In this document: one piece after another, positions 1 to 39,734 of the stretch | How the letters are laid out: every line of letters begins with the position of its first letter | Numbering within the stretch: the stretch's first letter is position 1 | From: Escherichia phage vB_EcoM_SHAK7854 | Reading direction: 5' to 3' (one strand) | Length of the DNA: 39,734 nucleotides | Sequence record: OR594182 | Notes under the pieces: generated by a model | The model's database searches: none | What the model was told of the DNA's origin: nothing | The model's input: the letters and a program-made list of their open reading frames with translations, nothing else | Program-made: the position numbers and the translations under genes

Positions 1-1731
1 ATGACTGCACGTATGAAGTCAGACTTCGTGTTCTTCCTGTTCGTCCTGTGGAAAGCTCTGTCGCTCCCAGTCCCGACTCGCTGTCAGATTGACATGGCGA
101 AGAAACTATCGGCTGGGGACAACAGGCGCTTCATCCTACAGGCGTTCCGTGGTATAGGGAAGTCCTTCATTACGTGTGCCTTCGTTGTCTGGAAGCTATG
201 GAACAACCCAGACTTGAAGTTCATGATTGTGTCGGCCTCAAAGGAGCGAGCCGATGCTAACTCCATCTTCATCAAGCGAATCATCGACCTCATGCCTCAG
301 CTTCAGGAACTCAAACCTAAGCAGGGACAGCGAGATGCGGTTATTAGCTTCGACGTGGGACCTGCCAAGCCAGACCACTCACCTTCGGTTAAGTCCGTTG
401 GTATCACTGGTCAGTTGACTGGTAGTCGTGCTGACATCCTGATTGCCGATGACGTGGAGGTTCCGAACAACTCAGCGACTCAGGCTGCACGAGACCGTCT
501 ATCAGAGCTTGTGAAAGAGTTCGACGCTATCCTGAAGCCGGGAGGTACGATCATCTATCTGGGTACTCCTCAGAACGAGATGACCCTGTACCGTGAGCTG
601 GAAGGTCGTGGGTACACCACTACTATCTGGCCCGCTCGTTATCCACGCGACAGGAAGGACTGGCAGTCTTACGGCGACCGTCTGGCTCCTATGCTTCAGG
701 CAGAGCTGGAAGAGGACCCTGAGTCCTTCTACTGGCGTCCGACTGATGAAGTACGCTTCGATGATACGGACCTGAAGGAACGTGAGCTGTCCTACGGTAA
801 AGCTGGCTTCGCTCTACAGTTCATGCTTAACCCGAACCTGAGTGATGCCGAGAAGTACCCTCTTAAGCTCCGTGACCTTATCGTAGCCGACTTGGACCCA
901 GCGTCCAGCCCAATGGTCTACCAATGGTTGCCGAACCCTCAGAACAAGCGTGAGGACGTTCCTAACGTTGGACTCATGGGTGACTCGTACCACACGTATC
1001 AGACTGTAGGTTCTGCCTTCAGCTCATACACCCAGAAGATTCTGGTCATTGACCCTAGTGGTCGTGGTAAGGATGAAACTGGATATGCGGTACTGTACCA
1101 GCTCAACGGCTACATCTTCGCTATGGAAGTTGGTGGCATGCGTGGTGGTTATGAAGACTCTACGCTGGAAGCCTTGGCTAAGATTGGTCGTAAGTGGAGG
1201 GTAAACGAATACGTCATTGAGGGTAACTTCGGTGATGGTATGTACCTTGAGCTATTCAAGCCTGTATCGGCCCGTATCCATCCTGCGGCTGTAACTGAAG
1301 TGAAGAGTAAGGGTCAGAAAGAACTACGCATCTGTGACGTTCTGGAGCCTATCATGGGGTCTCACAGACTTATCGTTAACGCTGCTGCTATCGTCCAAGA
1401 CTACCAGACAGCCTCTGACAAGGATGGTGTTCGTAACCCTATCTACTCTCTATTCTATCAGATGACACGTATCTCTCGTGAGCGTGGAGCCTTGGCACAC
1501 GATGACCGACTTGATGCGCTGGCTATCGGTGTACAGTTCTTCGTTGAGTCGATGGCTAAGGATGCCAACAAAGGCGAACGTGAAGTCACTGAGGAATGGC
1601 TGGAGGAACAGATGGAGAACCCACGGAAAGGCTTCGAGTCCATCCACACTGAGTTCTGGGACAATGGGGTCCGGGTAACTCACGATACGGACGACGAGCT
1701 TGGACTAGGGTCATACGTTACGTTCCACTAG
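1..1731 (+). CDS. DNA packaging terminase large subunit (T7 gp19 family); 5-prime partial at window start, N-terminus supplied by 39702..39734 if the molecule is circular
   Basis: 576-aa ORF, collinear with T7 gp19 from about residue 12 ([55 protein letters not shown]). Confidence 0.93.
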
Positions 1732-1825
1732 CTGAATGAATAACTATAGGTGAAAGCTGCATGAATAAGCAGTTAGTAACCTATAGTTACTACCAGTCTA
1801 ACATACTGTTTTACAAGGAGTTTGG

Positions 1826-1848
1826 ACTTAACTATCACTATAGGGAAG
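1826..1848 (+). promoter_or_regulatory. phage RNAP promoter (phiOR-like, downstream of gene 19)
   Basis: ACTTAACTATCACTATAGGGAAG; core CACTATAGGGA identical to T7 class III -8..+3. Confidence 0.7.
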
Positions 1849-2028
1849 ACCCCCGGTTACTTATAGTATTACTGTAGTGAATATACATATGCAGACTTTA
1901 TGCAAGGCCTTAGGAGGCAGACTCCGAGTTCTTACCTAAGTCTTGCACCGATGGAAGGAGGGTGATATTAATCATAATCCCTCCAATACAGATAGTCACC
2001 GACCATAGATACAGGAGGTATGTAGCAT

Positions 2029-2187
2029 ATGGCAAAGACCAAAGCTGTACTTAAAGCTCTGGCGACCAATCGAGCTACATACAGGTTTCTTGCTGCTGTT
2101 CTACTTGCTGCTGGCGCTACTGCTGGAAGTCAGTGGGTCGGGTGGGTCGAGACTCTCGTATGTTCTCTGGTCTCTCAGTGTAATTAA
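2029..2187 (+). CDS. hypothetical small hydrophobic protein (52 aa) in the gene 19.5 position
   Basis: ATG with AGGAGG 10 nt upstream; below the ORF-track size cutoff; no homology recognised. Confidence 0.3.
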   Translation: MAKTKAVLKALATNRATYRFLAAVLLAAGATAGSQWVGWVETLVCSLVSQCN

Positions 2188-2344
2188 CGCCGTAATGGTA
2201 ACAATCAACGAAAGCAAGACCTAAGGTCAGTTCATAGCTGACGCTACTCTACTGACCTTAGCTACTGTAGTCAAGGACTTTAGGTAACACCTTAATAGAA
2301 GCTCACTTAGGGTCATCCTACTTATTGGTCTATCCTAGTGTCGC

Positions 2345-2390
2345 CTGACCTACGGTCCTTGACCTACAGTGGCTGTGGCCTACAGTAGTG
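2345..2390. repeat. short ACCTAC(A/G)GT direct repeats on the left flank of the terminal repeat
   Basis: three copies of ACCTACAGT-like motif; analogous to the CCTAAAG arrays next to the T7 terminal repeat. Confidence 0.55.
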
Positions 2391-2423
2391 ACGATGAGTT
2401 TTGGACCAAAAGTTTGAGACCAC

Positions 2424-2606
2424 ATCTCACACTTCAAGAACCTCAAGTCTCCCCATAGGCCTCTTTCAGTCCAGACCAAAGGCCCTACCCCAGTCTATCA
2501 TAAGGTTGGACCGATGGTCAAGACTTCAGGTCAACGATAGGCTGAGGCTATGGCTTAGGGAAGGACGATAGGTTGGGACTATTGGTCTGCCTCTGAGTCC
2601 CTATCT
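2424..2606. repeat. direct terminal repeat, copy 1 (183 bp; right genome end)
   Basis: exact tandem duplicate of 2607..2789; begins ATCTCACAC and ends GTCCCTATCT, resembling the T7 terminal repeat termini. Confidence 0.8.
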
Positions 2607-2789
2607 ATCTCACACTTCAAGAACCTCAAGTCTCCCCATAGGCCTCTTTCAGTCCAGACCAAAGGCCCTACCCCAGTCTATCATAAGGTTGGACCGATGG
2701 TCAAGACTTCAGGTCAACGATAGGCTGAGGCTATGGCTTAGGGAAGGACGATAGGTTGGGACTATTGGTCTGCCTCTGAGTCCCTATCT
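2607..2789. repeat. direct terminal repeat, copy 2 (183 bp; left genome end)
   Basis: identical to 2424..2606 by direct reading. Confidence 0.8.
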
Positions 2790-2814
2790 GTATAGTGATA
2801 TAGTATAACATTAC

Positions 2815-2940
2815 GTCCTACACCTACAGTCTAACTAACCTACAGTCATTGACTCCTGCTGTACCTACAGTCACCGACCATCGGTAAAGCCATTACCTAC
2901 AGTCAAAGACCTACAGTCAAAGACCTACAGTCTAACGACA
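2815..2940. repeat. array of about six ACCTACAGTC short direct repeats on the right flank of the terminal repeat
   Basis: CCTACAGTC recurs at about 2823, 2838, 2863, 2895, 2910, 2925. Confidence 0.6.
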
Positions 2941-3043
2941 CAAAGCTATAGACTTAAGGTCTAATACATGTTAGTCAAAGACTATATCCTCTTAGTCACT
3001 ATGGGCCGACGATAGCTTAATCAATATTATTTAAGATTACCTA

Positions 3044-3072
3044 TTGACTACAGGTCCAGACTATGGCTTAAT
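3044..3072 (+). promoter_or_regulatory. candidate host sigma70 early promoter (T7 A1-like position)
   Basis: TTGACT, 17-nt spacer, CTTAAT; surrounding sequence resembles the T7 A1 region. Confidence 0.4.
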
Positions 3073-3184
3073 AGCTTCCGTCAACACGACACGGCAACAA
3101 CCGGATAGTGAAGACGCCGGGTCATCCCGGTTAAGTAGACAGCCTGATAAGTCATACGAACAACAGGCAGATGACAGAAAGTAG

Positions 3185-3214
3185 TTGACAAGATGTACCG
3201 ACTTAAAGTAGTAT
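3185..3214 (+). promoter_or_regulatory. candidate host sigma70 early promoter (T7 A2/A3-like)
   Basis: TTGACA, 18-nt spacer, TAGTAT, followed by GTACCACAT as at T7 A3. Confidence 0.5.
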
Positions 3215-3341
3215 GTACCACATCAACACGAAACAACGGTGACGACCAACACTGAAACGGTCTACCTGAAGTCCTCTGACTGAAGGGAATGCTCTTTAAC
3301 AATCTGGATAAACTCTTAATGTGCGCCGACAGTGATTAACT

Positions 3342-3390
3342 ACAGGGTCTTTGAGTCTACATCTGAAGGCCCTGACTGATAGCCACTAAC
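3342..3390 (+). repeat. early intergenic hairpin element type A, copy 1 (candidate RNase III site)
   Basis: GTGATTAACTACAGG...CCTGACTGATAG element with internal inverted repeat; precedes ORF 3398. Confidence 0.5.
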
Positions 3391-3397
3391 TTAACGG

Positions 3398-3652
3398 ATG
3401 GACACTATGAAACACTTAAGCACAATCACTAATCGCAATGAAGTATTCGTGAACACTAAAGGTTATGCGTGGATTCAGCTTAAAGAGATGAGAGGAGCGC
3501 GTCACCGTGTGGTAGTTCGCAAGGTATCAAGCAAGCCGTTCAGCAACTACAGCGTAGATACTATGCGTATAGACAACGAGACTTACCTGATAGACTCGCA
3601 GATAACCGTGCGTCCTACAGCGGGCATCTCAGCTCCTTATTTCGCTAACTGA
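3398..3652 (+). CDS. hypothetical early protein (84 aa)
   Basis: first ORF of the early region, downstream of the candidate host promoters; no homology recognised. Confidence 0.55.
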   Translation: MDTMKHLSTITNRNEVFVNTKGYAWIQLKEMRGARHRVVVRKVSSKPFSNYSVDTMRIDNETYLIDSQITVRPTAGISAPYFAN

Positions 3653-3654
3653 GG

Positions 3655-3705
3655 GTGATTAACTACAGGTCGTTAGACTGATAGCGGCCTGACTGATAGT
3701 CACTA
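3655..3705 (+). repeat. early intergenic hairpin element type A, copy 2
   Basis: GTGATTAACTACAGGTCGTTAGACTGATAGCGGCCTGACTGATAGTCACTA; CAGGTC/GGCCTG stem. Confidence 0.55.
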
Positions 3706-3725
3706 GCAACCTAAGAGGATTCATT

Positions 3726-4004
3726 ATGAGACTGAACAAAGCTACAGCAGAAGCCTTTCGCAAGGAGCTTGAATCAAGATTATTGTGTGGAGTGGCGGAA
3801 GGAGCCGCTCGATATAAAGAGAATGGTCTAACGTTCAAGCGCTTTATGTGGGATTGCTATCACGGAGTGGGCCATAAAAAGTCGCAGGAAATAATCACCA
3901 GCAACAATGCGGAAGTGCAAGTGATAGGAGGATACATGGCTAACGTGAAGGATTCACACATAGAGACAATGCTTAAGAATGCACTTAAAGATGTAGCCTA
4001 CTAG
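3726..4004 (+). CDS. hypothetical early protein (92 aa)
   Basis: ORF with AGAGGA RBS 7 nt upstream. Confidence 0.6.
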   Translation: MRLNKATAEAFRKELESRLLCGVAEGAARYKENGLTFKRFMWDCYHGVGHKKSQEIITSNNAEVQVIGGYMANVKDSHIETMLKNALKDVAY

Positions 4005-4054
4005 TGATTAACTACAGGTCGTTAGACTGATAGCGGCCTGACTGATAGTCACTA
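4004..4054 (+). repeat. early intergenic hairpin element type A, copy 3
   Basis: identical to copy 2 over about 50 bp. Confidence 0.55.
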
Positions 4055-4084
4055 ACACATAATTAACTTTGAGAGGATATAACT

Positions 4085-4588
4085 ATGGAACGTAATGCTA
4101 ACGCATACTATGAGCTGCTGGCTGCAACCGTTGAGGCATTTATCGAGCGTATTCAGTACGACCACCTGACTCAAGATGATGACTACAGCGATGCGCTGCA
4201 TGAGGTCGTAGACGGTCAGGTTCCACACTATTACCACGAGATTTTTACGGTGATGGCTGCTGATGGTATAGACCACGAGTTCGAAGACTCTGGGCTGATG
4301 CCTGAAACCAAGGACGTAACGCGTATCCTACAAGCTCGCATCTATGAGGCGCTTTATAACGATGTGTCTAATAGCTTGGATGTAGTCTGGTTTGAGGATG
4401 AAGAGGCAGAAGAAGAGGATGAATATTGGGTAGTTGACGCTAAAACAGGCGCAATAATTGTGCAAGCTGTAGCTCTTGAGGTCGCTACTGCATGTGCCAA
4501 TGTTAACTATGCGGCAGGTCGCCACCTGAAGGTGGAAGACATCAATGATAACGTAGTGTTCGACCCTGCGGCTGAGGACTGCGAGTGA
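4085..4588 (+). CDS. ocr: Ocr-like DNA-mimic anti-restriction protein (T7 gp0.3 homolog) with about 50-aa C-terminal extension
   Basis: [43 protein letters not shown] matches T7 Ocr; acidic tail present; 167 aa versus 117 aa in T7. Confidence 0.85.
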
Positions 4589-4733
4589 TGGTAACTTATG
4601 GCCTCTGCCAGCACCACGTCACTAACGCCCGGCTTATGGTCAAGACCGGGCAGTTAGACCACGATTGGGCTATGCGTCTCTTGAAAGTGGTCTACAGGAG
4701 ACGCAAGCGTATACACGACAGTTTACACGCTAA

Positions 4734-4782
4734 GTGACAGACTACAGGTCATCAATGCTGGTGGCCTGACTGATAGTCATTA
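4734..4782 (+). repeat. early intergenic hairpin element type A, copy 4
   Basis: GTGACAGACTACAGGTCATCAATGCTGGTGGCCTGACTGATAGTCATTAAC. Confidence 0.5.
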
Positions 4783-4800
4783 ACAACTGAGAGGGAAGAT

Positions 4801-5028
4801 ATGAACACAATCACTGGTGCCATAACCAAAGGTTTTCGAGCAATTTTCGGTGAAACGCAAGAAGTATGCACCAATCATAAATTCGTACTTTCTTGCGTAG
4901 CAGGTGACGAGTTTGACGGGTTCGATAAACTGGTGGTTTGCGACCATTGCGGACAAGAGGCTATCCAACACTCAAACGGTAAATTTGAATTAATAGACGA
5001 TAGCCTTACAGAAGGAGACGGCGAGTAA
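4801..5028 (+). CDS. hypothetical early protein (75 aa) with four cysteines and acidic C-terminus
   Basis: GAGAGGGAAG RBS; C-x8-C...C-x2-C spacing suggests a small zinc-binding fold. Confidence 0.55.
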   Translation: MNTITGAITKGFRAIFGETQEVCTNHKFVLSCVAGDEFDGFDKLVVCDHCGQEAIQHSNGKFELIDDSLTEGDGE

Positions 5029-5092
5029 CCTAAATAAGCAGGAGAGAACCAAATCATAGCTTGACCATAACACTGACGTGATGGTACTGAGT

Positions 5093-5135
5093 GATAGACG
5101 AGAGGTCATCGACTGATAGGTGGCCTCAAAGATTA
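5093..5135 (+). repeat. early intergenic hairpin element type A, divergent copy 5
   Basis: GAGGTCATCGACTGATAGGTGGCCTC retains the AGGTC/GGCCT stem. Confidence 0.4.
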
Positions 5136-5160
5136 CCACTTACATTGATAGGAGTTAACT

Positions 5161-5265
5161 ATGAGCACTGCAATCATCTGGACTATCTCAGGCTTCGTAG
5201 CGTGGGGAATGTTTACTCTAGTCTGCAAACTACCGGTCCTTACTCAACTGTTATGGGGCTTATGA
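5161..5265 (+). CDS. hypothetical small hydrophobic peptide (34 aa)
   Basis: GGAG RBS; MSTAIIWTISGFVAWGMFTLVCKLPVLTQLLWGL; stop overlaps next ATG (ATGA). Confidence 0.3.
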   Translation: MSTAIIWTISGFVAWGMFTLVCKLPVLTQLLWGL

Positions 5266-5465
5266 CTATGAGTATCGCACTATTGATAGCCATAGGCTAT
5301 GGACTTATCGCCTACGTGCTGGTGAGAGACATCAACAAGGCACGTAAAGTCTATAAATTCAACTATGTACGTATGGTCCGCTGGACTGTACGTCAACCTA
5401 ACGGACGATTCCTGCGCAATTTAGCGAACGTCTGGGATATAGCAACTCTTGGGAGCAAACTGTAA
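5262..5465 (+). CDS. hypothetical early membrane protein (68 aa)
   Basis: internal Met of ORF-track 5091..5465 chosen as start; N-terminal hydrophobic helix then basic tail. Confidence 0.4.
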   Translation: MTMSIALLIAIGYGLIAYVLVRDINKARKVYKFNYVRMVRWTVRQPNGRFLRNLANVWDIATLGSKL

Positions 5466-5791
5466 TGAACAAGTCATACGGGATTAATCTGGTACACTCT
5501 ATGGACGCAGAAATGAACATGTTAAGCCTACTGGCTACCGGGTATCGTCACGGAACGTCAAGTCACACCGCACGTCAACAGCAGGAGCGGGACCGTGTAC
5601 TACAGGCGCGACTCCGGGCAGAGGGCCATAAGTCCGAACTGATGTGTCTGGCGTATGGCGGACGACCGATCACTGACGATGGTAAACTTCTGGTATCAGG
5701 CTGGAAGGCGATAGACCAACGGTCAACCATCAAGCACACGACTCATGGTGACTTCAGTCATCTTCACGCTAACCCACTGATATGCAAGTGA
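5465..5791 (+). CDS. hypothetical early protein (108 aa)
   Basis: TAATG coupling to upstream ORF; occupies the T7 0.7 position but is far too short to be the kinase. Confidence 0.5.
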   Translation: MNKSYGINLVHSMDAEMNMLSLLATGYRHGTSSHTARQQQERDRVLQARLRAEGHKSELMCLAYGGRPITDDGKLLVSGWKAIDQRSTIKHTTHGDFSHLHANPLICK

Positions 5792-5796
5792 TTCTG

Positions 5797-5819
5797 ACTT
5801 AACTATCACTATAGGACTC
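5797..5819 (+). promoter_or_regulatory. phage RNAP promoter immediately upstream of the RNAP gene
   Basis: CTTAACTATCACTATAGGACTCA; +1 GGA. Confidence 0.6.
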
Positions 5820-5888
5820 AAGGTCTAAGACTCCAAGTGAAAGACCAAAGAGACTTTAAGTGAAAGACTAATAACAAGGACTTTAAGT

Positions 5889-8570
5889 ATGAGCGTCATC
5901 TCTATTGACAAACACGACTTCTCTGATGTGTCGAACGCCATTGAGCCGTTTAACCTGCTGGCTGACCACTACGGGCAAGACCTTGCAGTCAAACAGCTTC
6001 AGCTTGAGCATGAGGCCTACACTGAAGGTGAGCGACGTTTCATCAAGAACCTTGAGCGTCAGACCGAGCGAGGGGAACTGGCAGACAATCAGGTCGCCAA
6101 GCCTTTGATGCAGACTCTGGTTCCTAAGATTGCGCAAGCCGTCAAGGAGTGGCACGAAGGTCCAGACGGGAAGCTGTCAACCTCACGTCCGAGCGTAGCG
6201 TTCACCATGTTAAGCACTGAAGAGAAGGCCGTCAAGGACCGCTCTCTTCGCATCTCCTGCGAGTCTGCTGCGGTTATCATACTGAAGGTCATCCTCTCCA
6301 AGCTGGTCAAGCCTGAAGGTATACCGATTACACCGATGGCCTCCGCGATAGGTCGCACACTTGAGGATGAAATCCGATTCGGTCGCATTCGTGACAAGGA
6401 GAAGGAGCACTTCAAGAAGGCGATAGCTGATAACCTGAACAAGAGAGCCGGGGCATCATACAAGAAAGCCTACATGCAAGCGGTCGAGACATCCATGCTG
6501 GAGCAAGGCCAACTAGAAGATGCGTGGGGAACTTGGAGTCCGACCGAGGCTGTCCACGTTGGAATCAAGATGCTGGAGATTGTCATACAGTCAACACAAC
6601 TGGTCGAGCTTAAGCGTTACGGTGCTGGCAATGCAGCGGCTGACGTTGAGATGGTCCACCTGTCAGACTTCTGGGTCAAGAAGATGGCACAACGAGGATT
6701 CAGCCTTGCGGGTATCGCCCCAGTCTACCAGCCTTGCGTCGTTCCACCTAAGCCGTGGACTGGTGTCGTAGGTGGTGGGTACTGGGCCAAAGGTCGCAGA
6801 CCGTTACCATTGATTCGCTTAGGGTCTAAGTCTGCGGTAGCACGTTATGAAGACGTATACATGCCTGAAGTCTATGACGCTGTGAATATCATCCAGAATA
6901 CACCTTGGAAAGTGAACAAGAAGGTATTGGACGTGGTGAACAAGGTCGAGAAGCTGAACAACACGCCTATTGATGACATCCCTCAGATGGAACCGCTGAA
7001 GCCTGAGGACTATGCGGGTGAGACTGAAGAAGAACTCAAGGCATGGAAGAAGGCTGCTGCTGGTATCTATCGCCGCGAGAAGGCCAGACAGTCACGAAGA
7101 TTGTCACTGAGCTTTATCGTCAACCAAGCGAACAAGTTCTCTCAGTTCAAGGCCATCTGGTTCCCGTATAACATGGACTGGCGCGGTCGCGTCTACGCTG
7201 TGCCGATGTTCAACCCTCAGGGTAACGACATGCAAAAGGGTCTTCTGACTCTGGCAGTCGGTAAGCCTATTGGTGCTGATGGTTTCAAATGGCTGAAGGT
7301 CCACGGTGCAAACTGCGCGGGTGTCGATAAAGTCACCTTCGAGGAGCGTATCAAGTGGGTGGAAGATAACCACGACAACATCATGGCTGCTGCCAAGGCA
7401 CCGATGGATAGCATTGAGTGGTGGGGCAAGTTAGACTCTCCGTTCTGCTTCCTAGCGTTCTGCTTCGAGTATGCTGGCGTAATGCACCACGGCTTGTCTT
7501 ACTCCTGCTCGCTGCCGATAGCGTTCGATGGGTCCTGCTCTGGGATTCAGCACTTCAGCGCTATGCTTCGCGACCACATCGGTGGACATGCAGTAAACCT
7601 GACGCCATCCGGTAAGGTCCAAGACATCTACCGCATCGTGTCTGACCGCATTGAGGAGGAGCTTAAAGTCCTACTGGTTAACGGTACGGACAACGAGATG
7701 GTAACTCACGAGGACAAGAAAACTGGTGAGATTACCGAGCGTCTCAAGCTGGGGACACGAGAGCTTGCCCGTCAGTGGCTGACCTACGGTATGTCACGAA
7801 AGGTCACTAAGCGTTCGGTCATGACTCTGGCCTACGGGTCGAAAGAGTACGGCTTCGCAGACCAAGTTTACGAGGACATCGTGATGCCAGCGATTGACTC
7901 AGGGTCTGGCGCTATGTTCACTGAACCAAGCCAAGCATCTCGCTTCATGGCTAAGATGATTTGGGAAGCTGTGAGTGTGACCGTAGTTGCTGCGGTTGAC
8001 GCGATGAAATGGCTTCAGGGTGCTGCCAAGCTGCTTGCTGCTGAAGTGAAGGACAAGAAGACTGGAGAAATCCTGAAGCCTTGTCTTCCGGTACACTGGG
8101 TCACACCTGATGGTTTCCCTGTCTGGCAGGAATACCGCAAGAAGGACACCACTCGTCTGAACCTGATGTTCTTAGGGTCATTCAACCTTCAGCCTACCGT
8201 CAACAAAGGCACGAAGAAAGAGCTGGACAAGCACAAGCAGGAGTCAGGCATTAGCCCGAACTTCGTCCACTCACAAGATGGTAGCCACCTCCGCAAGACT
8301 GTAGTCCACACTCACCGAAAGTATGGCGTGATGTCATTCGCAGTGATTCACGATAGCTTCGGGACCATCCCGGCTGACGCTGAGTATCTGTTCCGTGGAG
8401 TCCGTGAGACGATGGTAGAGACTTACCGCGATAACGATGTGCTGCTTGACTTCTACGAGCAGTTTGAATACCAGCTTCATGAAAGTCAGCGCGACAAGTT
8501 GCCTGAGCTTCCGAAGAAAGGTAAACTAAATATCGAAGACATCTTGTCTTCAGACTTTGCATTCGCTTAA
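5889..8570 (+). CDS. single-subunit DNA-directed RNA polymerase (T7 gp1 family)
   Basis: 893 aa, collinear with T7 RNAP (PFNLLADHYG, WFPYNMDWRGRVYAV, SPFCFLAFCFEYAG, AFDGSCSGIQHFSAMLRD, HDSFGTIPADA, C-terminal FAFA). Confidence 0.97.
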   Translation: MSVISIDKHDFSDVSNAIEPFNLLADHYGQDLAVKQLQLEHEAYTEGERRFIKNLERQTERGELADNQVAKPLMQTLVPKIAQAVKEWHEGPDGKLSTSRPSVAFTMLSTEEKAVKDRSLRISCESAAVIILKVILSKLVKPEGIPITPMASAIGRTLEDEIRFGRIRDKEKEHFKKAIADNLNKRAGASYKKAYMQAVETSMLEQGQLEDAWGTWSPTEAVHVGIKMLEIVIQSTQLVELKRYGAGNAAADVEMVHLSDFWVKKMAQRGFSLAGIAPVYQPCVVPPKPWTGVVGGGYWAKGRRPLPLIRLGSKSAVARYEDVYMPEVYDAVNIIQNTPWKVNKKVLDVVNKVEKLNNTPIDDIPQMEPLKPEDYAGETEEELKAWKKAAAGIYRREKARQSRRLSLSFIVNQANKFSQFKAIWFPYNMDWRGRVYAVPMFNPQGNDMQKGLLTLAVGKPIGADGFKWLKVHGANCAGVDKVTFEERIKWVEDNHDNIMAAAKAPMDSIEWWGKLDSPFCFLAFCFEYAGVMHHGLSYSCSLPIAFDGSCSGIQHFSAMLRDHIGGHAVNLTPSGKVQDIYRIVSDRIEEELKVLLVNGTDNEMVTHEDKKTGEITERLKLGTRELARQWLTYGMSRKVTKRSVMTLAYGSKEYGFADQVYEDIVMPAIDSGSGAMFTEPSQASRFMAKMIWEAVSVTVVAAVDAMKWLQGAAKLLAAEVKDKKTGEILKPCLPVHWVTPDGFPVWQEYRKKDTTRLNLMFLGSFNLQPTVNKGTKKELDKHKQESGISPNFVHSQDGSHLRKTVVHTHRKYGVMSFAVIHDSFGTIPADAEYLFRGVRETMVETYRDNDVLLDFYEQFEYQLHESQRDKLPELPKKGKLNIEDILSSDFAFA

Positions 8571-8585
8571 CAGGAGGAGAAGTAT

Positions 8586-8816
8586 ATGTCAATGAAACTT
8601 GTAGCACACAACAGGACATACAACGATGGGTCGGGACGTTGCCATGTAGAGCTGACTTATAGGGATTTAGTCATTCTCCGAGACAGATTACAAGAGGGTG
8701 TGACTGGGTGGATTCAACCTAACGAGTACAACCTTATAGCTTCGATTGATGAAGTGCTTAACGCGTGGATGGAAGACGAGCGCACTCAGTATCCATCATT
8801 CCCTATGATTAAATAA
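8586..8816 (+). CDS. hypothetical protein (76 aa), no T7 counterpart between gene 1 and 1.1
   Basis: CAGGAGGAG RBS. Confidence 0.55.
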   Translation: MSMKLVAHNRTYNDGSGRCHVELTYRDLVILRDRLQEGVTGWIQPNEYNLIASIDEVLNAWMEDERTQYPSFPMIK

Positions 8817-8826
8817 GGAGAGAGTT

Positions 8827-9042
8827 ATGAAATTTGCACACAAGCAGTCTGGCGTTAAGGGCGGGACTCAAATCGTGACCGTAACAGAACACAACGGCAA
8901 GGGTCTGGTGAAGACCACGGTCATCCCTACAGAGATGTCAAAGCAGCTTAACGTCCCATTCAAGACACTCGTCTATCTTGTGGAATCCAGCCACGAGAAA
9001 TACCTGAAAGACGCAGTGTCCAAGCTGGAGCAGGCCAAATGA
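8827..9042 (+). CDS. hypothetical protein (71 aa), no T7 counterpart
   Basis: AAGGAGAG RBS. Confidence 0.55.
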   Translation: MKFAHKQSGVKGGTQIVTVTEHNGKGLVKTTVIPTEMSKQLNVPFKTLVYLVESSHEKYLKDAVSKLEQAK

Positions 9043-9116
9043 CAGACATACAGTTACTGGCCCTGTGGCTGGGAGCACTCGCAGTATTCACTTTAATCCA
9101 ACGCAGAAGAGGTTAA
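9039..9116 (+). CDS. hypothetical hydrophobic peptide (25 aa)
   Basis: ATGA overlap with upstream stop; MTDIQLLALWLGALAVFTLIQRRRG. Confidence 0.25.
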   Translation: MTDIQLLALWLGALAVFTLIQRRRG

Positions 9117-9117
9117 C

Positions 9118-9140
9118 CCTAAACTATCACTATAGGATTA
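9118..9140 (+). promoter_or_regulatory. phage RNAP promoter (phi1.1-like)
   Basis: CCTAAACTATCACTATAGGATTA. Confidence 0.7.
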
Positions 9141-9182
9141 GACTCAAGGTCATGACTCAAAGTCGTGGCCTTCATGATTAAC
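9138..9182 (+). repeat. hairpin element type B (candidate RNase III site, R1.1-like)
   Basis: TTAGACTCAAGGTCATGACT...AGTCGTGGCCTT imperfect 12-bp stem. Confidence 0.5.
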
Positions 9183-9213
9183 CCTAAATAAACACTACTG
9201 GAGATTTAACCGT

Positions 9214-9393
9214 ATGTATCAGAACACTATCAACTTCGAGCGCATCCGTGAACGTCAGCAGACTGAAGGTTACATCCCTAAGGGCCGCAAGCTGAACAAG
9301 ACTAAACGTGGAGGAGGTATCAAAGGTGCTTTCCGTAACGCTGAAGGTAAAGACTCTATGGTTAACCAAGAGAAATACTTCATAGGAGCGTAA
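9214..9393 (+). CDS. gp1.1-like small basic protein (59 aa)
   Basis: KGRKLNKTKR shared with T7 gp1.1; below ORF-track cutoff. Confidence 0.6.
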   Translation: MYQNTINFERIRERQQTEGYIPKGRKLNKTKRGGGIKGAFRNAEGKDSMVNQEKYFIGA

Positions 9394-9396
9394 GCC

Positions 9397-9648
9397 ATGA
9401 GTAAACGTTGGTTATTCGACGCATCCACGAGCCAGTGGTCAGCGTTAGGCCGGACTCACCGCGAGATGAGTGAGGCAGGACTTGATGTCCTAATGGATTA
9501 CTCGCCGTGCCACGGAAAAACTCTGGTCAGAGTAATTGAAGCAGATGGTGGGAGGCTTCTGGTCTCCAGAGAATTTACCGAATATGAAATATTTAGCTGT
9601 GAGCAATGGTGCTTACAACAATTGAACGATTATAGGAGCTGGAAATAA
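9397..9648 (+). CDS. gp1.2-like protein (T7 gp1.2 is a dGTPase inhibitor)
   Basis: position and size (83 aa) match T7 gp1.2; C-terminal DYRSWK similar to T7 KDWK end. Confidence 0.5.
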   Translation: MSKRWLFDASTSQWSALGRTHREMSEAGLDVLMDYSPCHGKTLVRVIEADGGRLLVSREFTEYEIFSCEQWCLQQLNDYRSWK

Positions 9649-10712
9649 TGACTACGACTATTAAAACTAACCCGCACCGCGCTGTAGATTACTCTGAGTC
9701 AGGAGTTACGAAAGCACTGGCAGCAGCCGGGTCGCTGGAAGCTGAAGTGAAGTATGATGGTGTGCGGCTGAACCTACCGGTCTTCCCTACTGGTGAGACT
9801 CAATGGTTGAGCCGTGAGTCCAAGCCTCTTCCAGCCCTTGAGTGGCTATCAGTCCGGACCAACATCGACAACATCGTGGAAGACCAACAGATGGCTAGTG
9901 ACTGGCGATGGTTCCTGAAGCAGGCTGGATACGAAGGCACTGGCCTGATGATTGACGGTGAGGTCATGGTAAAGGGTGTAGACTTCAACACATCCTCAGG
10001 TCTTATACGAACGAAGTACGTCAAGTCTAAGAACTACGACTTCCACGATGGTGACTGGGACCTGAAGTCAAAGACTATACCATTCAGACTGGACCCTGAG
10101 CACATCAAGGTAATCGTCTACGGTGTCATCGACCTCAACGTCATCACCGACCCGAAAGCCGAAGGTCCTATCCATAGCGTCACACGCCTGAAGGCGGAAG
10201 CTATCGTCCCTCTCCTCCAGAAATACTTCCCGGAAATCGACTGGGTTCTGTCTGAGTCACACACGGTCTATGACCTTGAGTCGCTCAACTCCCTGTACGA
10301 ACAGAAGCGTCTGGAAGGACATGAGGGTCTGGTAGTCAAGGACCCGCTGGGTAAATATAAGCGTGGCAAGAAGTCTGGCATGTGGAAAATGAAGCCTGAG
10401 GAGACCATAGACGGGACCGTGTGTGGCCTCGTGTGGGGTACTCCTGGTAAGGCCAACGAAGGTAAGGTGATTGGCTTCGAGGTGCTGCTTGAGGATGGCA
10501 TGGTGGTTAACGCCTGTGGTCTGTCTGAAGAACAGAAGGACGAGTTTACGGAAGCCTGTAACACTGATACATATATTCTCGGTGGAATCAATCCGTACGA
10601 AGGATGGCAGTGTGAAGTACTCTTCATGGAGCGGTTCCCAGATGGATCCCTTCGTCACCCTAGCTTCAAGTGCTGGCGTGGAACGGAAGATAACCCAACC
10701 GTTAAGAGTTAA
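9648..10712 (+). CDS. ATP-dependent DNA ligase (T7 gp1.3 family)
   Basis: IKTNP, adenylation motif KYDGVR, EGHEGLVVKDP, KRGKKSGMWKMKPE, SLRHPSF. Confidence 0.93.
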   Translation: MTTTIKTNPHRAVDYSESGVTKALAAAGSLEAEVKYDGVRLNLPVFPTGETQWLSRESKPLPALEWLSVRTNIDNIVEDQQMASDWRWFLKQAGYEGTGLMIDGEVMVKGVDFNTSSGLIRTKYVKSKNYDFHDGDWDLKSKTIPFRLDPEHIKVIVYGVIDLNVITDPKAEGPIHSVTRLKAEAIVPLLQKYFPEIDWVLSESHTVYDLESLNSLYEQKRLEGHEGLVVKDPLGKYKRGKKSGMWKMKPEETIDGTVCGLVWGTPGKANEGKVIGFEVLLEDGMVVNACGLSEEQKDEFTEACNTDTYILGGINPYEGWQCEVLFMERFPDGSLRHPSFKCWRGTEDNPTVKS

Positions 10713-10722
10713 CTAAACGTCA

Positions 10723-10760
10723 ACCCAGTGGTCTTCGGACTGCTGGGTTTCTTTGCTTTG
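10723..10760 (+). terminator. rho-independent early terminator (TE-like) after ligase
   Basis: CCCAGTGG-TCTTCGGA-CTGCTGGG stem-loop followed by TTTCTTTGCTTTG. Confidence 0.65.
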
Positions 10761-10795
10761 TGCTAGCAAGCTATCGTCTGGGCCACCAGTTAGAC

Positions 10796-10818
10796 CCTAA
10801 GCTATCACTATAGGACAA
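10796..10818 (+). promoter_or_regulatory. phage RNAP promoter
   Basis: CCTAAGCTATCACTATAGGACAA. Confidence 0.65.
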
Positions 10819-10844
10819 CCATAACTCGACCTAAGGAGGCCGAC

Positions 10845-11099
10845 ATGTTTAAGAACTTAATGTTCAATCGTTATACCAGTACATTCCACCTGTCTCACAA
10901 CCCATTAGCTTGCATTAAGCGCAACGAGAAGATGGGATACTTCGGGAAGGCCGTTAAGCTGTCACCTACAGTCTTCGCTCTGATTACTCCTGGCAAAGCT
11001 GAAGAGGCTCGACAGAAGCAGGAGACAAGTGTGCCTGTGGTCTACACTAAGTGGCCTCGCTTTCGTCTGTTCGTTGAGTTCGTGAAGGAGGTGTTCTGA
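10845..11099 (+). CDS. hypothetical protein (84 aa; gene 1.4-1.6 region)
   Basis: AAGGAGG RBS. Confidence 0.5.
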   Translation: MFKNLMFNRYTSTFHLSHNPLACIKRNEKMGYFGKAVKLSPTVFALITPGKAEEARQKQETSVPVVYTKWPRFRLFVEFVKEVF

Positions 11100-11635
11100 T
11101 GGGATGTATAGCTTGCTTAGAGAAGGATGACCGTTATCCACACACCTGTAATAAAGGAGTTAACAATATGAACGCACTTGAACAAGAGATTATCATTAAG
11201 TTGGTAGATAATAACGAAGGTCGCCCAGATGATTTGAATGGCTGCAGTATTTTCTGCCATACTGTCCCTTGCTTCCTCTGCCCTGTAAATATCAATGAAA
11301 AGATAACCTTAGGTGAAATCCGAGCGATGGACATACGTAAGCCTAAACTGGAGAAACCAGAGGTAACTCCTACAGATGACCAACCTTCCACTGAGTCAAT
11401 CGACGCTGTCCGCAAGCCGTCCCACTATCAGGTATTTGACAGAGTGGAGTCCATTGAGATTATCGCTCGGTCCATGACTGTCAGCGAGTTCCGTGGGTTC
11501 TGCATGGGTAACGTCCTGAAGTATCGACTCCGGGCTGGTAAGAAGTCCGAGCTGGCTACTATGGAGAAGGACCTGAACAAAGCAGCCTTCTATCAGGAGC
11601 TGTTCGACCTGCATAAAGGTAAGTGCTATGCTTAA
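11099..11635 (+). CDS. nucleotide kinase (T7 gp1.7 family)
   Basis: GCIACLEKDDRYPHTCNKG, NNEGRPDDLNGC, KITLGEIRAMD, PEVTPTDDQPS, KYRLRAGKKSEL, C-terminal KCYA match T7 gp1.7. Confidence 0.85.
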   Translation: MGCIACLEKDDRYPHTCNKGVNNMNALEQEIIIKLVDNNEGRPDDLNGCSIFCHTVPCFLCPVNINEKITLGEIRAMDIRKPKLEKPEVTPTDDQPSTESIDAVRKPSHYQVFDRVESIEIIARSMTVSEFRGFCMGNVLKYRLRAGKKSELATMEKDLNKAAFYQELFDLHKGKCYA

Positions 11636-11715
11636 TGATATTGTGTATTACTGTGTAGTATGCGCCGGAGTTGGAGCACTAATCCTTTTAATATATTGGG
11701 CCATAGAGGTGTAAT

Positions 11716-11814
11716 ATGGAAAAGCCGAGTGAGTGGTGCGAGCGTAAATTTGAGGAGACAGGTAACGTCGATTACCTTCAGCTCTACAACTTATGGAAGG
11801 AGCGTGGTCTATGA
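11716..11814 (+). CDS. hypothetical small protein (32 aa; gene 1.8 position)
   Basis: GAGGTG RBS; ATGA overlap with the following gene. Confidence 0.35.
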
Positions 11815-11969
11815 CTGACGTAGAGAAGAAGTACATCGTGGAGCTTGAGGGTCGCATTCAGTCCTTCGAGGTTCCGGTGTACGCAAAGTCTCTTGAAGAG
11901 GCTACCCTGAAGTCCCAAGAGTATGAGGACGCTGGGTTTGTGGTCGGACGGATTCGTCCTGAGACCTAA
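11811..11969 (+). CDS. Gp2-like inhibitor of host RNA polymerase (52 aa)
   Basis: [14 protein letters not shown]...[10 protein letters not shown] resembles T7 Gp2 SFEVPIYAETLDEA...AGFEVTRVRP. Confidence 0.75.
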
Positions 11970-11987
11970 ACTATCACTGTAGGACAG
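11965..11987 (+). promoter_or_regulatory. phage RNAP promoter, variant (TGTAGG)
   Basis: CCTAAACTATCACTGTAGGACAG; stop codon of the Gp2-like gene lies within it. Confidence 0.55.
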
Positions 11988-12027
11988 ACGTCCAGTTCGT
12001 AACTTTTAAATTAGGAGATTTACACCG

Positions 12028-12729
12028 ATGGCTAAAGAGCAACTGAAGACTTTCACCACTCCGGTAGCTGGTATTGTTGAGCCTTACGCATGGCTTAACA
12101 AAGCAGACACCAAGTTCAACGAGCGTGGTGAACACAAAGTCAACCTTACATTCGACCTGAGCAACCCGAAGGTCCGTAAGATGATTGATGTCTTACAGAA
12201 GATTCACGACGATGCGTATGCGAAAGCACTTGCAGACCACGAGAAGAACCCACCTCAGGTTCAGCGTGGCAAGAAGCCTATTGAACCACGAGAAGGCGAC
12301 ATGCCGTGGATTGAGAATGGTGACGGTACTGTTACCCTGAAGTTTAAATGCTTTGCGTCTTACCTGAAGGATGGTAAGTCAGAGCCTATCGTATTACGGT
12401 TCTACGACACCGATGCTAAGTTAATCCGTGACGTCCCGAATATTGGCGCTGGCTCAAAGCTGAAGGTCAAGTTTAAAGTCCTGCCGTTCAAGTGGAACGC
12501 TGCGACTGGTGCAAGCGTTAAGCTACAGCTTGAGTCCTGCCTTCTGGTAGAACTGAAGGAATGGAAAGGTGATGGTGCTGGTGGCGATGGTGGCTGGGGT
12601 GATGATGAAGACCTTGGTACTGGTTACAAAGCGTCAACCGTTGGTGACTTCGGTGGTGATGACTTTGGGTCTGACGATGGTTACGAAGGTGGTGACGACT
12701 CCAACTCTGGTGGCGATTACGACTTCTAA
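12028..12729 (+). CDS. single-stranded DNA-binding protein (T7 gp2.5 family)
   Basis: 233 aa; Gly/Asp-rich acidic C-terminus ending DYDF as in gp2.5. Confidence 0.9.
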   Translation: MAKEQLKTFTTPVAGIVEPYAWLNKADTKFNERGEHKVNLTFDLSNPKVRKMIDVLQKIHDDAYAKALADHEKNPPQVQRGKKPIEPREGDMPWIENGDGTVTLKFKCFASYLKDGKSEPIVLRFYDTDAKLIRDVPNIGAGSKLKVKFKVLPFKWNAATGASVKLQLESCLLVELKEWKGDGAGGDGGWGDDEDLGTGYKASTVGDFGGDDFGSDDGYEGGDDSNSGGDYDF

Positions 12730-13181
12730 TGGCCCAATGGTCTGCAAAACGGGGGCACTCTGTGGGTGCCTACCGCTCTGGACTTGAAGCCAAGAACCAG
12801 CAGTGGCTGGAACAGAACGGCGTCAAAGCGGAGTACGAAAGCCATTATATCAACTATGTGATTCCGGCTTCCGACCACAAGTACACACCAGATTTTATTC
12901 TTCCTAACGGCATCATCGTGGAGACCAAAGGAATCTTCGATAGTGATGACCGTAAGAAGCACCTTCTGGTACGAGAACAGCACCCTGAGTTAGACATTCG
13001 GTTCGTGTTCTCAAGTTCACGCTCCAAGTTATACAAAGGGTCTCCGACCACGTATGGCGCATGGTGCGAAAAGAATGGCTTTAAGTATGCCGATAAATTC
13101 ATCCCGGTTGAGTGGCTTCGAGAGGCGACTGTACGTCTGCCTTCAGGTATACTCATCCCCAAGAAGAAAGGAGTTAAGTGA
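12729..13181 (+). CDS. endonuclease I / Holliday junction resolvase (T7 gp3 family)
   Basis: FRSGLE, YVIPAS, YTPDF, ETKG, DDRKKHLLVREQHPELDIRFVFSSSRSKLYKGSPTTYG. Confidence 0.93.
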   Translation: MAQWSAKRGHSVGAYRSGLEAKNQQWLEQNGVKAEYESHYINYVIPASDHKYTPDFILPNGIIVETKGIFDSDDRKKHLLVREQHPELDIRFVFSSSRSKLYKGSPTTYGAWCEKNGFKYADKFIPVEWLREATVRLPSGILIPKKKGVK

Positions 13182-13672
13182 TGAGCAAGAAGTTTAAACT
13201 GTTAGTAGATGCGCATGGCTGGCCTAGTGGGACTATAGTTACCAAGTGTGAGAATGACCCCGTACCAGATTCAAGAATGACCCTAGTTGAGTGCCAGACT
13301 CCAGGCGCATACAAACATGGGTCTAACGGCTGCAATACTCAGCCTGAGGGTATGTGGGGAGCATGGGTCCTTAATTGGAAACTTGAGGAAATCAAGCCGG
13401 AAGAGAAACTCACTGGTGTCCAAACCACTCAAGTCCTGCCAGCTTCGAGCGTACCGCCTGTGACTTTGAAGCGTGAAGTCCTGACCATCGACAAGATTGG
13501 TGTAGGCCAGACGTTCATCGTCCATGGAAAGCCTGAAGAAGTTTACGTGAAGATTAGCAACTCACACGTCTTCAACCATAAGCATCTCCAGATGCACACC
13601 ACGGACGCACAACGCTTCACCCAGCACCTGAATCTGGTTGTCGTAGAATTGGTGGTGTGCAATGGTAAGTAA
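13181..13672 (+). CDS. hypothetical protein (about 163 aa) inserted between gp3 and gp3.5
   Basis: ATG overlaps gp3 stop (TGATG) and the ORF overlaps the gp3.5 start; no T7 counterpart. Confidence 0.55.
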   Translation: MSKKFKLLVDAHGWPSGTIVTKCENDPVPDSRMTLVECQTPGAYKHGSNGCNTQPEGMWGAWVLNWKLEEIKPEEKLTGVQTTQVLPASSVPPVTLKREVLTIDKIGVGQTFIVHGKPEEVYVKISNSHVFNHKHLQMHTTDAQRFTQHLNLVVVELVVCNGK

Positions 13673-14120
13673 GGTACAGTTCAATCCACGGTCCAGGACC
13701 GACGCTATCTTCGTTCACTGTTCGGCTACCAAGCCAGAGATGGACATCGGGGTAGAGACCATCCGTATGTGGCACAAGCAGCAAGGCTGGCTGGACGTAG
13801 GCTACCACTTTATCATCAAGCGCGATGGTACTGTGGAAGAGGGACGCCCGGTCAATGTCGTAGGGTCACACGTTAAGGACTGGAACTCACGGTCTGTAGG
13901 CGTCTGCCTTGTAGGTGGAATTGACGCTAAGGGCAAGTTTGAAGCTAACTTCACTCCGGCCCAGATGAACTCCCTGCGCAACAAGCTGGCTGACCTGAAG
14001 GTCCTGTATCCTCAGGCAGAAATCAAAGCACACCATGACGTAGCACCTAAGGCGTGTCCAAGTTTTGACTTGCAACGCTGGCTGTCTACCAATGAACTGG
14101 TCACTTCCGACCGTGGTTAA
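13662..14120 (+). CDS. N-acetylmuramoyl-L-alanine amidase / lysozyme (T7 gp3.5 family)
   Basis: DAIFVHCSATKP, QGWLDVGYHFIIKRDGTVEEGR, GVCLVGGIDAKGKF, APKACPSFDL, NELVTSDRG. Confidence 0.93.
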   Translation: MVSKVQFNPRSRTDAIFVHCSATKPEMDIGVETIRMWHKQQGWLDVGYHFIIKRDGTVEEGRPVNVVGSHVKDWNSRSVGVCLVGGIDAKGKFEANFTPAQMNSLRNKLADLKVLYPQAEIKAHHDVAPKACPSFDLQRWLSTNELVTSDRG

Positions 14121-14144
14121 TAAACTCTAAGGGAGAACAACCCA

Positions 14145-14360
14145 ATGATTAAACTTATCGAATTTCTTGGTCGTCTGGTGGTGCGTGGTTATCGTCGTGC
14201 TGCGGTACTGGAACGAAAGGTAGAAAAGAAGACTGCGGACGGTGCGGCTGATGCTGCTGCTCTGGCTGACAAGCTGACCATCGCGTCACTGGAAGCTGGC
14301 ATGAAGGCGCGTCAGGCTGACACCAAAGCCGACCAGTTGGCTCAGTTCTTCAAAGCCTAA
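14145..14360 (+). CDS. hypothetical protein (71 aa; gene 3.8 position)
   Basis: AGGGAGAA RBS; Ala/Lys-rich, probably helical. Confidence 0.5.
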   Translation: MIKLIEFLGRLVVRGYRRAAVLERKVEKKTADGAADAAALADKLTIASLEAGMKARQADTKADQLAQFFKA

Positions 14361-14378
14361 ACTATCACCTTAGGGATG
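14356..14378 (+). promoter_or_regulatory. phage RNAP promoter, variant (CCTTAGGG)
   Basis: CCTAAACTATCACCTTAGGGATG; overlaps upstream stop; followed by GGGAC...GTCCC hairpin. Confidence 0.5.
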
Positions 14379-14425
14379 GGACCATGAGTCCTGTCCCTTT
14401 GTTCGCATTTGTGATTAAGGAGTGA

Positions 14426-16129
<1,704 letters not shown>

Positions 16130-16140
16130 GGAGGAGTACA

Positions 16141-16305
16141 TTGCTAAGAAAACTTAAAGCTCGCTACCATCGGTTCATGTACAAATGGTGGAGCGACGAA
16201 GCAACCTGCCTGTCGAACATTCTGGGAGACCAGCGGTTCAACTCTGAGGCATGGAAGAAAGCTAACCGGAAGTTCATGTATCACTTCTTGCGTACAGACT
16301 TCTAG
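16141..16305 (+). CDS. hypothetical basic protein (54 aa; gene 4.3-4.5 region), TTG start
   Basis: AAGGAGGAG RBS; the ORF-track ATG start at 16108 lies inside gp4. Confidence 0.35.
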   Translation: MLRKLKARYHRFMYKWWSDEATCLSNILGDQRFNSEAWKKANRKFMYHFLRTDF

Positions 16306-16357
16306 GTCTAGACTCAAGGTCATTCACATAGAGTGGCCTTTATGATTAGACTAAACG
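16306..16357 (+). repeat. hairpin element type B (candidate RNase III site)
   Basis: GTCTAGACTCAAGGTCAT...GTGGCCTTTATGATTAGAC. Confidence 0.5.
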
Positions 16358-16368
16358 GAGGATTAACC

Positions 16369-18540
16369 ATGTTTGACCTTAAGAGTATCTGGGGTTCTGA
16401 CATCGAGACCAACGGTCTCCTTGATACAGTCTCCCAGTTTCACTGTGGGGTCCTGATTAACGCCGAGTCGAATGAGACCCTTAAGTATGGGGTAGCTCCG
16501 ATGGTCGGTATCGTCGGTGGCTTCAAAGAGTATGTGCAGAAGGTGGAAGAGATTGCCGCATCACCTGATGGTATGCTGGTATTCCACAACGGTATCAACT
16601 ATGACGTCCCGGCTATTGACAAGCTGAAGCGTCTGTACTTCGGGAAACGCTTTAACTTCCCGAAACACAAGATGATTGATACCTTGGTGCTGGGTCGCTT
16701 GATGTATCCCAACATTAAGTTCTCAGACATGGGCGCGGTGAAAGCTGGTCGTCTGCCTCCTAAGATGATGGGACGCCAGTCTCTTGAGGCTTGGGGTTAT
16801 CGTCTCGGTGAGATGAAGGGTGAGTACAAACACGATTACGTTGCCAAGTGCAAGGCAGAAGGTATCGAATATAAGGCTGGGGACGAATGGCTGTTCCCGT
16901 CTCAGGAGATGCTGGACTATAACGTTCAGGACGTTGTGGTCACACTGGCGCTGTTCAAGAAGTTCCTGACTGACAAGTATTACTTCCAGTCTGAACAGTT
17001 CGCTTTCGACCAGATTTATGCGTTGCGTCTGGAACATGATGCTGCGTGGACCTGTGCGAAGATGGAACGTAACGGCTATCCGATGAACACCGAGATGGTC
17101 GAAGGCTTATATCGTGAACTAACCGTCAAACGTGCAGAGCTGCTGGACAAGCTGCGTTCGACTTTCGGTAGCTGGTACGCACCAAAGGGAGGCAAGAAGT
17201 TCTTCAAGCACCCACGGACTGGCAAGGACCTTCCGAAGTATCCGCGAGTCGTGTATCCTAAGGTCGGTGGCATCTTTAAGAAGCCGAAGAACAAAGCTCA
17301 ACGCTTAGGTCTTGAACCTTGTGAGCGTGATACGCGAGACACGATGGAAGGAGCGCCTTTCACGCCAATCACTTACGTTGAGTTTAATCCGGGAAGCGGA
17401 GACCACTTAGCGAAAGTCCTGATGGAGCGTGGCTGGGAGCCTGTAGACTTCACTGACACCGGGAAACCTGTAGTCGATGACGAGACGTTAGAACACGTTA
17501 AGTTACCAGACGCAGAGGCTCAGGCTTGCGTAGAGCTGGTCCGTGAGTACCTGGTAGTCCAGAAGCGCATCGGTCAGGCTGCTGAAGGTAAGAACGCATG
17601 GTTGAAACTTGTAGGTCCAGACGGACGTATGCACGGCTCAATAAACCCATGCGGGGCAGTAACCGGACGTGCGACCCATAGTTCACCAAACATGGCTCAG
17701 GTCCCGGCTAACGGTGCTCCATATGGTGAGACTTGCCGTGGTGCTTTCGGTGCAGCGTGGAACAAGAAGGACGGTAAGCCAGACCCTTGGATTCAAGTTG
17801 GTGTGGATGCCTCAGGTCTTGAGCTTCGTTGTCTTGGGAACAGAGCGGCTCCGTTTGATGGTGGTGCATATGCGAAGACTGTGGTAGAAGGTGACATCCA
17901 CTGGGCCAACGCAGTAAACGCTGGGTTAGCACCTAACGTCCAACGCGATAAGTCTAACCACGACCATGAGGCTTTCCGTAACAACGCTAAGACGTTCATC
18001 TACGCGTTCCTGTATGGTGCAGGGGCCGCTAAGATTGGACTGATAGTAGGCGGTGGTAAGAAGGAAGGTTCAGCGCTCATGAAGAAATTCATTGAGGGTA
18101 CACCAGCTATCAAGGACCTCAGGGAAGCTGTAAGTAATACGTTAATCTCAGACTCTAAGTGGGTGGACGGTGAGAATATCGTCAAGTGGAAACGTCGCTG
18201 GCTGAAAGGTCTGGATGGTCGTCGTATTCACATCCGGTCTCCACACTCAGCACTGAACGCATTACTTCAAGGTGATGGTGCGGTAGTATGTAAGCACTGG
18301 ATTGTTGAGACTGAACGTATGCTCGAAGAGGCCGGGTATGTCCACGGCTGGGAAGGAGACTTTGCGTACATGGCATGGGTCCACGACGAATTGCAGATTG
18401 CAGCTCGGAACATGGAGATTGCCGAAGATATTCGCAGGATTGCTCAACTTGCTATGCGTAAGGTGGGTGAGTTCTATAACTTTAAATGTGTCCTTGATAC
18501 TGAAGGTAAGATTGGACCAACTTGGAAGGAGTGTCACTAA
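16369..18540 (+). CDS. DNA polymerase (T7 gp5 family)
   Basis: SDIETNGLLDTVSQFHCGV, FHNG, YDVPA, VQDVVVT, NPCGAVTGRATHSSPN, AKTFIYAFLYGAG, AYMAWVHDE; start moved to ATG 16369 with GGAGGA RBS. Confidence 0.95.
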   Translation: MFDLKSIWGSDIETNGLLDTVSQFHCGVLINAESNETLKYGVAPMVGIVGGFKEYVQKVEEIAASPDGMLVFHNGINYDVPAIDKLKRLYFGKRFNFPKHKMIDTLVLGRLMYPNIKFSDMGAVKAGRLPPKMMGRQSLEAWGYRLGEMKGEYKHDYVAKCKAEGIEYKAGDEWLFPSQEMLDYNVQDVVVTLALFKKFLTDKYYFQSEQFAFDQIYALRLEHDAAWTCAKMERNGYPMNTEMVEGLYRELTVKRAELLDKLRSTFGSWYAPKGGKKFFKHPRTGKDLPKYPRVVYPKVGGIFKKPKNKAQRLGLEPCERDTRDTMEGAPFTPITYVEFNPGSGDHLAKVLMERGWEPVDFTDTGKPVVDDETLEHVKLPDAEAQACVELVREYLVVQKRIGQAAEGKNAWLKLVGPDGRMHGSINPCGAVTGRATHSSPNMAQVPANGAPYGETCRGAFGAAWNKKDGKPDPWIQVGVDASGLELRCLGNRAAPFDGGAYAKTVVEGDIHWANAVNAGLAPNVQRDKSNHDHEAFRNNAKTFIYAFLYGAGAAKIGLIVGGGKKEGSALMKKFIEGTPAIKDLREAVSNTLISDSKWVDGENIVKWKRRWLKGLDGRRIHIRSPHSALNALLQGDGAVVCKHWIVETERMLEEAGYVHGWEGDFAYMAWVHDELQIAARNMEIAEDIRRIAQLAMRKVGEFYNFKCVLDTEGKIGPTWKECH

Positions 18541-18824
18541 TGGCTATTACTAAACGTATTCGTGTGAGTTTTGATCTGAAGATGGTTGCTAACTCAAAGG
18601 AAGAAGATACCATGTGTCGCCAACTGGCTGATATGACTAAAGCCTACGCTGAGGGTGAGAAGCTGGATGGTCTTCAGTTGGCTCTGGTCAAAACCGCAAT
18701 CGAGTCAGGCCCTGAGTCTGCCCTTGAAATTGCCCTCAAGAAGACCATCAAGGAGAAGCTGGTAGACGACTTTGGTTATGGCCAGTTCGGAGTATCTAAC
18801 CTGCGATTCGAGGTCAAGCAATGA
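18540..18824 (+). CDS. hypothetical protein, possibly gp5.5-like
   Basis: TAATG overlap with gp5 stop; N-terminus MAITKRIRVSFDL recalled as similar to T7 gp5.5. Confidence 0.5.
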   Translation: MAITKRIRVSFDLKMVANSKEEDTMCRQLADMTKAYAEGEKLDGLQLALVKTAIESGPESALEIALKKTIKEKLVDDFGYGQFGVSNLRFEVKQ

Positions 18825-19030
18825 GTGAATACTTACGGGTCCTAGCGGCCCTTAAGTCCTGCCCGAAGACCTTCCAGTCCAACTATGTGCGCAACAACGC
18901 TGCACTTGTGGCTGAGGCTGCGAGTCGTGGACATCTAAGCTGCCTGTCTATGGATGGGCGTAACAACGGTGCGTGGGAGATTACCGCTGCTGGCACCAAG
19001 TTCCTGAACCAACACGGAGGATGCCTGTGA
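18821..19030 (+). CDS. gp5.7-like protein
   Basis: LKSCPKTFQSNYVRNNAALVAEAASRGHLSCL...GAWEITAAGTKFL closely matches T7 gp5.7. Confidence 0.8.
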   Translation: MSEYLRVLAALKSCPKTFQSNYVRNNAALVAEAASRGHLSCLSMDGRNNGAWEITAAGTKFLNQHGGCL

Positions 19031-19893
19031 GCGAAAAGAAAATAGCTCTGGTGCTAGACGGTGACTACTTAGTGTTCTCTTCTATGGCTGCTGCCGAGGA
19101 CGAGACAGACTGGGGTGATGGCATATGGACACTTATCTGCGACCATGAGAAGGCTCGTCGTATCCTTGAGAACACCATCGCTGAAATCGTTAAGAAGCGT
19201 AAGGCGTGGAAAGACGCTAAGATTGTGATGTGCTTTACTGACGATAACAACTGGCGTAAGGACGTGCTACCTACCTATAAGGCCAATCGTAAAGGTTCCC
19301 GCAAGCCTGTAGGTTACAAGAAGTTCGTAGCCGAAGTGATGGCTGACCCACGGTTCAACAGCTTCCTGCGTCCTACGCTTGAAGGTGATGACTGTATGGG
19401 CATCATCGGGACCAGACCTCAGATTGTCGGCTGTGACCATGCGGTTCTGGTATCCTGCGATAAGGACTTCAAGACCATCCCGAACTGCGAGTTCTTCTGG
19501 TTAACCACTGGTGAAATACTAAGTCATACGACTGCTGAGGCAGACTACTGGCACATGGAGCAGACCATCAAGGGTGACACTACAGATGGTTATGGCGGGA
19601 TTCCTGGGATGGGTGAGGACACCACTCGTGCGTTCCTTGACGAGCCGTACTACTTCGTGCAGGAGAGCCGTGAGCTTAAGACTGGCAAGAACAAAGGCCA
19701 GATTAAGACTGAGTGGAAGAAGTACCCTAAGCGTGAAGACATGACGCTGTGGGACTGCATGGTGACTCTGGCTGCTAAAGCTGGGATGACCGAGGAGGAA
19801 CTTCTGGTCCAAGCTCAGGTCGCTCGTATTTGTCGAGCCTCTGACTATGACCCTAAGTCAAAGGAGGTCATCCTGTGGACACCATCCATGTAA
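19027..19893 (+). CDS. 5-prime to 3-prime exonuclease (T7 gp6 family), GTG start
   Basis: LVLDGDYLVF, YKANRK, KPVGY, SCDKDFKTIPNCEFFW, TIKGDTTDGY, AKAGMTEEE; GGAGGA 6 nt before GTG. Confidence 0.9.
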   Translation: MSEKKIALVLDGDYLVFSSMAAAEDETDWGDGIWTLICDHEKARRILENTIAEIVKKRKAWKDAKIVMCFTDDNNWRKDVLPTYKANRKGSRKPVGYKKFVAEVMADPRFNSFLRPTLEGDDCMGIIGTRPQIVGCDHAVLVSCDKDFKTIPNCEFFWLTTGEILSHTTAEADYWHMEQTIKGDTTDGYGGIPGMGEDTTRAFLDEPYYFVQESRELKTGKNKGQIKTEWKKYPKREDMTLWDCMVTLAAKAGMTEEELLVQAQVARICRASDYDPKSKEVILWTPSM

Positions 19894-19900
19894 TTTACTG

Positions 19901-19923
19901 GGCCGGACTTCTGGCCCTTTACT
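19901..19923 (+). other. stem-loop after gene 6 (R6.5-like hairpin or weak terminator)
   Basis: GGGCCGG-ACTT-CTGGCCC followed by TTTACTG. Confidence 0.35.
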
Positions 19924-20019
19924 GCATGTACAAGTGGTTCGGGTCGAACAACCGCCCTAAACACTGAGTCTAACCGATAGTCATATCCTATCAATCCAAC
20001 AGTCATCCATAGGTGAAAT

Positions 20020-20042
20020 ACTAAACTATCACTATAGGGACT
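20020..20042 (+). promoter_or_regulatory. phage RNAP promoter (phi6.5-like)
   Basis: ACTAAACTATCACTATAGGGACT. Confidence 0.75.
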
Positions 20043-20103
20043 TTAGGACCTAAGATATGACTATAAGATAGACTTTAGTCTTAACTTAAAGAGGAGATTC
20101 AAG

Positions 20104-20376
20104 ATGGCGATTAATGCTATTGAAAACGTTGTTAAGCAGTTACAGGAAGAAAGACTTGATGTCCCTAACATCTCCCAGTCTGCCATCCAGTTCCTGCACG
20201 TACTGTTCAACGCAAGCTACGCTGAGAAGATGGGAGCTATCAGTCTCCTCAAGCAGCAGGGCTACAGCGATGCGTTCATTGCTGGGTTCATCAAGGGTCT
20301 CCAGTATTGTTCTGACACTCTCGACTCTGCGATTGCTATGCGTCGTGAGCTGAAAGATACCGTTCAGTTCGATTAA
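20104..20376 (+). CDS. hypothetical protein (90 aa; gene 6.5 position)
   Basis: GAGGAG RBS. Confidence 0.5.
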   Translation: MAINAIENVVKQLQEERLDVPNISQSAIQFLHVLFNASYAEKMGAISLLKQQGYSDAFIAGFIKGLQYCSDTLDSAIAMRRELKDTVQFD

Positions 20377-20390
20377 CTGTAGGAGGGACT

Positions 20391-20615
20391 ATGTGTTTCA
20401 GTCCAAAGATTAGCACTCCGAAGCCTTCGGTCCAAGCACCTGAACCAGCACCTCTGAGTGAGGAAGTTGCGTCAGTTGACATCGGGGCTGAATCGGATGT
20501 GGACACCAACGAGACCAAAGGTATCAAAGACCTTAAGGTCAAGAAGGAGTCTGCACCTAAAGATAAATCGTCAGTAAGTCGCGCTATGCGTAACTCTGGC
20601 GTCAACATGGGGTAA
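20391..20615 (+). CDS. gp6.7-like virion protein
   Basis: N-terminus MCFSPKISTPK...EPAPL matches T7 gp6.7. Confidence 0.75.
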   Translation: MCFSPKISTPKPSVQAPEPAPLSEEVASVDIGAESDVDTNETKGIKDLKVKKESAPKDKSSVSRAMRNSGVNMG

Positions 20616-20619
20616 GACA

Positions 20620-21042
20620 ATGCTACCATATCTCAACTCACGCGAAGGTCGCCACATGTGCGCTTGTCGCCTCTGGGAAGACGGGCAGTCTAACTTCAAG
20701 TCATTTGAGAACTTCAAGGCTCATACTTACCGTATGGCTGACGAGTTCGACGGTGAGGAGTACACAATCTACGATGTCTCAGGTCAACCAGTAGCGTATC
20801 TCTACATGCTGGCTACCGCATCATGGCACCGACCGACTCCCGGTCTTGACCTTTCAATCGTTGCTATTCGTCGTGACTCGCAGTCCTCCCGCAAGGTTCT
20901 TGAGACTGTCAGGCACATCATAAACGAAGAATGCAAGCGTTGGGGTCTTGGCTGGTATTCTCGTGTCAAGCATGTTTCCGGGTCGGTAGACATCGTAACA
21001 ACCAAGTGCGTTAGCACGAACAAGGAGATTAACCGTGGGTAA
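20620..21042 (+). CDS. hypothetical protein (140 aa; gene 7 position)
   Basis: position and size only. Confidence 0.5.
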   Translation: MLPYLNSREGRHMCACRLWEDGQSNFKSFENFKAHTYRMADEFDGEEYTIYDVSGQPVAYLYMLATASWHRPTPGLDLSIVAIRRDSQSSRKVLETVRHIINEECKRWGLGWYSRVKHVSGSVDIVTTKCVSTNKEINRG

Positions 21043-21283
21043 ATCAATCAGTAAGGCTTTCAAGAAAGTGGTGAACAATGCGTTGGGGACCGTTGGTCTA
21101 GGTAAGGACGATGCGCCTAAGGTTGTTGAGGCTCAGACCCCAGCAGCACCAGTGGAAGTACCGAACGACAAAGTGGAGGATGTGGATACTGAAACAACCG
21201 CATCTGACGAGAAGAAAGTGAAGCGTTCCGGTAAGCGTAGCCTTCAGGTCTCTCGTACCTCTGGTGGCGGTATTTCTATTTAA
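21035..21283 (+). CDS. gp7.3-like tail/ejection protein, GTG start
   Basis: C-terminal KRSGKRSLQVSRTSGGGISI matches T7 gp7.3 tail; AAGGAG RBS. Confidence 0.8.
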   Translation: MGKSISKAFKKVVNNALGTVGLGKDDAPKVVEAQTPAAPVEVPNDKVEDVDTETTASDEKKVKRSGKRSLQVSRTSGGGISI

Positions 21284-21294
21284 GGAGGTGACGA

Positions 21295-22863
21295 ATGGCT
21301 GAACGTGAAGGGTTCGCTGCTGAAGGAGCCAAAGCGGTCTATGACCGACTGAAGAACGGTAGACAGCCATATGAGACACGCGCTCAGAACTGTGCTGCTG
21401 TCACTATCCCGTCACTGTTTCCTAAGGAGTCCGACAACTCGTCTACTGAGTACACCACTCCGTGGCAAGCTGTGGGTGCTCGCTGCTTGAACAACTTGGC
21501 TGCGAAGCTGATGTTGGCATTATTCCCTCAGTCACCGTGGATGCGACTTACAGTCTCCGAATATGAGGCAAAGACCTTGAGTCAGGACTCAGAGGCGGCT
21601 GCTCGTGTTGATGAAGGGCTGGCTATGGTCGAGCGTGTGTTGATGGCTTACATGGAGACTAACAGTTTCCGTGTCCCATTATTCGAGGCGCTGAAGCAGC
21701 TTATCGTCTCAGGTAACTGCCTGCTCTACATCCCTCCTCCAGAACAAGGAACCTACAGTCCTATGCGAATGTACCGCTTAGTGTCCTACGTTGTTCAACG
21801 TGATGCTTTCGGTAACATCTTACAGATTGTGACTCTCGACAAGGTAGCGTTTAGTGCTCTACCGGAAGACGTGAAGTCTCAACTCAACGCAGACGACTAT
21901 GAGCCTGACACCGAGCTTGAAGTCTATACGCACATCTACCGTCAGGACGACGAGTATCTGCGCTACGAGGAAGTGGAAGGCATTGAGGTGACAGGTACCG
22001 ATGGTTCCTACCCGCTGACTGCATGTCCATACATCCCGGTACGAATGGTTCGACTGGATGGTGAAGACTACGGTCGTTCTTACTGCGAGGAGTATCTGGG
22101 CGACCTCAACTCGCTGGAGACGATTACAGAAGCTATCACAAAAATGGCTAAGGTAGCCTCCAAGGTGGTGGGCCTCGTTAACCCGAACGGTATCACGCAG
22201 CCTAGACGTCTGAACAAGGCGGCTACAGGTGAGTTCGTGGCTGGTCGAGTTGAGGACATCAACTTCCTGCAACTGACGAAAGGTCAGGACTTTACGATTG
22301 CTAAGTCGGTGGCTGACGCTATCGAGCAACGTTTAGGCTGGGCCTTCCTTCTTAATAGTGCTGTTCAGCGTAATGCCGAGCGTGTCACTGCTGAAGAGAT
22401 TCGTTATGTTGCTGGCGAACTGGAGGCGACCTTAGGTGGCGTGTACTCAGTACAGTCACAAGAGCTTCAGTTGCCTATCGTCCGTGTGCTGATGAACCAA
22501 CTTCAGTCTGCTGGCATGATTCCAGACCTTCCGAAAGAAGCGGTAGAGCCTACGGTCTCCACTGGTCTGGAAGCGTTAGGTCGTGGTCAGGACTTAGAGA
22601 AGCTGACTCAGGCAGTCAACATGATGACCGGGCTACAGCCTCTACAACAGGACCCAGACATTAACTTGCCTACACTGAAGCTGCGACTGCTGAATGCCTT
22701 AGGCATTGACACCGCTGGTCTGCTACTGACTCAGGACGAGAAGTTGCAACGCATGGCTGAACAATCCGCTCAAGGAGCTGTGGTCAATGGTGCGTCTGCT
22801 GCTGGTGCTAACATGGGTGCTGCTGTGGGTCAGGGAGCTGGTGAGGACATGGCTCAAGCCTAA
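21295..22863 (+). CDS. portal (head-tail connector) protein (T7 gp8 family)
   Basis: YETRAQNCA, TIPSLFPK, TPWQAVGAR, YVVQRDAFGN, LRYEEVEG, GRSYCEEYLGDL, RVTAEEIRYVA. Confidence 0.95.
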   Translation: MAEREGFAAEGAKAVYDRLKNGRQPYETRAQNCAAVTIPSLFPKESDNSSTEYTTPWQAVGARCLNNLAAKLMLALFPQSPWMRLTVSEYEAKTLSQDSEAAARVDEGLAMVERVLMAYMETNSFRVPLFEALKQLIVSGNCLLYIPPPEQGTYSPMRMYRLVSYVVQRDAFGNILQIVTLDKVAFSALPEDVKSQLNADDYEPDTELEVYTHIYRQDDEYLRYEEVEGIEVTGTDGSYPLTACPYIPVRMVRLDGEDYGRSYCEEYLGDLNSLETITEAITKMAKVASKVVGLVNPNGITQPRRLNKAATGEFVAGRVEDINFLQLTKGQDFTIAKSVADAIEQRLGWAFLLNSAVQRNAERVTAEEIRYVAGELEATLGGVYSVQSQELQLPIVRVLMNQLQSAGMIPDLPKEAVEPTVSTGLEALGRGQDLEKLTQAVNMMTGLQPLQQDPDINLPTLKLRLLNALGIDTAGLLLTQDEKLQRMAEQSAQGAVVNGASAAGANMGAAVGQGAGEDMAQA

Positions 22864-22881
22864 ACTATCACTATAGGAACA
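22859..22881 (+). promoter_or_regulatory. phage RNAP promoter (phi9-like)
   Basis: CCTAAACTATCACTATAGGAACA; overlaps portal stop codon. Confidence 0.7.
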
Positions 22882-22952
22882 ACGTCTGGTCTACAATTTG
22901 TAGGTTTCTAGTCCAGTTGTTCCTACCATTTCAATCAAAGGAGAATGACTCA

Positions 22953-23837
22953 ATGTCTCAATCAGTTTATGCCGAGTTCGGCGTTAGCTCTAATGCAATC
23001 ACTGGTTCCGTTGAGGACCTGAACGAACACCAGAAGTCTATGCTTGAACAGGACGTAGCTGTTCGTGATGGCGATGACGCTATTACCTTCAAGCAACTGG
23101 AAGCCGAAAACGAAGAGGCGACCGAAGAAGACGAGAACGTCGAAGAGACGGAGGGTGCTGAAGACAACGAGTCCGATGACGAAGAGTCTGAGACCGATGG
23201 TGAGCAGCCTGAGTTCATTGAACTGGGTGATGCACCGAAAGAGCTGACCGAAAGTGTCACCGCTCTGGATGAAAACGAAGCTGCATTTGACGACATGGTG
23301 TCTTCCGCTGTAGAAGCTGGCAAGGTCACTGCTGATGAAATTACCGCTATCAAGGCTGAATACGCCAAGGACGGTAAGCTGTCTGACGCATCCTACGCTA
23401 AGTTGCAGGAAGCAGGTTACACCAAGCGTTTCGTAGATTCGTTTGTCCGTGGTCAGGAAGCTCTGGCTGAACAGTATGCTGCTGGAGTGGTTCGCTACGC
23501 TGGTGGAGCTGAACAGTTTAACCGCATTCTGTCTCACCTTGAGTCAACCGACCCGTCAACTCGTGAGGCACTGGAAGCTGCTATCGTTCGTAAGGACATT
23601 TCGACTACCAAAGCTCTGCTGAATCTGGCTGGCAAGACTCTGGGTAAAGCTGTTGGTGTTAAACCTCAGCGTACCATCACCACTCAGGCTAAACCTGTGG
23701 TCGCACCTAAGGCTCCTCAGACCGAAGCATTCAGCTCCAAGGCTGACATGATTAAGGCTATGAGTGACCCGCGATACCTTCGTGACGCTAAGTACACGAT
23801 GGAAGTACGCGCTAAGGTAGCTGCCTCAAGCCTGTAG
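22953..23837 (+). CDS. capsid assembly scaffolding protein (T7 gp9 family)
   Basis: VYAEFGVSS, acidic central region, GYTKRFVDSFVRGQEALAEQY, IKAMSDPRY; start at ATG 22953 after AAGGAG. Confidence 0.9.
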   Translation: MSQSVYAEFGVSSNAITGSVEDLNEHQKSMLEQDVAVRDGDDAITFKQLEAENEEATEEDENVEETEGAEDNESDDEESETDGEQPEFIELGDAPKELTESVTALDENEAAFDDMVSSAVEAGKVTADEITAIKAEYAKDGKLSDASYAKLQEAGYTKRFVDSFVRGQEALAEQYAAGVVRYAGGAEQFNRILSHLESTDPSTREALEAAIVRKDISTTKALLNLAGKTLGKAVGVKPQRTITTQAKPVVAPKAPQTEAFSSKADMIKAMSDPRYLRDAKYTMEVRAKVAASSL

Positions 23838-23838
23838 G

Positions 23839-23861
23839 ACTAAACTATCACTATAGGGAGA
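23839..23861 (+). promoter_or_regulatory. phage RNAP promoter (phi10-like, strongest consensus match)
   Basis: ACTAAACTATCACTATAGGGAGA; +1..+6 GGGAGA as in T7 class III. Confidence 0.8.
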
Positions 23862-23963
23862 CCAAGAGACAGACTCAGGGTTTCCCTATTACTTCAGTCC
23901 ATACGGATTGGGCGTACAGTAAGTAATAAACTTTATCTTTCAATTGAATAGGAGAATTATCAT

Positions 23964-25013
23964 ATGGCAAACGTTCCGGGTCAGAAAGTTGGTACAGACC
24001 AAGGTAAAGGCAAATCTGGTTCCGACGCTCTGGCGTTGTTCCTGAAGGTCTTTGCTGGTGAAGTCCTGACCGCATTCACTCGCCGCTCTGTAACTGCTGA
24101 CAAGCATATTGTCCGTACCATTCAGAACGGTAAGTCTGCTCAGTTCCCGGTCATGGGACGCACCTCTGGGGTGTATCTGGCTCCGGGTGAGCGACTGTCC
24201 GATAAGCGTAAAGGTATCAAACATACCGAGAAAGTGATTACCATTGATGGTCTGCTGACTGCCGATGTGATGATTTTCGACATTGAAGACGCGATGAACC
24301 ACTATGACGTGGCTGGCGAGTACTCCAACCAGTTGGGCGAAGCTCTGGCTATCGCTGCCGATGGTGCGGTACTGGCTGAGATGGCTATTCTGTGTAACCT
24401 ACCGGCTGCATCTGATGAAAACATCGCTGGTCTTGGCAAAGCGTCTGTGCTGGAAGTTGGTACTAAAGCAGACCTGAACACTCCGGCTAAGCTGGGTGAA
24501 GCAATCATCGGTCAACTGACCATTGCTCGTGCGAAGCTGACATCCAACTACGTTCCTGCTGGCGACCGTTACTTCTACACCACGCCGGACAACTACTCTG
24601 CAATCCTCGCGGCTCTGATGCCGAACGCTGCTAACTATGCTGCGCTGATTGACCCAGAGACTGGTAACATCCGTAACGTAATGGGCTTCGTGGTTGTTGA
24701 AGTTCCACACTTGACTCAGGGTGGTGCTGGGGAAACTCGTGGTGCCGATGGTATCACTATTGCGACTGGTCAGAAGCACGCCTTCCCAGCTACTGCTACT
24801 GGTGATGTTAAAGTTGCTCTGGACAACGTTGTGGGCCTGTTCTCTCACCGTTCTGCTGTAGGTACTGTTAAGCTGCGTGACTTGGCGCTGGAACGTGACC
24901 GTGACGTCGATGCTCAGGGCGACCTGATTGTTGGTAAGTACGCTATGGGTCACGGTGGTCTGCGTCCAGAAGCAGCAGGCGCACTGGTTTTCACAGCGGC
25001 GTCAGCGGGTTAA
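23964..25013 (+). CDS. major capsid protein 10A (T7 gp10A family)
   Basis: 349 aa; KSAQFPV, HTEKVITIDGLLTADV, YSAILAALMPNAANYAALIDPE, HRSAVGTVKLRDLALER, KYAMGHGGLRPEAAG. Confidence 0.95.
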   Translation: MANVPGQKVGTDQGKGKSGSDALALFLKVFAGEVLTAFTRRSVTADKHIVRTIQNGKSAQFPVMGRTSGVYLAPGERLSDKRKGIKHTEKVITIDGLLTADVMIFDIEDAMNHYDVAGEYSNQLGEALAIAADGAVLAEMAILCNLPAASDENIAGLGKASVLEVGTKADLNTPAKLGEAIIGQLTIARAKLTSNYVPAGDRYFYTTPDNYSAILAALMPNAANYAALIDPETGNIRNVMGFVVVEVPHLTQGGAGETRGADGITIATGQKHAFPATATGDVKVALDNVVGLFSHRSAVGTVKLRDLALERDRDVDAQGDLIVGKYAMGHGGLRPEAAGALVFTAASAG

Positions 25014-25276
25014 CGACCTTTAAGGCCCTCTCTACAGAGGGTCCTACCTTAGAGACGTATAGTTCTACGGTGGGGACCAGCTTGAAGGTTGACTTCCCGG
25101 AGCTTTCAGATGTGACCGATTGGTCGCTTCTTGAGGTGACTACGCCTGATGGTGTTAGCTACTCCCGTAGAACCAACAGTCTCTACTTCAAGGCCACCTC
25201 TGGCGTGGAAGGTCTGGTGATTGTTGGGTATGACGGTGCGCCTGTGCGTTCCTTCAACGTATCTTTCACAAACTAA
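23964..25276 (+). CDS. minor capsid protein 10B-like, predicted product of a -1 ribosomal frameshift at GGTTTTC (24986..24992)
   Basis: same heptanucleotide context as the T7 10A/10B shift site; -1 frame open from 24938 to the stop at 25274..25276. Confidence 0.45.
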
Positions 25277-25281
25277 TTGAA

Positions 25282-25320
25282 ACCCCTTGGGTGCCTTCGG
25301 GTGCTTGAGGGGTTTTTTTG
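25282..25320 (+). terminator. Tphi-like terminator after the capsid gene
   Basis: AACCCCTTGGGTGCCTTCGGGTGCTTGAGGGGTTTTTTTG resembles T7 Tphi. Confidence 0.8.
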
Positions 25321-25340
25321 CTTAATGATGAGGAGGGACT

Positions 25341-25430
25341 ATGTTCCTTATTTACACATGGTTAGCACTATTCGTCTTATTCTGGGCGTACCTGCTGCCC
25401 AGCTCACCGTCTAGCCCCTATGACCGCTAA
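25341..25430 (+). CDS. hypothetical small hydrophobic peptide (29 aa) between Tphi and gene 11
   Basis: GAGGAGGG RBS 6 nt upstream; MFLIYTWLALFVLFWAYLLPSSPSSPYDR. Confidence 0.3.
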   Translation: MFLIYTWLALFVLFWAYLLPSSPSSPYDR

Positions 25431-25441
25431 GGAGTAAACCT

Positions 25442-26008
25442 ATGTCTCAATACATTCCACTTAATGCTAACGATGACTTAGATGCCATCAACGATATGTT
25501 AGCTGCTATTGGTGAACCAGCAGTCCTACAGCTTGACGAAGGTAACGCTGACGTCTCGAACGCTCAACGTATCCTGCATCGTGTTAATCGTCAGGTCCAA
25601 GCTAAAGGCTGGAACTTTAACATCAACGAAGCTGCTGTCCTGACGCCTGATGTCCAAGACAACAGGATTCGATTCCTGCCGTCTTACCTTCGGGTCATGA
25701 CTGCTGGGGCCACCAGCTACTACAGCAACATGGGTGGATACCTATACGACCTGTCCACTCAGTCAACCACTTTCACCGACCCTATAACGGTAGAGCTTGT
25801 TGAGATGAAACCGTTCTCGGAGATGCCTGTGGTATTCAGGGACTACATCGTTACCAAGGCCAGCCGTGAGTTCAACGCTAAGTTCTTCGGTAGCCAAGAG
25901 TCTGAACTGTACCTTCGTGAGCAGGAATCAGAACTCTATCAGCAGGTCATGGAATACGAGATGGACACTGGTCGCTACAACATGATGTCCGACATCGGGA
26001 GGGACTAA
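25442..26008 (+). CDS. tail tubular protein A (T7 gp11 family)
   Basis: IGEPAV, RILHRVNRQVQAKGWNFNI, GGYLYDLSTQS, YIVTKASREFNAKFFG, MEYEMDTGRYNM. Confidence 0.92.
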   Translation: MSQYIPLNANDDLDAINDMLAAIGEPAVLQLDEGNADVSNAQRILHRVNRQVQAKGWNFNINEAAVLTPDVQDNRIRFLPSYLRVMTAGATSYYSNMGGYLYDLSTQSTTFTDPITVELVEMKPFSEMPVVFRDYIVTKASREFNAKFFGSQESELYLREQESELYQQVMEYEMDTGRYNMMSDIGRD

Positions 26009-26235
26009 TGGCTAGTCACAACCTGAAGATTCACCGCCAGCACTTTGGTCCGGTACAACTAGGTCTAAAGACAGCAGAGCTGAGACTTAACGACCGGGAC
26101 TTTAAGGTTGGCGACTGGCTTATCCTGAATGAGTGGGACAACGGGTATACTGGACAACAGGTAGCACGTAAGGTTGTCCACATTGCTGACGTTGGTGACA
26201 TCGCTGAGGGATACGTCCTAATGAGTATGATTTAA
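26008..26235 (+). CDS. small ASCH/PUA-like domain protein (75 aa) inserted between gp11 and gp12
   Basis: GLKTAELR fits the ASCH signature GxKxxExR; TAATG coupling to gp11; GGGAGGG RBS. Confidence 0.55.
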   Translation: MASHNLKIHRQHFGPVQLGLKTAELRLNDRDFKVGDWLILNEWDNGYTGQQVARKVVHIADVGDIAEGYVLMSMI

Positions 26236-26244
26236 GGAGGGCCT

Positions 26245-28602
26245 ATGCCACTAATTACTCAATCAATCAAGAACCTTAAAGGTGGCATTAGCCAGCAGCC
26301 AGACATCCTGAGGTTCTCGGACCAAGGCGAGGAACAGGTAAACTGCTGGTCATCAGAGAGTGATGGCCTACAGAAGCGTCCACCTACAGTCTTCAAGAGA
26401 CGTCTTAACATCGACGTTGGGAGCAACCCTAAGTTCCACCTGATTAACCGTGACGAGCATGAGCAGTATTACATCGTGTTCAACGGGTCAAACATTCAGG
26501 TAGTTGACTTGAGTGGTAATCAATACTCAGTTTCCGGTGCGGTAGATTACGTTAAGTCGTCCAACCCGCGAGATGACATCCGTGTCGTTACTGTTGCAGA
26601 CTATACGTTCGTCGTTAACCGTAAGGTTGTCGTTAAAGGTGGAAGCGATAAGTCACACTCTGGTTATAATCGTAAAGCACGCGCTTTAATTAACCTGCGC
26701 GGTGGACAGTATGGTCGCACCCTTAAGGTAGGAATCAACGGTGGAGTTAAGGTCTCGCATAAGCTGCCAGCAGGTAATGATGCCGAGAATGACCCACCTA
26801 AGGTGGACGCTCAAGCCATTGGTGCAGCTCTGAGAGACCTTCTTGTTGCTGCCTATCCTACCTTCACGTTCGACCTTGGGTCTGGCTTCCTGCTAATCAC
26901 AGCTCCTTCAGGGACCGACATTAACTCAGTGGAGACTGAGGATGGATACGCTAACCAGCTAATCAGCCCAGTCCTCGACACGGTGCAAACAATCTCTAAG
27001 TTGCCTCTTGCGGCTCCAAATGGGTACATCATTAAGATTCAAGGTGAGACCAACAGTAGCGCCGATGAATATTACGTGATGTATGACTCCAACACTAAGA
27101 CGTGGAAGGAGACAGTAGAGCCGGGAGTGGTCACTGGGTTCGATAACACCACAATGCCACATGCTCTGGTGAGACAATCTGACGGCTCCTTTGAGTTCGA
27201 GACTCTGGACTGGTCCAAGCGTGGTGCTGGTAATGATGACACAAACCCTATGCCTAGCTTCGTGGATGCCACGATTAACGATGTGTTCTTCTACAGGAAC
27301 AGGCTGGGGTTCTTGTCAGGTGAGAACGTAATCATGAGCCGTTCAGCCAGCTACTTTGCGTTCTTCCCTAAGAGTGTGGCGACACTGAGTGATGATGACC
27401 CTATTGATGTAGCTGTAAGTCACCCTAGAATCTCAATACTTAAGTATGCCGTTCCGTTTAGCGAGCAGCTACTACTTTGGTCTGATGAGGTTCAGTTTGT
27501 GATGACAAGCTCTGGGGTCCTTACCTCGAAGTCTATCCAGCTTGATGTAGGCTCAGAGTTTGCCTTAGGTGACAATGCCAGACCGTTCGCTGTAGGACGC
27601 TCAGTCTTCTTCTCAGCTCCTCGTGGGTCATTCACCAGCATTAAGAGATACTTCGCTGTAGCTGATGTGTCTGATGTGAAGGATGCCGATGATACAACTG
27701 GTCACGTACTGTCCTACATCCCTAACGGGGTGTTTGATATTCAAGGTACAGGGACTGAGAACTACATCTGCGTCAACTCTACAGGTGCATACAACCGTAT
27801 CTACATCTACAAGTTCTTGTTTAAGGATGGCGTACAGCTTCAAGCCTCTTGGTCACACTGGGAGTTCCCTAAAGCTGATAAGATTCTGGCATCTGCTTCC
27901 ATTGGCTCTACCATGTTCATTGTTCGTCAGCACCAAGGCGGCGTGGACCTTGAGCACCTTAAGTTCATCAAGGAGGCAACTGACTTTCCGTCAGAGCCGT
28001 ATAGACTCCACGTTGACTCCAAGGTGTCTATGGTCATCCCAATTGGCTCGTTTAATGCTGACACATATAAGACTACGGTTGACATTGGTGCTGCTTATGG
28101 TGGTAATGCCCCTTCTCCCGGTCGGTACTATCTGATTGACAGTCAGGGTGCTTATTTGGACCTTGGGGACTTGACCAGTATCTCTACTGTGATTACCCTC
28201 AACGGCGATTGGTCAGGACGTACAGTGTTCATCGGGAGGCCCTATCTGATGTCCTACAAGTTCTCACGGTTCCTGATTAAGATTGAAGATGATAGTGGCA
28301 CCCAGTCTGAAGACACTGGTCGTCTACAGCTTCGTCGGGCTTGGGTCAACTACAAGGACACTGGCGCTCTGAGACTCATTGTCAGAAACGGTGAGCGAGA
28401 GTTCGTTAACACCTTTAATGGGTACACCCTTGGTCAGCAGACCATAGGGACTACTAACATTGGTGAAGGGCAGTATCGCTTCGCTATGAATGGTAACGCA
28501 TTGACCACGAGTCTAACCTTAGAGTCCGACTATCCTACCCCAGTGTCAATCGTTGGGTGTGGCTGGGAGGCGTCATACGCTAAGAAAGCTCGTTCCGTTT
28601 AA
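26245..28602 (+). CDS. tail tubular protein B (T7 gp12 family)
   Basis: SQSIKNLKGGISQQPDILR, HLINRDEHEQYY, VTVADYTFVVNR, NDVFFYRNRLGFLSGEN, DDDPIDVAVS, LQLRRAWVNY, GCGWE. Confidence 0.95.
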   Translation: MPLITQSIKNLKGGISQQPDILRFSDQGEEQVNCWSSESDGLQKRPPTVFKRRLNIDVGSNPKFHLINRDEHEQYYIVFNGSNIQVVDLSGNQYSVSGAVDYVKSSNPRDDIRVVTVADYTFVVNRKVVVKGGSDKSHSGYNRKARALINLRGGQYGRTLKVGINGGVKVSHKLPAGNDAENDPPKVDAQAIGAALRDLLVAAYPTFTFDLGSGFLLITAPSGTDINSVETEDGYANQLISPVLDTVQTISKLPLAAPNGYIIKIQGETNSSADEYYVMYDSNTKTWKETVEPGVVTGFDNTTMPHALVRQSDGSFEFETLDWSKRGAGNDDTNPMPSFVDATINDVFFYRNRLGFLSGENVIMSRSASYFAFFPKSVATLSDDDPIDVAVSHPRISILKYAVPFSEQLLLWSDEVQFVMTSSGVLTSKSIQLDVGSEFALGDNARPFAVGRSVFFSAPRGSFTSIKRYFAVADVSDVKDADDTTGHVLSYIPNGVFDIQGTGTENYICVNSTGAYNRIYIYKFLFKDGVQLQASWSHWEFPKADKILASASIGSTMFIVRQHQGGVDLEHLKFIKEATDFPSEPYRLHVDSKVSMVIPIGSFNADTYKTTVDIGAAYGGNAPSPGRYYLIDSQGAYLDLGDLTSISTVITLNGDWSGRTVFIGRPYLMSYKFSRFLIKIEDDSGTQSEDTGRLQLRRAWVNYKDTGALRLIVRNGEREFVNTFNGYTLGQQTIGTTNIGEGQYRFAMNGNALTTSLTLESDYPTPVSIVGCGWEASYAKKARSV

Positions 28603-28611
28603 CTTATTGAA

Positions 28612-28656
28612 GGGCCTATAGATTTACCTTAACTATCACTATAGGGACTATAGGCC
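28612..28656 (+). other. 10-bp perfect inverted repeat (GGGCCTATAG / CTATAGGCCC) enclosing the promoter before gene 13
   Basis: arms at 28612..28621 and 28647..28656. Confidence 0.5.
28627..28649 (+). promoter_or_regulatory. phage RNAP promoter (phi13-like)
   Basis: CCTTAACTATCACTATAGGGACT. Confidence 0.7.
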
Positions 28657-28688
28657 CTTTAAGTTATAATACTTTAATAGGAGACTTT

Positions 28689-29159
28689 ATGTATATTCGT
28701 AAAGCTACTGAACCCGATGTCCACCACTTTCTATGGAATCTTTCGGCAGATGATGTTAATGAGTGCAAAGCAAACTACGGGTCAACCGTGGGTCTCTCTG
28801 AAAGACTGCTTAAGCACCTATCTCCGTCATCTGTGGTTTTAACGAACGGTGTAGGCGAAGTGTTTGCCTATGGTGGAAACCAAGGGGATAACGTATGGTT
28901 CTTGACTTCCGGTCTTGTCTATAAGCTGAGACCTAAAGAGAAGCGAGAGTTCATGAAGCGTATCTCTGAGTACAGGGACTTAATGTTAGACCAATACGGG
29001 ACCATCTGGAACTACGTGTGGTCAGGCAATAAGTCTCACATTAAATTCTTGAAGTTGCTTGGGGCTAAATTCCATGATGATTGGACTGTCAGCCCGGTAA
29101 CTGGTGAGCGTTTTCAATTATTCACTATCTCTAAGGAGGACGTATGTGTGAACCCGTAA
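28689..29159 (+). CDS. internal virion / assembly protein (gp13-like)
   Basis: position between gp12 and gp14; 156 aa. Confidence 0.65.
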   Translation: MYIRKATEPDVHHFLWNLSADDVNECKANYGSTVGLSERLLKHLSPSSVVLTNGVGEVFAYGGNQGDNVWFLTSGLVYKLRPKEKREFMKRISEYRDLMLDQYGTIWNYVWSGNKSHIKFLKLLGAKFHDDWTVSPVTGERFQLFTISKEDVCVNP

Positions 29160-29731
29160 GTATCGGCATGGGTATCATGGCTGTAGCCGGGGCCACTATG
29201 TCCGCATCCCAGCAGGCCAAGGCCGAAGGTGCAGCAATTGACGCTCAGAACCGACAGGCTCAGGAAATGGTTAAGCAGATGAACTACTCTGACGCCAACC
29301 TGAGGATGCAGGAGCGAGACCTGAAGGAGCAGCAGATGGCTGAACTGACAGAGACCACGCTCAATGGTATCCGAAATCAGGGTATGGTACGAGCTGCGGT
29401 GGCTGAGTCCGGTCTGGAAGGTAACTCTATGGACAGGATTGAACGTCAGGTCGAAGGGGATACAGTCAAGGAGCGAGCAGGGATTACAGAAAGTTACAAC
29501 CGCGACTATGCGGCTATCTTCGGGAACCGTATCGCCAACATTGAGAACACCAAGTCTGCTATCCGTGGTCAGGGTAAAATTATCAAGACCAGCCCACTGG
29601 CTCATGCACTTAATGTTGCAAGCGCCGGGATGCAGGGGTACGCTGCTGGTAAGTCAATCTCTGGGGCATCAAGCTCTGGTGGTGCTGCACAGATTAGTGC
29701 TGCTAAAGGCACACCTACAGGTCATAGCTAA
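29144..29731 (+). CDS. internal virion protein A (T7 gp14 family)
   Basis: SMDRIERQVEGD and NRDYAAIFG resemble T7 gp14; AAGGAGG RBS. Confidence 0.85.
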   Translation: MCEPVSIGMGIMAVAGATMSASQQAKAEGAAIDAQNRQAQEMVKQMNYSDANLRMQERDLKEQQMAELTETTLNGIRNQGMVRAAVAESGLEGNSMDRIERQVEGDTVKERAGITESYNRDYAAIFGNRIANIENTKSAIRGQGKIIKTSPLAHALNVASAGMQGYAAGKSISGASSSGGAAQISAAKGTPTGHS

Positions 29732-29742
29732 GAGGAGGACTA

Positions 29743-32025
29743 ATGGCTAGTAATATTGAATCAGCTCTGGCTAATCGGACTATGGGTCGCGGCAGAGCGC
29801 CGGGTAAAACTATCGCCGTAAACTATCAAGCAGCCAACGTTCAGGCTCCGACTGGGGACTCCGGGCTGGCTCGTGCATTGACTAACTTCGTTGAGTCTGG
29901 GACAGGATTGTACAAGCAGTTCAAGGACGATGAGAAGACCAGAGCTGACGAGCGGTCTAACGAGATTATCCGTAAGTTGACACCTCAGCAGAGACGTGAG
30001 GCTATCCAGAACGGCACATTGCTGTATCAGGATGACCCTTACGCTATGGAAGCACTTCGAGTCAAGACTGGTCGTAATGCTGCCTTTGCCGTAGACGACG
30101 AGATTAACGTTAAGATTCAGAATGGTGAGTTCCGCACACGTCAGGAAATGGAAGAATATCGACACCAGCGACTTCAGGATGCCGCTAAGTCATATGCCGA
30201 AGAGGCGGGTATTAACCCTACCGACGAGTTCTTCCAGCGTGGATTCAACGATAACATCACGGACCGAAACATCGCTATCTATGGGTCTTTCAATAAGTAT
30301 TTCAGCAAGCAGTCTGAAGAGACAGCAATGTTGAACACTCGTATTGAGATGAACTCATTCCTGAACGATGGGGACCTGATGCGTTCGCCTGAGTCTGGAA
30401 AGACCTTCATGGCCTACCTTCGGGATGGACTAACGACTGCAGCTATCCCTTCGGACCAGCGAGCACGAGAGGTCATTACCCAGACGGTACGTGACGCAAT
30501 CCAGAAGTCTGGAGGCTCAAACTTCCTACAGCAAGTTCGAGGCGAGCGAATCACCCTTAACGGTGTGGATGCTACAGTCGAAGAGATTGTAGGACCTGAT
30601 GTCTTCAACGCTGCTATTGTTGAGGCACAGGGCACTGAGTACAAGCTGGTGGCTAAGTATCAGGAAGACTTGGCTTTAGGCGTTCAGTCTGCGATTCTTC
30701 AGGATGACCCGACCATCGGTCTGGCCCAGATTCAGAAACTCAAGGAGCAGAACAACCTGCTTCAACCGGGTGAAGAGCTCACGCCTCAGCGTCAGATGCT
30801 TATTAATGCCGAAGCCAGCTTGCTTGAAGCGGTCAAGCGTAAGTCTGCTGAACAGGCGAAGGAGAACACTAAGTTAATCCAGACCCAGAACAAGCAACTG
30901 GTCATTGACCAAGTGTATCAGCGACGTCTGGCTGGGGACAACGTGTCCACCAACTATGAGGACCTTCCTGTCTCTGACGCTACAGGTGAGTTCAAGCGTT
31001 CAGATATGAACAACTACGCGTCTGCCAAGCTACAGCAGATTGACCAGATGGACATCCCTGAGGCTGCTAAGGACGCTCAGAAGGTGGCATTGTTAAGAGC
31101 TGACACTAACAACGGTCCATTCCGTAATGCCTTCCAGACGCTGACTCAGGACGCTGCTGGTGAGTGGCAAGCTGCGGTCATCCGTGGACAGTACGACCCA
31201 GACAAGATGAAACGCTTCGAGTCTCTTCGTCGTGCCTACACTCAGGACCCTTCAAGTTTCGCTGCTCTGTATCCTGACCAAGCTCAGTTGTTCTCTACGT
31301 TCGACCAGATGGACAAGATGGGTCTGGACCCTCAGACGATGATTGAAGCCGATAAGCAAGCTGCAAGTCAAAGCCGTGAGATGCGCATGGAGTCAGACAA
31401 GGCGTGGCAGGAGTTGAAGAACGACTCTCGGAATAAGGACCTTTCGCGTCTTCCTACGTCTCTGGACGCAAGTGCTCGTAAGGTCTGGGACTCATGGTAC
31501 TACCGTACAGGTAACGCTGATGCTGCAACTCAGCAGACTCAACGATGGCTGAATGAAAATACCGTAACGTTCCAGTCTGAAGGTTCTGACGGTAAGTCCA
31601 TCGGCATGGTGTCAAAGCACCAGCTTATGGTCGGGGATAACCCAGAGTCGTGGCAGGTTGGTCGAGACATTATCGACACCGCTCGTAAGCAGCTCATTAA
31701 GGCCAACCCTTGGGTAGTGAACTCTCAGTTGTCCGTTGTTGAACAGAACGGCTCTATCTTCCTCCAAGACGCTACAGGGACTATTCGTATTCGCTACGAT
31801 AAAGAACTTGTAGGTAAACTCTACCGCGAACAACAGCAGAAGGCACAAGATGCCGCATACGCTCAGGCAGAACGTGACGCTAACAAGCGCGCGCGTATCG
31901 TCGGGACTAAAGCTGCTGGTGACAAACGTCGAGCTGACCGAGAGGCCAACATCGAGAAGCGCGGAGGGATGTACAATGACGTCTCATTGGAGGGTATCGC
32001 AAACGTACTAATCGGTAAGGAGTAA
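29743..32025 (+). CDS. internal virion protein B (T7 gp15 family)
   Basis: 760 aa, position and size match gp15. Confidence 0.85.
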   Translation: MASNIESALANRTMGRGRAPGKTIAVNYQAANVQAPTGDSGLARALTNFVESGTGLYKQFKDDEKTRADERSNEIIRKLTPQQRREAIQNGTLLYQDDPYAMEALRVKTGRNAAFAVDDEINVKIQNGEFRTRQEMEEYRHQRLQDAAKSYAEEAGINPTDEFFQRGFNDNITDRNIAIYGSFNKYFSKQSEETAMLNTRIEMNSFLNDGDLMRSPESGKTFMAYLRDGLTTAAIPSDQRAREVITQTVRDAIQKSGGSNFLQQVRGERITLNGVDATVEEIVGPDVFNAAIVEAQGTEYKLVAKYQEDLALGVQSAILQDDPTIGLAQIQKLKEQNNLLQPGEELTPQRQMLINAEASLLEAVKRKSAEQAKENTKLIQTQNKQLVIDQVYQRRLAGDNVSTNYEDLPVSDATGEFKRSDMNNYASAKLQQIDQMDIPEAAKDAQKVALLRADTNNGPFRNAFQTLTQDAAGEWQAAVIRGQYDPDKMKRFESLRRAYTQDPSSFAALYPDQAQLFSTFDQMDKMGLDPQTMIEADKQAASQSREMRMESDKAWQELKNDSRNKDLSRLPTSLDASARKVWDSWYYRTGNADAATQQTQRWLNENTVTFQSEGSDGKSIGMVSKHQLMVGDNPESWQVGRDIIDTARKQLIKANPWVVNSQLSVVEQNGSIFLQDATGTIRIRYDKELVGKLYREQQQKAQDAAYAQAERDANKRARIVGTKAAGDKRRADREANIEKRGGMYNDVSLEGIANVLIGKE

Positions 32026-32029
32026 CATA

Positions 32030-35000
32030 ATGGCGACTCGTGGTATTCGCAATAACAATCCGGGTAACATCCGGGTAAGTAAGGACCAATGGGAAGGAAT
32101 GACTGGAGATGATGGCGCATTCGTCACCTTCGATAGTCCAGAGTCTGGCGTCCGAGCTTTAGGTAAAAACCTGCTGTCCTACGGTCGCCAAGGTTATGAT
32201 TCCATCGAGAAGATTATCAACAGATGGGCACCTCCTAACGAGAACGACACTAAGGCTTATATTGACTCAGTGGTGGCTGCAACTGGTATTCCAGCTACAC
32301 AGAGTCTCGACCTATCGGACCCTGACACCCTGTCTTCTCTGGCACAAGCTATCAGCTTCCATGAGACAGGCTCACGGTACGACCCTGAAGTCTATCAGAA
32401 GGGAGTCGCACGGGCACTCAACGGCATTAGCCCAAAGACTCCACCAGTAAGCGCTAACGTATTTGACGCACTCACGGAAGGACTCAAGGCTAAACCTAAA
32501 GTAGCTCTGGGTGAGAACCTTCCGACCGCTGCTGGTCTGAACATTGAGGGTCAAGCACCTGAATCTCCCAACGAATCGTTCGGTGAGATGTTCTATAAGG
32601 CTACTGGAGAGACCATGCAGGAGCAAGAGGACCGCTCTACGTGGTTCGGTTTCGGTGCGGCTACAGAAGCTGAAGTGAAGAACTCTATGGTCGGCGTGGC
32701 TATACGAGCTGGTCAGACTGAGGACTCACTGGATGTCATTGGCGATGTGTTCAACCCAACCAGATGGAACAACCATAAGTGGTCTCGTGAGGAGCTAGAC
32801 CAGATTCGTAACGCTGGGGTTTTGCCTCAGTATTACGGAGTCATTACTGGTGGATCTCCTCAGAACCTGACCGAGCTTATTAACTTGGCGCTTGAGAACC
32901 AGAAGTTGGACCAAGAGAAGGCCAAGGCTGGGACTGGTGCTCAACTGGCGGCTGGTGTGATTGGTGCTGGCGTGGACCCTCTGACCTACGTTCCTATTGC
33001 TGGGCAGGTAGGTAAAGGTGGTAAGCTAGTCAACAAGATGTTCACTGTGGCTGCTCAGTCTGGTGCTCTGGCTGGGGCATCCGAGATTGCTCGAACCTCA
33101 GTTGCTGGTGGGGACGCTCATGTTGCTGAAGCTATCCTTGGTGGTGCTCTCTTCGGTGGTGGCATGACTGCTATCGCTGATGGACTAGGTAGAGCCTTAG
33201 GTCGCAACACTAATGAGTTTGCTGGTCCAGCTACACGTTTGGAAGCTCGTGAGACCGCTCGTAACGTTGATGGTCAGGACCTGTCCCGTCTCCCTATTCA
33301 GGAAGGTGAGCAGACCTTTAGTCATCAAGGCGTTAAGTTCGCTGACGTTCCGAATGAGCCGGGAAGTGTACGATTAGAAGACGGTTCAATCCTGATTGGT
33401 GAGAACCCTCTGAACCCTAAGACACGTCAAGTCTTTGACGAAGTGATTGAGCCGGAACGTGCCGCTGCTGGTGTTAACCTTGGTGGACTTACCGAGATTG
33501 GCCTGAAGCTGCTTCGGTCTGAGAACCCTGAGATTCGTGGAGTAGCTGCTGACTTAGTGCGTTCACCTACTGGTATGCAGTCTGGGGCCTCAGGTAAAAT
33601 CGGGACAACAGCGTCAGACGTGTTCGAGAGACTTCGTGCTGTGGACCATCGGTTCTACAACGACATAGACGATGCGGTTACTGAGGCACTCAAGGATCCG
33701 TACTTCCAGACAGCATTCTGGCGAGACTCTGGCGCATTCCGTCAGGACATCTACCAGCGTGTGTCTATGGCTATTGAAGACGGAAGTGGGAACCTGAAGG
33801 CTGAACTGACTCCGGGAGAACTGAAAGTCTATGACCTACTGAAGAACCAGTTCGACGCCAAGCGTGAGATGATGGAGAACCCAGCGATGTTTGGTCGTCC
33901 AGACGCTCAGTCTATCTTTCCGGGTAGCCGCTTCAAGGGAACCTACGTCCCTCATGTGTATAGCAAACAGATGAAGGAGCTGTACATCAAGGAGCTTGGG
34001 AGTCCAGAGGCGTTGCAGGAGGCCATCAAGAAGTCATGGTTGACCAGCTATGCGTCTCGACCTGAAGTCAAGAAACGCGTGGACGAGGCACTTTTAGAGG
34101 CTGACCCTACGTTGACTCCAGAAGGACTTGCGGCTGCGGTCGATAAGTACGCCAACGATAAGGCTTATGGTATCTCTCACACCGAGCAGTTCGAGCGTTC
34201 ATCCGTAATGGAGGAGAACATCAACGGGCTGGTGGGTCTGGAGAACAACAGCTTCCTTGAGGCTCGTAACCTGTTCGATAGCGATATGTCAATCGTTCTT
34301 CCTAACGGTCAGACCTTCAGTGTCAACAACCTGCGTGAGTGGGACATGGACAAGATTGTCCCGGCCTACAACCGTCGAGTTAATGGTGATATTGCTATCA
34401 TGGCTGGTACAGGCAAGACCACGAAGGAAATGAAGGACTTAGTTGAGACCATGATGAACAAGGCTGGCGATGACGGAAAGTTGAAAGGTGAAGTATCTAC
34501 CTTACGTGACACCCTGAAGATTCTCACTGGTCGTGCTCGACGTGATGGTGCTGATGATGCGGCCTTCGCTACCGTGATGCGCACGATGACAGACCTATCG
34601 TTCTTCGCTAAGAATGCCTACATGGGTGTTCAGAACTTAACGGAGATTGGTGGTATGCTGGCTCGTGGTAACGTTCGTGCCCTGCTACACGGAGTACCGA
34701 TGTTCCGTGACCTAGCCTTCCGTAACAAGAAGGTCGGGGCCTCGGAGATTAAGGACCTGCATAATGTTATCTTCGGTAAAGAATTAGACGACTCAATCCG
34801 TCCGTCTAAACAGGATGTTATCGACCGTCTGCGATCTTACAGTGACCTTAGTCGTGGTACAGCTACAGCTCTGGGGACTGCTAAGTATTACACTGGTGAA
34901 CTTGTAGTACGCTCTCCGTTCACTAAAGTCCTCAACGGTACGACCAACTACCTGTTAGATGCTGGACGTCAAGGCTTCCTGTCTGACATAGTGGAGCATA

Positions 35001-35917
35001 GCCTGACTGGTAGTAAGCGTAAGTTCGATGACCGCTGGCTGAAGACCGCTGGTATATCTGACGAGCAGTGGAGTGGAATTAAGTCCCTAATCCGTGAGTC
35101 AGTGACTCGTGGGCCAGACGGGAAGTACACCATCAAGGATAAGAAGGCATTCAGTCAGGACCCAAGGGCTATGGACCTGTGGCGTATGGGTGACACCATC
35201 GCTGACGAGACGTTACTCCGGCCTCATAAGCTGTCAAACATGGACGCCAAGGCTTATGGTCCTCTCGCTAAGACTGTCCTTCAGTTTAAGAACTTCGTCA
35301 TCAAGTCTATCAATGGGAGAACCATGCGAACCTTCTATAACGCCACGAAGAACAACAGAGCGATTGACGCTGCACTGTCGACCGTGATGTCTATGGGTCT
35401 GGCTGGTATCTACTACATGGCTCAGGCGCATGTCAAGGCTTATGCTATGCAGGATGGTCGAGACCGTGACTACCTTAAGCAAGCTCTGGACCCAACGATG
35501 ATTGGCTATGCGGCCCTGTCCCGTAGTTCACATCTTGGTGGCCCACTTGGGGTAGCTAACATTCTGGGAGGCATCGCTGGATATGAGGACACTAAGATGC
35601 TCCGTTCGTCTATCCTACCTCGTTCTCCTACAGAGAAGCCTGAGCGTGCCATCGCGTATGGTGCAGCTACAAGTGACCCTGTGATGAATGTTGTTGGTAA
35701 CTTCTTGGAGCAGGTTCCAGCTTTCGGATATGCTGCTAACGTTGGCGCTTCGGCTTACAACTTGGCTGGCTACCTCAAGGCTGATACTCGTGTCAACGAG
35801 CGTGACTACATGACCGGGATGTATAATACGTTCCGTGAACTGGTTCCGAACGACCCCATTACCCAGAAGCTGCTGCTTGGAACGTTTGAGGAGCAAGGCA
35901 TCCACATCAAGGACTAA
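32030..35917 (+). CDS. internal virion protein C/D (T7 gp16 family) with divergent N-terminal domain
   Basis: 1295 aa; from about residue 200 collinear with T7 gp16 (RWNSHIWT-like, GGSPQNL, VRSPTGMQSGASGK, TYVPHVY, RPEVK, AYGISH, ENNSFLEARNLFDSD, RRVNGDIAIM, FFAKNAYMG, NGTTNYLLDA, RAMDLWR, NNRAIDAALS, DPTMIGYAALSRSS, LVPNDP). Confidence 0.93.
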   Translation: MATRGIRNNNPGNIRVSKDQWEGMTGDDGAFVTFDSPESGVRALGKNLLSYGRQGYDSIEKIINRWAPPNENDTKAYIDSVVAATGIPATQSLDLSDPDTLSSLAQAISFHETGSRYDPEVYQKGVARALNGISPKTPPVSANVFDALTEGLKAKPKVALGENLPTAAGLNIEGQAPESPNESFGEMFYKATGETMQEQEDRSTWFGFGAATEAEVKNSMVGVAIRAGQTEDSLDVIGDVFNPTRWNNHKWSREELDQIRNAGVLPQYYGVITGGSPQNLTELINLALENQKLDQEKAKAGTGAQLAAGVIGAGVDPLTYVPIAGQVGKGGKLVNKMFTVAAQSGALAGASEIARTSVAGGDAHVAEAILGGALFGGGMTAIADGLGRALGRNTNEFAGPATRLEARETARNVDGQDLSRLPIQEGEQTFSHQGVKFADVPNEPGSVRLEDGSILIGENPLNPKTRQVFDEVIEPERAAAGVNLGGLTEIGLKLLRSENPEIRGVAADLVRSPTGMQSGASGKIGTTASDVFERLRAVDHRFYNDIDDAVTEALKDPYFQTAFWRDSGAFRQDIYQRVSMAIEDGSGNLKAELTPGELKVYDLLKNQFDAKREMMENPAMFGRPDAQSIFPGSRFKGTYVPHVYSKQMKELYIKELGSPEALQEAIKKSWLTSYASRPEVKKRVDEALLEADPTLTPEGLAAAVDKYANDKAYGISHTEQFERSSVMEENINGLVGLENNSFLEARNLFDSDMSIVLPNGQTFSVNNLREWDMDKIVPAYNRRVNGDIAIMAGTGKTTKEMKDLVETMMNKAGDDGKLKGEVSTLRDTLKILTGRARRDGADDAAFATVMRTMTDLSFFAKNAYMGVQNLTEIGGMLARGNVRALLHGVPMFRDLAFRNKKVGASEIKDLHNVIFGKELDDSIRPSKQDVIDRLRSYSDLSRGTATALGTAKYYTGELVVRSPFTKVLNGTTNYLLDAGRQGFLSDIVEHSLTGSKRKFDDRWLKTAGISDEQWSGIKSLIRESVTRGPDGKYTIKDKKAFSQDPRAMDLWRMGDTIADETLLRPHKLSNMDAKAYGPLAKTVLQFKNFVIKSINGRTMRTFYNATKNNRAIDAALSTVMSMGLAGIYYMAQAHVKAYAMQDGRDRDYLKQALDPTMIGYAALSRSSHLGGPLGVANILGGIAGYEDTKMLRSSILPRSPTEKPERAIAYGAATSDPVMNVVGNFLEQVPAFGYAANVGASAYNLAGYLKADTRVNERDYMTGMYNTFRELVPNDPITQKLLLGTFEEQGIHIKD

Positions 35918-35935
35918 ACTATCACTATAGGAAAC
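35913..35935 (+). promoter_or_regulatory. phage RNAP promoter (phi17-like)
   Basis: ACTAAACTATCACTATAGGAAAC; overlaps gp16 stop codon. Confidence 0.7.
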
Positions 35936-35981
35936 TGGAGGCGCTACCATAGGTCTCCATTTAAATCACAAAGGAGGCATA

Positions 35982-38513
35982 ATGTCCACGATTACACAAT
36001 TCCCTTCAGGAACCACTCAGTACAGGATTGAGTTCGACTACCTAGCCAGAACGTTTGTTGTTGTTACGCTGGTGAATAGCTCTAACCCTACCCTGAACCG
36101 TGTACTGGAAGTTGGTCGAGATTACCGATTCCTTAATCCAACGATGATTGAGATGTTGGTTGACCAATCAGGTTTCGACATAGTTCGTATTCACCGTCAG
36201 ACTGGAACTGACTTAGTGGTAGATTTCAGGAATGGCTCAGTGTTGACAGCTAGTGACCTGACCAATTCAGAGCTTCAGGCTATCCATATTGCAGAAGAAG
36301 GTCGAGACCAAACGGTTGACTTAGCGAAGGAATATGCCGATGCTGCTGGTAGCTCTGCTGGCAACGCTAAGGATAGCGAGGACGAAGCACGCCGAATCGC
36401 TGCGAGTATCAGGGAAGCTGGTCTAATTGGCTATATTACCCGTCGCTCCTTCGAGAAAGGCTACAACGTTACAACATGGAGCGAGGTCCTGCTATGGGAA
36501 GAGGATGGTGATTATTACCGCTGGGATGGTACGCTTCCAAAGAACGTTCCTGCTGGTTCAACTCCTGAAACTTCCGGTGGGATTGGATTAGGTGCGTGGG
36601 TTAGTGTTGGTGATGCTGCTTTAAGAAGTCAGATTTCAAACCCGGAAGGGGCAATACTCTACCCGGAATTGCAGATGGCAAGATGGCGTGATGAGGGTGA
36701 TGTTCGAGGCTGGGGTGCTAAAGGGGATGGTGTAACAGATAGTACGGAGAATATAGCTGCTTCACTAAATTCTCAAAAAGCTGTCGTAGCATCAGAAGGT
36801 GTATTCTCTAGTTCTGGTATTAATAGTAATTACTGTAACTTAGACGGTAGAGGTAGTGGCGTGCTAAGTCACCGTTCCAGTACAGGTAACTACTTAGTAT
36901 TTAACAATCCACGTACAGGTCGCTTAAGTAATATTACGGTAGAAAGTAATAAGGCGACTGATACAACTCAGGGACATCAGGTATCTCTTGCCGGTGGAAG
37001 TGATGTTACTGTAAGTGACGTTAACTTCTCAAACGTTAAAGGTACTGGTTTCAGTTTAATCGCATACCCTAATGATGCGCCACCTGATGGACTTATGATT
37101 AAAGGCATTCGAGGTAGCTATTCCGGATATGCTACTAATAAGGTAGCAGGATGCGTACTTGCTGACTCATCAGTTAACTCCCTCATAGATAACGTCATTG
37201 CTAAGAACTACCCTCAGTTCGGAGCAGTAGAGTTGAAAGGTACAGCCAGTTATAACATAGTAAGTAATGTTATAGGGGCAGATTGCCAGCATGTAACTTA
37301 CAACGGCACTGAAGGGCCAATAGCTCCTTCTAATAACCTTATCAAGGGGGTGATGGCTAATAACCCTAAGTATGCAGCGGTTGTTGCAGGCAAAGGAAGT
37401 ACGAACTTAATCTCAGACGTGCTCGTAGATTACTCAACTTCTGATGCTAGGCAGTCTCATGGTGTTACCGTAGAAGGGTCTGATAACGTCATAAATAATG
37501 TGCTTATGTCAGGATGTGATGGTACTAACTCTTTAGGACAAGGGCAGACTGCTGCAATTGCACGCTTTATAGGTACAGCTAATAACAACTATGCGTCTGT
37601 ATTTCCTAGCTACAGTGCTACAGGTGTTATTACTTTCGAATCCGGCTCTACCCGTAACTTCGTAGAGGTAAAGCACCCTGGCAGGAGGAACGACCTTCTC
37701 AGTTCTGCTAGTACTATTGACGGTGCAGCTACTATTGACGGCACTAATAATAGTAACGTAGTGCACGCACCCGCCTTAGGGCAGTACATAGGTAGTATGT
37801 CAGGTAGGTTCGAATGGCGGATTAAGTCCATGTCACTTCCGTCAGGCGTTCTTACCTCGGCTGATAAGTACAGAATGCTTGGGGATGGTGCTGTGTCATT
37901 AGCTGTAGGAGGGGGTACTTCTTCTCAAGTTCGCTTATTTACTTCTGATGGTACTTATCGGACAGTATCGCTCACCAACGGTAACGTGCGTCTTCCTACC
38001 AGTAGCACAGGTTATTTGCAGTTAGGTTCTGATGCAATGACACCAGATAGTACTAATACATACGCATTAGGTTCCGCAAGTAGAGCATGGTCTGGCGGTT
38101 TTACTCAATCAGCATTCACTGTTGTCTCAGATGCTAGGGATAAAACAGAGCCTCTTAATATCTCAGATGCTTTACTGGATGCTTGGTCTGAAGTTGACTT
38201 TGTGCAGTTTCAGTACTTGGACCGAATTGAGGAGAAGGGTGCAGACTCAGCTAGATGGCACTTCGGCATCATCGCTCAGCGAGCTAAGGAGGCATTCGAA
38301 CGTCACGGTATAGATGCACATCGCTATGGCTTCCTGTGCTTCGACAGTTGGGATGATGTATACGAGGAAGATGCCAATGGCTCTCGTAAACTGATTACAC
38401 CAGCAGGTTCCCGCTACGGTATTCGTTACGAGGAAGTACTGATATTAGAGGCTGCGTTGATGCGGCGTACTATTAAGCGTATGCAGGAAGCATTAGCTGT
38501 TATGTCTAAGTGA
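35982..38513 (+). CDS. tail fiber / tailspike (gp17): T7-like N-terminal adaptor, beta-helix-like central domain, C-terminal intramolecular chaperone-like domain
   Basis: N-terminus FDYLARTFVVVTL, DYRF, VDFRNGSVLTASDL, IAEEGRDQT matches T7 gp17; central region has short repeated beta-strand-like segments; C-terminus carries SDARDK Ser-Lys motif. Confidence 0.9.
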   Translation: MSTITQFPSGTTQYRIEFDYLARTFVVVTLVNSSNPTLNRVLEVGRDYRFLNPTMIEMLVDQSGFDIVRIHRQTGTDLVVDFRNGSVLTASDLTNSELQAIHIAEEGRDQTVDLAKEYADAAGSSAGNAKDSEDEARRIAASIREAGLIGYITRRSFEKGYNVTTWSEVLLWEEDGDYYRWDGTLPKNVPAGSTPETSGGIGLGAWVSVGDAALRSQISNPEGAILYPELQMARWRDEGDVRGWGAKGDGVTDSTENIAASLNSQKAVVASEGVFSSSGINSNYCNLDGRGSGVLSHRSSTGNYLVFNNPRTGRLSNITVESNKATDTTQGHQVSLAGGSDVTVSDVNFSNVKGTGFSLIAYPNDAPPDGLMIKGIRGSYSGYATNKVAGCVLADSSVNSLIDNVIAKNYPQFGAVELKGTASYNIVSNVIGADCQHVTYNGTEGPIAPSNNLIKGVMANNPKYAAVVAGKGSTNLISDVLVDYSTSDARQSHGVTVEGSDNVINNVLMSGCDGTNSLGQGQTAAIARFIGTANNNYASVFPSYSATGVITFESGSTRNFVEVKHPGRRNDLLSSASTIDGAATIDGTNNSNVVHAPALGQYIGSMSGRFEWRIKSMSLPSGVLTSADKYRMLGDGAVSLAVGGGTSSQVRLFTSDGTYRTVSLTNGNVRLPTSSTGYLQLGSDAMTPDSTNTYALGSASRAWSGGFTQSAFTVVSDARDKTEPLNISDALLDAWSEVDFVQFQYLDRIEEKGADSARWHFGIIAQRAKEAFERHGIDAHRYGFLCFDSWDDVYEEDANGSRKLITPAGSRYGIRYEEVLILEAALMRRTIKRMQEALAVMSK

Positions 38514-38614
38514 GTAATACTGGAAAGAATCGAAGCCAGACTTTCTGCTCTTGAACAGAAGTAATAAACAAACCATTTTGCCATTAAGTTGGTGGGTAGA
38601 TGTTAGAGGGTTGT

Positions 38615-38623
38615 GGGGGGGGG
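38615..38623. repeat. G9 homopolymer tract in the gene 17-17.5 intergenic region
   Basis: nine consecutive G read directly. Confidence 0.9.
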
Positions 38624-38699
38624 TAGAGACTAACTACACGCTAACCAACGTATGTAACAACTTTGGGTCACGGACGACCCGCTTTAAACTGGAGGTTTT

Positions 38700-38894
38700 A
38701 TGATTGAGTTAGACTTCAAGAATGAGGTCCTTAAAGCCTCTCCTATCGTCGGGACCGCTGCGGCTGATGGTGCCAGTCGGTTCTTCTTCGGACTTACACT
38801 GAACGAATGGTTCTACGTTGCAGCTATCGCGTACACCGTTGTCCAGATTGGTGTGCTAGTCTATAAAACGATTAAAGGAGGTGGTAAAACATGA
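38700..38894 (+). CDS. holin (T7 gp17.5 family)
   Basis: LDFKNEVLKASPIVGT, FFFGLTLNEWFYVAAIAYTVVQIG closely matches T7 gp17.5. Confidence 0.88.
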   Translation: MIELDFKNEVLKASPIVGTAAADGASRFFFGLTLNEWFYVAAIAYTVVQIGVLVYKTIKGGGKT

Positions 38895-39154
38895 CGCAGA
38901 TGGACTTAGAGAAGTTCCTCTTGATGCTTGATACTGAGCGTGCTCGACTTATGCTGCAAGACTTGCGGGATGACACTAAGCGTTCACCTCAGCTCTACAA
39001 CGCCATTGAGAAGCTGCTTGCTCGTCACAACTTTGTGTTAAGCAAGGTGTCTGTTGACGAGAAGACGCTGGCTGATATGGAGGCCCTGAACGCAGAGTAC
39101 GATAAGGTGCTTTCAGCGACTGAGGATAATGACACCGGGTATGGCGTTCAATAA
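38891..39154 (+). CDS. terminase small subunit (T7 gp18 family)
   Basis: LMLDTERA, RSPQLYNAIEKLLARH matches T7 gp18. Confidence 0.85.
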   Translation: MTQMDLEKFLLMLDTERARLMLQDLRDDTKRSPQLYNAIEKLLARHNFVLSKVSVDEKTLADMEALNAEYDKVLSATEDNDTGYGVQ

Positions 39155-39155
39155 G

Positions 39156-39205
39156 TGTTAGACTCAAGGTCATTACTGTATGTAGTGGCCTTTATGGTTA
39201 ACACT
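39156..39205 (+). repeat. hairpin element type B (candidate RNase III site, R18.5-like)
   Basis: GTGTTAGACTCAAGGTCATTACTGTATGTAGTGGCCTTTATGGTTAACAC. Confidence 0.5.
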
Positions 39206-39255
39206 AACTAGTGGAGGAGACTCTACGTGCAATCTGATAAACCGGGAGGGCAACT

Positions 39256-39705
39256 ATGCTCGAATTTTTAAAGAGAGCGGCTCCGTGGTTACTTGCAGCA
39301 GTGATGTTTGCTGGTGGCTACCACACCGCTAACAATAAGTGGGAGGCTAAGGTAAATGAAGAATACACCTCGAATCTTAAGGCATCGGAAGATACAAGGC
39401 TTGCTGTCCAAGCTGAAGTCAACAAAGTGTCCAAACGGTTTCAGGACGAAATGTCCTCGCTGGAAGGCAGCACTGATAGGATTATTGCTGATCTTCAGTC
39501 TGACAATAAGCGGTTGCGCATCCGAGTCAAACCAACGAGTGGAACCACGCAAAGTGACGGTCGATGCTTCATTGATGGTTACGCCGAACTTGACGAACGA
39601 GATGCTAAACGTCTTATCGCCATCGGAGTGAAAGGAGACAAGTGGATTAAGGCCCTTCAAGACACTGTGAGAGCCTTACAGCAAGAGAAGGAGGTGACGC
39701 ATTGA
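39256..39705 (+). CDS. Rz-like inner-membrane spanin (T7 gp18.5 family)
   Basis: MLEFL, LEGSTDRIIADLQSDNKRLRIRVK, ELDERDAKRL, WIKALQDTVRALQ matches T7 gp18.5. Confidence 0.88.
   Translation: MLEFLKRAAPWLLAAVMFAGGYHTANNKWEAKVNEEYTSNLKASEDTRLAVQAEVNKVSKRFQDEMSSLEGSTDRIIADLQSDNKRLRIRVKPTSGTTQSDGRCFIDGYAELDERDAKRLIAIGVKGDKWIKALQDTVRALQQEKEVTH
39356..39631 (+). CDS. Rz1-like outer-membrane lipoprotein spanin embedded in gp18.5 (+1 frame)
   Basis: PRWKAALIGLLLIFSLTISGCASES lipobox with Cys, then VDASLMVTPNLTNEMLNV. Confidence 0.7.
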   Translation: MKNTPRILRHRKIQGLLSKLKSTKCPNGFRTKCPRWKAALIGLLLIFSLTISGCASESNQRVEPRKVTVDASLMVTPNLTNEMLNVLSPSE

Positions 39706-39734
39706 GTAAAGACTTAGTGGCGCGTCAGGCGCTA
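39702..39734 (+). CDS. N-terminal fragment of terminase large subunit (TTG start), 3-prime partial at window end
   Basis: AAGGAGGTGA RBS then TTG; reading frame is contiguous with position 1. Confidence 0.5.
   Translation, partial: MSKDLVARQAL

Follow-up and report, generated by a model that had tools for sequence, protein, structure and literature searches.

Likely in silico origin of the tandem terminal repeats and the divided terminase gene in a Kayfunavirus genome record

The 39,734-nt sequence of Escherichia phage vB_EcoM_SHAK7854 (record OR594182; the whole stretch analysed, hereafter the window) begins inside a large terminase gene (terL, gene 19) and ends with a short open segment in the same frame. 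This arrangement raises the question of whether the circular permutation of the genome belongs to the phage or to its record. The permutation is most likely an artefact of the record and not phage biology. The window very probably represents a Kayfunavirus genome whose linear record, carrying both terminal repeats, was circularized in silico and reopened at an ATG of terL, with an upstream TTG as the likelier terL start.

The window holds the entire genome of a lytic Escherichia podophage that belongs to the genus Kayfunavirus (K1F-like; Autographiviridae, Studiervirinae). In a collection extending to August 2025, 1039 phage records match the window, and the best matches are Kayfunavirus genomes with 93–96% identity. 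At the DNA level, K1F aligns to 89.6% of the window with 92.9% identity, in the same order throughout once the window is rotated; T7 aligns to only 35% with 70% identity. The ICTV genus criterion is a nucleotide similarity of at least 70% across the genome to the genus members, and the K1F coverage and identity (0.896 × 0.929) combine to ∼0.83, above this value for Kayfunavirus. None of these records matches the full window at more than ∼96%. When the two halves are compared separately, the best relatives are separate records (LNA5, 97% × 95.6%, and EcoIv10b_Midid, 98% × 94.6%), and the window appears from these matches to be a mosaic whose closest relatives differ between its halves. A new species within the genus, which would require an intergenomic similarity below 95% to each described species, may be represented. 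In a tblastn search with all 56 T7 proteins, proteins of classes I, II and III match in T7 order on the + strand, and the matches rise monotonically along this strand after rotation of the window. The initial annotation had described a whole circularly permuted T7-like genome with every T7 gene class in order. Its completeness and gene classes hold, but the permutation belongs to the record, and the label T7-like is true at the subfamily level only; the genus is Kayfunavirus. Scans of the window for tRNA genes and, at the gathering threshold, for Rfam families returned none.

The two ends of the window join without a seam. Positions 39702–39734 followed by 1–1731 form a single open frame of 587 codons and a stop, and this frame is open upstream to 39651 and no further. 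In tblastn, T7 gp19 residues 7–580 align with 65% identity from 39723 through the join to 1704. K1F positions 37029/37030 correspond to window positions 39734/1 with a collinear alignment across the join, and the 72 nt surrounding the join are internal sequence, identical, in eight relatives. Logan contig SRR30858912_81196, an independent read-level assembly (public run SRR30858912) found by exact look-up of the tailspike, runs from 28749–39734 straight into 1–2606 with 100% identity, 0 mismatches and 0 gaps; an exact look-up of the 576-residue terL returned no match. Nothing is lost or added at the join, and the contig, identical through it, reveals neither a frame break nor extra sequence. 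Translation agrees with the earlier statement that the last 33 nt (TTG after AAGGAGGTGA) are in frame with position 1 and yield a terminase of 587 residues versus 586 in T7. The gene order had also been said to run from the middle of gene 19; the first position of the window does lie inside the gene, but after codon 11 of 587 and exactly on an in-frame ATG.

Gene 19 counts as divided between the window ends, as had been proposed, provided that the TTG is taken as its start. The TTG codon at 39702 is probably the real terL start, judging from its sequence context. It opens the first 11 terL codons (39702–39734, + strand), is preceded by a Shine-Dalgarno sequence, AAGGAGGTGA, at 39688–39697, and overlaps the TGA stop codon of the Rz-like gene (39256–39705) in the arrangement aTTGA. 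The remaining 576 codons (1–1731, + strand) begin at the internal ATG. The AAGGAGGTGA-N4-TTG arrangement is kept in eight relatives, including one with a different upstream context (L011). Upstream of the DFV motif, 17 residues follow from the T7 GTG start, 18 from the window TTG and 7 from the window ATG. The lengths of terL in public Kayfunavirus records conflict (575, 572 and 587 residues), and the 33-nt leader varies among relatives at 3–5 sites, too few for a test of synonymous and non-synonymous changes.

In an unlikely alternative, a terL of 576 residues would truly start at the position-1 ATG; the window would then open cleanly on a gene boundary, nothing would be split, and the preceding 33 nt would form an untranslated spacer, open in frame by chance. 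The K1F reference annotation begins terL at the homologous ATG, and a Met codon is kept there in all close relatives and in two further genomes (L003 and L004), yet the latter two carry ATG in the column of the window's TTG as well. ATG initiates more strongly than TTG, but no purine-rich Shine-Dalgarno sequence occurs in the 15 nt that precede this ATG (GCGCGTCAGGCGCTA), whereas AAGGAGGTGA is positioned 4 nt ahead of the TTG. Moreover, the ATG column lacks a Met in T7 and other Studiervirinae, in which the residues upstream of it (A-R-Q/N-A-L) are nonetheless shared. Three independent annotations, those of HC12, MirsaeidiM_Esher2 and the Logan contig, use the TTG and give 587 residues. The ATG may be a true or alternative start, but the TTG remains the likelier one.

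The terminal repeats lie inside the window as two tandem 183-bp copies with 100% identity, the right-end copy at 2424–2606 and the left-end copy, which starts with ATCTCACAC, at 2607–2789. The copy boundary at 2606/2607 reads CCCTATCT followed by ATCTCACAC, and the physical right and left ends, as represented in the source, are positions 2606 and 2607, respectively. The genome measures 39,734 bp with both repeats and 39,551 bp as unique sequence. The repeat is 94% identical to the 178-bp terminal repeat of K1F and maps exactly to its place, and the T7, K1F and HC12 records begin at TCTCACAG, which is window position 2608. Because the 183-nt unit exceeds the K1F and T7 repeat boundaries by 1 nt on the left and 4–5 nt on the right, the exact physical ends are uncertain.

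The read-level contig (L088) contains one repeat copy between GACCAC and GTATAG and breaks at a genuine 54-nt repeat near 3655–3708. Four permuted relatives (L003, L004, L005 and L011) also contain one copy each, and no tandem copy was found in the relatives or public records. Two candidate precedents were rejected: OR594184.1, whose coordinates looked identical, has a different orientation by its annotation, and PQ464628.1 looked sufficiently long for two copies, yet lacks any repeat of at least 60 nt. The contrast between two tandem copies in the window and one in the read-level contig and the four relatives indicates that a finished linear genome was circularized in silico, and circularization and rotation of such a sequence is the sole route to tandem copies inside the window. 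The cut falls exactly on the ATG at which terL is annotated to start in K1F, which points to deliberate re-orientation of the record, probably by a re-orientation tool. Starting phage genomes at terL by re-orientation is a documented practice (PMC13338908).

A physically real 2 × 183-bp tandem, whether an internal duplication, a concatemer junction or a packaged genome with two copies, is highly improbable. The window does contain two copies without a mismatch between them, and short-read assemblers collapse true tandem repeats under some conditions; however, the SRR30858912 contig passes unbranched from flank through one copy to flank, although it is broken at the true 54-nt repeat, and the two-copy arrangement is absent from the relatives examined. 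T7 concatemer junctions hold a single repeat that is duplicated during packaging, and a physical tandem, if true, would contradict this model. Also highly improbable is a biological permutation, in which a terminally redundant or circularly permuted, headful-packaged genome would have collapsed into a circle on assembly: many public Kayfunavirus records are indeed permuted arbitrarily, and the record positions at which matches begin vary widely, but such an assembly would leave one repeat copy and not two perfect ones, the repeat maps exactly to the fixed terminal repeat of K1F where the HC12 record also starts, terL is of the T7 type (Pfam Terminase-T7_RNaseH-like, 2e-37; 65% identity to T7 gp19) and not of the P22, T4 or SPP1 type, position 1 would fall exactly on a start codon by chance in ∼1 of 40,000 cases, and T7-family phages reportedly cut concatemers at fixed sites.

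Under the preferred reading of an in silico circularization, the native DNA would be linear with fixed ends and a direct terminal repeat of ∼180 bp, would replicate as head-to-tail concatemers and would be cut at fixed sites by the gp18/gp19 terminase. The finished linear sequence would then have been treated as a circle and reopened at the ATG that similarity-based tools call the terL start. The end-to-end join would have set both terminal repeats in tandem at 2424–2789. As terL most likely starts 11 codons earlier, at a TTG that overlaps the Rz stop and follows a near-perfect ribosome-binding site, the re-orientation would have cut these codons off and left them at the opposite end of the record.

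All genes and promoters described below lie on the + strand. Transcription would proceed from left to right, by host RNA polymerase first and then by the phage polymerase from 11 phage promoters, which match CTWAACTATCACTATAGGRA (0 sites expected by chance). One exact match to this consensus (1827–1846) occupies a position equivalent to T7 phiOR, which lies between genes 19 and 19.5, and an ORF of 52 codons in the gene 19.5 position (2029–2187; phrog_2193, 1.5e-24) is also called in HC12 and the Logan contig. A candidate host sigma-70 early promoter region, comparable with T7 A1–A3 at the consensus level only, spans 3044–3214 and includes TTGACA-18-TAGTAT at 3185–3214 (10 of 12 consensus matches; site count not above shuffles). 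A sigma-70 promoter and terminator scan of 1700–6000 performed no better than shuffles. The early block (3331–4057) contains three RNase III-site-like hairpins (3331–3390, 3654–3708 and 4003–4057; fold z of −2.0, −3.4 and −5.0, respectively), between which lie two small early genes (3398–3652, phrog_10124; 3726–4004, phrog_9817). They are followed by gene 0.3, encoding an Ocr-like anti-restriction protein (4085–4588; 64% identity to T7 gp0.3; phrog_2568, 2e-54), and by small early genes in the T7 0.4–0.7 slot (4585–4737, 4801–5028, 5161–5265, 5262–5465 and 5465–5791; PHROGs 32657, 36394, 2385 and 7066). A phage promoter (5798–5817), with a K1F counterpart at 2479, lies directly upstream of gene 1 (5889–8570), which encodes a single-subunit RNA polymerase of 893 residues (62.6% identity to T7 gp1 residues 1–883).

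The class II DNA-metabolism genes (9397–19893) were assigned by tblastn and PHROGs. They comprise a 1.2-like gene (9397–9648, profile search), ligase 1.3 (9648–10712), genes 1.6, 1.7, 1.8 and 2, single-stranded DNA-binding protein 2.5 (12028–12729), endonuclease 3 (12729–13181), an unassigned ORF (13178–13672), lysozyme 3.5 (13662–14120), a 4.3-like gene, primase-helicase 4 (14429–16129), DNA polymerase 5 (16333–18540), gene 5.5, gene 5.7 (18821–19030) and the adjoining exonuclease 6 (about 19027–19893). The gp1.2 protein seemed absent by tblastn, yet was present by profile search.

The class III block (20104–35917), assigned by tblastn, Pfam and PHROGs, is served by phage promoters at 20021, 22860, 23840 and 28628. 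Genes 6.5, 6.7, 7 and 7.3 (from 20104) precede portal 8 (21295–22863), scaffold 9 (22917–23837), capsid 10A (23964–25013), tail tube 11 (25442–26008), an ASCH/DUF3850 ORF (26008–26235), gene 12 (26245–28602) and core proteins 13, 14, 15 and 16 (28689–35917). Gene 17 (35982–38513) encodes a tailspike with a T7-type N-terminal adaptor and a C-terminal S74 chaperone, and its receptor-binding body is unrelated to the K1F endosialidase. Holin 17.5 (38700–38894), small terminase 18 (38891–39154), Rz-like 18.5 (39256–39705) and the embedded Rz1-like 18.7 (about 39455–39619) were located by tblastn.

Several T7 accessory genes were not detected. For the gp0.7 kinase, tblastn (E ≤ 10) gave no credible match in the window, the best (E 0.39) being in the wrong place. 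Among the ORFs between genes 0.3 and 1, all profile matches are to non-kinase PHROGs and the largest ORF has 167 codons; no Pfam kinase match was found among the early ORFs, whereas the T7 gp0.7 control matched kinase PHROGs 2828, 15752 and 18305. For gp5.9, tblastn gave no credible match (E 0.25, within gene 1 on the minus strand), and the profile search, which covered the scanned ORFs only, gave none; with gene 5.7 running to 19030 and gene 6 beginning at or before ∼19027, as in K1F, no space is left between them for 5.9. A non-homologous RecBCD inhibitor may be encoded among the small uncharacterized ORFs. The proteins gp2.8, 3.8, 4.5, 4.7, 5.3, 6.3 and 7.7 were also undetected in the window. 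The reported absence of gp0.7 and gp5.9 homologs is in accord with tblastn, PHROGs and Pfam, but is no peculiarity of this genome because neither was found in K1F by its record and tblastn. When gp0.7 was compared by tblastn with phages at large, Kayfunavirus was not listed among the main groups, which falls short of proof of absence across the genus because many of its members go by the name "Escherichia phage".

The biological weight of these findings is slight, and their value is practical, for reading rotated records. When a finished linear genome that retains its two terminal repeats is rotated, a spurious tandem duplication results, and rotation keyed to a similarity-defined ATG can sever the true 5' end of terL; scans for repeats and split genes in such windows should expect both artefacts. 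The split terminase gene is a bookkeeping artefact of a re-cut record and not biology.

Compared with T7 (NC_001604), the window shares the three-class organization, single-strand coding, its own RNA polymerase (63% amino acid identity), a T7-type terminase with a non-ATG start (GTG in T7), a direct terminal repeat beginning TCTCAC and the slippery site G GUU UUC at the end of gene 10A. It differs from T7 in its promoter consensus, in a phage promoter ahead of gene 1, in a tailspike instead of a tail fibre and in the undetected accessory genes named above. K1F (NC_007456, the Kayfunavirus type species; the K1F statements rest on this record and tblastn) shares the phage-promoter core ACTATCACTATAGG, including the copy upstream of gene 1, and a terminal repeat in the same place (178 versus 183 bp). 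In contrast to the window, K1F has an endosialidase tailspike, with no similarity in the body beyond ∼36740, and an HNH endonuclease insertion that splits gene 5; additional in the window are an early gene cassette (3709–4002) and the ASCH/DUF3850 gene between 11 and 12, and the K1F record is in its natural orientation with terL annotated from ATG. HC12 (OL362275) and the other sewage Kayfunavirus isolates LNA5, EcoIv10b_Midid and AN24P4 are 93–96% identical over genome halves. HC12 shares the TTG terL start overlapping Rz, the ASCH ORF and the 10B-frame ORF, but its record starts at TCTCACAG and holds a single repeat copy. Overall, the phage is an ordinary K1F-like coliphage of the sewage type whose tailspike has been swapped.

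The large terminase gene (terL, gene 19) is divided between the two ends of the window. Its reading frame (39702–39734 and 1–1731) spans 1764 nt, corresponding to 587 codons and a stop codon, across the 39734|1 join, where the window 3' end ...AAGGAGGTGACGCATTGAGTAAAGACTTAGTGGCGCGTCAGGCGCTA meets the 5' end ATGACTGCACGT.... T7 gp19 (586 aa in the T7 record, NC_001604) aligns through its residues 7–580 with the window from 39723 through the join to 1704 at 65% identity (tblastn). The initial annotation proposed that a 587-residue terminase is reconstructed in frame across the window ends, and the open frame and the gp19 alignment over the join confirm this proposal. Its placement of the window start in the middle of gene 19 requires correction, as the window starts after codon 11.

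The join is seamless according to three lines of evidence. First, K1F (NC_007456) is collinear with the window through the join (K1F 35812–37029 and 37030–39241 with window 38516–39734 and 1–2214, respectively). Second, the sequence spanning the join (27 + 33 + 12 nt) is internal sequence in eight relatives. Third, a 14,487-bp Logan contig (SRR30858912_81196), an independent assembly of the public run SRR30858912 that was retrieved by an exact search with the tailspike protein, matches window positions 28749–39734 and then continues straight into 1–2606 with 100% identity, 0 mismatches and 0 gaps. The frame break or extra sequence that had been named as a possible refutation is absent from the join in this independent contig.

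The TTG codon at 39702 is likely to be the true terL start, judging from its sequence context. The TTG codon is preceded by a near-perfect Shine-Dalgarno sequence with ideal spacing, in which the 10-nt AAGGAGGTGA ends 4 nt 5' of TTG. The AAGGAGG(T/C)GA-N4-TTG arrangement and the following 11 codons are conserved in eight relatives, including L011 despite its different upstream context, and the TTG column is ATG in two permuted relatives (L003 and L004). TTG overlaps the TGA stop codon of the Rz-like gene (39256–39705; aTTGA), and the terL frame upstream of TTG is open only back to 39651. Alternatively, terL could start at the in-frame ATG at position 1, which is used in the K1F annotation and whose Met codon is kept across the genus. 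Inspection of the window sequence identified no Shine-Dalgarno sequence 5' of this ATG, and the ATG is located only 7 residues from the conserved DFV motif. The corresponding distance is 18 residues from TTG, 17 residues from the annotated GTG of T7 and 14–19 residues in other Studiervirinae. Moreover, T7 shares the A-R-Q/N-A-L residues encoded 5' of the window ATG. The TTG start is annotated in HC12 (OL362275) and MirsaeidiM_Esher2 and was also chosen by automatic gene calling on the Logan contig, each time yielding 587 aa. Public Kayfunavirus records contain three different terL starts for essentially one sequence, with annotated starts at 37030 in K1F (575 aa), 36887 in HC12 (587 aa), 37969 in ZG49 (KX669227.5; 572 aa) and 533 in MirsaeidiM_Esher2 (587 aa).

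Position 1 of the window is exactly the ATG annotated as the K1F terL start, 30 nt past the Rz stop codon, and the chance of position 1 falling on that ATG is ∼1 in 40,000. Re-orientation to start at the large terminase is a standard option in current phage annotation pipelines (PMC13338908). We infer that the window was produced by a re-orientation step to terL. The window TerL is of the T7 type (Pfam Terminase-T7_RNaseH-like, 2e-37), and T7-family phages have fixed genome ends. Therefore, the circular permutation noted in the initial annotation very probably belongs to the record rather than to the virus. The split terminase and an internal tandem repeat would likewise be products of record linearisation.

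The tandem repeat consists of two 100% identical 183-nt copies (2424–2606 and 2607–2789) that are arranged head to tail without a spacer and meet at CCCTATCT|ATCTCACAC. The copies correspond to the K1F direct terminal repeat (178 bp), with 94% identity. The HC12 record starts at the base equivalent to window 2425/2608 (TCTCACAG, likewise in T7 and K1F) and ends with ...GACCACA at window 2424. Relative to the K1F and T7 repeat boundaries, the 183-nt unit extends 1 nt more to the left and 4–5 nt more to the right, and the true genome ends may lie a few bases from the limits of the unit. The window reads GACCAC-(183 nt)-(183 nt)-GTATAG, whereas the Logan contig contains one copy (GACCAC-(183 nt)-GTATAG), as does each of the four permuted relatives across this region. 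The Logan contig ends at a true 54-nt repeat near 3655–3708, and its breakage by this genuine repeat argues against any repeat-to-repeat junction in the reads. In the simplest account, the source would be a finished linear genome with both terminal repeats written out (39,734 bp; 39,551 bp unique), whose ends would then have been joined in silico to generate the tandem 183-nt copies. In the ZG49 record, the identical 401-nt ends (1–401 and 39891–40291) map to window 1935–2333, upstream of the K1F-type terminal repeat, and look like an assembly overlap rather than a physical terminal repeat.

The first 20 kb of the window matches 1039 phage records and the second half 729, and the best matches are Escherichia phages of the genus Kayfunavirus (93–96% identity). 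K1F aligns with 89.6% of the window at 92.9% identity, and T7 with only 35% at 69.6% identity. T7 proteins 0.3, 1, 1.3, 1.6–2.5, 3, 3.5, 4, 5, 5.7, 6 and 6.5–19 match in ascending order on the + strand (tblastn), and PHROG profiles add gp1.2-like, 4.3-like, 5.5-like and 7-like genes. The sequence CTWAACTATCACTATAGGRA occurs at 11 sites, all on the + strand (0 expected by chance), and is the same phage-promoter core as that of K1F. The Kayfunavirus and K1F matches, the ordered T7-protein matches and the 11 shared-core promoters indicate that the window is a complete T7-family genome and, specifically, a K1F-like genome. The initial description as a whole T7-like genome holds for completeness and T7 gene order, but "T7-like" applies only in the broad sense (93% identity to K1F versus 70% to T7). 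No match above ∼96% over the whole genome was found in the August 2025 record collection, and the phage may be a new species-level Kayfunavirus member. One match, to OR594184.1, carries coordinates (2150–3412) that equal the window coordinates of the query and do not fit the RNA polymerase annotated there; the discrepancy probably arises from how a match spanning the start of a circular record is reported.

Recognisable homologs of gp0.7 and gp5.9 are absent, in agreement with the initial annotation, with no credible tblastn match in the window even at E ≤ 10. The slot between genes 0.3 and 1 contains only small ORFs (≤167 aa), whose PHROG matches differ from the three kinase families (2828, 15752 and 18305) matched by T7 gp0.7. 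Genes 5.7 and 6 are directly adjacent, and there is no space between them for a gene 5.9. The window shares both absences with K1F, and they are thus no peculiarity of its genome. Further T7 proteins undetected in the window are gp2.8, 3.8, 4.5, 4.7, 5.3, 6.3 and 7.7. The absence of small T7 proteins at the tblastn level is unreliable and denotes "no recognisable homolog", because the gp1.2-like gene (9397–9648, + strand; 83 aa) is missed by tblastn with T7 gp1.2 and is clear by profile (dGTPase-inhibitor PHROG, 2.5e-40).

The window contains several accessory features on the + strand. The −1 frame is open at 24938–25276, overlapping the end of gene 10A (23964–25013), and immediately 5' of the 10A stop codon the window retains the slippery heptamer of T7 10A/10B (G GTT TTC); together, these observations suggest that frameshifting yields a minor capsid protein extended by ∼95 aa. 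The extension matches phrog_7473 and is annotated as a separate CDS in HC12. A phage-RNA-polymerase promoter (5798–5817; 1 mismatch to the consensus) precedes the polymerase gene by 70 nt, and K1F also carries one (at 2479), whereas no phage promoter upstream of gene 1 is given in the T7 record. Through such a promoter, the polymerase would be able to stimulate its own gene in a positive-feedback loop. Three intergenic hairpins (3331–3390, 3654–3708 and 4003–4057; fold z −2.0, −3.4 and −5.0, respectively) are related to one another, contain an internal loop and resemble T7 RNase III sites. The latter two share 98% identity across 54 nt and border a 349-nt cassette with an ORF (3726–4004; phrog_9817), suggesting that the cassette was gained or lost via recombination between hairpin sites. 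The Logan contig break coincides with this hairpin-flanked region.

The window differs from K1F by the usual kind of mosaicism. K1F lacks the extra early 349-nt cassette. Its genes 11 and 12 abut, whereas the window carries between these tail tubular genes a 75-aa DUF3850/ASCH (PUA-like, RNA-binding domain) ORF (26008–26235, + strand; Pfam 1.9e-19; phrog_986 2.8e-35) that is also present in HC12 (23169–23396). The K1F annotation splits gene 5 into two joined segments on either side of an HNH endonuclease ORF (K1F 14936–15953 versus window 18384–18796), whereas the window DNA polymerase gene (16333–18540) is uninterrupted, without an HNH endonuclease insertion. The tailspike body (36609–38510, + strand) differs from that of K1F and exhibits 96–98.6% protein identity to several Kayfunavirus tailspikes. 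Its 91.5% protein identity to tailspikes of Vectrevirus, another genus, implies that the receptor-binding module has been exchanged horizontally. The window tailspike has a C-terminal Peptidase_S74 chaperone, as does the K1F endosialidase, and the whole organisation agrees with that of K1F and Kayfunavirus.

Follow-up and report, generated by a model that had tools for sequence, protein, structure and literature searches.

Promoters of K1F-like coliphages are a known class, annotated in GenBank and used in synthetic biology; comparative work on T7-like promoters has already classified the K1F promoter/polymerase pair, which serves as an orthogonal expression part. In Table 2 of PMC11880802, the K1F graft 754S/756N/761V is paired with the promoter element ACTAT, next to CGACT for T7 and ACCCT for T3. 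Temme et al. (PMC3458549) found that T7(K1F) works on its own promoter and is highly orthogonal. Some non-cognate activity remains in the grafted polymerase sets (PMC11880802), and orthogonality to T7 is therefore strong, but not absolute. Transcription from a promoter of the genus was described by Takatsuki et al. 2025 (PMC12272871), who reported that the RNA polymerase (RNAP) of Ro45lw transcribes from ACTTAACTATCACTATAGGGA and mapped the +1 G by deep sequencing. The orthogonality data were obtained with a T7 RNAP backbone carrying the K1F loop, and the initiation data with the Ro45lw enzyme. In addition, a Kayfunavirus genome paper gives the repeat CTWAACTATCACTATAGG as promoter sites, and 11 phi promoters are annotated in the EcoDS1 record EU734172.

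In this study, we analyzed a stretch of 39,734 nucleotides from Escherichia phage vB_EcoM_SHAK7854 (OR594182), in the following called the window, in which a first-pass annotation made from the letters of the DNA had placed eleven phage promoters. The window covers the whole genome of a Kayfunavirus, a T7 relative of the K1F-like type, in rotated form. Its best nucleotide matches were Kayfunavirus records with 93–97% identity over 90–100% of the query, and its gene order was fully syntenic with that of EcoDS1. The eleven motifs are almost certainly K1F-like (Kayfunavirus) phage promoters used by the single-subunit RNAP that this phage encodes at 5889–8570 (Table 1).

Table 1. Predicted promoters, terminators and RNA polymerase gene in the window, with positions counted from its first nucleotide.
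Feature	Coordinates	Strand	Start of TAAACTATCACTATAGGGA match	Predicted +1	Sequence	Context and counterpart
phiOR-type promoter	1826..1848	+	1828	1843 (G)	ACTTAACTATCACTATAGGGAAG	Upstream of gene 19.5, ~760 bp before right genome end; equivalent to EcoDS1 phiOR 38500-38522
Promoter	5797..5819	+	5799	5814	ACTTAACTATCACTATAGGACTC	75 nt upstream of phage RNAP gene; identical to EcoDS1 phi promoter 2244-2266
Gene 1, single-subunit RNA polymerase	5889..8570	+				893 aa; Pfam RNA_pol and RPOL_N
phi1.1-type promoter	9118..9140	+	9120	9135	CCTAAACTATCACTATAGGATTA	-15 to +6 identical to EcoDS1 6034-6056
TE-like early terminator	10722..10749	+				Hairpin, then T run; between ligase gene and phi1.6; same position as EcoDS1 TE annotation
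phi1.6 promoter	10796..10818	+	10798	10813	CCTAAGCTATCACTATAGGACAA	G at -12; identical to EcoDS1 phi1.6
phi2.5 promoter (variant)	11965..11987	+	11967	11982	CCTAAACTATCACTGTAGGACAG	G at -3; variant shared with EcoDS1 and K1F
Pre-gene 4 promoter (variant)	14356..14378	+	14358	14373	CCTAAACTATCACCTTAGGGATG	C at -4, T at -3; variant shared with EcoDS1 and K1F
phi6.5 promoter	20020..20042	+	20022	20037	ACTAAACTATCACTATAGGGACT	EcoDS1 phi6.5 counterpart
phi9 promoter	22859..22881	+	22861	22876	CCTAAACTATCACTATAGGAACA	EcoDS1 phi9 counterpart
phi10 promoter	23839..23861	+	23841	23856	ACTAAACTATCACTATAGGGAGA	Precedes major capsid gene; identical to EcoDS1 20819-20841
Tphi-like terminator	25279..25316	+				17-pair hairpin, then T run; after gene 10; same position as EcoDS1 phiTE annotation
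phi13 promoter	28627..28649	+	28629	28644	CCTTAACTATCACTATAGGGACT	Identical to EcoDS1 phi13
phi17 promoter	35913..35935	+	35915	35930	ACTAAACTATCACTATAGGAAAC	Precedes tailspike gene; identical to EcoDS1 phi17

Searching the whole window for TAAACTATCACTATAGGGA with up to three mismatches gave 11 matches on the + strand, compared to a chance expectation of 0.01 derived from shuffles, and zero matches on the − strand. The first-pass annotation proved right on all eleven sites, and its coordinates were exact: each lies two bases below the start of the match and corresponds to position −17 of a 23-mer, with 35935 being position +6 of the last site. In a 23-column weight matrix, the 11 sites reached 31–37 bits, whereas the best shuffle scored 14.6 bits. 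The search for extra degenerate copies proposed earlier was run with this matrix on both strands and revealed no credible twelfth site. The runner-up after the 11 sites, a match at 20049 with 14.9 bits, was rejected as a promoter because its score was no better than that of the best shuffle. The total information content of the motif, calculated from the 11 copies, was 28.5 bits. Nine copies contain CACTATAGG, and the remaining two are single or double variants of it. ACTAT occupies positions −12 to −8 in all sites except phi1.6, which has GCTAT, and CTAT at −11 to −8 is thus kept throughout (11 of 11). The set shows the features of T7-like promoters, namely a repeated motif of ~23 bp on the transcribed strand, a TATA-type melting region and a G at +1. 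The core AACTATCACTATAGG was also found in many viral contigs of ~40 kb, with several copies in each.

According to the ORF map, all 11 sites are intergenic, apart from overlaps confined to the stop codon of the preceding gene, and all of them lie upstream of a co-oriented gene block syntenic with EcoDS1. That several promoters begin with the TAA stop codon of the preceding gene holds for four of the 11, with TAA at −15 to −13; in the matches starting at 11967, 14358, 22861 and 35915, this triplet terminates gene 2, a gene 3.7-like ORF (14145–14360), gene 8 and gene 16, respectively. A dispersed repeat could also have a role other than transcription initiation, for example as a packaging, replication or recombination signal or an RNase III site, and the copy at 1826, by analogy with T7 phiOR, could also serve replication or packaging given its place near the right genome end. 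We consider it highly improbable that the motifs are such a repeat instead of promoters: every copy is oriented with transcription just upstream of genes, positions −8 to +6 equal the T7 promoter core, the RNAP of a Kayfunavirus uses the same sequence and starts at the predicted +1 (PMC12272871), and T7 RNAP with the K1F loop transcribes from such a sequence (PMC3458549, PMC11880802).

The reading of the motifs as phage promoters agrees with the annotation of relatives. The 11 sites correspond one-to-one to the 11 phi promoters of EcoDS1 and are identical to them from −15 to +3. Promoter order and downstream genes are also the same, as are the two variants CACTGTAGG (phi2.5) and CACCTTAGG (before gene 4). 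The flanks diverge from EcoDS1 at a few sites, for example at −17/−16 of phi1.1 and phi6.5, where phi1.1 has CC in the window and TC in EcoDS1. The TAA of phi1.1 is the stop codon of gene 1.05 in EcoDS1, whereas the window is without gene 1.05. The K1F genome contains the same 11 sites, but its phiOR copy reads GGAA at +1 to +4 and that of the window GGGA. The minimal promoter of Ro45lw, which is a separate isolate of the same genus, is identical to positions 1826–1846 of the window, with the first G as +1; Ro45lw was absent among the 60 records with the RNAP most similar to that of the window.

For comparison of the specificity positions, T7 promoters were read from NC_001604. The identity to T7 from −8 to +3, which had been noticed before, was borne out and extends in the best copy (23839) to −8 to +6 (TCACTATAGGGAGA). 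Aligned to the T7 consensus, this copy also has ACTA at −12 to −9 in place of the CGAC of T7, and TA in place of AT at −15/−14, as had been described. With T7 promoters, the sites have the 23-bp architecture in common and diverge at −17 to −14 and −12 to −9; with T3 promoters, the architecture is likewise shared, and divergence is found at −16, −14, −10, −9 and −2. The consensus is therefore distinct from both T7 and T3 at the specificity positions, and the predicted cognate RNAP in the window carries the K1F loop. The published K1F element ACTAT (−12 to −8) and the loop residues 754S/756N/761V both match the window. The synthetic PK1F (Temme et al. 2012) is the T7 promoter with solely positions −12 to −7 exchanged, whereas the natural sites are also unlike T7 at −17 to −14.

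The product of ORF 5889–8570, which matched the Pfam families RNA_pol (1.5e-106) and RPOL_N, is predicted to be the enzyme reading the 11 promoters. It is 99.4% identical to the RNAP of K1F and 99% to that of EcoDS1, compared to 64% each for the T7 and T3 enzymes, and its specificity loop TTRLNLMFLGSFNLQPTV matches those of K1F and EcoDS1 at every residue. In T7 numbering, the loop residues are R746, N748, S754, N756, Q758 and V761; at positions 754/756/761, T7 RNAP has Q/R/I and the window RNAP S/N/V. The sites might still be functionally of T7 type if the upstream differences were neutral drift and T7 RNAP used them fully, a reading with which the shared positions −8 to +6, the conserved R746, N748 and Q758, and the residual cross-activity of grafted polymerases (PMC11880802) are consistent. 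However, the CGAC of T7 at −12 to −9 is present in none of the 11 sites, ten of which have A at −12, no site in the window lies within three mismatches of the T7-consensus 23-mer, the window RNAP has N and not R at 756, and the K1F loop/ACTAT pair was measured to be orthogonal to T7/CGACT (PMC3458549, PMC11880802). Full use by T7 RNAP thus has very little probability. A separate K1F-type specificity class is supported by the match with the EcoDS1 annotation, the identical RNAP loop, the published orthogonality of the K1F loop and the initiation by the Ro45lw enzyme.

For these K1F-type promoters, the following course of transcription is proposed. The early region including gene 1 would be transcribed first by the host RNAP, and the phage RNAP would next bind each 23-bp site. 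Its specificity loop would read the major groove from about −12 to −8 (ACTAT), with the Asn replacing Arg at T7 position 756 as the presumed key change. The conserved TATA at −4 to −1 would then melt, and transcription would start at the G of GGG or GGA and run rightward, first through the genes of DNA metabolism and then through the structural ones, with TE and Tphi as its likely bounds. Promoter activity in isolate SHAK7854 and the ranking of promoter strength are what we infer.

Both variants named earlier, CACTGTAGG at 11965 and CACCTTAGG at 14356, are present, and it is plausible that they are weaker than the consensus promoters. They belong to the five early/middle-gene promoters, which show the strongest deviation from the consensus (G at −12, G at −3, CT at −4/−3). 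Four of these five start with GGA, and the gene 4 promoter with GGG. The six late promoters equal the consensus over −15 to +2, except for position −14 (A or T). This split probably tunes promoter strength and timing. Both variants have been kept without change in all three phages (K1F, EcoDS1 and the present one) and may therefore be deliberately tuned; for example, they may be class II promoters that are weak or clear late, or may be more sensitive to inhibition by lysozyme (gp3.5). Also, a promoter directly upstream of gene 1 could give positive feedback on RNAP synthesis. That the variants at phi2.5 and before gene 4 are tuned on purpose and form, with the promoter before gene 1, a regulatory logic somewhat unlike that of T7 is a tentative idea which we hold to be rather unlikely.

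As the motifs are K1F-type promoters that have been described before, the finding is correct but ordinary. Its practical value lies in annotation, since the isolate now has a complete transcription map made up of 11 promoters and two terminators along with the cognate RNAP and the terminal repeat. It was also confirmed that a genuine regulatory motif class with exact coordinates can be recovered by a first-stage reader from raw sequence alone. Compared to T7 and T3, the genome likewise has class II-like and class III-like groups of promoters across its length, and the difference between early/middle and late promoters parallels the class II/class III split of T7. In contrast to the T7 record, in which solely an E. 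coli promoter stands immediately before gene 1, the window has a phage promoter there; if the tuned variants and the feedback from the gene 1 promoter were true, regulation in this genus would be partly unlike that of T7.

Searching the window for TAAACTATCACTATAGGGA with up to three mismatches returned exactly 11 matches, 11/11 of them on the plus strand (see the table), against a chance expectation of 0.01 obtained with dinucleotide-preserving shuffles. The observation of eleven promoter sites made in the first-pass annotation is therefore exact and highly significant: the positions proposed there lie 2 bases left of each match, which corresponds to -17 in the usual 23-mer numbering, and the proposed end, 35935, falls on +6 of the final site. 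The core CACTATAGG has nine plus-strand occurrences in the window and no minus-strand one, while the two remaining sites, already singled out as variants, read CACTGTAGG (11965) and CACCTTAGG (14356) instead. A weight matrix derived from all eleven 23-mers (information 28.5 bits) scored the sites at 31–37 bits. The motif search for extra degenerate copies, which had also been suggested, left the eleven sites standing alone: on both strands no credible twelfth copy was found, since the next-best match at 20049 (14.9 bits) was about level with the highest-scoring of 50 shuffles (14.6 bits). This weak promoter-like match (20049-20071, CCTAAGATATGACTATAAGATAG) falls within the leader of gene 6.5, 29 bp downstream from phi6.5. 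It is identical in phage EcoDS1 and could be either a promoter copy that has decayed or an element of a leader structure. The overlap of several promoters with an upstream stop codon holds at four sites, where the TAA at -15 to -13 terminates gene 2, ORF 14145-14360, gene 8 and gene 16.

Positions of promoters, terminators and further features in the window (promoters: -17 of the 23-mer)
Feature	Position	Motif match start	Strand	Remarks
phiOR	1826	1828	+	
Promoter before gene 1	5797	5799	+	
phi1.1	9118	9120	+	
phi1.6	10796	10798	+	
phi2.5	11965	11967	+	
Promoter before gene 4	14356	14358	+	
phi6.5	20020	20022	+	
phi9	22859	22861	+	
phi10	23839	23841	+	
phi13	28627	28629	+	
phi17	35913	35915	+	
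Early terminator	10722-10749		+	hairpin + T run; position of EcoDS1 TE annotation
Tphi-like terminator	25279-25316		+	17-bp hairpin + T run; position of EcoDS1 Tphi annotation
Gene 1, RNA polymerase	5889-8570			893 aa; Pfam RNA_pol and RPOL_N
Tandem duplication, 183 bp	2424-2606 / 2607-2789			exact
Early region without EcoDS1 counterpart	3391-4036			small ORFs 3398-3652 and 3726-4004
Ocr (gene 0.3) homologue	4085-4588			
Gene 17, tailspike	35982-38513			843 aa

For comparison, a T7 consensus form checked against two annotated promoters of NC_001604 was used. The best copy, at 23839 (ACTAAACTATCACTATAGGGAGA), is identical to it from -8 to +6, which bears out the T7-like core described before, and differs at -17 to -14 and at -12 to -9, where ACTA indeed replaces CGAC. 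From the T3 promoter this copy differs at -16, -14, -10, -9 and -2. A search of the window for the T7 23-mer itself, with up to three mismatches allowed, found no match.

The gene 1 RNA polymerase shares 99% identity with the K1F and EcoDS1 enzymes and 64% with those of T7 and T3; proteins at least 99% identical to it are encoded in 61 phage records. Its DNA-reading residues (T7 numbering) are R746, N748, N756 and Q758. The specificity hairpin TTRLNLMFLGSFNLQPTV is identical in K1F and EcoDS1, and comparison with the T7 hairpin QTRLNLMFLGQFRLQPTI yields the exchanges Q744T, Q754S, R756N and I761V. This pairing of loop and promoter has been studied experimentally in relatives. Temme et al. 2012 (PMC3458549) put the K1F loop in place of the T7 RNAP hairpin Q744-I761 and exchanged -12 to -7 of the T7 promoter for the K1F consensus; the resulting pair was active and highly orthogonal to T7, T3 and N4-type pairs. 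In Table 2 of PMC11880802, the K1F variant is given as 754S/756N/761V, and ACTAT at -12 to -8 as its cognate element (T7, CGACT; T3, ACCCT), residues and bases both matching those in the window; the grafted polymerase set retains residual non-cognate activity. Furthermore, purified RNAP of Escherichia phage Ro45lw, also a Kayfunavirus according to NCBI taxonomy, transcribes from ACTTAACTATCACTATAGGGA (Takatsuki et al. 2025, PMC12272871), with the first G as +1 as determined by deep sequencing. Loss of the two 3′-terminal bases (CT) from the estimated 23-mer left RNA synthesis unreduced, and the trimmed 21-mer is identical to window positions 1826-1846. Ro45lw was absent among the best 60 RNAP-similar records listed.

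The same sites are found in related genomes. EcoDS1 (EU734172) carries 11 regulatory features annotated as phage promoters (before gene 1, phi1.1, phi1.6, phi2.5, before gene 4, phi6.5, phi9, before gene 10, phi13, phi17, phiOR), which pair one-to-one and in the same order with those of the window and show no base difference between -15 and +3 at any site, both variants included. The eleven sites recur in K1F as well, which shares both variants. The 15-mer core AACTATCACTATAGG is present in many viral contigs of ~40 kb among the IMG/VR matches listed, often several times per contig, and a 2026 Kayfunavirus genome paper gives the repeat CTWAACTATCACTATAGG as the promoters of that phage.

At ~39.7 kb, the window represents the entire genome of a K1F-like podovirus (genus Kayfunavirus, subfamily Studiervirinae). 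By megablast of the RNAP region and the first 25 kb, Kayfunavirus records match at 93–97% identity over 90–100% of the query, and tblastn with the annotated EcoDS1 proteins showed the two genomes to be syntenic throughout, from gene 0.3 to 19.5. The sequence is rotated and starts inside gene 19. Since its 183-bp duplication is 93% identical to the annotated terminal repeat of EcoDS1, both copies of the direct terminal repeat are joined head to tail, and the window is therefore a rotated linear genome with physical ends at about 2606|2607. Several regions deviate from EcoDS1. The tailspike combines a T7-tail N-terminal domain, Tail_spike_N and a C-terminal Peptidase_S74 chaperone domain; EcoDS1 gp17 resembles only its first 317 aa (71%), which indicates that the receptor-binding module has been swapped. 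Upstream of the Ocr homologue is the early region to which nothing in the EcoDS1 left end corresponds; neither of its two small ORFs gave a Pfam match. Accessory genes diverge at 18540-18824 and 28689-29159 (gp5.5 only 32% and gp13 only 66% identical), and EcoDS1 genes 1.05 and 13.5 as well as three small ORFs had no tblastn match in the window.

The standard T7-type mechanism is best supported. Gene 1 would be expressed by the host RNAP, and the specificity loop of the phage RNAP would recognize -12 to -8, with Asn756 in place of the -9-reading Arg of T7; the enzyme would then melt the TATA at -4 to -1 and initiate at G, transcription being punctuated by the two terminators, both of the strong hairpin-plus-T-run type. 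In the stretch 5797-5889, a phage promoter precedes the RNAP gene by 75 nt. This promoter is among those annotated in EcoDS1 and also occurs in K1F, whereas the T7 record lists just an E. coli promoter ahead of gene 1. Such an arrangement implies that the polymerase may enhance its own synthesis by positive feedback.

All six promoters on the right (phi6.5, 9, 10, 13, 17, OR) fit the consensus from -15 to +2 except for A/T at -14, while the left-hand five hold the deviations, namely G at -12 (phi1.6), G at -3 (phi2.5) and C-4/T-3 (before gene 4). Four of these five start with GGA rather than GGG, the gene 4 promoter retaining GGG; the late promoters phi9 and phi17 likewise start with GGA. In T7, class II promoters are weaker and class III promoters stronger, a division that the left/right split appears to parallel. 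Conservation of both variants across K1F, EcoDS1 and the window phage suggests that they are selectively maintained and not simply decaying.

The interpretation as promoters with their own specificity was thus right, but the promoter class, the cognate polymerase, the responsible residues and the orthogonality to T7/T3 are all published, and the sites are already annotated in the GenBank record of a close relative, so that interest as a discovery is low. The window shows no departure from the published K1F-type picture.

Follow-up and report, generated by a model that had tools for sequence, protein, structure and literature searches.

The exact 183-bp tandem in the genome record of coliphage vB_EcoM_SHAK7854: a T7-type direct terminal repeat in a probably artificial arrangement

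T7-type terminal repeats and the layout of the genome

Phages of the T7 type package linear DNA that bears a short exact direct repeat at its termini, with one copy at each end. During replication their genomes are joined head to tail through this repeat, so that concatemer junctions hold a single copy. Fixed sites flanking the repeat are subsequently cut by the gp18/gp19 terminase, and the repeat is duplicated again through DNA synthesis. In T7, ATCTGTT is known as the class II pause signal for the phage RNA polymerase at the concatemer junction, and the polymerase paused at the junction signal is thought to recruit gp18/gp19, which leads to the start of packaging. In the characterised phages, the junction motif spans the repeat boundary or is placed just beyond it. 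The annotation of EcoDS1 (EU734172), a phage related to K1F (DQ111067), places a “terminal repeat” at 1..178 and 39075..39252 and a “concatemeric junction” at 177..184, across the boundary between repeat and unique sequence. For Kayfunavirus, terminal repeats of 180 and 212 bp have been given in papers.

The window analysed here is the whole stretch of 39,734 nucleotides of record OR594182. It is a complete genome of a Kayfunavirus coliphage (K1F-like, T7 supergroup), and its nearest database relatives are Kayfunavirus (K1F-like) coliphages with 93-96% identity. Pfam searches showed that the T7-type packaging and transcription proteins, namely gp18, gp19 and the single-subunit RNA polymerase, are all encoded (Table 1). 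The product of the terL gene aligns with the “terminase large subunit Gp19” annotated at 6737..8467 of MZ234024, and base 1 of the window is the ATG of terL, the same start codon as annotated in MZ234024; the sequence has therefore been rotated to begin at terL. As for the neighbourhood of this gene, gene 18.5 and terL are separated by an HNH endonuclease gene (PF13392) in the relatives MZ234045, MZ234022 and MZ234011, whose terL product has 588 aa. The window and MZ234024 are without the HNH gene, and the 576-aa terL begins 29 nt after gene 18.5 (39706-39734 / 1).

Table 1. Features of the window that bear on the repeat, followed by the exact end repeats measured in reference records with both ends fetched (window features as positions, end repeats as lengths)
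Feature	Positions or length	Strand	Basis
Large terminase subunit gene, gp19-like, 576 aa	1..1731	+	Pfam PF22530 Terminase-T7_RNaseH-like, E=2e-37
Phage RNA-polymerase promoter, phiOR position, directed at the repeat	1823..1845	+	ACTATCACTATAGG match
CCTACAGT short repeats directly left of the repeat, on the genome right-end side	2363..2386	+	Motif count
Copy 1 as written, assigned to the right-end terminal repeat	2424..2606	+	Copy identity; boundaries from relatives
ATCTA spacer between the canonical 178-bp copies	2603..2607	+	Comparison with T7, EcoDS1, K1F, Penshu1, Emlis, Bia and Milel
Copy 2 as written, assigned to the left-end terminal repeat	2607..2789	+	Copy identity; boundaries from relatives
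ATCTGTA, conserved “concatemer junction” motif	2786..2792	+	Motif search; conserved after the repeat in all relatives checked
(A)CCTACAGTC short-repeat array directly right of the repeat	2815..2936	+	Tandem Repeats Finder; families D7 and D11
Best sigma-70-like promoter match TTGACA-18-TAGTAT, candidate early host-polymerase promoter	3185..3214	+	Consensus match only
Single-subunit T7-type RNA polymerase gene, 893 aa	5889..8570	+	Pfam PF00940, E=1.5e-106; PF14700
Small terminase subunit gene, gp18-like, 87 aa	38891..39154	+	Pfam PF11123 DNA_Packaging_2, E=3e-12
T7 exact end repeat	160 bp
EcoDS1 exact end repeat	178 bp		Also annotated
K1F exact end repeat	178 bp
Emlis exact end repeat	179 bp
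Bia exact end repeat	179 bp
Milel exact end repeat	202 bp

The repeat lies between the map end at gene 19/19.5 and the early region, with phiOR upstream and arrays of short repeats on either side. The phage RNA-polymerase promoter ACTATCACTATAGG has 11 matches on the “+” strand of the window, against 0.17 expected by chance, and the phiOR-like one is situated about 580 bp upstream of the repeat. Eight of the 14 matches to CCTACAGT in the window are found beside the repeat (2363-2386 and 2823-2931), with 1.8 expected genome-wide, and the array on the right side includes a 14-bp x 2.7 tandem at 2895-2932. The early genes begin at about 3400. A terminator scan found no terminators around the repeat.

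This layout was compared with those of K1F, EcoDS1 and T7. The repeats of K1F and EcoDS1 are 92-95% identical to the 183-bp unit of the window, start with the same TCTCAC and are followed by the same ATCTGT. Their location also agrees: gene 19.5 lies on one side and the early region on the other, phiOR is upstream (about 550 bp before the right repeat in EcoDS1) and host promoters are downstream (host RNAP promoters annotated 290-470 bp after the left repeat in EcoDS1). Their records are linear with one 178-bp copy per end, whereas the window holds two 183-bp copies in tandem within a rotated record. T7 (NC_001604) shares the start TCTCACA, the end GTCCCT, the ATCTGT that follows and the A before the right-hand copy, as well as flanking arrays of short repeats, a gp18/gp19 terminase and a single-subunit RNA polymerase. 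However, its repeat has 160 bp against 178 bp (canonical) or 183 bp (as written) in the window, the internal sequence has diverged, and the junction motif reads ATCTGTT in T7 and ATCTGTA in the window.

Several other repeated or promoter-like elements were noticed. Each copy of the repeat holds a minus-strand sigma-70-like match, by consensus only, with TG before the -10 (TTGACC-18-TAGACT; 2492-2521 and 2675-2704). These matches point leftward, as does the E. coli promoter A0 annotated near the left end of T7. A 54-bp direct repeat at 3655-3708 and 4004-4057 (98% identical, 349 bp apart) brackets a 92-aa early ORF at 3726-4004, and the related motif CCTGACTGATAG recurs at 3371 and 4765. The early region may here contain repeated sites of regulation or RNA processing. 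Moreover, a 53-nt direct repeat (83%) that starts with TTAGACTCAAGGTCAT occurs at 9138-9190 and 39158-39210, with a third partial copy at 16303-16323, and one of its copies stands immediately after the phage promoter at 9115-9137. The repeat could act at the RNA level as a conserved element, for example an RNase III site.

The tandem in the record and its single counterpart in relatives

Positions 2424-2606 and 2607-2789 are identical by direct reading, by the repeat finder (family D2) and by a string comparison with a script. Tandem Repeats Finder gives, at 2424-2789, a period of 183 with 2.0 copies, 100% matches, 0 indels and a score of 732. Copy 1 is preceded by C (2423), where a further unit would end in T, and copy 2 is followed by G (2790), where a further unit would begin with A; the repeat thus spans exactly two units, in a single possible phase. 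The unit starts with ATCTCACAC and ends with GTCCCTATCT, and the junction of copy 1 and copy 2 runs through CCCTATCTATCTCAC. An earlier sequence-only reading had described two exact 183-bp tandem copies with this start and this end, and on all these points it was correct. An exact match over 183 bases cannot have a chance origin. The exactness gives no information on the position of the physical ends, because a collapsed junction duplicated by computation would also show 100% identity, and so would two end copies polished with the same reads.

For the comparison with the closest relative, the last 740 bases of the window were joined to its first 3900 and aligned against MZ234024. As a result, the last 728 and the first 2606 bases of the window formed one unbroken block with MZ234024, at 96.7% identity, across the join of end and start; the window is thus a circular permutation of the whole genome, cut at the terL start codon. 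This first block stops at window position 2606, and a second block, from 2607, re-uses bases 3163-3345 of MZ234024. Since these bases are used twice, there is one copy in MZ234024 and there are two in the window, and one additional copy of the 183-bp stretch is the sole difference between the two here.

Most of the other records have the unit either once internally or once per end. Sequences 92-96% identical to the unit were found in 155 phage records, and these homologues include the end repeats of K1F, EcoDS1, Penshu1, Peacock and Emlis. Linear records whose ends are defined (K1F, EcoDS1, Penshu1, Peacock, Emlis, Bia, Milel, KM02 and PR_Kaz2018) have the unit at position 1 and, in most cases, again at the opposite end. 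The arbitrarily started collapsed assemblies, of which there are dozens and to which the closest relative belongs, contain it once, internally, at the homologous place. A search with an 84-aa early protein retrieved only related MZ2340xx records, each with one repeat copy. We also searched 50,697 phage records with a query spanning the junction of the two copies, and obtained a contiguous match only in OR594184.1, while all other records matched as two half-length pieces. In IMG/VR, the exact junction pattern GTCCCTATCTATCTCACAC had no match, and no record of the window's exact terL protein was found in other public assemblies.

Judged by homology, the unit is the T7-type direct terminal repeat of Kayfunavirus. 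The proposal, made from the letters of the window, that the pair represents the end repeats of a linear genome joined end to start is supported by this homology, by the position of the repeat, by the alignment to the relative, by OR594184.1 and by the junction search. In MZ234024.1 and several other relatives, CDSs for a “hypothetical protein” are annotated on both strands over the non-coding terminal-repeat region, and these calls are probably spurious.

The second record with the same signature, OR594184.1 (vB_EcoM_SHAK9454), is about 91% identical to the window, and its deposit is labelled circular and UNVERIFIED. Like the window, it begins with the terL ATG, and it contains an exact tandem of 2.0 copies of a 193-bp unit at 2424-2809. 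The unit begins with ATCTCACAC and ends with CTATCT, is flanked by ...GACCAC on the left and GTATA on the right, and shows the same +1/+4 offset from the boundaries of the relatives as the unit of the window (see below). Its 193 bp, against 183 bp in the window, are owing to a 10-bp insertion in OR594184.1. The feature table of this record lists early genes, with an ocr-like gene at 973-1476 and the RNA polymerase from 2777, and the sequence itself starts at terL. The annotation seems to belong to a different genome rotation, and this mismatch may be the reason for the UNVERIFIED flag.

With two such records, it has to be asked whether the duplication is genuine and internal to the phage DNA, so that every concatemer junction would have two repeat units. 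The tandem is indeed present in the sequence as given, and OR594184.1 repeats the layout, but all other relatives checked, the closest included, have one copy per junction or per end. In both tandems the copy number is exactly 2.0 without any mismatch, and the boundaries are at most 5 bases away from known physical ends, as an end-to-start join predicts. The one other occurrence has the same layout and is most likely a product of the same pipeline; both records start at the terL ATG, and they come or probably come from one pipeline. Furthermore, T7-type packaging would be expected to reduce a junction with doubled cut sites to single end copies again. We therefore consider a genuine duplication extremely unlikely. 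The tandem pair as written is no natural molecule: virions have one copy per end, junctions and collapsed relatives have one copy, and the tandem fits neither.

Repeat boundaries and the ATCTA spacer

The boundaries of the repeat agree closely among seven phages, that is, T7, EcoDS1, K1F, Emlis, Bia, Milel and Penshu1, the last with a repeat of 179 bp according to its PhageTerm call. First, the left end is the T of TCTCAC in each of them. Second, an A precedes the right-hand copy in all seven (...ACCACA/TCTCAC, and ...GACTA/TCTCAC in T7). Third, the repeat stops directly before the unique ATCTGT (...GTC(T/C)CT/ATCTGT), with K1F stopping 1 nt earlier. In the Kayfunavirus records checked, the measured repeat lengths range from 178 to 202 bp.

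The order in the window is ...GACCAC/A TCTCAC...GTCCCT ATCT/A TCTCAC...GTCCCT ATCT/GTATAG, so written that each 183-bp unit consists of an A, the 178-bp canonical repeat and ATCT. Compared with the relatives, the motifs are conserved, but the unit extends beyond their boundaries by 1 base on the left and by 4 on the right. By homology, we infer that the real repeat is probably the 178-bp stretch TCTCAC...GTCCCT, at 2425-2602 and 2608-2785, and that the virion DNA probably has its right end at 2602 and its left end at 2608. The placement of the ends at 2606/2607, as first suggested, is not supported in detail, since the boundaries of the relatives map to 2602 and 2608. The same reading had remarked that, at 183 bp, the repeat is longer than the 160 bp of T7. 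It is longer, but homology gives 178 bp, a length normal for the genus; a terminal repeat exceeding that of T7 is unremarkable in Kayfunavirus.

If the canonical ends were joined end to start, ...GTCCCT/TCTCAC... with a period of 178 would be predicted, and the window has five extra bases. In this ATCTA spacer, ATCT duplicates the unique sequence that follows the left-end repeat, and the A duplicates the base in front of the right-end repeat. The same spacer is present in OR594184.1. It is probably absent from the ends of virion DNA and is most likely an over-call of the boundaries. The identity of its bases with the phage's flanks shows that they are no remnants of adapters but stem from the junction sequence itself; they would have been carried over from the flanks, either when the boundaries were set or in polishing of the contig ends, through reads of the other copy. 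Two further sources of ATCTA were considered. Remnants of adapters (Illumina ...GATCT, or ONT adapters) were rejected on account of the exact match to the phage flanks on both sides, and for a 5-bp transposase target duplication no workable mechanism could be developed. In addition, the unusual TCTCACAC (C, not G, at base 8) was considered as a pipeline error and this was rejected, as MZ234024, from another laboratory, shares TCTCACAC.

The junction motif ATCTGTA is intact only after copy 2. The more general ATCTGTW was found 12 times in the window against 11.3 expected, which is not above chance, so the meaning of the motif rests on its position and conservation and not on enrichment.

The boundaries drawn in other Kayfunavirus records were also inspected. 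GA2A (KT990215.1) starts with ATCTCAC, its two annotated repeat_regions have 165 and 197 nt, and the exact shared block has 165 nt. CR44b (HG818823.1) starts with CT followed by TCTCAC, and its annotated right repeat has 183 bp; the exact shared block of 181 nt ends in ...CTA, one base into ATCTGT. This shows that boundary calls in Kayfunavirus records are noisy in both directions, with some ends shifted by 1-2 bases.

Taken at face value, the boundaries in the window would make the physical repeat a true 183-bp element, with genome ends at 2607 (left, ATCTCAC...) and 2606 (right, ...CCCTATCT); compared with K1F, EcoDS1 and T7, the terminase would then cut 1 and 4 bases further out at its two sites. 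The record itself gives 2606/2607, SHAK9454 gives the homologous boundaries, and the start of GA2A is the same. However, the sequences at the boundaries are conserved with relatives whose repeats begin at TCTCAC and end before ATCTGT, among them the PhageTerm-mapped Penshu1, the curated EcoDS1 and T7. The ATCT would moreover be part of the pause motif, which in the characterised members lies in unique DNA, and the pipeline of the sister record was without terminus mapping. On balance, a physical repeat of 183 bp appears unlikely to us. The same +1/+4 offset in two phages could mean that ATCTCAC/...CTATCT are the real ends in this lineage and not a shared effect of the pipeline. That the cut sites in the sub-lineage of this phage and SHAK9454 truly lie 1 and 4 bases outward, with repeats of 183 and 193 bp, is quite improbable in our view. 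If it were true, the repeat would hold the first four bases of the pause motif, and the motif would be partly inside the repeat at both ends.

Origin of the tandem in the record and its consequences

The preprint on SHAK9454 (10.1101/2024.01.12.575291), which also lists Kayfunavirus vB_EcoM_SHAK7854 (OR594182), describes ONT rapid-kit (transposase) reads processed with Flye --meta, Racon, Medaka, Pilon and Pharokka 1.4.1, and mentions neither terminal repeats nor terminus mapping. Rotation of phage assemblies to the start of terL with Dnaapler/Pharokka is common practice, and tools of the PhageTerm type output genomes “completed with repeats” at both ends. In the same-study records OR594179 and OR594181 (Vectrevirus), no tandem was found in the first 6 kb; OR594181 thus indicates that the pipeline does not always yield one.

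We infer a pipeline origin for the duplication, with the 178-bp repeat at 2425-2602 and 2608-2785 as the real element. A linear sequence with both end copies would have been handled as a circle and, on this assumption, rotated to the terL start codon. The rotation would place the right-end copy (2424-2606) directly before the left-end copy (2607-2789). The route may have been a rotation to terL by Dnaapler/Pharokka, or a completion of the ends with repeats by a PhageTerm-type tool, followed by a circle-assuming rotation. Overall, we hold it likely that the element is a T7-type repeat, that the tandem is an artefact of representation and that the real repeat has 178 bp with ends at 2602/2608. 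The sequence-only reading was accordingly right in kind, with its ends probably 1 and 4 bases off, and it missed that the tandem state is unnatural.

The second copy might also be an assembler or polishing error unrelated to the termini, such as a mis-closed circle, in which case the boundaries would be uninformative on the ends. This would be conceivable with Flye --meta and several polishers applied to nanopore reads from a transposase kit, and the 5 extra bases are hard to explain by joining true ends. Yet the duplicated segment matches the relatives' repeat within 1 and 4 bases in two phages whose repeat lengths are 183 and 193, which a random mis-closure would not do, so the segment is derived from the end structure of the molecules. 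Such an unrelated error is very unlikely in our judgement.

A different arrangement of repeats is seen in PP328844.1 (Escherichia phage 216Ecol046PP; 41,264 bp), which has four repeat copies. On the left, TCTCACA is found at positions 1 and 501 of the record, and on the right at 787 and 1287 of the fetched right-end piece. The sequence adjoining the outermost 179-nt copies is non-canonical (GCAGATG...; ...GACTATAT). Apparently some 500 bp of junction sequence were added a second time at both ends, another artefact of representation.

The element itself is already known: it is a T7-type direct terminal repeat, and Kayfunavirus repeats of 178-212 bp are routinely reported. What the window adds is a point of data quality. 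When a linear genome with both of its repeats is rotated as if it were a circle, an internal tandem arises that exists in no natural molecule. The rotated record is 183 bases too long as a circle and hides the true ends, and it can mislead annotation; relatives have probably spurious “hypothetical protein” calls over this region. The 5-base discrepancy further means that repeat boundaries in deposited genomes are not to be equated with mapped termini unless the ends have been mapped.

Follow-up and report, generated by a model that had tools for sequence, protein, structure and literature searches.

Predicted RNase III processing hairpins and small accessory genes in the early operon of a K1F-like Escherichia phage

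The RNase III processing signals of phage T7, designated R0.3, R0.5, R1, R1.1 and R1.3, reportedly trace to the work of Dunn and Studier in 1983. The T7 early precursor, ~7000 nt in length, is cut by RNase III at five signals, and cleavage of a single strand leaves stabilizing 3′ hairpins (PMC3867540). A second described system that bears comparison with the present locus is that of the T4-type PeSL cassettes, in which a conserved intergenic motif, composed of a promoter and a terminator-like stem–loop, flanks small early genes, mostly of unknown function, and is found where closely related phages differ by insertion, deletion, or replacement (PMC2839356, PMC4122927).

Here, we describe the early region of Escherichia phage vB_EcoM_SHAK7854 (OR594182); the window analyzed was the whole 39,734-nt stretch of DNA. 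A sequence-only reading had taken this to be the early region of a T7-like phage, a placement supported both by its 96–98% nucleotide identity to deposited genomes of Kayfunavirus (K1F-like, T7-group) and by the homologous host-type promoters upstream. Positions 3044-5791 very probably correspond to the class I (early) operon of Kayfunavirus, with RNase III hairpins bounding its gene cassettes.

The early operon and its relatives

The features of the region, all on the + strand, are as follows.

3044..3080, +, first host sigma-70 early promoter (TTGACT..CTTAAT), in a 92.6%-identical block with EcoDS1
3185..3214, +, second host sigma-70 early promoter (TTGACA-18-TAGTAT, 10/12 consensus matches), homologous to EcoDS1 609-647
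3329..3392, +, hairpin E1, an R0.3-type variant with a GGGTC/GGCCC upper stem (covariance model 48.3 bits, E 4e-9; folds)
3398..3652, +, gp0.2 homologue, 84 aa (phrog_10124, E 1e-38; 'gp0.2 protein' in K1F record AM084414)
3652..3712, +, hairpin E2, near-identical to E3 and lying to its left (63.6 bits)
3726..4004, +, 92-aa accessory gene (phrog_9817, E 7e-27; 31 clusters)
4001..4061, +, hairpin E3, in the R0.3 position ahead of ocr (66.3 bits, E 2e-13)
4085..4588, +, Ocr (gp0.3), 167 aa (PF08684, E 3e-30; PDB 1s7z, E 1e-25)
4585/4588..4737, +, gp0.4-like protein, 49/50 aa (EcoDS1 'gp0.35'); start overlaps the ocr stop; annotated in relatives
4731..4789, +, hairpin E4, resembling T7 R1 (61.2 bits; alignment)
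4801..5028, +, 75-aa acidic protein with four Cys (phrog_32657)
5039..5054, +, relic of the Shine-Dalgarno region (CAGGAGAGAACCAAAT) that in Kagunavirus belongs to the gene downstream of the 75-aa homologue; does not code here
5088..5148, +, hairpin E5, R0.5-type (58.6 bits)
5161..5265, +, 34-aa hydrophobic ORF (SD TAGGAG and ATG directly after E5)
5268..5465 (alternative starts 5253, 5259), +, T3 gp0.6 homologue, 65 aa (65-70 by start; phrog_2385, E 3e-31)
5465..5791, +, 108-aa protein of the EcoDS1 'gp0.38' family (phrog_7066)
5800..5815, +, phage RNA polymerase promoter TAACTATCACTATAGG, directly upstream of gene 1 and forming the right boundary of the island

The seven ORFs listed earlier do all lie on the + strand, but there are eight, the 49/50-aa gene having been missed. 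The early regions deposited for K1F, EcoDS1, LM33_P1 and 22664UKE3-2 carry like genes in like order at 92–100% identity, and vB_EcoP-22664UKE3-2 matches the gene order found here, with gp0.2, the 92-aa gene, and ocr in the same succession. Dozens of Kayfunavirus genomes on deposit carry this early gene set; the region is an ordinary one, its genes are already catalogued in relatives, and its annotation is routine. Unlike this phage, LM33_P1 and 101118UKE1, the nearest relatives overall, lack the 92-aa cassette, and the 75-aa cassette is missing from K1F, Pipis, and EcoP-R1.

That the small genes lie downstream of host-type promoters (~3044, 3185) is supported by the 92.6%-identical block, which covers the host RNA polymerase promoters annotated in EcoDS1 (469-505 and 609-647). 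A 46-aa frame spanning these promoters (3044-3184) is a doubtful gene. The phage promoter sequence is present in 11 copies within the window, and the EcoDS1 record annotates the equivalent of site 5800..5815 as a 'phi' promoter.

Hairpins as predicted RNase III signals

The claim that a conserved hairpin precedes each gene holds in part. The hairpin is real, with five early copies, but it precedes only 5 of the 8 ORFs; none stands ahead of gene 1 or of the 50-, 65-, and 108-aa ORFs, and these three ORFs are translationally coupled to the preceding gene. The early copies are intercistronic, each adjoining the preceding stop codon and followed by an SD and ATG. The two described as near-identical match at 53/54 positions (3655-3708 vs 4004-4057), and E5 is kept in K1F, EcoDS1, Pipis, and EcoP-R1. 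Across the window, AGGTC..GGCCT occurs 8 times versus 1.5 expected, well above chance, and a covariance model trained on window and T7 sites only identifies 8 hairpin copies, 8/8 on the + (transcribed) strand (E about 1e-9 to 1e-13), of which 3 lie in the middle and late regions and do not adjoin variable genes. In the five early hairpins, of ~60 nt, an upper stem of 9–10 bp that begins AGGUC/GGCCU is separated by an asymmetric internal loop from a lower stem, GUGAU../..AUCAC, an irregular shape that folds of single sequences also show. The consensus fold comprises 15 pairs, with compensatory changes in 9/15. When 48 sites (13 sources), paralogous and orthologous copies alike, were aligned by fitting to the model, 97.8% of cells were paired versus 29–50% with the partner slid, and 108 cells were doubly changed versus at most 27 in the slid control. 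The conserved U-G wobble in AGGUC/GGCCU has no paired counterpart on the opposite strand.

The comparison with T7 and T3 identifies the element. All eight copies, five early and three later, can be aligned with T7 R0.3, R0.5, R1, R1.1, and R1.3 and share invariant AGG..G.CCT columns, and the covariance model recovers all 3 stem–loops annotated as 'RNase III recognition site' in the T3 RefSeq record (E 1e-7 to 2e-12), with no further match in the T3 locus. The T7 and T3 signals share the architecture, the intercistronic location on the transcribed strand, and the placement directly upstream of ribosome-binding sites; in T7, as here, additional copies follow gene 1 and recur in the late region. 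An Rfam scan of 1700-9500 at E<=1 matched 0 families, and the RNase III assignment draws on our own covariance model together with the T7/T3 annotation. By sequence homology, then, the hairpins are RNase III processing signals of the known T7/T3 type and not a new element, and the earlier guess of 'processing at the hairpins' was right on the same grounds. Of the records consulted, that of T3 alone marks RNase III sites; no annotated Kayfunavirus record among them does.

Several features distinguish this phage from T7 and T3. Five sites precede gene 1 here, compared with three in T7 and T3, and R1 stands directly before gene 1 in both of those phages, whereas here the covariance model finds no site at that position and a phage promoter is present instead. 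The 9-mer GACUGAUAG occupies the apical and/or 3′ internal loop of the early copies and was not seen in the T7/T3 sites. The gp0.7 kinase of T7 stimulates RNase III, whereas this phage lacks gp0.7. A putative T7 site, 'R0.7' at 1994, was dropped from the comparison: it showed no fold and no model match, and five early sites are given for T7 (PMC3867540). The hairpins were also considered as terminators and rejected, as there is no terminator-like site on the + strand and no hairpin with a U-tract; the two matches found are both on the − strand within gene 1. A sigma-70-like hexamer pair is absent from 4/5 hairpins, with a weak 9/12 match at 3399, after E1 and within the start of gp0.2.

By homology to T7 and T3, host RNA polymerase would start near 3044 and 3185 and generate one long early transcript. 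Within the internal loop, the nick by RNase III would fall on the 3′ side, and alignment with the T7 sites predicts cuts after 3377 (E1), 3694 (E2), 4043 (E3), 4771 (E4), and 5130 (E5). Five messages would thus be released, encoding gp0.2; the 92-aa protein; Ocr and the gp0.4-like protein; the 75-aa protein; and the 34-aa ORF with the gp0.6-like and 108-aa proteins, the last possibly continuing into gene 1. Each would carry a protective 3′ hairpin and begin just upstream of a ribosome-binding site. We infer cleavage, cut positions, and early timing by homology.

The small early proteins and the anti-defence question

The 167-aa protein had been recognized as Ocr, and the PF08684 match (104.9 bits, cutoff 25) and that to PDB 1s7z agree. 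It is 62% identical to T7 Ocr over 78 aa, has a C-terminal extension of ~50 aa, is strongly acidic (Asp+Glu 40/167 residues), and by homology would block type I restriction. Two genes do lie upstream of ocr, the 84- and 92-aa genes. The statement that only Ocr is recognizable proved inexact: the 50-aa ORF resembles T7 gp0.4, the 65-aa ORF resembles T3 gp0.6, and the 84-aa protein is K1F gp0.2. The 50-aa ORF shows 37% identity to T7 gp0.4 over 41 aa (BLASTP, E 1e-3), and both match phrog_5058, phrog_7202, and phrog_25044; T7 gp0.4 has a like start overlapping the ocr stop, although the sequences are divergent. T7 gp0.4 is said, in work by Kiro et al. in 2013, to inhibit FtsZ, and to our knowledge this activity has been shown only for T7. 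The homologue here probably inhibits FtsZ as well, and by sequence it points to host takeover through cell-division inhibition rather than to anti-defence.

The absence of a gp0.7 kinase stands: T7 gp0.7 gave one 39-aa match (E 0.26) by tblastn against the whole window. The 65- and 108-aa ORFs show weak BLASTP matches to T7 gp0.7 residues 242-293 (E 0.003 and 0.33); their reading as remnants of the gp0.7 shut-off domain was rejected, the evidence being these weak matches with no shared PHROG. The 65-aa ORF is 40% identical to T3 gp0.6 (E 1e-9), a divergent protein of no known function, and shows no detectable similarity to T7 gp0.6A; its product has an N-terminal transmembrane helix (Kyte-Doolittle 2.35 over residues 1-19). 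The 34-aa ORF, present in LM33_P1, 101118UKE1, and EcoP-R1, is the least certain gene and would encode a leader or small membrane peptide (Kyte-Doolittle maximum 1.82).

Most of the small early genes had been described as lacking an assigned function, and this is upheld for the 84-, 92-, 75-, and 108-aa proteins, for which searches found no Pfam, NCBIfam, PDB, or fold match. Against Pfam and NCBIfam, single sequences and whole alignments alike returned only sub-threshold noise (for the 92-aa family, DUF5680 with E 0.08). A distant member of the family matches S-AdoMet lyase (E 8.5e-4) and may be a chimeric ORF. The gp0.2 homologues form 41 clusters, occur also in the early/accessory arrays of N4-like Gamaleyavirus and 150-kb Phapecoctavirus phages, and in most cases correspond to a start at 3407 (81 aa), which is also the more likely start here. 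Invariant motifs of the 92-aa family include RFxWD and DSHIET; a profile search of 1.84 billion representatives yielded 25 small stand-alone proteins (representative clusters) and no informative fusion, and the AF2 model has a pLDDT of 59. The four Cys of the 75-aa protein are invariant in 4/4 aligned sequences, and tblastn with this protein recovered 56 records, among them 44–45 kb siphoviruses at 90–93% aa identity. The 108-aa family has a conserved 84-aa core and a variable N-terminus, and both its gene and the gp0.6-like gene are present in 11/11 Kayfunavirus early regions compared. The Ser/Thr/Tyr content of the early proteins (0.148 vs 0.121 in T7) is uninformative.

Might the island then be a dedicated anti-defence module, in which gp0.2 and the 92-, 75-, and 108-aa proteins inhibit host immunity and offset the missing kinase? 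The genes are small, early, and adjoin that of Ocr; the T7 kinase, which acts broadly against defences (PMC13645617), is absent; and the genes are patchily distributed among close relatives. Homologues of gp0.2 in Gamaleyavirus and Phapecoctavirus and a 75-aa gene common to Kagunavirus fit this reading too, and glycan-coated wild E. coli are hosts to all of these phage groups (PMC11990801). Yet no homology emerged to solved anti-defence proteins or to any Pfam/NCBIfam family, and no close match in the 200-gene accessory screen of Silas et al.; the accessory-gene list of that screen, in a search that detects close homologues only, contained no 5- or 9-residue motif of any ORF. Nor was sequence or fold similarity to known anti-defence proteins detected, the predicted structures being poor (pLDDT 59, 67) and the fold searches empty. 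Moreover, the sole newly assignable gene, the gp0.4-like gene, encodes a homologue of a cell-division inhibitor, and the 11/11 conservation of the 108-aa and gp0.6-like genes fits general takeover better than an arms race. We consider a dedicated module possible but unlikely.

The sequence-only reading had called the unassigned genes prime candidates for counter-defence. This is neither shown nor refuted, and an anti-defence role is plausible but unsupported; no result of the analysis links any of these genes with a defence system, and the indirect argument gains strength from the 84- and 75-aa genes, which are patchily distributed and have moved across phage families. The remaining small proteins would be accessory and host-directed, and one or more may be counter-defence factors in this lineage devoid of the T7 kinase.

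Possible gene cassettes bounded by hairpins

In relatives, the hairpins coincide with boundaries of gene gain, loss, and replacement, which suggests that the operon is a string of hairpin-plus-gene cassettes. Compared with LM33_P1 and 101118UKE1, the 92-aa gene and E2 together form an exact insertion of 349 bp, and in Yersinia phage AP10 the 92-aa gene lies between two hairpins in another slot. In Hafnia phage yong1, an E1/E2 chimeric hairpin accompanies the loss of gp0.2, and 22664UKE3-2 likewise carries a chimeric hairpin. In K1F, Pipis, and EcoP-R1 nothing occupies the 75-aa slot, and the junction falls where the hairpin begins on its 5′ side; in pO2 the slot holds a different gene, of 123 aa. 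Against the cassette reading, the 75-aa gene of Aba_01KA is flanked by gp0.6 and the 108-aa gene and has no hairpin. The 75-aa gene also shows 87% nucleotide identity over 275 nt to unrelated Kagunavirus siphoviruses, and the homology to L006 stops exactly at the start codon of siphovirus gp59; it appears to have been captured from, or to be shared with, Kagunavirus. Breakpoints at hairpins are partly forced, because the hairpins fill nearly all of the intergenic space and viable indels must end there.

The likeness to the PeSLs of T4-type phages, which similarly flank small early genes at such junctions, is one of analogous behavior and not of membership. PeSLs bear no sequence relationship to the hairpins here, and unlike them the present element is a promoterless RNA-processing hairpin within one polycistronic transcript. 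A role for the hairpins chiefly in the DNA, as sites of recombination or insertion for mobile gene cassettes (cf. attC, T4 PeSLs) with RNA processing incidental, is improbable. Indel and replacement junctions do lie exactly at hairpins, E2 and E3 are 98% identical whereas E1, E4, and E5 are clearly more divergent with other stem/loop sequences, and the chimeric hairpins of yong1 and 22664UKE3-2 would fit. However, the hairpins are homologous to biochemically mapped T7/T3 RNase III substrates, the U-G wobble and compensatory changes matter only in RNA, all copies lie on the transcribed strand, including the three that do not adjoin variable genes, and there is no associated recombinase. It is most economical to regard the cassette junctions as a side effect, the RNase III signals providing short homology used by phage general recombination. 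More improbable still is the view that several of the small ORFs are no genes but frames left open by chance between the regulatory hairpins: the 34-aa ORF lacks a PHROG match and gives way to other short frames in relatives, and the promoter-spanning frame is doubtful, but all other ORFs have an SD and a PHROG family (E 1e-25 to 1e-54), with tens to hundreds of homologues, amino-acid conservation down to 48–60% identity, and invariant motifs such as those of the 92-aa family.

It is enticing, if speculative, to regard the K1F-like hairpin as a universal adaptor for accessory genes, besides its part in processing, and at least one of the unassigned proteins as a new counter-defence or barrier-removal factor, a combined proposal that we advance only tentatively. 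General recombination between the ~60-nt hairpins would let accessory genes enter, leave, switch slots, and come from unrelated co-infecting phages, as exemplified by the different slots of the 92-aa gene in Kayfunavirus and Apdecimavirus and by the 75-aa gene from Kagunavirus siphoviruses. As every cistron would carry a hairpin, each newcomer would gain its own stable early message. At least one of gp0.2 and the 92-, 75-, and 108-aa proteins would then substitute for the T7 kinase on wild, glycan-coated E. coli.

The main use of the present assignment is that it keeps the hairpins from being taken for a new element. For a genus that has found use in phage therapy work (K1F, LM33_P1), it also provides exact predicted positions of RNase III cutting. 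Four of the small early proteins are conserved and mobile across phage families that have wild E. coli hosts in common, have no detectable fold relatives, and are reasonable targets for counter-defence and host-takeover screens in a kinase-less lineage. If borne out genus-wide, hairpin-bounded cassettes would explain how the early accessory genes of T7-like phages diversify, and would offer a natural 'landing pad' design for early-expressed payloads.

Layout of the early region

Megablast with 3000-6000 matched 410 phage records. Kayfunavirus (K1F-like Studiervirinae) gave the best matches, with 96-98% identity across 90% of the query; LM33_P1 and vB_EcoP-101118UKE1 are among them. The window starts inside the large terminase gene, with terminal repeats and then the left-end early region further along. 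A 183-bp sequence stands twice in tandem (2424-2606 and 2607-2789, 100% identical); this is the linear genome's direct terminal repeat, joined head to tail, and the window is therefore a circularly permuted assembly, with the true left end at about 2607.

Two host-type promoters (~3044 and 3185) fall within a block, 92.6% identical to EcoDS1, that takes in the first two annotated promoters of that phage. A 46-aa frame (phrog_30192) fills the interval between them at 3044-3184; it is annotated 'gp0.1' in LM33_P1 and K1F and is unlikely to be a gene. Promoters for the phage polymerase (TAACTATCACTATAGG and variants) number eleven, at 5800-5815, 1829, 9121, 10799, 11968, 14359, 20023, 22862, 23842, 28630 and 35916. 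The first lies directly 5' of gene 1, where EcoDS1 has the same annotated 'phi' promoter, whereas T7 and T3 carry RNase III site R1 and a host promoter before gene 1; this placement implies that the polymerase can transcribe its own gene.

Early genes, hairpins (E1-E5) with predicted cuts, and later hairpins found by the covariance model
3329-3392, +, hairpin E1, cut after 3377
3398-3652, +, 84-aa ORF, K1F gp0.2 (name from record AM084414)
3652-3712, +, hairpin E2, cut after 3694
3726-4004, +, 92-aa ORF, small family
4001-4061, +, hairpin E3, cut after 4043
4085-4588, +, Ocr
4588-4737, +, 50-aa ORF, T7 gp0.4 homologue
4731-4789, +, hairpin E4, cut after 4771
4801-5028, +, 75-aa ORF, acidic, four invariant Cys
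5088-5148, +, hairpin E5, cut after 5130
5161-5265, +, 34-aa ORF
5268-5465, +, 65-aa ORF, T3 gp0.6 homologue
5465-5791, +, 108-aa ORF, EcoDS1 'gp0.38' family
5889-8570, gene 1 (RNA polymerase)
9132-9190, +, later RNase III-type hairpin
16302-16361, +, later RNase III-type hairpin
39152-39213, +, later RNase III-type hairpin

The repeated hairpin as a processing signal

The sequence-only reading had placed a repeated element before each gene of this region. The element itself is real: a repeat search returned a near-identical pair, 3655-3708 and 4004-4057 (53 of 54 positions matching), with looser copies at 3331, 4733 and 5087, and AGGTC-N(6-24)-GGCCT had 8 occurrences where 1.5 were expected, all of them on the + strand. 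Its distribution had been overstated, as five early copies stand against eight ORFs. No copy precedes the 50-, 65- or 108-aa ORF; the starts of these ORFs overlap or directly adjoin the preceding gene's stop codon, which indicates translational coupling. A terminator identity for the hairpins was ruled out in a terminator search.

The element can, with high confidence, be assigned from sequence and predicted fold to the classical RNase III processing signals of the T7 group, an assignment that draws on T7/T3 homology, shared fold, covariation, recovery of the T3 sites and a strand-specific wobble. The window hairpins align base for base with T7 R0.3, R0.5, R1, R1.1 and R1.3 and share their fold, in which an asymmetric internal loop separates an upper from a lower stem; RNAalifold predicted 15 pairs for it, 9 with compensatory changes. 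A covariance model trained on 13 sequences (window hairpins and T7 sites) gave exactly eight matches in the 39.7-kb window (3329, 3652, 4001, 4731, 5088, 9132, 16302 and 39152; E-values 1e-9 to 1e-13), 8/8 on the + strand, and zero sites in an unrelated siphovirus locus. In the T3 RefSeq locus, which lay outside the training set, the model's hits were exactly the three stem-loops labelled 'RNase III recognition site R0.3, R0.5, R1', with no further match. Across 48 sites from 13 sources, in an alignment fitted to the model, 97.8% of cells were paired versus 29-50% with slid partners, and doubly changed cells numbered 108 versus at most 27. Finally, a conserved U-G wobble within the AGGUC/GGCCU stem permits pairing solely in RNA of the + strand. 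Rfam contained no family for these sites.

The early precursor of T7, ~7000 nt long, carries five RNase III signals, and single-strand cleavage by the enzyme leaves stabilising 3' hairpins (PMC3867540). The cuts predicted here were positioned by alignment to the T7 cut, which falls between GGCCUUUAU and GAUU. The three later hairpins are nearer the T7 sites in sequence (CTCAAGGTCA..TGGCCTTTATGATTA), and that at 9132-9190 lies just past a phage promoter, as T7 R1.1 lies past phi1.1A. The 9-mer GACTGATAG, which contains in-frame TGA-TAG stops, occurs 10 times in the window versus 0.5 expected; seven copies fall within the five early hairpins (3374, 3676, 3691, 4025, 4040, 4768 and 5111), in the apical loop, the 3' internal loop or both, and it is absent from the three later hairpins and from the T7 and T3 sites.

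Early genes and the anti-defence reading

All seven ORFs of the sequence-only reading are present, and an eighth had been missed, a 49/50-aa frame at 4585/4588-4737 that overlaps the ocr stop and is annotated in relatives. The Ocr assignment holds (PF08684, E 3e-30; PDB 1s7z, E 1e-25), as does the missing kinase, since tblastn with T7 gp0.7 over the whole window found none. Ocr carries ~50 extra C-terminal residues (~118-167), including a hydrophobic stretch of 19; K1F (169 aa) shares this extension, which T7 Ocr (117 aa) and EcoDS1 gp0.3 (110 aa) are without, and the Pfam ocr match extends to residue 95, the PHROG match to residue 142.

The 50-aa protein is related to T7 gp0.4 by 37% identity, reciprocal PHROG cross-hits and the same ocr-overlapping position; T7 gp0.4 reportedly inhibits FtsZ, a finding attributed to Kiro et al. 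2013. The 65-aa protein matches T3 gp0.6 (40% identity, E 1e-9) and has an N-terminal transmembrane helix. The 92-aa family is small, with 31 clusters and with 25 representatives in a set of 1.84 billion proteins, and has invariant RFxWD and DSHIET motifs. The 108-aa family (144 clusters, nearly all on ~40-kb contigs) joins a highly conserved 84-aa core to a modular N-terminus (window 5465-5540) and exists in versions of 83-86, 108 and 130-139 aa, the longest with a 31-aa insert, which makes it uncertain where the functional start lies in this phage.

Existing PHROG families cover all ORFs but the 34-aa one, with a function attached to the Ocr family alone. The 84-, 92-, 75- and 108-aa proteins had no sequence match in Pfam, NCBIfam or PDB, fold searches with poor AlphaFold models (pLDDT 59 and 67) gave nothing over noise, and no motif from the early ORFs was present in the 200-gene accessory-gene screen of Silas et al. 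The best-supported account is thus an ordinary T7-type early operon, whose transcript RNase III would split into five messages and which carries Ocr, a gp0.4-like division inhibitor (by homology) and several accessory proteins. An early T7-like region with Ocr and without the kinase is what the sequence-only reading had described; for the anti-defence role that it added, the Pfam, NCBIfam, PDB, fold and Silas et al. comparisons yielded nothing specific. That role is a reasonable prior, given small, early genes of patchy distribution and horizontal mobility in a phage that lacks the kinase; the T7 kinase has come to be recognised as a broad anti-defence factor (PMC13645617).

Cassette order and genes shared with unrelated phages

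Hairpins and ORF families were mapped in 12 early regions, in which hairpin number tracks cassette number.

Order of hairpins (H) and genes
Window: H-gp0.2-H-92-H-ocr/0.4-H-75-H-34/0.6/108
LM33_P1: window order without H-92
K1F, Pipis, EcoP-R1: without H-75
EcoDS1: H-ocr/0.35-H-../0.6/0.38 only
pO2: slot of the 75-aa gene taken by an unrelated 123-aa gene

Compared with LM33_P1 and 101118UKE1, the window has an exact 349-bp insertion consisting of the 92-aa gene and one hairpin. In Yersinia phage vB_YenP_AP10, the homologue of this gene, flanked by two RNase III hairpins, occupies another slot, after 0.4; there the deposited start of the 51-aa 'ORF3' (1471) is probably wrong, since a full 94-aa frame from 1342 (1342-1626) matches phrog_9817 (E 9e-38). 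Hafnia phage yong1 lacks gp0.2 and has a chimeric E1/E2, partly deleted hairpin before the 92-aa gene, and 22664UKE3-2 has a hairpin of E1 type before the 75-aa gene. Aba_01KA is a counter-example, its 75-aa gene having no hairpin of its own. In this association of indel junctions with hairpins the region is similar to the PeSL cassettes known from T4-type phages (PMC2839356, PMC4122927), and no description of such an association in T7-like phages was found in the literature searched; the coincidence is partly unavoidable because hairpins fill the intergenic space.

Two of the early genes extend to unrelated phages. The 75-aa gene, with its Shine-Dalgarno (SD) sequence and 27 nt downstream, shows 87% DNA identity to a gene of Kagunavirus vB_EcoS_XY1 (window 4781-5054 versus 2480-2754), the sharing phages being 44-45 kb siphoviruses as against this podovirus. 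In Kagunavirus the homologue is first in a sigma-70 operon, beside a DicA-like repressor. The homology stops precisely where the next siphovirus gene has its start codon, so that the window keeps a relic SD of that gene at 5039-5054, which suggests capture of the 75-aa gene from a siphovirus-like context. Likewise, gp0.2 (window 3407-3649) has homologues among small hypothetical genes in the 150-kb myovirus Phapecoctavirus nepoznato (1501-1746, 70% identity) and, ~3 kb from the left genome end, in the N4-like Gamaleyavirus SP5M (1501-1734, ~48%), and is thus a small orphan gene present in three E. coli phage families unrelated to one another. Phages of the genera Kayfunavirus, Kagunavirus and Gamaleyavirus depend on glycans and infect wild E. 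coli; they also have tailspikes in common (PMC11990801).

The region is one more example of a well-known kind and is almost identical to genomes already deposited; what may be new is solely the cassette model with the hairpin as adaptor, along with the four orphan early proteins that are mobile.

Follow-up and report, generated by a model that had tools for sequence, protein, structure and literature searches.

A long K1F-type Ocr homologue with a predicted accessory domain set within its acidic tail

The protein encoded at 4085-4588 of Escherichia phage vB_EcoM_SHAK7854 (OR594182; the whole stretch of 39,734 nucleotides analysed here is called the window) is probably an ordinary Ocr DNA mimic that carries a lineage-typical, dispensable and tethered protein-binding module. 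About one sixth of the Ocr-bearing phage records carry this extra domain, which is confidently folded in structure predictions and selectively maintained. The gene found in the window is itself ordinary, being 98.8% identical to deposited genes (the closest match is the annotated "protein Ocr" of vB_EcoP-101120B1-2), and the interest of the locus rests only on the role of the extra domain.

Ocr is the textbook example of a DNA-mimic anti-restriction protein and it triggers several back-up immune systems, and to our knowledge all of its biochemistry has been done on the 117-residue form of T7. Natural pairs of long and short alleles on near-identical phage backbones offer a ready-made comparison for the effect of the domain on the defences that Ocr evades or by which it is sensed. 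K1F-like phages serve as therapeutic and engineering chassis, so such an effect would also have practical use.

Identification of the long ocr gene

The phage is a K1F-like relative of T7 belonging to the genus Kayfunavirus, its early region sharing 97% DNA identity with Escherichia phage LM33_P1 and other members of that genus, and the open reading frame under study is its gene 0.3. The gene sits in the early region, upstream of the ORF for the 893-residue phage RNA polymerase (5889-8570), a layout shared with K1F and T7. The features of the gene and its product are as follows (all on the + strand):

4071-4077, +: Shine-Dalgarno-like GAGAGGA, 7 nt upstream of the ocr ATG, read from the sequence
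4085-4588, +: gene 0.3 (ocr), K1F-type long allele, with ATG start, 167 residues and TGA stop, from the ORF list
4085-4393, +: Ocr DNA-mimic core, residues 1-103, predicted to be all-helical, acidic, aligning with T7 Ocr
4394-4423, +: acidic linker, residues 104-113, matching the T7 acidic tail, 9 of its 10 residues being D or E
4424-4567, +: accessory C-terminal domain, residues 114-161 (48 aa), strand-strand-helix-strand-strand in the AlphaFold2 model
4472-4522, +: fast-evolving helix segment within this domain, residues 130-146
4523-4567, +: conserved last hairpin of the domain, residues 147-161, starting at H147
4568-4585, +: acidic tail AAEDCE with its cysteine, residues 162-167, common to the short alleles
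4588-4737, +: small downstream gene, K1F gp0.35-like, whose ATG overlaps the ocr stop (TGATG)

The original prediction that this gene encodes an Ocr homologue is borne out by three comparisons. The Pfam family ocr (PF08684) matches residues 8-95 with 104.9 bits (cut-off 25), PHROG 2568 ("ocr-like anti-restriction") matches residues 1-142 (E = 1.9e-54), and in a phmmer search of PDB sequences the stretch 11-113 pairs with residues 11-116 of T7 Ocr (1S7Z, E = 1e-25) and the alignment reaches into the acidic tail; nine further PDB entries are matched by the same residues. The whole protein has a pI of 4.05 (40 D+E vs 8 K+R) and the core alone a pI of 4.16 (22 D+E vs 5 K+R), with helices predicted by AlphaFold2 at 2-26, 35-69 and 76-95. 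Residue F54 (T7 numbering), which has been linked to dimerisation and to sensing by PARIS (PMC9122126), is invariant in both Ocr alignments that were checked. A profile match well above the cut-off, an acidic helical core, the presence of F54 and the position in the early region together identify the product, on sequence grounds, as an Ocr homologue. Inhibition of type I restriction-modification and of BREX methyltransferases by this protein would be expected from homology.

The resemblance to T7 Ocr (gp0.3) is extensive. The cores are homologous (61.5% identity over residues 17-94 by tblastn), the pI is 4.05 in both proteins, F54 is kept, and in both phages the gene is an early one lying upstream of the RNA polymerase gene and overlapping by its stop codon the start of the next gene. 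In contrast, T7 Ocr ends after its acidic tail at 117 residues, whereas the protein of the window continues for another 54 residues, comprising the folded 48-residue domain and a cysteine-containing ..EDCE end. Towards its end the core differs as well, T7 having ..DLWEDAEDLLNEYLEE.

Anatomy of the long form

As the alignment with T7 Ocr ends at residue 113, the non-Ocr remainder of the protein spans residues 114-167, or 54 residues. The extra segment of about 50 residues that had been noticed earlier is therefore real: it is in frame and conserved, and its boundary had been placed correctly to within 2-3 residues. Its description as an extension beyond the acidic tail holds in part. The additional residues are genuine, but the tail is split, with the acidic linker (104-113) before the additional block and ..AAEDCE (162-167) after it. 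This four-part anatomy (core, linker, domain, tail) emerges from an alignment with the Ocr proteins of T7, of Klebsiella phages, of K1-5-like phages and of short-allele Kayfunavirus phages. Judged from that alignment, the 48-residue block is best regarded as an insertion, flanked by an acidic linker that varies and an acidic tail that is conserved, and "C-terminal extension" is an imprecise term for it.

The motifs of the K1F-type long Ocr are all present in the protein of the window, namely EYWVVD..TG, L..A......Y..G and the last-hairpin motif, followed by the acidic cysteine-containing tail. Relatives have linkers of between about 0 and 20 residues. A cysteine in the tail is conserved more widely, as ..EDCE in Kayfunavirus alleles of either length and as ..DCDD in those of Klebsiella phages; the corresponding ..EDEE of T7 is without it.

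Predicted fold and selection on the domain

Structure prediction, which had been proposed as a check on the extension, returned a small separate domain with a confident fold: modelled alone with AlphaFold2, it reaches a pLDDT of 92.5 and a pTM of 0.75. In the full-length model the domain has a pLDDT of 80-85, with strands at 114-118, 124-129, 148-151 and 157-159 and a helix at 131-143, and the pLDDT of the linker falls below 50 at residues 107-109. The pTM of the full-length model is 0.48, which suggests that core and domain have no fixed orientation towards one another. These models portray the domain as an autonomous, independently folding unit on a flexible acidic tether.

Selection was estimated from 13 related long alleles by pooled pairwise Nei-Gojobori counts, so that the following dN/dS ratios are pooled estimates and not the outcome of a tree-based test:

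Core (residues 1-103): dN/dS 0.20
Linker (104-113): dN/dS 0.43
Whole domain (114-161): dN/dS 0.38
First hairpin of the domain (114-129): dN/dS 0.33
Helix segment (130-146): dN/dS 0.92
Last hairpin (147-161): dN/dS 0.07

Synonymous divergence is substantial throughout the extension (pS about 0.30). In the last hairpin pS is 0.34 and pN 0.03, so the conservation of this hairpin lies at the protein and not at the DNA level. The same pattern emerges from the column entropies of 120 sequences: L131, A134, Y142, G145 and H147-P161 are nearly fixed, columns 123, 132, 133, 141 and 144 are variable, with exposed positions of the helix among those that vary, and the mean entropy of the last hairpin (0.34) is as low as that of the Ocr core. 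By these pooled counts the domain is under purifying selection where it is present, and hence functional there. The high dN/dS of the helix could reflect relaxed constraint instead of an arms race.

Distribution of the long form

The original prediction had implied that the extra segment was unusual. This is not the case: the alignment to Ocr family members that it called for finds the segment in many Ocr homologues. When the last 57 residues are used as the sole query, 71 GenBank phage records match (K1F included), with one match per genome that is always found under gene 0.3. A query with the entire protein is covered to at least 80% by 93 of the 572 Ocr-bearing phage records. Among the best 120 clusters from a collection of 5.8 billion proteins clustered at 90% identity, nearly all have a length of 162-179 residues and carry the segment.

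Gene 0.3 of the type phage K1F (YP_338090.1) encodes a protein of 169 residues with the same architecture (core, linker, domain and EDCE tail), 83% identical overall to the protein of the window, and it is followed by the same neighbour gene with the same overlap. Differences from K1F gp0.3 and the other Kayfunavirus long alleles are only allelic and are concentrated in the helix of the domain, where the family consensus ..ACAKDHYAIG.. is altered in the lineage of the window. In many K1F-like phages the long form is the norm, and it is typical of their lineage.

A second, divergent clade also carries the domain. It is made up of Stenotrophomonas phage IME15, several Aeromonas phages and Escherichia phage Ebrios, with a weak match in Kosakonia Kc166A. 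Their long Ocr proteins (173 residues) consist of an Ocr core followed, at the equivalent position, by a domain with the same predicted pattern, which hhalign places in register with the Kayfunavirus profile over 45 columns (E = 6e-4). They differ in that identity over the domain is about 31% and the EDCE tail is missing, and the phages belong to other T7-like groups.

No description of an extra Ocr domain was found in the literature searched, in which the K1F-type gene 0.3 is named just "antirestriction". The long-Ocr group has been in the databases since the genome record of K1F, and the domain itself is undescribed as far as this literature shows.

Short alleles, remnants and fusions

Sister phages of the same genus carry short alleles of 110-114 residues, found in Bas105, in CR44b and in eight IMG/VR contigs (L011-L017, L019). 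Their core is near-identical to that of the window (87% identity for Bas105), they end in ..EEDCE or ..EEACE, and their stop codon and downstream gene are as in the long alleles. What they lack is exactly the 48-residue domain, along with part of the linker. At the DNA level the junction shows microhomology, at the short repeat GAC GAG G. Sequence comparison of these loci presents the domain as a module that is present or absent between otherwise near-identical phages.

These alleles also bear on the possibility, raised originally, that the segment is an artefact in which a sequencing or assembly error removed a stop near codon 117 and produced a false read-through. T7 Ocr does end at about the same point, but we give this explanation a negligible probability, as the frame and the domain recur in the 71 independent GenBank records, among them K1F, and in nearly all of the best 120 metagenomic clusters. 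The short alleles are in-frame deletions with the same terminal EEDCE and stop rather than products of an earlier stop, and the segment is both under purifying selection, as estimated above, and predicted with confidence to fold.

In a neighbour-joining tree of the first 300 nt of the gene, the Kayfunavirus clade has long and short alleles scattered among one another throughout. This mixing on a tree of the core indicates that the block has been lost, or exchanged by recombination, many times. Two remnants support its deletion. Salmonella phage PRF-SP5 (L006, 504-887) retains the last strand and the tail alone (..SDSVVFDHAAAEDCE), and the gene of IMEP24 (L074, 1162-1722) encodes a chimera of 186 residues in which the first half of the domain is joined to unrelated sequence. 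The frequency with which the domain is lost means that the phage can do without it.

Other additions at the same end of the protein were encountered. In P0098 the domain is fused to the downstream gene, and two T7- or SP6-like contigs (L056, L073) have unrelated C-terminal additions on Ocr. Such sporadic fusions fit what is reported for T7 Ocr, which still blocks restriction when C-terminal tail residues are removed (PMC3439906). The Ocr tail is a permissive site.

Across 13 long and 10 short Kayfunavirus loci, no gene of the early region was found to track the allele type, and gene content therefore gives no clue to a partner for the domain.

Search for relatives of the domain

A search for a stand-alone donor gene was made with an HMM of the domain against the six-frame ORFs of the window and of 82 related loci. 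Only the frame of gene 0.3 was matched, in long alleles, in the chimera of IMEP24 and in the remnant of PRF-SP5; the other ORF hits all had E > 3. On a broader scale, a profile built from 34 domain sequences and searched against 1.84 billion representative proteins found no significant sequence relative outside Ocr. Two weak matches (E = 4e-6 and 1e-4), to a 2313-residue surface protein and a 600-residue repeat protein, were judged spurious, both being repeat-rich and matched over short stretches. The long Ocr proteins were missed by this search too, presumably because representatives of the short form stand for those clusters, and it therefore covers other contexts and not all members of the clusters.

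Scans of all 34 domain sequences against Pfam and PHROG gave sub-threshold matches only (a PepSY hairpin motif, Kelch_2 and HTH_64). A Foldseek search of BFVD and PDB with the model of the domain alone gave nothing at E <= 0.001, the nearest structures being those of tiny uncharacterised phage proteins. Small inhibitors built of a sheet plus a helix, such as T4 Dmd, AcrIF9 and AcrIIC3, score within chance for a 50-residue domain and have no sequence similarity to it; the resemblance says only that folds of this kind can act as protein-binding inhibitors.

Two named families were considered and rejected. For PepSY (PF03413), the best match reaches 19 bits against a cut-off of 24 and covers 14 residues ("WVVDAETGAIIEQE") at profile positions 45-60 of 60. 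It corresponds to the C-terminal hairpin of PepSY and occurs in 3 of the 34 members, the sequence of the window not being one of them. For ClpS, hhalign of the domain profile against the E. coli protein gives a probability of 0.3%. The fold shared by ClpS and the C-terminal domain of L7/L12 calls for a strand-helix-helix-strand-helix-strand order over about 80 residues together with sequence or profile similarity, and the domain does not fit it. A protease-adaptor-like or propeptide-like inhibitor, in which the domain would mimic part of ClpS or of a PepSY-type domain and act on a host protease or chaperone such as ClpA, is accordingly very improbable. The PepSY matches, which lie at a "VDAxTG" hairpin and reach E = 0.0018 at best, speak for it, but these are as short and as far below the cut-off as just described, the likeness to ClpS is limited to a strand-helix-strand unit amounting to about half of that protein, and Foldseek retrieves nothing significant.

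A less specific alternative is that the domain is a passenger or stabiliser, i.e. what is left of a small phage gene after its fusion into the permissive tail, serving as a harmless cap or as a guard against proteolysis or aggregation, with no partner among the defences. The other sporadic fusions to the Ocr tail (IMEP24, P0098, L056, L073), the repeated loss of the domain, the largely dispensable nature of the T7 tail (PMC3439906), the failure to find a homologue of known function and the prevalence of the same type of fold among tiny uncharacterised phage proteins are all compatible with this. A mere passenger would sit uneasily, however, with a last hairpin conserved like the Ocr core in both dN/dS and entropy, with the persistence of the domain in two clades whose Ocr proteins are just ~60% identical over their whole length, and with the failure to find a stand-alone donor copy in the related genomes. 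We regard it as rather unlikely.

Possible roles of the domain

Work on T7 describes the Ocr core as a dimer that imitates bent B-form DNA and blocks type I restriction-modification and BREX, and Ocr is itself sensed by PARIS, EcoR22I and Ronin (PMC3439906; PMC9122126; bioRxiv 10.1101/2023.04.06.535777). By homology to T7 Ocr, residues 1-103 of the protein of the window would form such an acidic, helical and dimeric DNA mimic, first made after infection.

Our preferred reading, an ordinary Ocr with a tethered module, adds to this core a domain whose placement can be envisaged from T7. In T7 Ocr each monomer has its C-terminus at its distal tip, at the point where a DNA duplex would leave the enzyme, so a dimer of the long form would carry one domain at each end. 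We infer that this domain is probably a protein-binding module. It could change the set of host defence proteins that are engaged by the mimic, either by adding a second target or by hindering recognition by the systems that sense Ocr (PARIS, EcoR22I, Ronin).

The same location at the ends of the dimer lends itself to a different interpretation, in which the linker and the mildly acidic domain simply lengthen the DNA-like surface, to reach for example the HsdR motor subunits or longer DNA-binding tracks, and tune affinity or range with no separate partner. The linker, with all but one of its residues acidic, and the composition of the domain (6 D+E vs 3 K+R, pI 4.5) are in keeping with a longer mimic, as is the position of the T7 C-termini. 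Yet the acidity of the domain is far below that of the core, a linker of anywhere between about 0 and 20 residues is ill-fitting for a mimic of fixed geometry, and the part that is most conserved is a hydrophobic and acidic hairpin rather than a phosphate-like array of charges. A longer mimic is thus improbable.

A more specific form of the tethered-module reading can be offered tentatively: the domain may be an autonomous counter-defence module that blocks a second defence or shields Ocr from abortive-infection sensors (PARIS AriA, EcoR22I or Ronin-like decoys). Were this the case, the fast-evolving helix would be the interface of an arms race, and the repeated gain and loss of the domain among sister phages would mirror the sensors present in their local hosts.

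Neighbouring genes and intergenic hairpins

The overlap of 1 nt between the ocr stop and the start of the next gene is also annotated in K1F, and in T7 between genes 0.3 and 0.4. The gp0.35-like gene that follows ocr in the window is present in all 23 of the Kayfunavirus loci compared.

The early cistrons, including the ocr/0.35 pair, are flanked by repeated hairpins with an internal loop:

3654-3704, +: intergenic hairpin
4003-4053, +: intergenic RNA hairpin with an internal loop, upstream of ocr (-22.9 kcal/mol, z = -5.0)
4733-4781, +: intergenic hairpin (-19.0 kcal/mol, z = -2.2)

They contain the motif ACTACAGGTC, of which there are four exact copies on the + strand (at 3047, 3662, 4011 and 4741) and, allowing one mismatch, 14 matches on both strands vs 3.6 expected by chance. 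A folding energy of -22.9 kcal/mol is shared by two of the hairpins (z = -5.0 and -3.6), and the motif copy at 3047 forms no such structure. By analogy with T7, these intergenic hairpins look like RNase III processing sites of the T7 type, and the corresponding transcripts may be processed at them.

Upstream of ocr lie two ORFs, of 84 residues (3398-3652) and 92 residues (3726-4004), with hairpin elements between them; neither belongs to a Pfam family, and the first occurs in about 8 of the 23 loci and the second in about 3. Downstream, a cysteine-rich ORF of 75 residues (4801-5028) lies inside a block of about 270 nt (~4785-5054) that has 88-90% nucleotide identity, by megablast, to sequences in the unrelated siphophages VB_EcoS-Golestan, Bas75 and phiEc3. 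This ORF is present in 3 of the 23 Kayfunavirus loci and looks like a recently exchanged accessory gene.

For the ORF of 124 residues at 5091-5465, the listed start is probably internal. A hydrophobic helix in its product gives a weak match to Ninjurin (E = 0.0017, below the cut-off), and what its relatives share with it is only a membrane protein of about 65 residues (MS.ALLIAIGYGLIAYVLVRD..), which is found in 22 of the 23 loci.

Follow-up and report, generated by a model that had tools for sequence, protein, structure and literature searches.

The textbook model of T7 has the polymerase gene transcribed by the host enzyme only, and T7 kinetic models rest on that wiring. A sequence-only reading of Escherichia phage vB_EcoM_SHAK7854 (record OR594182) placed a consensus phage-type promoter directly before the phage RNA polymerase gene (gene 1), and the locus thus raises the question of whether this polymerase transcribes its own gene. 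The analysis covered the whole stretch of 39,734 nt, here called the window. The site, its family of copies, the strict conservation of its position, the covariation with the polymerase specificity loop and the absence of terminators were computed directly.

The window comprises the complete genome, in circularly permuted form, of a K1F-like podovirus of the genus Kayfunavirus (Studiervirinae), with all long ORFs on the + strand. Its segment 5300-6500 shares 99.5% identity with Escherichia phage vB_EcoP-22664UKE3-2 and is matched by ~ 220 Kayfunavirus records. A 183-bp terminal repeat is doubled in tandem (2426-2608 and 2609-2791, the copies agreeing at 182/183 positions), which puts the physical left end at ~ 2609 and indicates a permuted assembly of the concatemer-junction style. 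An array of short repeats of the type CCTACAGTC is found immediately inward of the left terminal repeat (2820-2930); it resembles the short repeat arrays adjoining the T7 ends, and the record of Citrobacter phage CR8 has (acctacagtcaac)3 annotated in the corresponding position. The inner edge of the same terminal repeat carries on the - strand a partial promoter-like string, TATCACTATA (2790-2803), pointing outward and continuing with C instead of GG; since GG at +1/+2 is absent, it is probably non-functional. Gene 1 (5889-8570, + strand) encodes a T7-type single-subunit RNA polymerase of 893 aa (Pfam RNA_pol PF00940, 1.5e-106; RPOL_N PF14700), 99.7% identical to the RNAP of Vec13.

The putative promoter of gene 1 occupies positions 5797-5819 of the + strand, in the intergenic segment that separates gene 1 from an ORF with its end at 5791. 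Its full 23 bp, ACTTAACTATCACTATAGGACTC, extend from -17 to +6 and are composed of ACTTAACTATCACTATA followed by GGACTC. Alignment with T7-type promoters sets +1 at G5814, and the gene 1 ATG at 5889 leaves a leader of 75 nt (5814-5888, + strand) in the transcript that the phage RNAP would make. The T7-group promoter core, CACTATAGG, is found at 5807-5815 (-7 to +2). The 19-mer picked out by the sequence-only reading, CTTAACTATCACTATAGGA, is present at 5798-5816 with no mismatches, and the distance of about 70 nt given there is correct, as 70 nt separate the end of the 23-mer from the ATG. The site differs from the promoter consensus of the genome itself by one mismatch, and identical 23-mers occur in K1F and PE3-1.

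Ten matches to the 19-mer with up to three mismatches were detected in the window, all on the + strand and each standing ahead of an ORF, against 0.01 expected in dinucleotide shuffles. The claim of a consensus phage-type promoter before the RNAP gene is thereby confirmed. The copy at 1826-1848 (+1 at 1843) follows the terminase gene in a phiOR-like position before the terminal repeat. Next downstream of gene 1 is the copy at 9118-9140 (+1 at 9135), which is followed by an RNase III-type hairpin (9147-9171, z -4.22), and then come the copies at 10796-10818 (+1 at 10813) and 11965-11987 (+1 at 11982). The latter lies ahead of an ORF at 12028-12729, and its counterpart in CR44b precedes gene 2.5. 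According to the PE3-1 record, the copies at 20020-20042 (+1 at 20037) and 22859-22881 (+1 at 22876) are in the phi6.5 and phi9 positions, respectively. The major capsid gene is preceded by the copy at 23839-23861 (+1 at 23856, start GGGAGA), and the remaining two are located at 28627-28649 (+1 at 28644) and 35913-35935 (+1 at 35930). A weaker, promoter-like eleventh site with three mismatches (14356-14378, + strand, +1 at 14373) stands ahead of a 566-aa ORF at 14429.

The start GGA noted earlier for the gene 1 site is real, while its interpretation as a deviation from GGG does not hold, since six of the ten sites start with GGA, including all four early and middle ones (5814, 9135, 10813 and 11982). 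GGG is present at 1843, 20037, 23856 and 28644. Because its start is GGACTC and not the GGGAGA of the capsid promoter, the gene 1 promoter may be a weak, class II-like one of modest strength, a start type that it has in common with the other promoters of the middle region.

To compare related phages, 80 RNAP-encoding loci were taken from IMG/VR, a promoter consensus was derived for each phage on its own, and the copies were located relative to gene 1. A gene 1 promoter was observed in 21/21 loci with an RNAP identity of at least 79% to that of the window, with +1 at -75 to -102, and the same site is present in K1F. All 220 phage records matching the segment 5780-5900 cover at least 80% of it, and records with an RNAP at least 80% identical are about as many.

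The promoter-specificity loop of the window polymerase, TRLNLMFLGSFNLQPT (residues 755-770, codons at 8151-8198, + strand), differs in some of these relatives. The RNAPs of Cronobacter phage GW1 (L036) and of locus L016 are 88% identical to that of the window, and their loop is TRLDLMFLGTFRLQPT, T3-like in having N changed to D at the position of T7 N748 and N changed to R at that of R756. Every promoter in GW1 and L016 has AAACCCTCACTATAGG instead of AAACTATCACTATAGG (consensus type AAACCCTCAC), and the gene 1 copy, 75-76 nt upstream, is switched likewise, in flanks that are still recognisably homologous. GW1 and L016 represent a clean natural case of a polymerase and its promoters changing together on a K1F-like backbone. 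A third loop is found in CR8 (genus Caroctavirus, RNAP identity 79%), in which all promoters carry GAAGGTACACTATAGG (type GAAGGTACAC), among them a perfect copy that precedes gene 1 by 102 nt. Bases -12 to -8 and the loop match in this comparison as ACTAT with RLN..FNLQ (K1F type), ACCCT with RLD..FRLQ (GW1) and AGGTA with the loop of CR8, and the gene 1 site follows in all three types. Covariation of the loop, the genome-wide consensus and the gene 1 site is therefore strong evidence for a working cognate promoter, and since the site tracks the polymerase through two specificity changes, it appears to be selected as a promoter for that polymerase. Judging from these comparisons, the element at 5797-5819 is very probably a working cognate promoter for the phage's own RNAP. 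Pairs of K1F RNAP and PK1F are functional and orthogonal in vivo, the natural promoter copy used being unspecified in the accessible portions of the two sources (PMC3458549, PMC12218169). A literature search for 5'-end mapping or in vitro transcription of the gene 1 site gave no report for any Kayfunavirus.

The contrast with T7 drawn by the sequence-only reading is borne out on a wider sample. In none of 57 loci of T7-, T3-, K11- and KP32-like phages (53 analysable by consensus and four inspected by hand) does a promoter occur in the 400 nt ahead of gene 1; one of the four contains only 160 nt of upstream sequence. The promoter is also absent before gene 1 in Berlinvirus pEa_SNUABM_57, Elunavirus L1, the Serratia Teseptimavirus Pila and SP6. 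In a sample of other genera drawn from the phage collection, copies of the phage's own consensus were found to start 101-129 nt before gene 1 in Ghunavirus PPPL-1 (L090, 4556-4579) and in Pifdecavirus Roomu-1 (L091, 3849-3872) and 22PfluR64PP (L092, 4663-4686). As these Pseudomonas phages carry such a copy, polymerase self-transcription would not be limited to K1F-like phages. On the sequence comparison, the arrangement is patchy within Studiervirinae, predicted in Kayfunavirus, Caroctavirus, Ghunavirus and Pifdecavirus, and not in T7, T3, K11/KP32, Berlinvirus, Elunavirus and SP6. The idea that the promoter makes up for a lost 0.7 kinase was rejected, because CR8 keeps a 0.7 homologue and yet has the promoter.

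We consider it likely that the 23-mer functions as a promoter of the K1F-type RNAP, with transcripts starting at G5814, and that gene 1 is in this way self-transcribed. Promoter, leader, Shine-Dalgarno sequence (AAGGA, 5876-5880) and gene 1 are collinear, the layout of an autogene with a cognate upstream promoter. No terminator-like site was detected on the + strand between 1700 and 9300. The first strong one downstream of gene 1 is an intrinsic terminator after the ligase gene (about 10722-10759, + strand), equivalent to TE, with a 12-bp stem, six GC pairs and a T tract. Since the promoter is on the same strand as gene 1, 75 nt ahead of it and without a terminator between, positive autoregulation would be expected from the layout.

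In the proposed course of events, host RNAP would start at early sigma-70 promoters near the left end (~ 3044-3214) and read through the early genes, yielding the first gene 1 mRNA; this early unit would end at the TE-equivalent terminator. We know of no phage RNAP packaged in T7-group virions. The best sigma-70-like candidate for an early promoter is TTGACA-18-TAGTAT (3185-3214, + strand, 10/12 matches). Sites of this kind number 10 in the early region against 8.4 in shuffles, without enrichment, so the sigma-70 trigger is proposed mainly by analogy with T7 A1-A3. Newly made polymerase would then initiate at 5814 and transcribe its own gene together with downstream genes up to and past TE. 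The positive feedback loop could persist after host RNAP is shut off by gp2, for which a gp2-like inhibitor is encoded at 11793-11969 (+ strand, PF16857, 3e-20), and from then on gene 1 could be fed by the phage promoter alone. Later damping could come from competition by late promoters and from the homologue of gp3.5 lysozyme, a predicted amidase (13662-14120, + strand, PF01510, 2.4e-16), by analogy with T7 lysozyme, which inhibits T7 RNAP. From this arrangement we infer in vivo initiation, feedback strength and the brakes on the loop.

The alternative that survives best accepts a real phage promoter and supposes it to be kept for other reasons, with self-transcription of gene 1 as a by-product. 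The promoter drives every gene downstream, so that selection may act on this role and not on autoregulation; the roles considered were those of a first middle-class promoter, of polymerase-driven genome entry, and of a transcription-primed replication start like T7 phi1.1A/B. Transcripts from 5814 must indeed run into the downstream genes, as no terminator intervenes before 10722. Moreover, Kayfunavirus has no promoter directly after gene 1, the next one being ~ 3.0-3.5 kb from the gene start, and T7/K11-like phages have one at +2677 to +2748 relative to the start of gene 1. On the other hand, the site abuts gene 1 in four genera that differ in their downstream content. For genome entry the gain would be small, because gene 1 is already inside the cell before any phage RNAP exists. 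A replication start is not suggested by base composition either. The leader has a GC content of 0.37, against 0.35-0.48 after the other promoters, and is not among the 60-nt windows of lowest GC, so it is not unusually AT-rich and an origin-type AT tract was rejected. Gene 1 would be transcribed in any case, and the difference concerns the purpose assigned to the promoter. We regard this alternative as rather unlikely compared with a promoter retained for self-transcription.

The leader between the promoter and gene 1 has features of its own and is conserved throughout Kayfunavirus. It contains a weak hairpin near the 5' end (5817-5852) and three copies of ACTYYAAGT (5830-5838, 5853-5861 and 5880-5888) in tandem units of 23 and 27 nt. 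This motif is a near-palindrome, and its third copy adjoins the gene 1 ATG. Exact GACTTTAAGT occurs in the window only in the gene 1 leader (5828-5888). The otherwise diverged leader of CR8 (L083, 3378-3459) also repeats GACTTTAAGT- and CTTAAG-type motifs. The leader motif may resemble the ACTTTAAG stretch of the translational enhancer in the T7 gene 10 leader.

These features allow a tentative extension of the self-transcription model, in which gene 1 mRNA exists in two isoforms with different fates and the leader repeats and hairpin form a control element that tunes the feedback loop or tames it. Host read-through RNA includes bases -8 to +1 and can form an extended hairpin with 5857-5866. 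Transcripts made by the phage RNAP start inside this extended hairpin, and may retain its inner part, 5817-5852. Control may be exerted by RNase III processing or through a translational operator or enhancer. We give this extension only a small chance of being correct; if true, the phage would possess a regulated natural autogene in place of the T7 R1 site. Shuffled sequences fold as well as the leader hairpin (z +0.43 and -0.35), and segments 5814-5900, 5792-5888, 5700-5900 and 5810-5870 are not more stable than shuffles.

It could also be supposed that the element is conserved as RNA, contributing the 5' arm of a hairpin for RNase III-type processing of early transcripts made by the host, equivalent to T7 R1. 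In T7, the corresponding gap, the last one ahead of gene 1, is the junction of genes 0.7 and 1 and contains RNase III site R1, and the majority of folded T7-, T3-, K11- and KP32-like representatives have a strong canonical R1 hairpin in exactly this gap. In read-through RNA 5806-5866, promoter bases -8 to +6 can pair with downstream CTTTAAGTGA, and the Ro45lw sublineage, with T changed to A at -2 and a 1-nt deletion in the 3' arm, would form a perfect outer stem of 9 bp, as judged by eye. However, the extended fold is no better than shuffles (z -0.79), is inconsistently predicted across relatives and differs from the structure predicted for the Ro45lw group. The bases changed in GW1 and CR8 are promoter specificity bases, which change with the RNAP loop rather than with a pairing partner. 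On these grounds an R1-like RNase III site in or after the promoter was rejected as the main explanation.

Canonical hairpins of the type AGGTCAT...GTGGCCT do exist elsewhere in the window (3667-3690, 4016-4039, 4746-4767, 5103-5126, 9147-9171, 16317-16339 and 39167-39191). They often have TAGACTCA ahead and look like T7-type RNase III sites; those tested, at 9147, 16317 and 39167, gave z from -2.5 to -4.2. The gene 1 leader opens with the 5' half-motif GACTCAAGGTC, which is enriched tenfold in the window (15 vs 1.5). No canonical hairpin was found between 5103 and gene 1, and no stable interrupted hairpin of ~ 20 bp of this type at the leader. An Rfam scan of the whole window at gathering thresholds returned zero matches. 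The gap before gene 1 holds a strong hairpin and no promoter in most of the folded T7-, T3-, K11- and KP32-like representatives, whereas in the window it holds a promoter and only a weak hairpin, and the closest hairpin of the canonical RNase III type lies farther upstream, at 5103, in contrast to R1 within the T7 gap. Conservation of the element as RNA is very unlikely. The hairpin at 5103-5126 lies near the start of a listed ORF of 124 aa (5091-5465), whose halves match two different PHROG families. The nearest GenBank relative has two smaller ORFs annotated across this segment, and the long ORF is probably not a real gene.

A host sigma-70 promoter is what the GenBank record of PE3-1 implies, where the identical 23-mer (KJ748011, 2874-2896) carries the note 'host RNAP promoter'. 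This assignment is extremely unlikely to be right and was rejected. A sigma-70 scan found no such promoter at 5797-5819; the 23-mer belongs to the phage promoter family, its siblings in the PE3-1 record being phi6.5 and phi9, and it covaries with the phage RNAP. The label very likely reflects reasoning transferred by mistake from T7. A copy without function, there by chance or in decay, is hardly credible and is effectively refuted by the comparative data, with 0.01 matches expected and the site kept in 21/21 loci through compensated specificity switches.

The element read here as a cognate phage promoter is already known from public annotation, and the records disagree about it. It is a 'predicted promoter' in CR44b (HG818823, 1814-1836, gene 1 at 1906) and in CR8 (HG818824, 3356-3378, gene 1 at 3460), while in K1F (2475-2497) it is unannotated, with no promoter features in the 7 kb of the record examined. 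The elements in CR44b, PE3-1, CR8 and K1F show no structural difference from that of the window; identity over 5780-5900 amounts to 100% for PE3-1, 99.2% for CR44b and 97.5% for K1F. In the Ro45lw sublineage the gene 1 site is a CACTAAAGG variant, and the published promoter table of Ro45lw omits it (PMC9866566). A paper from 2026 includes in its list a CTWAACTATCACTATAGG repeat at the 3' terminus of SPD_007, the RNAP gene being SPD_008, without comment on its position (PMC13298934). Nothing is said about the gene 1 site in the genome papers of CR8/CR44b, the SH phages, Hafnia phage Ca and Ro45lw. No discussion of autoregulation in Kayfunavirus was found in the literature covered, which did not include the K1F genome paper.

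Comparable arrangements have been described in other phages. Pseudomonas phage LUZ100 has, as does the window, a phage-specific promoter directly upstream of the RNAP gene (phi1). In the feedback model proposed together with its mapped start, the first RNAP comes from host read-through and then amplifies itself (PMC10134795). LUZ100 is a distant, temperate-like relative; its phi1 was mapped by ONT-cappable-seq, and a MarR-like protein is its proposed repressor (PMC10134795). No repressor or lysogeny module was detected in the window among the early ORFs (3398-5788) or the ORFs closely following gene 1 (8586-10709). Autoregulation is suggested by the authors for Vibrio phage phiA318, in which a predicted cognate promoter, phi-A8, lies ahead of the RNAP gene (PMC4099482); this promoter is also upstream of a kinase gene, belongs to a different phage group and is a prediction only.

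Engineered versions of the same wiring exist for T7, and tight repression is needed for the stability of the T7 autogene. In that construct a cognate promoter drives the RNAP, which is autocatalytic once triggered (Dubendorff & Studier 1991, cited in PMC1500874). In T7 mutants carrying gene 1 behind a T7 promoter, the fitness gain predicted by the model was not reached (Endy et al. 2000, cited in PMC3737178). For displaced-gene-1 strains, 'auto-amplification feedback' is said to have complicated fitness predictions, and growth was slower than modelled (PMC3737178). Because these mutants fell short of the predicted fitness, the benefit of feedback is not self-evident. The T7 autogene and the displaced-gene-1 strains are artificial constructs, while the arrangement in the window is natural and stable across a whole genus.

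Since several records mark the site and the idea of autoregulation is already known for other phages, the discovery is a modest one. The additions of the present analysis are the covariation evidence, the map of clades and the remark on inconsistent annotation. In practical terms, a site that is inconsistently or wrongly annotated in public records should properly be labelled a phage promoter. Kayfunavirus phages are used in phage therapy work, and the genus is the source of the orthogonal K1F polymerase. Self-transcription of gene 1 would follow directly from such a promoter and may have physiological weight. A widely isolated genus would then be wired unlike T7, and Caroctavirus, Ghunavirus and Pifdecavirus likewise, with a self-amplifying polymerase gene retained across changes of promoter specificity. 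Following the T7 gene-displacement experiments, the group would offer a natural test case of whether positive feedback of the polymerase speeds the phage life cycle.

Follow-up and report, generated by a model that had tools for sequence, protein, structure and literature searches.

R756N, rather than a change at position 748, accompanies the CTA promoter of a K1F-type phage RNA polymerase

Gene 1 and the phage promoters

The window analysed here, a stretch of 39,734 nucleotides (record OR594182, Escherichia phage vB_EcoM_SHAK7854), is a complete Kayfunavirus (K1F-like) phage genome; an Rfam scan of the window returned no family above threshold. Its gene 1 (Table 1) encodes an RNA polymerase whose translation contains FLGSFNLQPTVNKGTKKELDKHKQESG. 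The protein matched T7 RNA polymerase chains in the PDB over its full length (E = 0; query 1–893 versus T7 1–883), and the Pfam domains RNA_pol (PF00940; 1.5e-106, 357 bits) and RPOL_N (PF14700; 6.4e-15, 56 bits) both scored above their cut-offs. T7 numbering was anchored on the catalytic and active-site residues D537, K631, Y639, H784 and D812, all of which are kept (D547, K641, Y649, H794 and D822 in the window). The domains, the active site, a hairpin of T7 length and a repeated promoter place the enzyme among the T7-family single-subunit RNA polymerases.

The polymerase is 63.8% identical to that of T7 and 99.4% identical to that of K1F (gp1.0, NC_007456), from which it differs by five substitutions over 893 residues (K113R, T201A, D330E, K352M and D374A). 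None of these lies in the specificity loop, which is identical over T7 740–775, including S754, V761 and N748/N756/Q758. The gene is 96–98% identical to many Kayfunavirus records, and 135 phage records encode an identical 56-residue loop region. In genome-wide nucleotide comparison, the nearest records covered 92–97% of the first 25 kb at 93–96% identity. The window shares all 11 promoters with the K1F genome, in identical order and with common variant bases; in both genomes one of them stands 75 nt before gene 1, and the direct terminal repeat of K1F begins with the same sequence as that of the window. Divergence between the two is at strain level only, the window genome being about 94–96% identical to its nearest records.

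The promoter 18-mer was found at 11 sites with no more than three mismatches, against 0.04 expected by chance, and all 11 lie on the + strand. Their consensus is (A/C)CTAAACTATCACTATAGG(A/G), with CTAAACTATCACTATAGG as the core. Positions −12 to −8 read ACTAT in 10 promoters and GCTAT in one; the published core of the K1F promoter is ACTAT (PMC11880802 Table 2). The promoter differs from that of T7 at −17 to −9, with GAC at −11 to −9 replaced by CTA, and is identical to it from −8 to +2, T at −8 and C at −7 being kept in all 11. The original prediction for this locus had CTA at −11 to −9 in every promoter, and C, T and A were each present in 11/11 phage-type promoters. No T7-type promoter was found in the window at three mismatches or fewer. 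One phage promoter stands directly before gene 1, where the T7 genome has no T7-type promoter.

Table 1. Gene 1, its specificity determinants and the phage promoters (positions in the window).
Feature	Position	Strand	Remarks
Phage promoter (−17 to +6), ACTTAACTATCACTATAGGGAAG	1826..1848	+	After gene 19, position of the T7 right-end promoter phiOR; collinear with K1F 38853
Phage promoter	5797..5819	+	+1 at 5814, 75 nt upstream of RNA polymerase start codon
Gene 1, T7-family single-subunit RNA polymerase, K1F type	5889..8570	+	ORF of 893 aa
AT-rich recognition loop counterpart (T7 93–101)	6165..6197	+	DGKLSTSRPSV versus KAKRGKRPT; 11% identity to T7, followed by an 11-aa insertion
Specificity loop, YRKKDTTRLNLMFLGSFNLQPTVNKGTKKELD	8133..8228	+	T7 739–770 = window aa 749–780; gap-free alignment to T7, T3, K11 and K1F
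R756	8154..8156	+	T7 R746, conserved
N758	8160..8162	+	T7 N748, −11/−10 reader, conserved; column is D in T3 and K in K11
S764	8178..8180	+	T7 Q754, hairpin tip; among the three substitutions of the published T7(K1F) graft (PMC11880802 Table 2)
N766	8184..8186	+	T7 R756; sole base-reading residue unlike T7
Peptide of the original prediction, LQPTVNKGTKKELDKHKQ, aa 767–784	8187..8240	+	T7 757–774, returning arm and base of hairpin
Q768	8190..8192	+	T7 Q758, conserved
Distal stretch NKGTKKELDK	8202..8231	+	T7 762–771, NTNKDSEIDA; net charge +2 versus −2 in T7
Phage promoter	9118..9140	+	Exact consensus
Phage promoter	10796..10818	+	G at −12; same variant in K1F at 7184
Phage promoter	11965..11987	+	G at −3; same variant in K1F at 8500
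Phage promoter	14356..14378	+	CT at −4/−3; same variant in K1F at 10867
Phage promoter	20020..20042	+	Exact consensus
Phage promoter	22859..22881	+	Exact consensus
Phage promoter	23839..23861	+	Exact consensus, GGGAGA start
Phage promoter	28627..28649	+	T at −14
Phage promoter	35913..35935	+	Exact consensus

Base-reading residues of the specificity loop

The original prediction had tied the altered promoter to the peptide LQPTVNKGTKKELDKHKQ. Both this peptide and the T7 peptide set against it are real, the latter exactly as quoted, and alignment with T7, T3 and K11 places the segment within T7 residues 739–770, the usual limits of the specificity loop (PMC8874028). The region given for it, 8190–8250, was the right one, but its start was 3 nt late and its end 10 nt late.

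On the template strand, the T7 loop contacts G at −9 through R756 and A at −8 through Q758, whereas N748 contacts the non-template strand at −11 (PMC8874028); R746 contacts the template-strand G at −7 (PMC8874028, PMC11880802). This base-reading set, R746/N748/R756/Q758 in T7, is R/N/N/Q in the window enzyme. Among the base-reading residues, the real change relative to T7 is therefore R756N (window N766), not N748. The N766 codon lies one codon before LQPTVNKGTKKELDKHKQ, just outside the flagged range, and the only base-contacting residue inside the flagged segment, Q758 (window Q768), is conserved. The opposite arm of the hairpin differs from T7 by K740R/P742K/I743D/Q744T. A PDB sequence search found no structure of a K1F RNA polymerase–DNA complex.

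Among related loci, Arg at 756 co-occurs with C at −9 (in all RNRQ, RDRQ and RDRA classes), and Asn at 756 co-occurs with TA at −10/−9 in the K1F-type and KP32-type classes. Across reference genomes and IMG/VR loci, each promoter class corresponded to one combination at 746/748/756/758, the single exception being an N756D variant in the GGTAG class; the RNRQ combination also serves several related promoters (AGACT and CAACT as well). In this comparison, the broader promoter anchor was misplaced at two loci, L006 (early-region repeat) and L045 (tandem repeat), and a stricter anchor gave the expected promoter for L006.

Published engineering bears on the same residues. T7 RNA polymerase carrying K1F residues at 744–761 drives the ACTAT promoter and is orthogonal to the T7, T3 and N4-type pairs (PMC3458549), the changes in this graft being listed as 754S, 756N and 761V (Q754S/R756N/I761V; PMC11880802 Table 2). 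A coupling analysis over 740–768 found strong coupling to the promoter only at 746, 748, 756, 757 and 758 (PMC11880802). The divergent stretch that was flagged is not needed for the switch, because T7 762–771 stayed in place in the 744–761 graft.

We therefore favour, with a probability of roughly 0.85, the reading that the flagged segment forms the base and returning arm of the specificity β-hairpin in a K1F-type RNA polymerase, that promoter choice is mainly set in the tip half of this hairpin, and that R756N accompanies CTA. The enzyme would transcribe the middle and late genes of the phage from the 11 promoters, with its choice of promoter set mainly by the tip half (T7 745–760), which lies in the major groove between −11 and −7. 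With R746, N748 and Q758 retained, the bases read at −7 and −8 are those of T7. In place of Arg756, the residue that binds the template-strand G at −9 in T7, the window enzyme has Asn, and in place of Q754 it has Ser; these changes go together with the shift from GAC to CTA at −11 to −9. Being shorter than Arg and capable of pairing with adenine, Asn766 may read T:A and A:T at −10/−9, and this may reposition the retained Asn758 to accept C:G at −11. We thus infer that the enzyme owes its own promoter type to the change of T7 Arg756 to Asn, at position 756 rather than 748, and that R756N alone may lie behind all three base changes. The seven substitutions at 763–771, together with K740R/P742K/I743D/Q744T, would be lineage-specific changes at the hairpin base that at most adjust non-specific backbone affinity and do not read the differing bases.

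One observation counts against this explanation: the promoter has C in place of G at −11 and T in place of A at −10, yet N748 is unchanged.

A second region probably contributes to the distinct promoter. The counterpart of the AT-rich recognition loop is strongly divergent from that of T7 (Table 1), and the promoter reads (A/C)CT(A/T)A at −17 to −13, compared with TAATA in T7; the divergent loop probably accounts for this difference.

The returning arm of the hairpin

The flagged peptide aligns without gaps to LQPTINTNKDSEIDAHKQ (T7 RNA polymerase 757–774) and differs from it at 8 of 18 residues (I761V, T763K, N764G, K765T, D766K, S767K, I769L and A771K). Divergence is greatest in its distal part. 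Residues 762–771 are 30% identical to T7, compared with 70% for the whole polymerase domain, and form one of the two most divergent 10-residue stretches in T7 560–883; across the whole protein, about 12% of 10-residue windows are equally or more divergent.

It is possible, although unlikely, that this basic distal arm (NKGTKKELDK) takes part in promoter binding as a co-adapted element, its backbone contacts offsetting the lost Arg756–guanine contact. It would then act on affinity, and indirectly on selectivity, without reading any bases. The charge shift of +4 relative to T7 fits this idea, as do molecular dynamics simulations of T7 RNA polymerase in which K765 occasionally forms salt bridges with non-template positions around −12 to −10 (PMC8874028) and which therefore place the distal arm near the DNA. 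The graft, which lacks the K1F arm, is weaker than T7 RNA polymerase (17-fold versus 42-fold induction; PMC3458549), and as a split fragment it required M750R, an added positive charge, for useful activity (PMC4299498). Affinity may therefore also come from K1F residues beyond the grafted ones, possibly 762–771. In addition, N-K-G occurs at 762–764 in both of the separate lineages that combine Asn756 with TA at −10/−9 (K1F-type and KP32-type), whereas K11, whose Asn756 goes with AC or GC at −10/−9, has N-T-G there.

Several observations argue against such co-adaptation. Shared ancestry fits the same pattern equally well, the KP32-type arm is not basic overall (NKGEAKEIDA, net −1), and residues 762–768 were not flagged by the coupling analysis over 740–768 (PMC11880802). 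The arm also varies where the promoter does not: among phages with ACTAT promoters, 763 (K/R) and 765 (T/S/M) vary with the promoter unchanged. In line with the preferred reading, the same holds in the CGACT class for 764, 768, 771 and 772, and one related locus (L018) combines a comparable distal arm (NLGKSKEMDK) with an AGGTA promoter, its residues at 748/756/758 being K/Q/R.

We also searched for natural chimeras between tip and arm. When both chimeric 56-mers were compared by tblastn with 50,697 phage records, only parent types (87.5%) were present among the matches listed; one record in the 95–99% band, beyond those listed, was taken as a partial alignment. A degenerate DNA pattern for N-L-x-F-L-G-x-F-N-L-Q-P-T retrieved 20 IMG/VR contigs, all Kayfunavirus-sized and all with the K1F-type distal arm, and no chimeras. 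The halves of the loop were thus not seen apart in the phage records or in IMG/VR, and the comparative data therefore leave room for a role of the distal arm.

A wider form of the idea, which we consider similarly improbable, is that the basic returning arm (763–771, with Lys at 763, 766, 767 and 771) and the changed residues 740–744 form a co-evolved affinity module that compensates for the lost Arg756–guanine contact in K1F-type polymerases. If true, it would explain the weakness of grafts limited to 744–761, and transplanting 740–771 instead would give better orthogonal T7 variants.

In T7 elongation complexes, structures show the specificity loop lining the RNA exit path, so that a role of the basic arm in elongation is conceivable. 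That the distal-arm differences act there and not in initiation, with a more basic arm altering RNA handling, promoter clearance or termination, is nevertheless very improbable: H772R and E775V, which adjoin the arm, arise repeatedly in selections as mutations that raise activity (PMC6182181), but H772 and E775 are both conserved in the window enzyme. Least probable of all, with almost no chance of being right, is the original prediction that the flagged segment holds a replaced equivalent of Asn748 that retargets the enzyme to CTA at −11 to −9: 8 of 18 residues in the segment are indeed unlike T7, but of the two Asn in the quoted T7 peptide N762 is kept and N764, now Gly, is not N748 either, the anchored numbering puts N748 nine residues upstream of LQPTVNKGTKKELDKHKQ within TRLNLMF, where it is conserved as window N758 outside the flagged coordinates, and T3 and K11 differ at this column, matching its known role, whereas the window enzyme and K1F keep Asn.

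Relation to known polymerase–promoter pairs

The preferred reading, in which promoter choice is mainly set in the tip half and R756N accompanies CTA, shares with T3 RNA polymerase the principle that one or a few hairpin substitutions retarget −11 to −9. In T3, which reads CCC at these positions, 748 is changed to Asp and R756 is kept; in the window enzyme, which reads CTA, N748 is kept and 756 is changed. A T3-type N748D specificity switch was rejected, window N758 still being Asn. In common with T7 RNA polymerase, the enzyme has the fold, the catalytic residues, the loop length, R746/N748/Q758 and the promoter from −8 to +2; it differs by R756N, Q754S, both hairpin-base arms and the AT-rich loop with the insertion after it. 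The engineered T7(K1F)/K1FR variants (Temme 2012, PMC3458549; Segall-Shapiro 2014, PMC4299498) have the same tip (S754, N756 and V761) and the same ACTAT target at −12 to −8, but keep the T7 762–771 arm, the T7 AT-rich loop and the T7 promoter sequence at −17 to −13; in the natural system, each of these is distinct.

The proposal of a distinct polymerase–promoter pair was correct, with 11 ACTAT-type promoters and none of T7 type, but the pair was already known and the cause given for it, replacement of N748, was wrong. Native K1F RNA polymerase and its own promoter form a working orthogonal expression pair (PMC12218169), and transcription from PK1F but not PT7 is known for both K1F RNA polymerase and the graft (PMC12218169, PMC3458549); the window enzyme is five residues away from K1F, all outside the loop. 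Over more than 10 years, the K1F pair has been predicted, grafted into T7 RNA polymerase and put to use for orthogonal expression and mutagenesis. The window thus adds little new biology, being a further representative of a phage genus that is already well sampled. Its useful outcome is a correction: the position that matters appears to be 756 and not 748, and the stretch that diverges so conspicuously was dispensable for switching in the published graft.

Identity of the polymerase and its specificity loop

The RNA polymerase (RNAP) gene of the window encodes an 893-aa protein with the Pfam domains RNA_pol and RPOL_N; PDB chains of T7 RNA polymerase match it over full length (E = 0). The protein is 99.4% identical to K1F RNAP, compared with 63.8% for T7, 63.7% for T3, 59.4% for K11 and 32.4% for SP6. 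Many Kayfunavirus phages share the gene at 96–98% nucleotide identity and the first 25 kb of the window at 93–96% identity (92–97% of length covered), and an identical 56-aa loop region is present in 135 phage records. The polymerase–promoter pair of this phage is the well-known K1F type, already known. The sequence observation behind the original prediction is real, and its conclusion of a distinct pair was right, but the reason that it gave, replacement of the T7 Asn748 equivalent, was not.

We aligned the protein with the T7, T3, K11, SP6 and K1F RNAPs from their reference genomes, anchoring T7 numbering on D537, K631, Y639, H784 and D812, which are all conserved in the window RNAP. Around the loop, T7, T3, K11, K1F and the window align without gaps. 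The peptide on which the replacement had been based, LQPTVNKGTKKELDKHKQ, is present at residues 767–784 (nt 8187–8240), so that the 8190–8250 first assigned to it is slightly offset, and the T7 counterpart quoted for it (T7 757–774) is correct. T7 Asn748 lies within TRLNLMF, nine residues upstream of this peptide, and is conserved; its column holds D in T3 and K in K11, as expected for a known specificity position. R746, N748, R756 and Q758 of T7 form hydrogen bonds with promoter bases (PMC11880802, PMC8874028). Among these, R756 alone differs in the window, where it is Asn, one codon upstream of the peptide; Q758, the sole base-contacting residue within the peptide, is unchanged. The claimed replacement of the Asn748 equivalent is therefore incorrect.

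Other differences fall at the base of the hairpin, on one arm (K740R, P742K, I743D and Q744T) and on the opposite arm (T763K through A771K), and from the sequence they look like repacking particular to this lineage. Divergence is locally concentrated in the distal stretch, which has 30% identity to T7 versus 70% for the polymerase domain and whose net charge goes from −2 in T7 to +2 in the window.

Features of the window and the T7 reference loop
Feature	Position (nt)	Detail
RNAP gene	5889–8570 (+)	
Specificity loop, T7		T7 739–770, YKKPIQTRLNLMFLGQFRLQPTINTNKDSEID
Specificity loop, window	8133–8228	YRKKDTTRLNLMFLGSFNLQPTVNKGTKKELD
T7 Asn748 equivalent	8160–8162	N758
T7 R756 equivalent	8184–8186	N766
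Peptide of the original prediction	8187–8240	residues 767–784
AT-rich recognition loop counterpart	6165–6197	
AT-rich loop region	6165–6263	RNAP aa 93–125
Cognate promoter before RNAP gene	5797–5819	+1 at 5814; 75 nt upstream of start codon 5889
Promoter	9118–9140	
Promoter-like copy	9180–9202	AACCCTAAATAAACACTACTGGA; 65 nt past promoter 9118–9140
Tandem duplication	2424–2606, 2607–2789	183 nt, perfect
Three-copy element	9138–9190, 16303–16348, 39153–39210	first copy immediately after promoter 9118–9140
Early-region repeats	3331–3346, 3655–3708, 4004–4057	ahead of small ORFs
Further early-region repeats	3371–3411, 4765–4805	ahead of small ORFs

Hairpin residues and promoter class

We extracted the loop and derived promoters locus by locus for 80 IMG/VR loci with RNAP alignment, together with reference genomes. 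Each promoter class had one residue combination, except that one variant of the GGTAG class carries N756D.

Residue combinations and promoter cores
746/748/756/758	Promoter −12 to −8
RNRQ	CGACT (few loci: AGACT, CAACT)
RDRQ	ACCCT
RDRA	ACCCA
RKNK	GGACA or GGGCA
RKNF	GGTAG
RKQR	AGGTA
RNNQ	ACTAT

Across the loci compared, the ACTAT class has invariant tip residues, and positions 750 (M/L), 761 (V/I), 763 (K/R) and 765 (T/S/M) vary with the promoter constant; in the CGACT class the same holds for positions 764, 768, 771 and 772. The sister lineage L018, whose RNAP is 79% identical to that of the window (best tblastn segment), has a similar distal arm (NLGKSKEMDK); its residues 748/756/758 are K/Q/R and its promoter is of the AGGTA class. 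It follows that the distal arm tracks lineage and the tip tracks the promoter. Klebsiella-phage RNAPs of the KP32 type (L051, L053–L058, L060, L062, L066, L073, L076, L077, L079, L080 and L084) and of the K11 type (L004 and relatives) have K748/N756 in common. The KP32 type has F758, T750 and K763 with a GGTAG promoter, and the K11 type has K758, V750 and T763 with a GGACA promoter; L073 has D at 756 and an unchanged promoter.

Chimeric loop queries against 50,697 phage records gave only parental types among the matches listed, and all IMG/VR contigs hit by a degenerate K1F-tip pattern were Kayfunavirus. The comparison is limited in that the two halves of the loop never come apart in these natural sequences, and an engineered graft is thus the only direct test. 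Temme et al. (2012) grouped T7-like RNAPs by hairpin sequence, with one promoter core per group, and swapped in K1F sequence for T7 Q744–I761 and the K1F consensus for −12 to −7 of the T7 promoter (PMC3458549). Activity of the T7(K1F) enzyme reached 17-fold induction versus 42-fold for T7, and the enzyme was orthogonal to T7, T3 and N4-type pairs (PMC3458549). It is listed as 754S, 756N and 761V with the cognate core ACTAT (Zhu et al. 2025, Table 2; PMC11880802), exactly the residues and bases of the window. Because the graft ends at 761, T7's own 762–771 stayed and is compatible with K1F-type recognition. Direct-coupling analysis of the K740–E768 loop region across T7-like RNAP–promoter pairs limited strong couplings to positions 746, 748, 756, 757 and 758, pairing residue 756 with −10 and −9 and residue 748 with −11 and −10 (Zhu et al., PMC11880802). 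In a split polymerase, the K1F loop required M750R to regain activity (Segall-Shapiro et al. 2014, PMC4299498), and in E. coli and Halomonas native K1F RNAP with PK1F is in use for orthogonal expression and mutagenesis (PMC12218169).

In T7, R756 contacts G−9 of the template, Q758 contacts A−8, R746 contacts G−7 and N748 contacts non-template −11 (PMC8874028). Asn at 756, which would lack the reach of Arg and its pairing to guanine and would pair well with adenine, may read the T:A and A:T pairs at −10 and −9; with Ser754 at the tip, it may also move the hairpin into a position where the retained Asn748 can accommodate C:G at −11. A modest contribution of the distal arm to affinity is improbable; we keep it in view because K765 forms occasional salt bridges near −12 to −10 in T7 simulations (PMC8874028) and the graft is weak. 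The AT-rich recognition loop counterpart shows only 11% identity to T7, and after it comes an 11-aa insertion common to the window and K1F (20 aa at the same place in K11); DGKLSTSRPSV stands here against KAKRGKRPT in T7, almost wholly different. This altered loop probably goes with the different promoter sequence at −17 to −13, a determinant absent from the original prediction.

Promoters, repeats and possible autoregulation

The 18-mer CTAAACTATCACTATAGG occurs 11 times at three or fewer mismatches, always on the + strand, versus 0.04 expected; no T7-type promoter was found in the window. With +1 placed via identity with the T7 promoter from −8 to +2, C, T and A occupy −11, −10 and −9 in all 11 promoters, as originally noted, and ACTAT occupies −12 to −8 in ten. 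K1F likewise has 11 promoters, in the same order and with the same variant bases. A degenerate promoter-like copy lacks the CTATCAC core and, judged from its sequence, is probably not functional.

The window also holds a tandem duplication whose unit begins like the 178-nt direct terminal repeat of K1F; the window would therefore be a rotated linear genome with its two repeats joined, placing the physical ends at about 2606/2607. Each copy of the conserved three-copy element is predicted to form a hairpin of two stems separated by an internal loop (z = −3.3 to −4.2). In this the element is similar to T7-type RNase III processing sites, and no Rfam family matches it. Among the early-region repeats, which are intergenic and probably early-transcript RNase III sites, the 54-nt copies are predicted to fold stably as hairpins with interrupted stems (−24 kcal/mol; z = −3.9 and −5.0).

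A promoter lies directly ahead of the RNAP gene in 19 of 19 K1F-type loci, and L018 has its own AGGTA-type promoter there too. None of the 48 T7-, T3-, K11-, KP32- and SP6-type loci has one, and the T7 annotation shows no such promoter before gene 1. The cognate promoter in front of its own polymerase gene suggests positive autoregulation.

Follow-up and report, generated by a model that had tools for sequence, protein, structure and literature searches.

The interval between the RNA polymerase gene (gene 1) and gene 1.1 of Escherichia phage vB_EcoM_SHAK7854 probably holds three real, separately translated small genes, here called ORF-A, ORF-B, and ORF-C, which extend the gene 1 transcription unit of this Kayfunavirus. 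The best inference is that the products are early proteins directed at the host, ORF-C being a putative peptide of the inner membrane. The analyzed DNA (record OR594182; 39,734 nucleotides, hereafter the window) is a K1F-like, T7-family Kayfunavirus genome, syntenic with its relatives. All coordinates refer to the window, and all features described lie on its + strand.

Organization of the Block

The three ORFs directly follow gene 1 (5889..8570), which encodes a T7-type single-subunit RNA polymerase of 893 aa and is labelled RNA polymerase in all relatives. ORF-A (8586..8816; ATG start) specifies an acidic protein of 76 aa (pI 5.2) and is led by the Shine-Dalgarno sequence AGGAGG (8572..8577), 8 nt before its ATG. 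ORF-B (8827..9042; ATG start) specifies a basic protein of 71 aa (pI 9.65), with AGGAG (8816..8820) 6 nt before its ATG. ORF-C (9039..9116) encodes the 25-aa peptide MTDIQLLALWLGALAVFTLIQRRRG; its ATG (9039-9041) overlaps the TGA of ORF-B (9040-9042) in an ATGA, and the last part of ORF-B contains a weak Shine-Dalgarno-like GGAG (9027..9030), separated by 8 nt from the ORF-C ATG. The original prediction, made from the sequence alone, had described exactly this arrangement of two frames with ribosome-binding sites and a coupled hydrophobic peptide, and had placed it where T7 holds only promoters and an RNase III site. Both statements stand. Between genes 1 and 1.1 the T7 record shows nothing but promoters phi1.1A and phi1.1B; an R1.1 RNase III site at this place is known from work on T7, and an R1.1 counterpart is annotated in the T3 record. 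The A-B-C block is therefore extra relative to T7. None of the three ORFs was found in the gene 1-gene 1.1 interval of the T7, T3, K11, and BA14 records, so none is required for the basic T7-type cycle. The phi1.1 promoter and R1.1 hairpin are retained just downstream of the block (9113-9186), and on sequence comparison the block reads as an insertion between the gene 1 stop codon and phi1.1 in which the T7 elements are kept, not replaced.

Coding Evidence

The length of an ORF is by itself no proof of coding, 94 ORFs of at least 20 aa being present in 6.5 kb; ORF-A, ORF-B, and ORF-C rise above chance because conservation and selection are confined to their own frames. In-frame pN/pS was 0.27 for ORF-A, 0.29 for ORF-B, and 0.26 for ORF-C, against 1.1-1.75 in the two other frames (1.1 for ORF-C). 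All three are thus under purifying selection, in their own frame only. That they are chance frames or decaying, unexpressed remnants is very improbable, even though many spurious ORFs in the window are as long, one relative has a frameshifted ORF-A, and another a truncated ORF-B. Beyond the selection on all three, strong or adequate ribosome-binding sites precede each, ORF-B is conserved to 44% identity and ORF-A to 34%, each at a fixed position, and ORF-B yields a confident fold model. In 02_vB_Eclo_IJM, where ORF-B is truncated, the polymerase and ligase genes are fragmented too, and the broken copy therefore points to assembly errors. The frameshift in vB_Eco_1RS, which splits ORF-A into two annotated CDS, is, we suspect, a sequencing error.

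The original prediction had assigned the genes no function and had proposed homology and structure searches. These were run, and no sequence or fold match assigned one: PHROGs returned families of "unknown function" only, Pfam and NCBIfam gave none for the three proteins, Pfam and PHROGs gave none for their divergent relatives, and searches of PDB sequences returned nothing significant. Family searches otherwise produced only sub-threshold noise (DUF6296, DUF3117, and ThsA_Macro; E 0.01-0.1). It had also named homologs of known function at the same position as the outcome that would count against it. Homologs proved widespread, and where ORF-A and ORF-B are annotated the products are always called hypothetical; these two are thus already catalogued, and ORF-C is rarely annotated. 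The published literature yielded no paper on the genes and no Ribo-seq or proteomics data on them; the one transcriptome paper found concerns an unrelated phage.

ORF-A Is a Sporadic Cassette

ORF-A matches PHROG 28104 over its full length (E 7.2e-53; residues 1-76 of 76). It occurs in 39 phage records at 85-100% identity, that is, in 39 of the 219 records that carry ORF-B, and is found alongside both ORF-B clades. A duplicated ribosome-binding site marks the ends of the cassette, the left copy being the AGGAGG of ORF-A and the right copy the AGGAG of ORF-B. An exhaustive HMMER search returned four true remote relatives (P0130, P0131, P0133, and P0134), which also match PHROG 28104; with 34-49% identity, these remote relatives occupy the same slot, always directly after gene 1. 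A fifth protein from that search, the 1640-aa repeat protein P0132, is regarded as a false positive inflated by its repeats. Paralogy of ORF-A and ORF-B was rejected (hhalign probability 3%), and the AF2 model of ORF-A is poor (pLDDT 64.7) and unreliable. ORF-A would be an acidic soluble protein on a cassette that may be gained and lost between the two ribosome-binding-site copies, which suggests a probable role in takeover or counter-defence that is specific to the host or strain. The description of the whole interval as an accessory block consequently holds for one of its members: ORF-A alone is accessory within the genus, and ORF-B and ORF-C are genus core genes.

ORF-B Is Not Gene 1.1

ORF-B is present in 219 records across the genus and in essentially all hits outside Klebsiella; relatives were not found among 185,579 bacterial and archaeal species genomes. 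It matches the full length of PHROG 8082 (E 4.7e-42; residues 1-66 of 66), as does, at 9e-34 for the same family, the homolog in Zappy, which is 45% identical to it.

GenBank records of K1F, EcoDS1, and Dev2 name the ORF-B homolog "gp1.1". Taken at face value, this naming would make ORF-B the gene 1.1 homolog of the phage and the block a displaced T7 gene plus noise, a reading that is almost certainly wrong. The true T7 gp1.1 homolog is the downstream neighbor, a 59-aa ORF (9214..9393) that matches Pfam PF08200 (E 6e-11; 43 bits, cutoff 21), whereas ORF-B has no Pfam match at E <= 1. In BLASTP against T7 gp1.1 the 59-aa ORF aligned at E 7e-6 over a KGRKLNKTKR motif, but ORF-B gave no alignment at E <= 100. 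Membership of ORF-B in the T7 gp1.1 family is refuted by these results, and the label was assigned from position only.

The ORF-B model is confident and combines a beta-meander of three strands with two helices, one short and the other, at the C terminus, long. Searched against BFVD, it returned only uncharacterized phage proteins; the fold search otherwise retrieved LptE (RlpB), along with weaker matches resembling secretion chaperones. LptE, whose fold packs two helices on a beta-sheet, is the lipoprotein that plugs LptD, the LPS translocon of the outer membrane. ORF-B is less than half its size and 12% identical to it and, unlike that lipoprotein, lacks a signal peptide, lipobox, or cysteine, its N terminus being polar (MKFAHKQSGVKGG). 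Neither Pfam nor NCBIfam placed ORF-B in the LptE/RlpB family at E <= 1, and a profile search of PDB sequences found no match at E <= 10. The two-layer beta/alpha sandwich is a common fold, seen also in secretion chaperones and in IclR and StAR domains, and the resemblance was judged to reflect this shared fold, not membership of the LptE or a secretion-chaperone family. ORF-B, a basic two-layer beta/alpha protein retained by all members of the genus, probably binds a host macromolecule.

ORF-C Is a Conserved Frame for a Hydrophobic Peptide

ORF-C is the most conserved piece of the block, intact in 71 of 72 loci and present in 175 phage records. Across 47 distinct B..C regions it overlaps ORF-B by 4 nt (ATGA or GTGA) and is 25 aa long throughout (26 in the L029 form), and the 15 nt before its start contain GGAG, GAGG, or, at a few loci, a variant differing by one base such as GGGG. 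The peptide has a 15-residue hydrophobic core, LLALWLGALAVFTLI (the best 15-residue window, mean Kyte-Doolittle 2.51), with D3 on its N-terminal side and QRRRG at the C terminus. No variant has lost D3, the RRR, or the hydrophobic core, not even the L029 form, which is 52% identical, has a GTG start and an in-frame one-codon indel, and retains the QRRRG end. These features fit a small single-pass membrane protein, for which one hydrophobic segment able to enter the bilayer and flanking charges that set its orientation are expected. At 15 residues the core is short for spanning a bilayer.

ORF-C is also found in a second genus, in the Caroctavirus Citrobacter phage CR8, where an unrelated 45-aa ORF replaces ORF-B; the CR8 copy differs by nine synonymous and five conservative codon changes, and its upstream flank is unrelated. 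No such frame was found between gene 1 and the first promoter in T3, K11, and BA14, which have no room for it because the promoter begins 7-11 nt after the gene 1 stop. The ORF-C pattern was likewise not found in the 185,579 bacterial and archaeal species genomes. ORF-C is unannotated in most records, and a spurious promoter-spanning ORF is sometimes called in its place. The "DUF2842" label carried by the IMM-002 copy was rejected, this family being absent from the Pfam matches even at E <= 10; the only Pfam match of that variant is DUF5325 at E 0.17, far below the cutoff.

The 78 bases of ORF-C might instead be conserved as DNA or RNA and go untranslated, for example by forming the upstream portion of a phi1.1 promoter or replication-origin region, supplying the gene 1.05 ribosome-binding site, or contributing to mRNA structure. 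Little variation is seen in the last ~25 bases (TTAATCCAACGCAGAAGAGGTTAA), third codon positions included; these bases hold the GAGG that relatives use as the gene 1.05 ribosome-binding site, and they abut the promoter, and part of the conservation in this 3' third therefore does not come from the peptide. The T3 primary replication origin is annotated in the same general region, and the omission of ORF-C from most records would also fit. Such a reading is nevertheless improbable, for the constraint is frame-specific (pN/pS 0.26 versus 1.1): of 74 distinct single-base variants, 41 are synonymous against an expected share of 26% (binomial P = 1e-7), an excess that appears in frame 0 and in neither other frame. 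Frame, length, and start are intact in the 71 loci, the indel of L029 is in frame and its many amino-acid changes preserve hydrophobicity and QRRRG, and 9 of the 14 codons changed relative to CR8 are synonymous. The sequence is conserved whether the promoter or gene 1.05 comes next, and it matches no Rfam family. Translation of ORF-C remains the favored reading.

Expression of the Block

Matches to the phage promoter consensus number 11 in the window, against 0 expected by chance. One of them, CTTAACTATCACTATAGGA (5798..5816; one mismatch), lies 73 nt upstream of gene 1. Another, the exact consensus CTAAACTATCACTATAGGA (9119..9137), begins 2 nt after the ORF-C stop and, aligned with the T7, T3, CR8, and K1F promoters, is the counterpart of T7 phi1.1A and T3 phi1.1; the ASO2B and EcoDS1 records annotate it as a promoter. 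It is followed by a stem-loop (9133..9186; -21.5 kcal/mol, z = -2.45) homologous to the T7/T3 R1.1 RNase III site, with ACTCAAGGTCA...GTGGCCTTyATGATTrACC conserved with T7 and the annotated R1.1 of T3. ASO2B annotates the hairpin at 9146-9172 as a rho-independent terminator, an assignment that was rejected: there is no T-run, the terminator scan did not flag it, and it aligns with R1.1 of T7 and T3. That scan found no terminator on the + strand from 1750 to 10229, and so none between the promoters at 5798 and 9119. A TE-like intrinsic terminator (10722..10749; a 12-bp stem followed by a T-run) after the ligase gene ends the early transcription unit of the block, and EcoDS1 has a TE terminator annotated at the same place. 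The early or middle timing originally proposed fits this map.

Because the A-B-C block lies after the gene 1 stop and ahead of the retained phi1.1 and R1.1 elements, it probably rides on the gene 1 mRNA, whose 3' boundary is probably the R1.1-like hairpin. As with the class I genes of T7, host polymerase would transcribe the block together with gene 1 from early promoters; phage polymerase would transcribe both from the promoter at 5798, and the mRNA would then be cut at the hairpin. On such a transcript ORF-A, ORF-B, and ORF-C would be made at the same time as the polymerase, within the first minutes after infection, ORF-C being translated by coupling to ORF-B.

Possible Role of ORF-C and Its Relation to ORF-B

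Once released from the ribosome, ORF-C may insert into the inner membrane as a single-pass peptide; insertion would be post-translational, since the peptide is too short for co-translational targeting. The peptide is predicted to point its N terminus outward and to keep its RRR tail on the cytoplasmic side, and it may act on a membrane-located host target.

Known holins are far larger than 25 aa. A holin or antiholin role for ORF-C was rejected, the gene lying next to gene 1 in an early/middle unit between the promoters at 5798 and 9119 with no adjacent lysis genes.

ORF-B and ORF-C could form one unit: ORF-B, acting in the cytosol as chaperone, partner, or antagonist, would hold or deliver the hydrophobic ORF-C in the manner of SecB or a type III secretion chaperone with a client, and the ATGA coupling would set the ratio of the two. 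This is unlikely. In CR8, ORF-C stands behind the unrelated 45-aa ORF and ORF-B is missing; the two ORF-C sequence types, GALAVF and AFLAVY, do not track the ORF-B clades, each occurring with any of them and showing no co-variation. The chaperone-like fold matches are weaker than that to LptE, and the fold is a common one. Stop/start codon overlaps are, moreover, common in T7-type genomes regardless of gene function. As the ORF-C types are untied to ORF-B clades and CR8 does without ORF-B, the coupling may reflect genome economy, not function.

A bolder, speculative proposal, to which we attach a low probability, is that ORF-C is an overlooked micro-protein common to Kayfunavirus and Caroctavirus. 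It would be synthesized alongside the phage RNA polymerase within the first minutes after infection, enter the inner membrane, and there inactivate or take over one particular membrane machine of the host; in Kayfunavirus, ORF-B would be its cytosolic partner or chaperone. If true, it might, for example, shut an entry route to competing phage genomes or block a membrane-acting abortive-infection effector.

Comparison With Known Systems

Genes 0.3 (Ocr), 0.4, 0.6, 1.1, and 1.2 of T7 are small genes around gene 1 that are RNase III-processed, dispensable for the core cycle, and host-acting where their function is known. The block resembles these class I and early class II accessory genes in that its members are small, led by ribosome-binding sites, and packed around gene 1, and the window has the T7 layout of promoter, R1.1, 1.1, 1.2, ligase, and TE. 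The resemblance is one of arrangement; no sequence or fold relationship of ORF-A, ORF-B, or ORF-C to the T7 accessory genes was found, and T7 has no coding sequence at the position of the block.

The known occupant of the gene 1-gene 1.1 interval in T3, K11, and BA14 is the T3 gene 1.05 family (PF25755). None of the three ORFs matched PF25755, whereas EcoDS1 gp1.05, used as a positive control, did so at 4.6e-24. A 1.05 gene is missing from the window. In many of its Kayfunavirus relatives, EcoDS1, GW1, and SH5 among them, a 1.05-type gene directly follows ORF-C, chained 4-6 nt behind the stop of the latter; in T3, K11, and BA14, by contrast, a separate promoter, phi1.05, immediately follows gene 1 and serves gene 1.05.

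In size range (19-50 aa), single hydrophobic helix, and orienting charged end, ORF-C is like the small inner-membrane peptides of enterobacteria, which include the type I toxins TisB, IbsC, ShoB, and DinQ (PMC3567139 for DinQ) as well as MgtS, AcrZ, KdpF, and YohP (reviewed in PMC12648545). Such peptides are inserted post-translationally, as ORF-C would have to be. No sequence similarity to them was found in Pfam or NCBIfam. ORF-C differs from these peptides in that it comes from a lytic phage, is coupled to the gene ahead of it, and is free of signs of an antisense-RNA locus: no antitoxin RNA or other Rfam family matched in 8400-9500, and no sigma-70-type promoter consensus lies on the opposite strand within the block. 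Likeness to the inner-membrane phage proteins that block superinfection or DNA entry, T4 Imm, HK97 gp15, and P22 SieA (PMC10883804; reviewed in PMC11436027), is a functional guess by analogy. These are much larger, some with several helices in the membrane, and have no homology to ORF-C.

Implications

Capsulated and drug-resistant E. coli, Salmonella, Citrobacter, and Enterobacter are targets against which K1F-like phages are being engineered and applied, and the early genes of these phages decide which hosts can be taken over. The present analysis corrects a recurrently copied annotation, ORF-B not being gp1.1, and draws attention to a gene of 25 residues, conserved in two genera, that is missing from most records. 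Telling a mobile cassette, ORF-A, apart from the genus-core ORF-B and ORF-C provides three clean deletion targets for studies of host range and counter-defence. What is known of T7-type phages is not overturned by these genes, which add uncharacterized members to a familiar class of small early phage proteins.

Identity of the Phage and Position of the Block

Between 8400 and 9400, the window is 92-96% identical over its full length to genomes of Kayfunavirus (K1F-like, Studiervirinae), the best DNA matches being EcoIv39_Milel, LNA5, HC12, LM33_P1, and EcoDS1. It opens within the large terminase gene (Pfam PF22530; 1-1731), followed by a phage promoter at 1827-1845, indicating that it represents a whole genome circularly permuted relative to the canonical T7-type map and the physical genome ends must fall at approximately 1.9-3.2 kb. 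Gene 1, encoding the single-subunit RNA polymerase, lies at 5889..8570 on the + strand. Just 5' of the gene 1 region, an early ORF at 5091-5465 (nested frame 5161-5265) specifies a hydrophobic stretch, MSIALLIAIGYGLIAYVLV, and then basic residues; a Pfam search with it gave no match, and it may encode another small early membrane protein, albeit with an ambiguous start codon.

Three small frames follow gene 1 on the + strand: ORF-A (8586..8816, 76 aa), ORF-B (8827..9042, 71 aa), and ORF-C (9039..9116, 25 aa, MTDIQLLALWLGALAVFTLIQRRRG). AGGAGG lies 8 nt upstream of the ORF-A start, AGGAG 6 nt upstream of that of ORF-B, and a weaker GGAG 8 nt upstream of that of ORF-C, the ATG of which overlaps the ORF-B TGA as ATGA. 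Since 94 ORFs of at least 20 aa occur within 6.5 kb, ORF length by itself is no evidence, and conservation and selection were therefore tested on the loci of relatives (29 sequences including the window initially, 72 finally, drawn from GenBank phages, IMG/VR, metagenomes, and Logan assemblies). The in-frame pN/pS was 0.27 for ORF-A (1.1-1.6 in the other two frames), 0.29 for ORF-B (1.7-1.75), and 0.26 for ORF-C (1.1), with gene 1.1 as control giving 0.09 (1.9-3.0). The three ORFs are thus genes under selection, with ribosome-binding signals and a stop-start overlap; the original prediction of two ORFs of 76 and 71 aa and an ATGA-coupled 25-aa peptide held to the exact coordinates, with selection well above chance.

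As had also been proposed, the corresponding T7 interval has promoters and no coding block, containing phi1.1A and phi1.1B only, while in T3, K11, and BA14 a promoter begins 7-11 nt after gene 1. In the window, the promoter at 9119 begins two bases 3' of the ORF-C stop, and the stem-loop 3' of it can be aligned both to T7 phi1.1A-R1.1 and to R1.1, the RNase III site annotated in T3. Comparison with these four phages indicates that the block was inserted between the gene 1 stop and retained phi1.1/R1.1 elements. A degenerate promoter-like sequence, TTAACCCTAAATAAACACTACTGGAGA (9178-9204), occupies the place of T7 phi1.1B, 3' of the R1.1-like hairpin; it has five mismatches to the 19-nt consensus (TATA to TACT), and the ribosome-binding site of gene 1.1 (GGAG) falls within it. 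Approximately half of the Kayfunavirus loci carry a T3 gene-1.05-type gene (PF25755, ~156-171 aa), absent from the window, between ORF-C and the phi1.1 promoter (2222-2692 in L001, the EcoDS1 locus; also L006, L008, L029, and others). Its ATG lies 4-6 nt past the ORF-C stop and its ribosome-binding site is a GAGG within ORF-C codons; some records start it further 5', within ORF-C in another frame.

Transcription

The consensus phage promoter CTAAACTATCACTATAGGA occurs in 11 copies against 0 expected. One copy, at 5798-5816 with a single mismatch, lies 73 nt 5' of gene 1, so that the phage polymerase may transcribe its own gene; T7, in contrast, has no such promoter at the equivalent position. 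The predicted transcript from this promoter opens with GGACUCAAGGUC, the motif that also opens the R1.1-like hairpin at 9135, and the local fold at 5814-5870 is not significant (z = -0.9). No terminator-like sites were found on the + strand across 1750-10229; a strong one lies at 10722, after the ligase gene, where EcoDS1 annotates the early terminator TE. Taken with T7 biology, this map suggests that ORF-A, ORF-B, and ORF-C share the gene 1 mRNA. This transcript would be made early by the host polymerase, and by the phage polymerase from the 5798 promoter, and would end at the R1.1 cut, such that the three small proteins are probably co-expressed with the polymerase.

ORF-C, a Conserved and Largely Unannotated Micro-Gene

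The 25-aa ORF-C frame was present at the same start position in 71 of 72 loci, the sole exception being a contig that ends too early, and tblastn located it in 175 phage records. Across 47 distinct B..C regions, the overlap with the ORF-B stop was always ATGA or GTGA, with GGAG, GAGG, or a near-variant no more than 15 nt 5' of the start. ORF-C is better conserved than ORF-B (88% vs 45% identity in phage Zappy); of the 74 single-base variants seen across 44 distinct sequences, 41 were synonymous vs 26% expected (P = 1e-7), with no synonymous excess in its other two frames. Even the most distant Kayfunavirus-like version (L029), which has a GTG start, an extra in-frame codon, and substitutions at around half of its residues, retains the hydrophobic core and QRRRG end. 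The last ~25 bases vary little, synonymous sites included; they include the GAGG used by gene 1.05 of relatives and lie directly against the promoter, so part of the conservation reflects overlapping signal. Two records (vB_EcoP-PM131, PM131_026; vB_Eco_1RS) annotate as a hypothetical protein, instead of ORF-C, a GTG-initiated 38-aa + strand frame (9065-9181) that crosses the phi1.1 promoter and R1.1 hairpin. This frame is almost certainly spurious, because pN/pS is ~1.1 in the frames overlapping ORF-C.

ORF-C (MTYLQLFALWMGALAVFTLIQQRRG) also occurs at the same place in Citrobacter phage CR8 (genus Caroctavirus), differing from the window by nine synonymous and five conservative codon changes, with unrelated DNA upstream. 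CR8 lacks ORF-B; an unrelated 45-aa ORF precedes ORF-C. This ORF (1364-1501 of L046 / L072), annotated '1.05', occupies the slot after gene 1, has no database matches, and overlaps the ORF-C start with its stop by one base. The universal coupling of ORF-B to ORF-C, and the chaperone-like structural neighbors of ORF-B, argue for a role for ORF-B as chaperone or partner of ORF-C, but this is unlikely given that CR8 keeps ORF-C without it and that ORF-C types show no correspondence to ORF-B clades. The CR8 arrangement shows that the slot 5' of ORF-C can be exchanged from one genus to another with ORF-C itself retained.

The hydrophobic core of the peptide spans 15 residues, with an acidic residue on the N-terminal side and three arginines at the C-terminal end; W10, Q21, R23, R24, and G25 are invariant. 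These features suggest an inner-membrane peptide. Under the positive-inside rule, ORF-C should be oriented with its N terminus out and C terminus in. Very small membrane proteins insert post-translationally, and 25 residues would allow no co-translational targeting, so insertion of the predicted peptide would have to follow this route.

ORF-C was absent from the bacterial genomes searched, has no family in Pfam or NCBIfam, and no mention of it was found in the literature. It is without annotation in K1F (NC_007456), EcoDS1, HC12, ASO2B, CR8, GW1, Zappy, and SH5; among the records read only IMM-002 annotates it, under a DUF2842 label that is unsupported. ORF-C is a micro-gene that two genera conserve and that annotation has largely missed.

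ORF-B and the gp1.1 Label

A tblastn search located ORF-B in 219 records, the most divergent at 44% identity; it always lies directly 3' of gene 1 or of ORF-A if present. Broken down by host genus, its counts match the DNA search everywhere but in Klebsiella, indicating that it is core to Kayfunavirus. With a pI of 9.65 the protein is basic; five of its lysines are invariant or nearly so, and H5, H56, and E57 are conserved. A confident AF2 model (pLDDT 93.8, 43 homologues) shows three long antiparallel strands together with one short helix and a long helix at the C terminus. A structure search with the model gave a hit to LptE, the outer-membrane LPS translocon lipoprotein; membership of that family was ruled out, as ORF-B has neither signal peptide nor cysteine, and the hit is read as reflecting a two-layer sandwich, a common fold. 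In BFVD, matches were confined to its own family and uncharacterized small proteins of other T7-supergroup phages, and no relatives occurred in 185,579 bacterial species genomes. ORF-B may bind a host macromolecule.

The K1F NC_007636, EcoDS1, and Dev2 records label the ORF-B homologue gp1.1. This is a positional label only, as ORF-B has no Pfam match and no BLASTP similarity to T7 gp1.1; it is the 59-aa ORF at 9214-9393 that matches PF08200 and T7 gp1.1. In the K1F, EcoDS1, and Dev2 records the true PF08200 homologue is called gp1.15, or gp1.1 a second time, and one K1F RefSeq entry (NC_007456) leaves genes 1.1 and 1.2 unannotated.

ORF-A, a Mobile Cassette

For ORF-A, tblastn matches were limited to 39 phage records (85-100% identity in every case), and an indexed protein search gave nine clusters. 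Exhaustive HMMER searching of 1.84 billion representatives added four remote relatives (34-49% identity), and IMG/VR locus L012 a fifth (47%). All lie directly 3' of gene 1, with an ORF-B homologue directly 3' wherever the contig continues. A further profile hit, P0132 (1640 aa, ~30 tandem repeats, KVAEVDKILAAYAGKEDTLMRDLHTSYNVP), was judged a repeat-inflated false positive, its E of 8e-14 being summed over nine stretches. Genomes without ORF-A read TAA-CAGGAGAGAGTT-ATG(ORF-B), and the window TAA-CAGGAGGAGAAGTAT-ATG(ORF-A)...TAA-GGAGAGAGTT-ATG(ORF-B); the cassette thus comprises the ORF and a second ribosome-binding site copy. At 88-89% identity, ORF-A was found beside both ORF-B clades (71-aa and 66-aa), indicating that it moves by recombination. 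It may represent a strain-specific takeover or counter-defense cassette.

Concluding Remarks

Both ORF-A and ORF-B have existing GenBank and PHROGs entries, with function given as unknown, in keeping with their description as early or middle genes of unknown function. The block belongs to a class familiar from T7-type phages, that of small early accessory proteins, and does not form a system of a new kind; the hidden ORF-C peptide and the corrected gp1.1 label are of use to specialists rather than startling.
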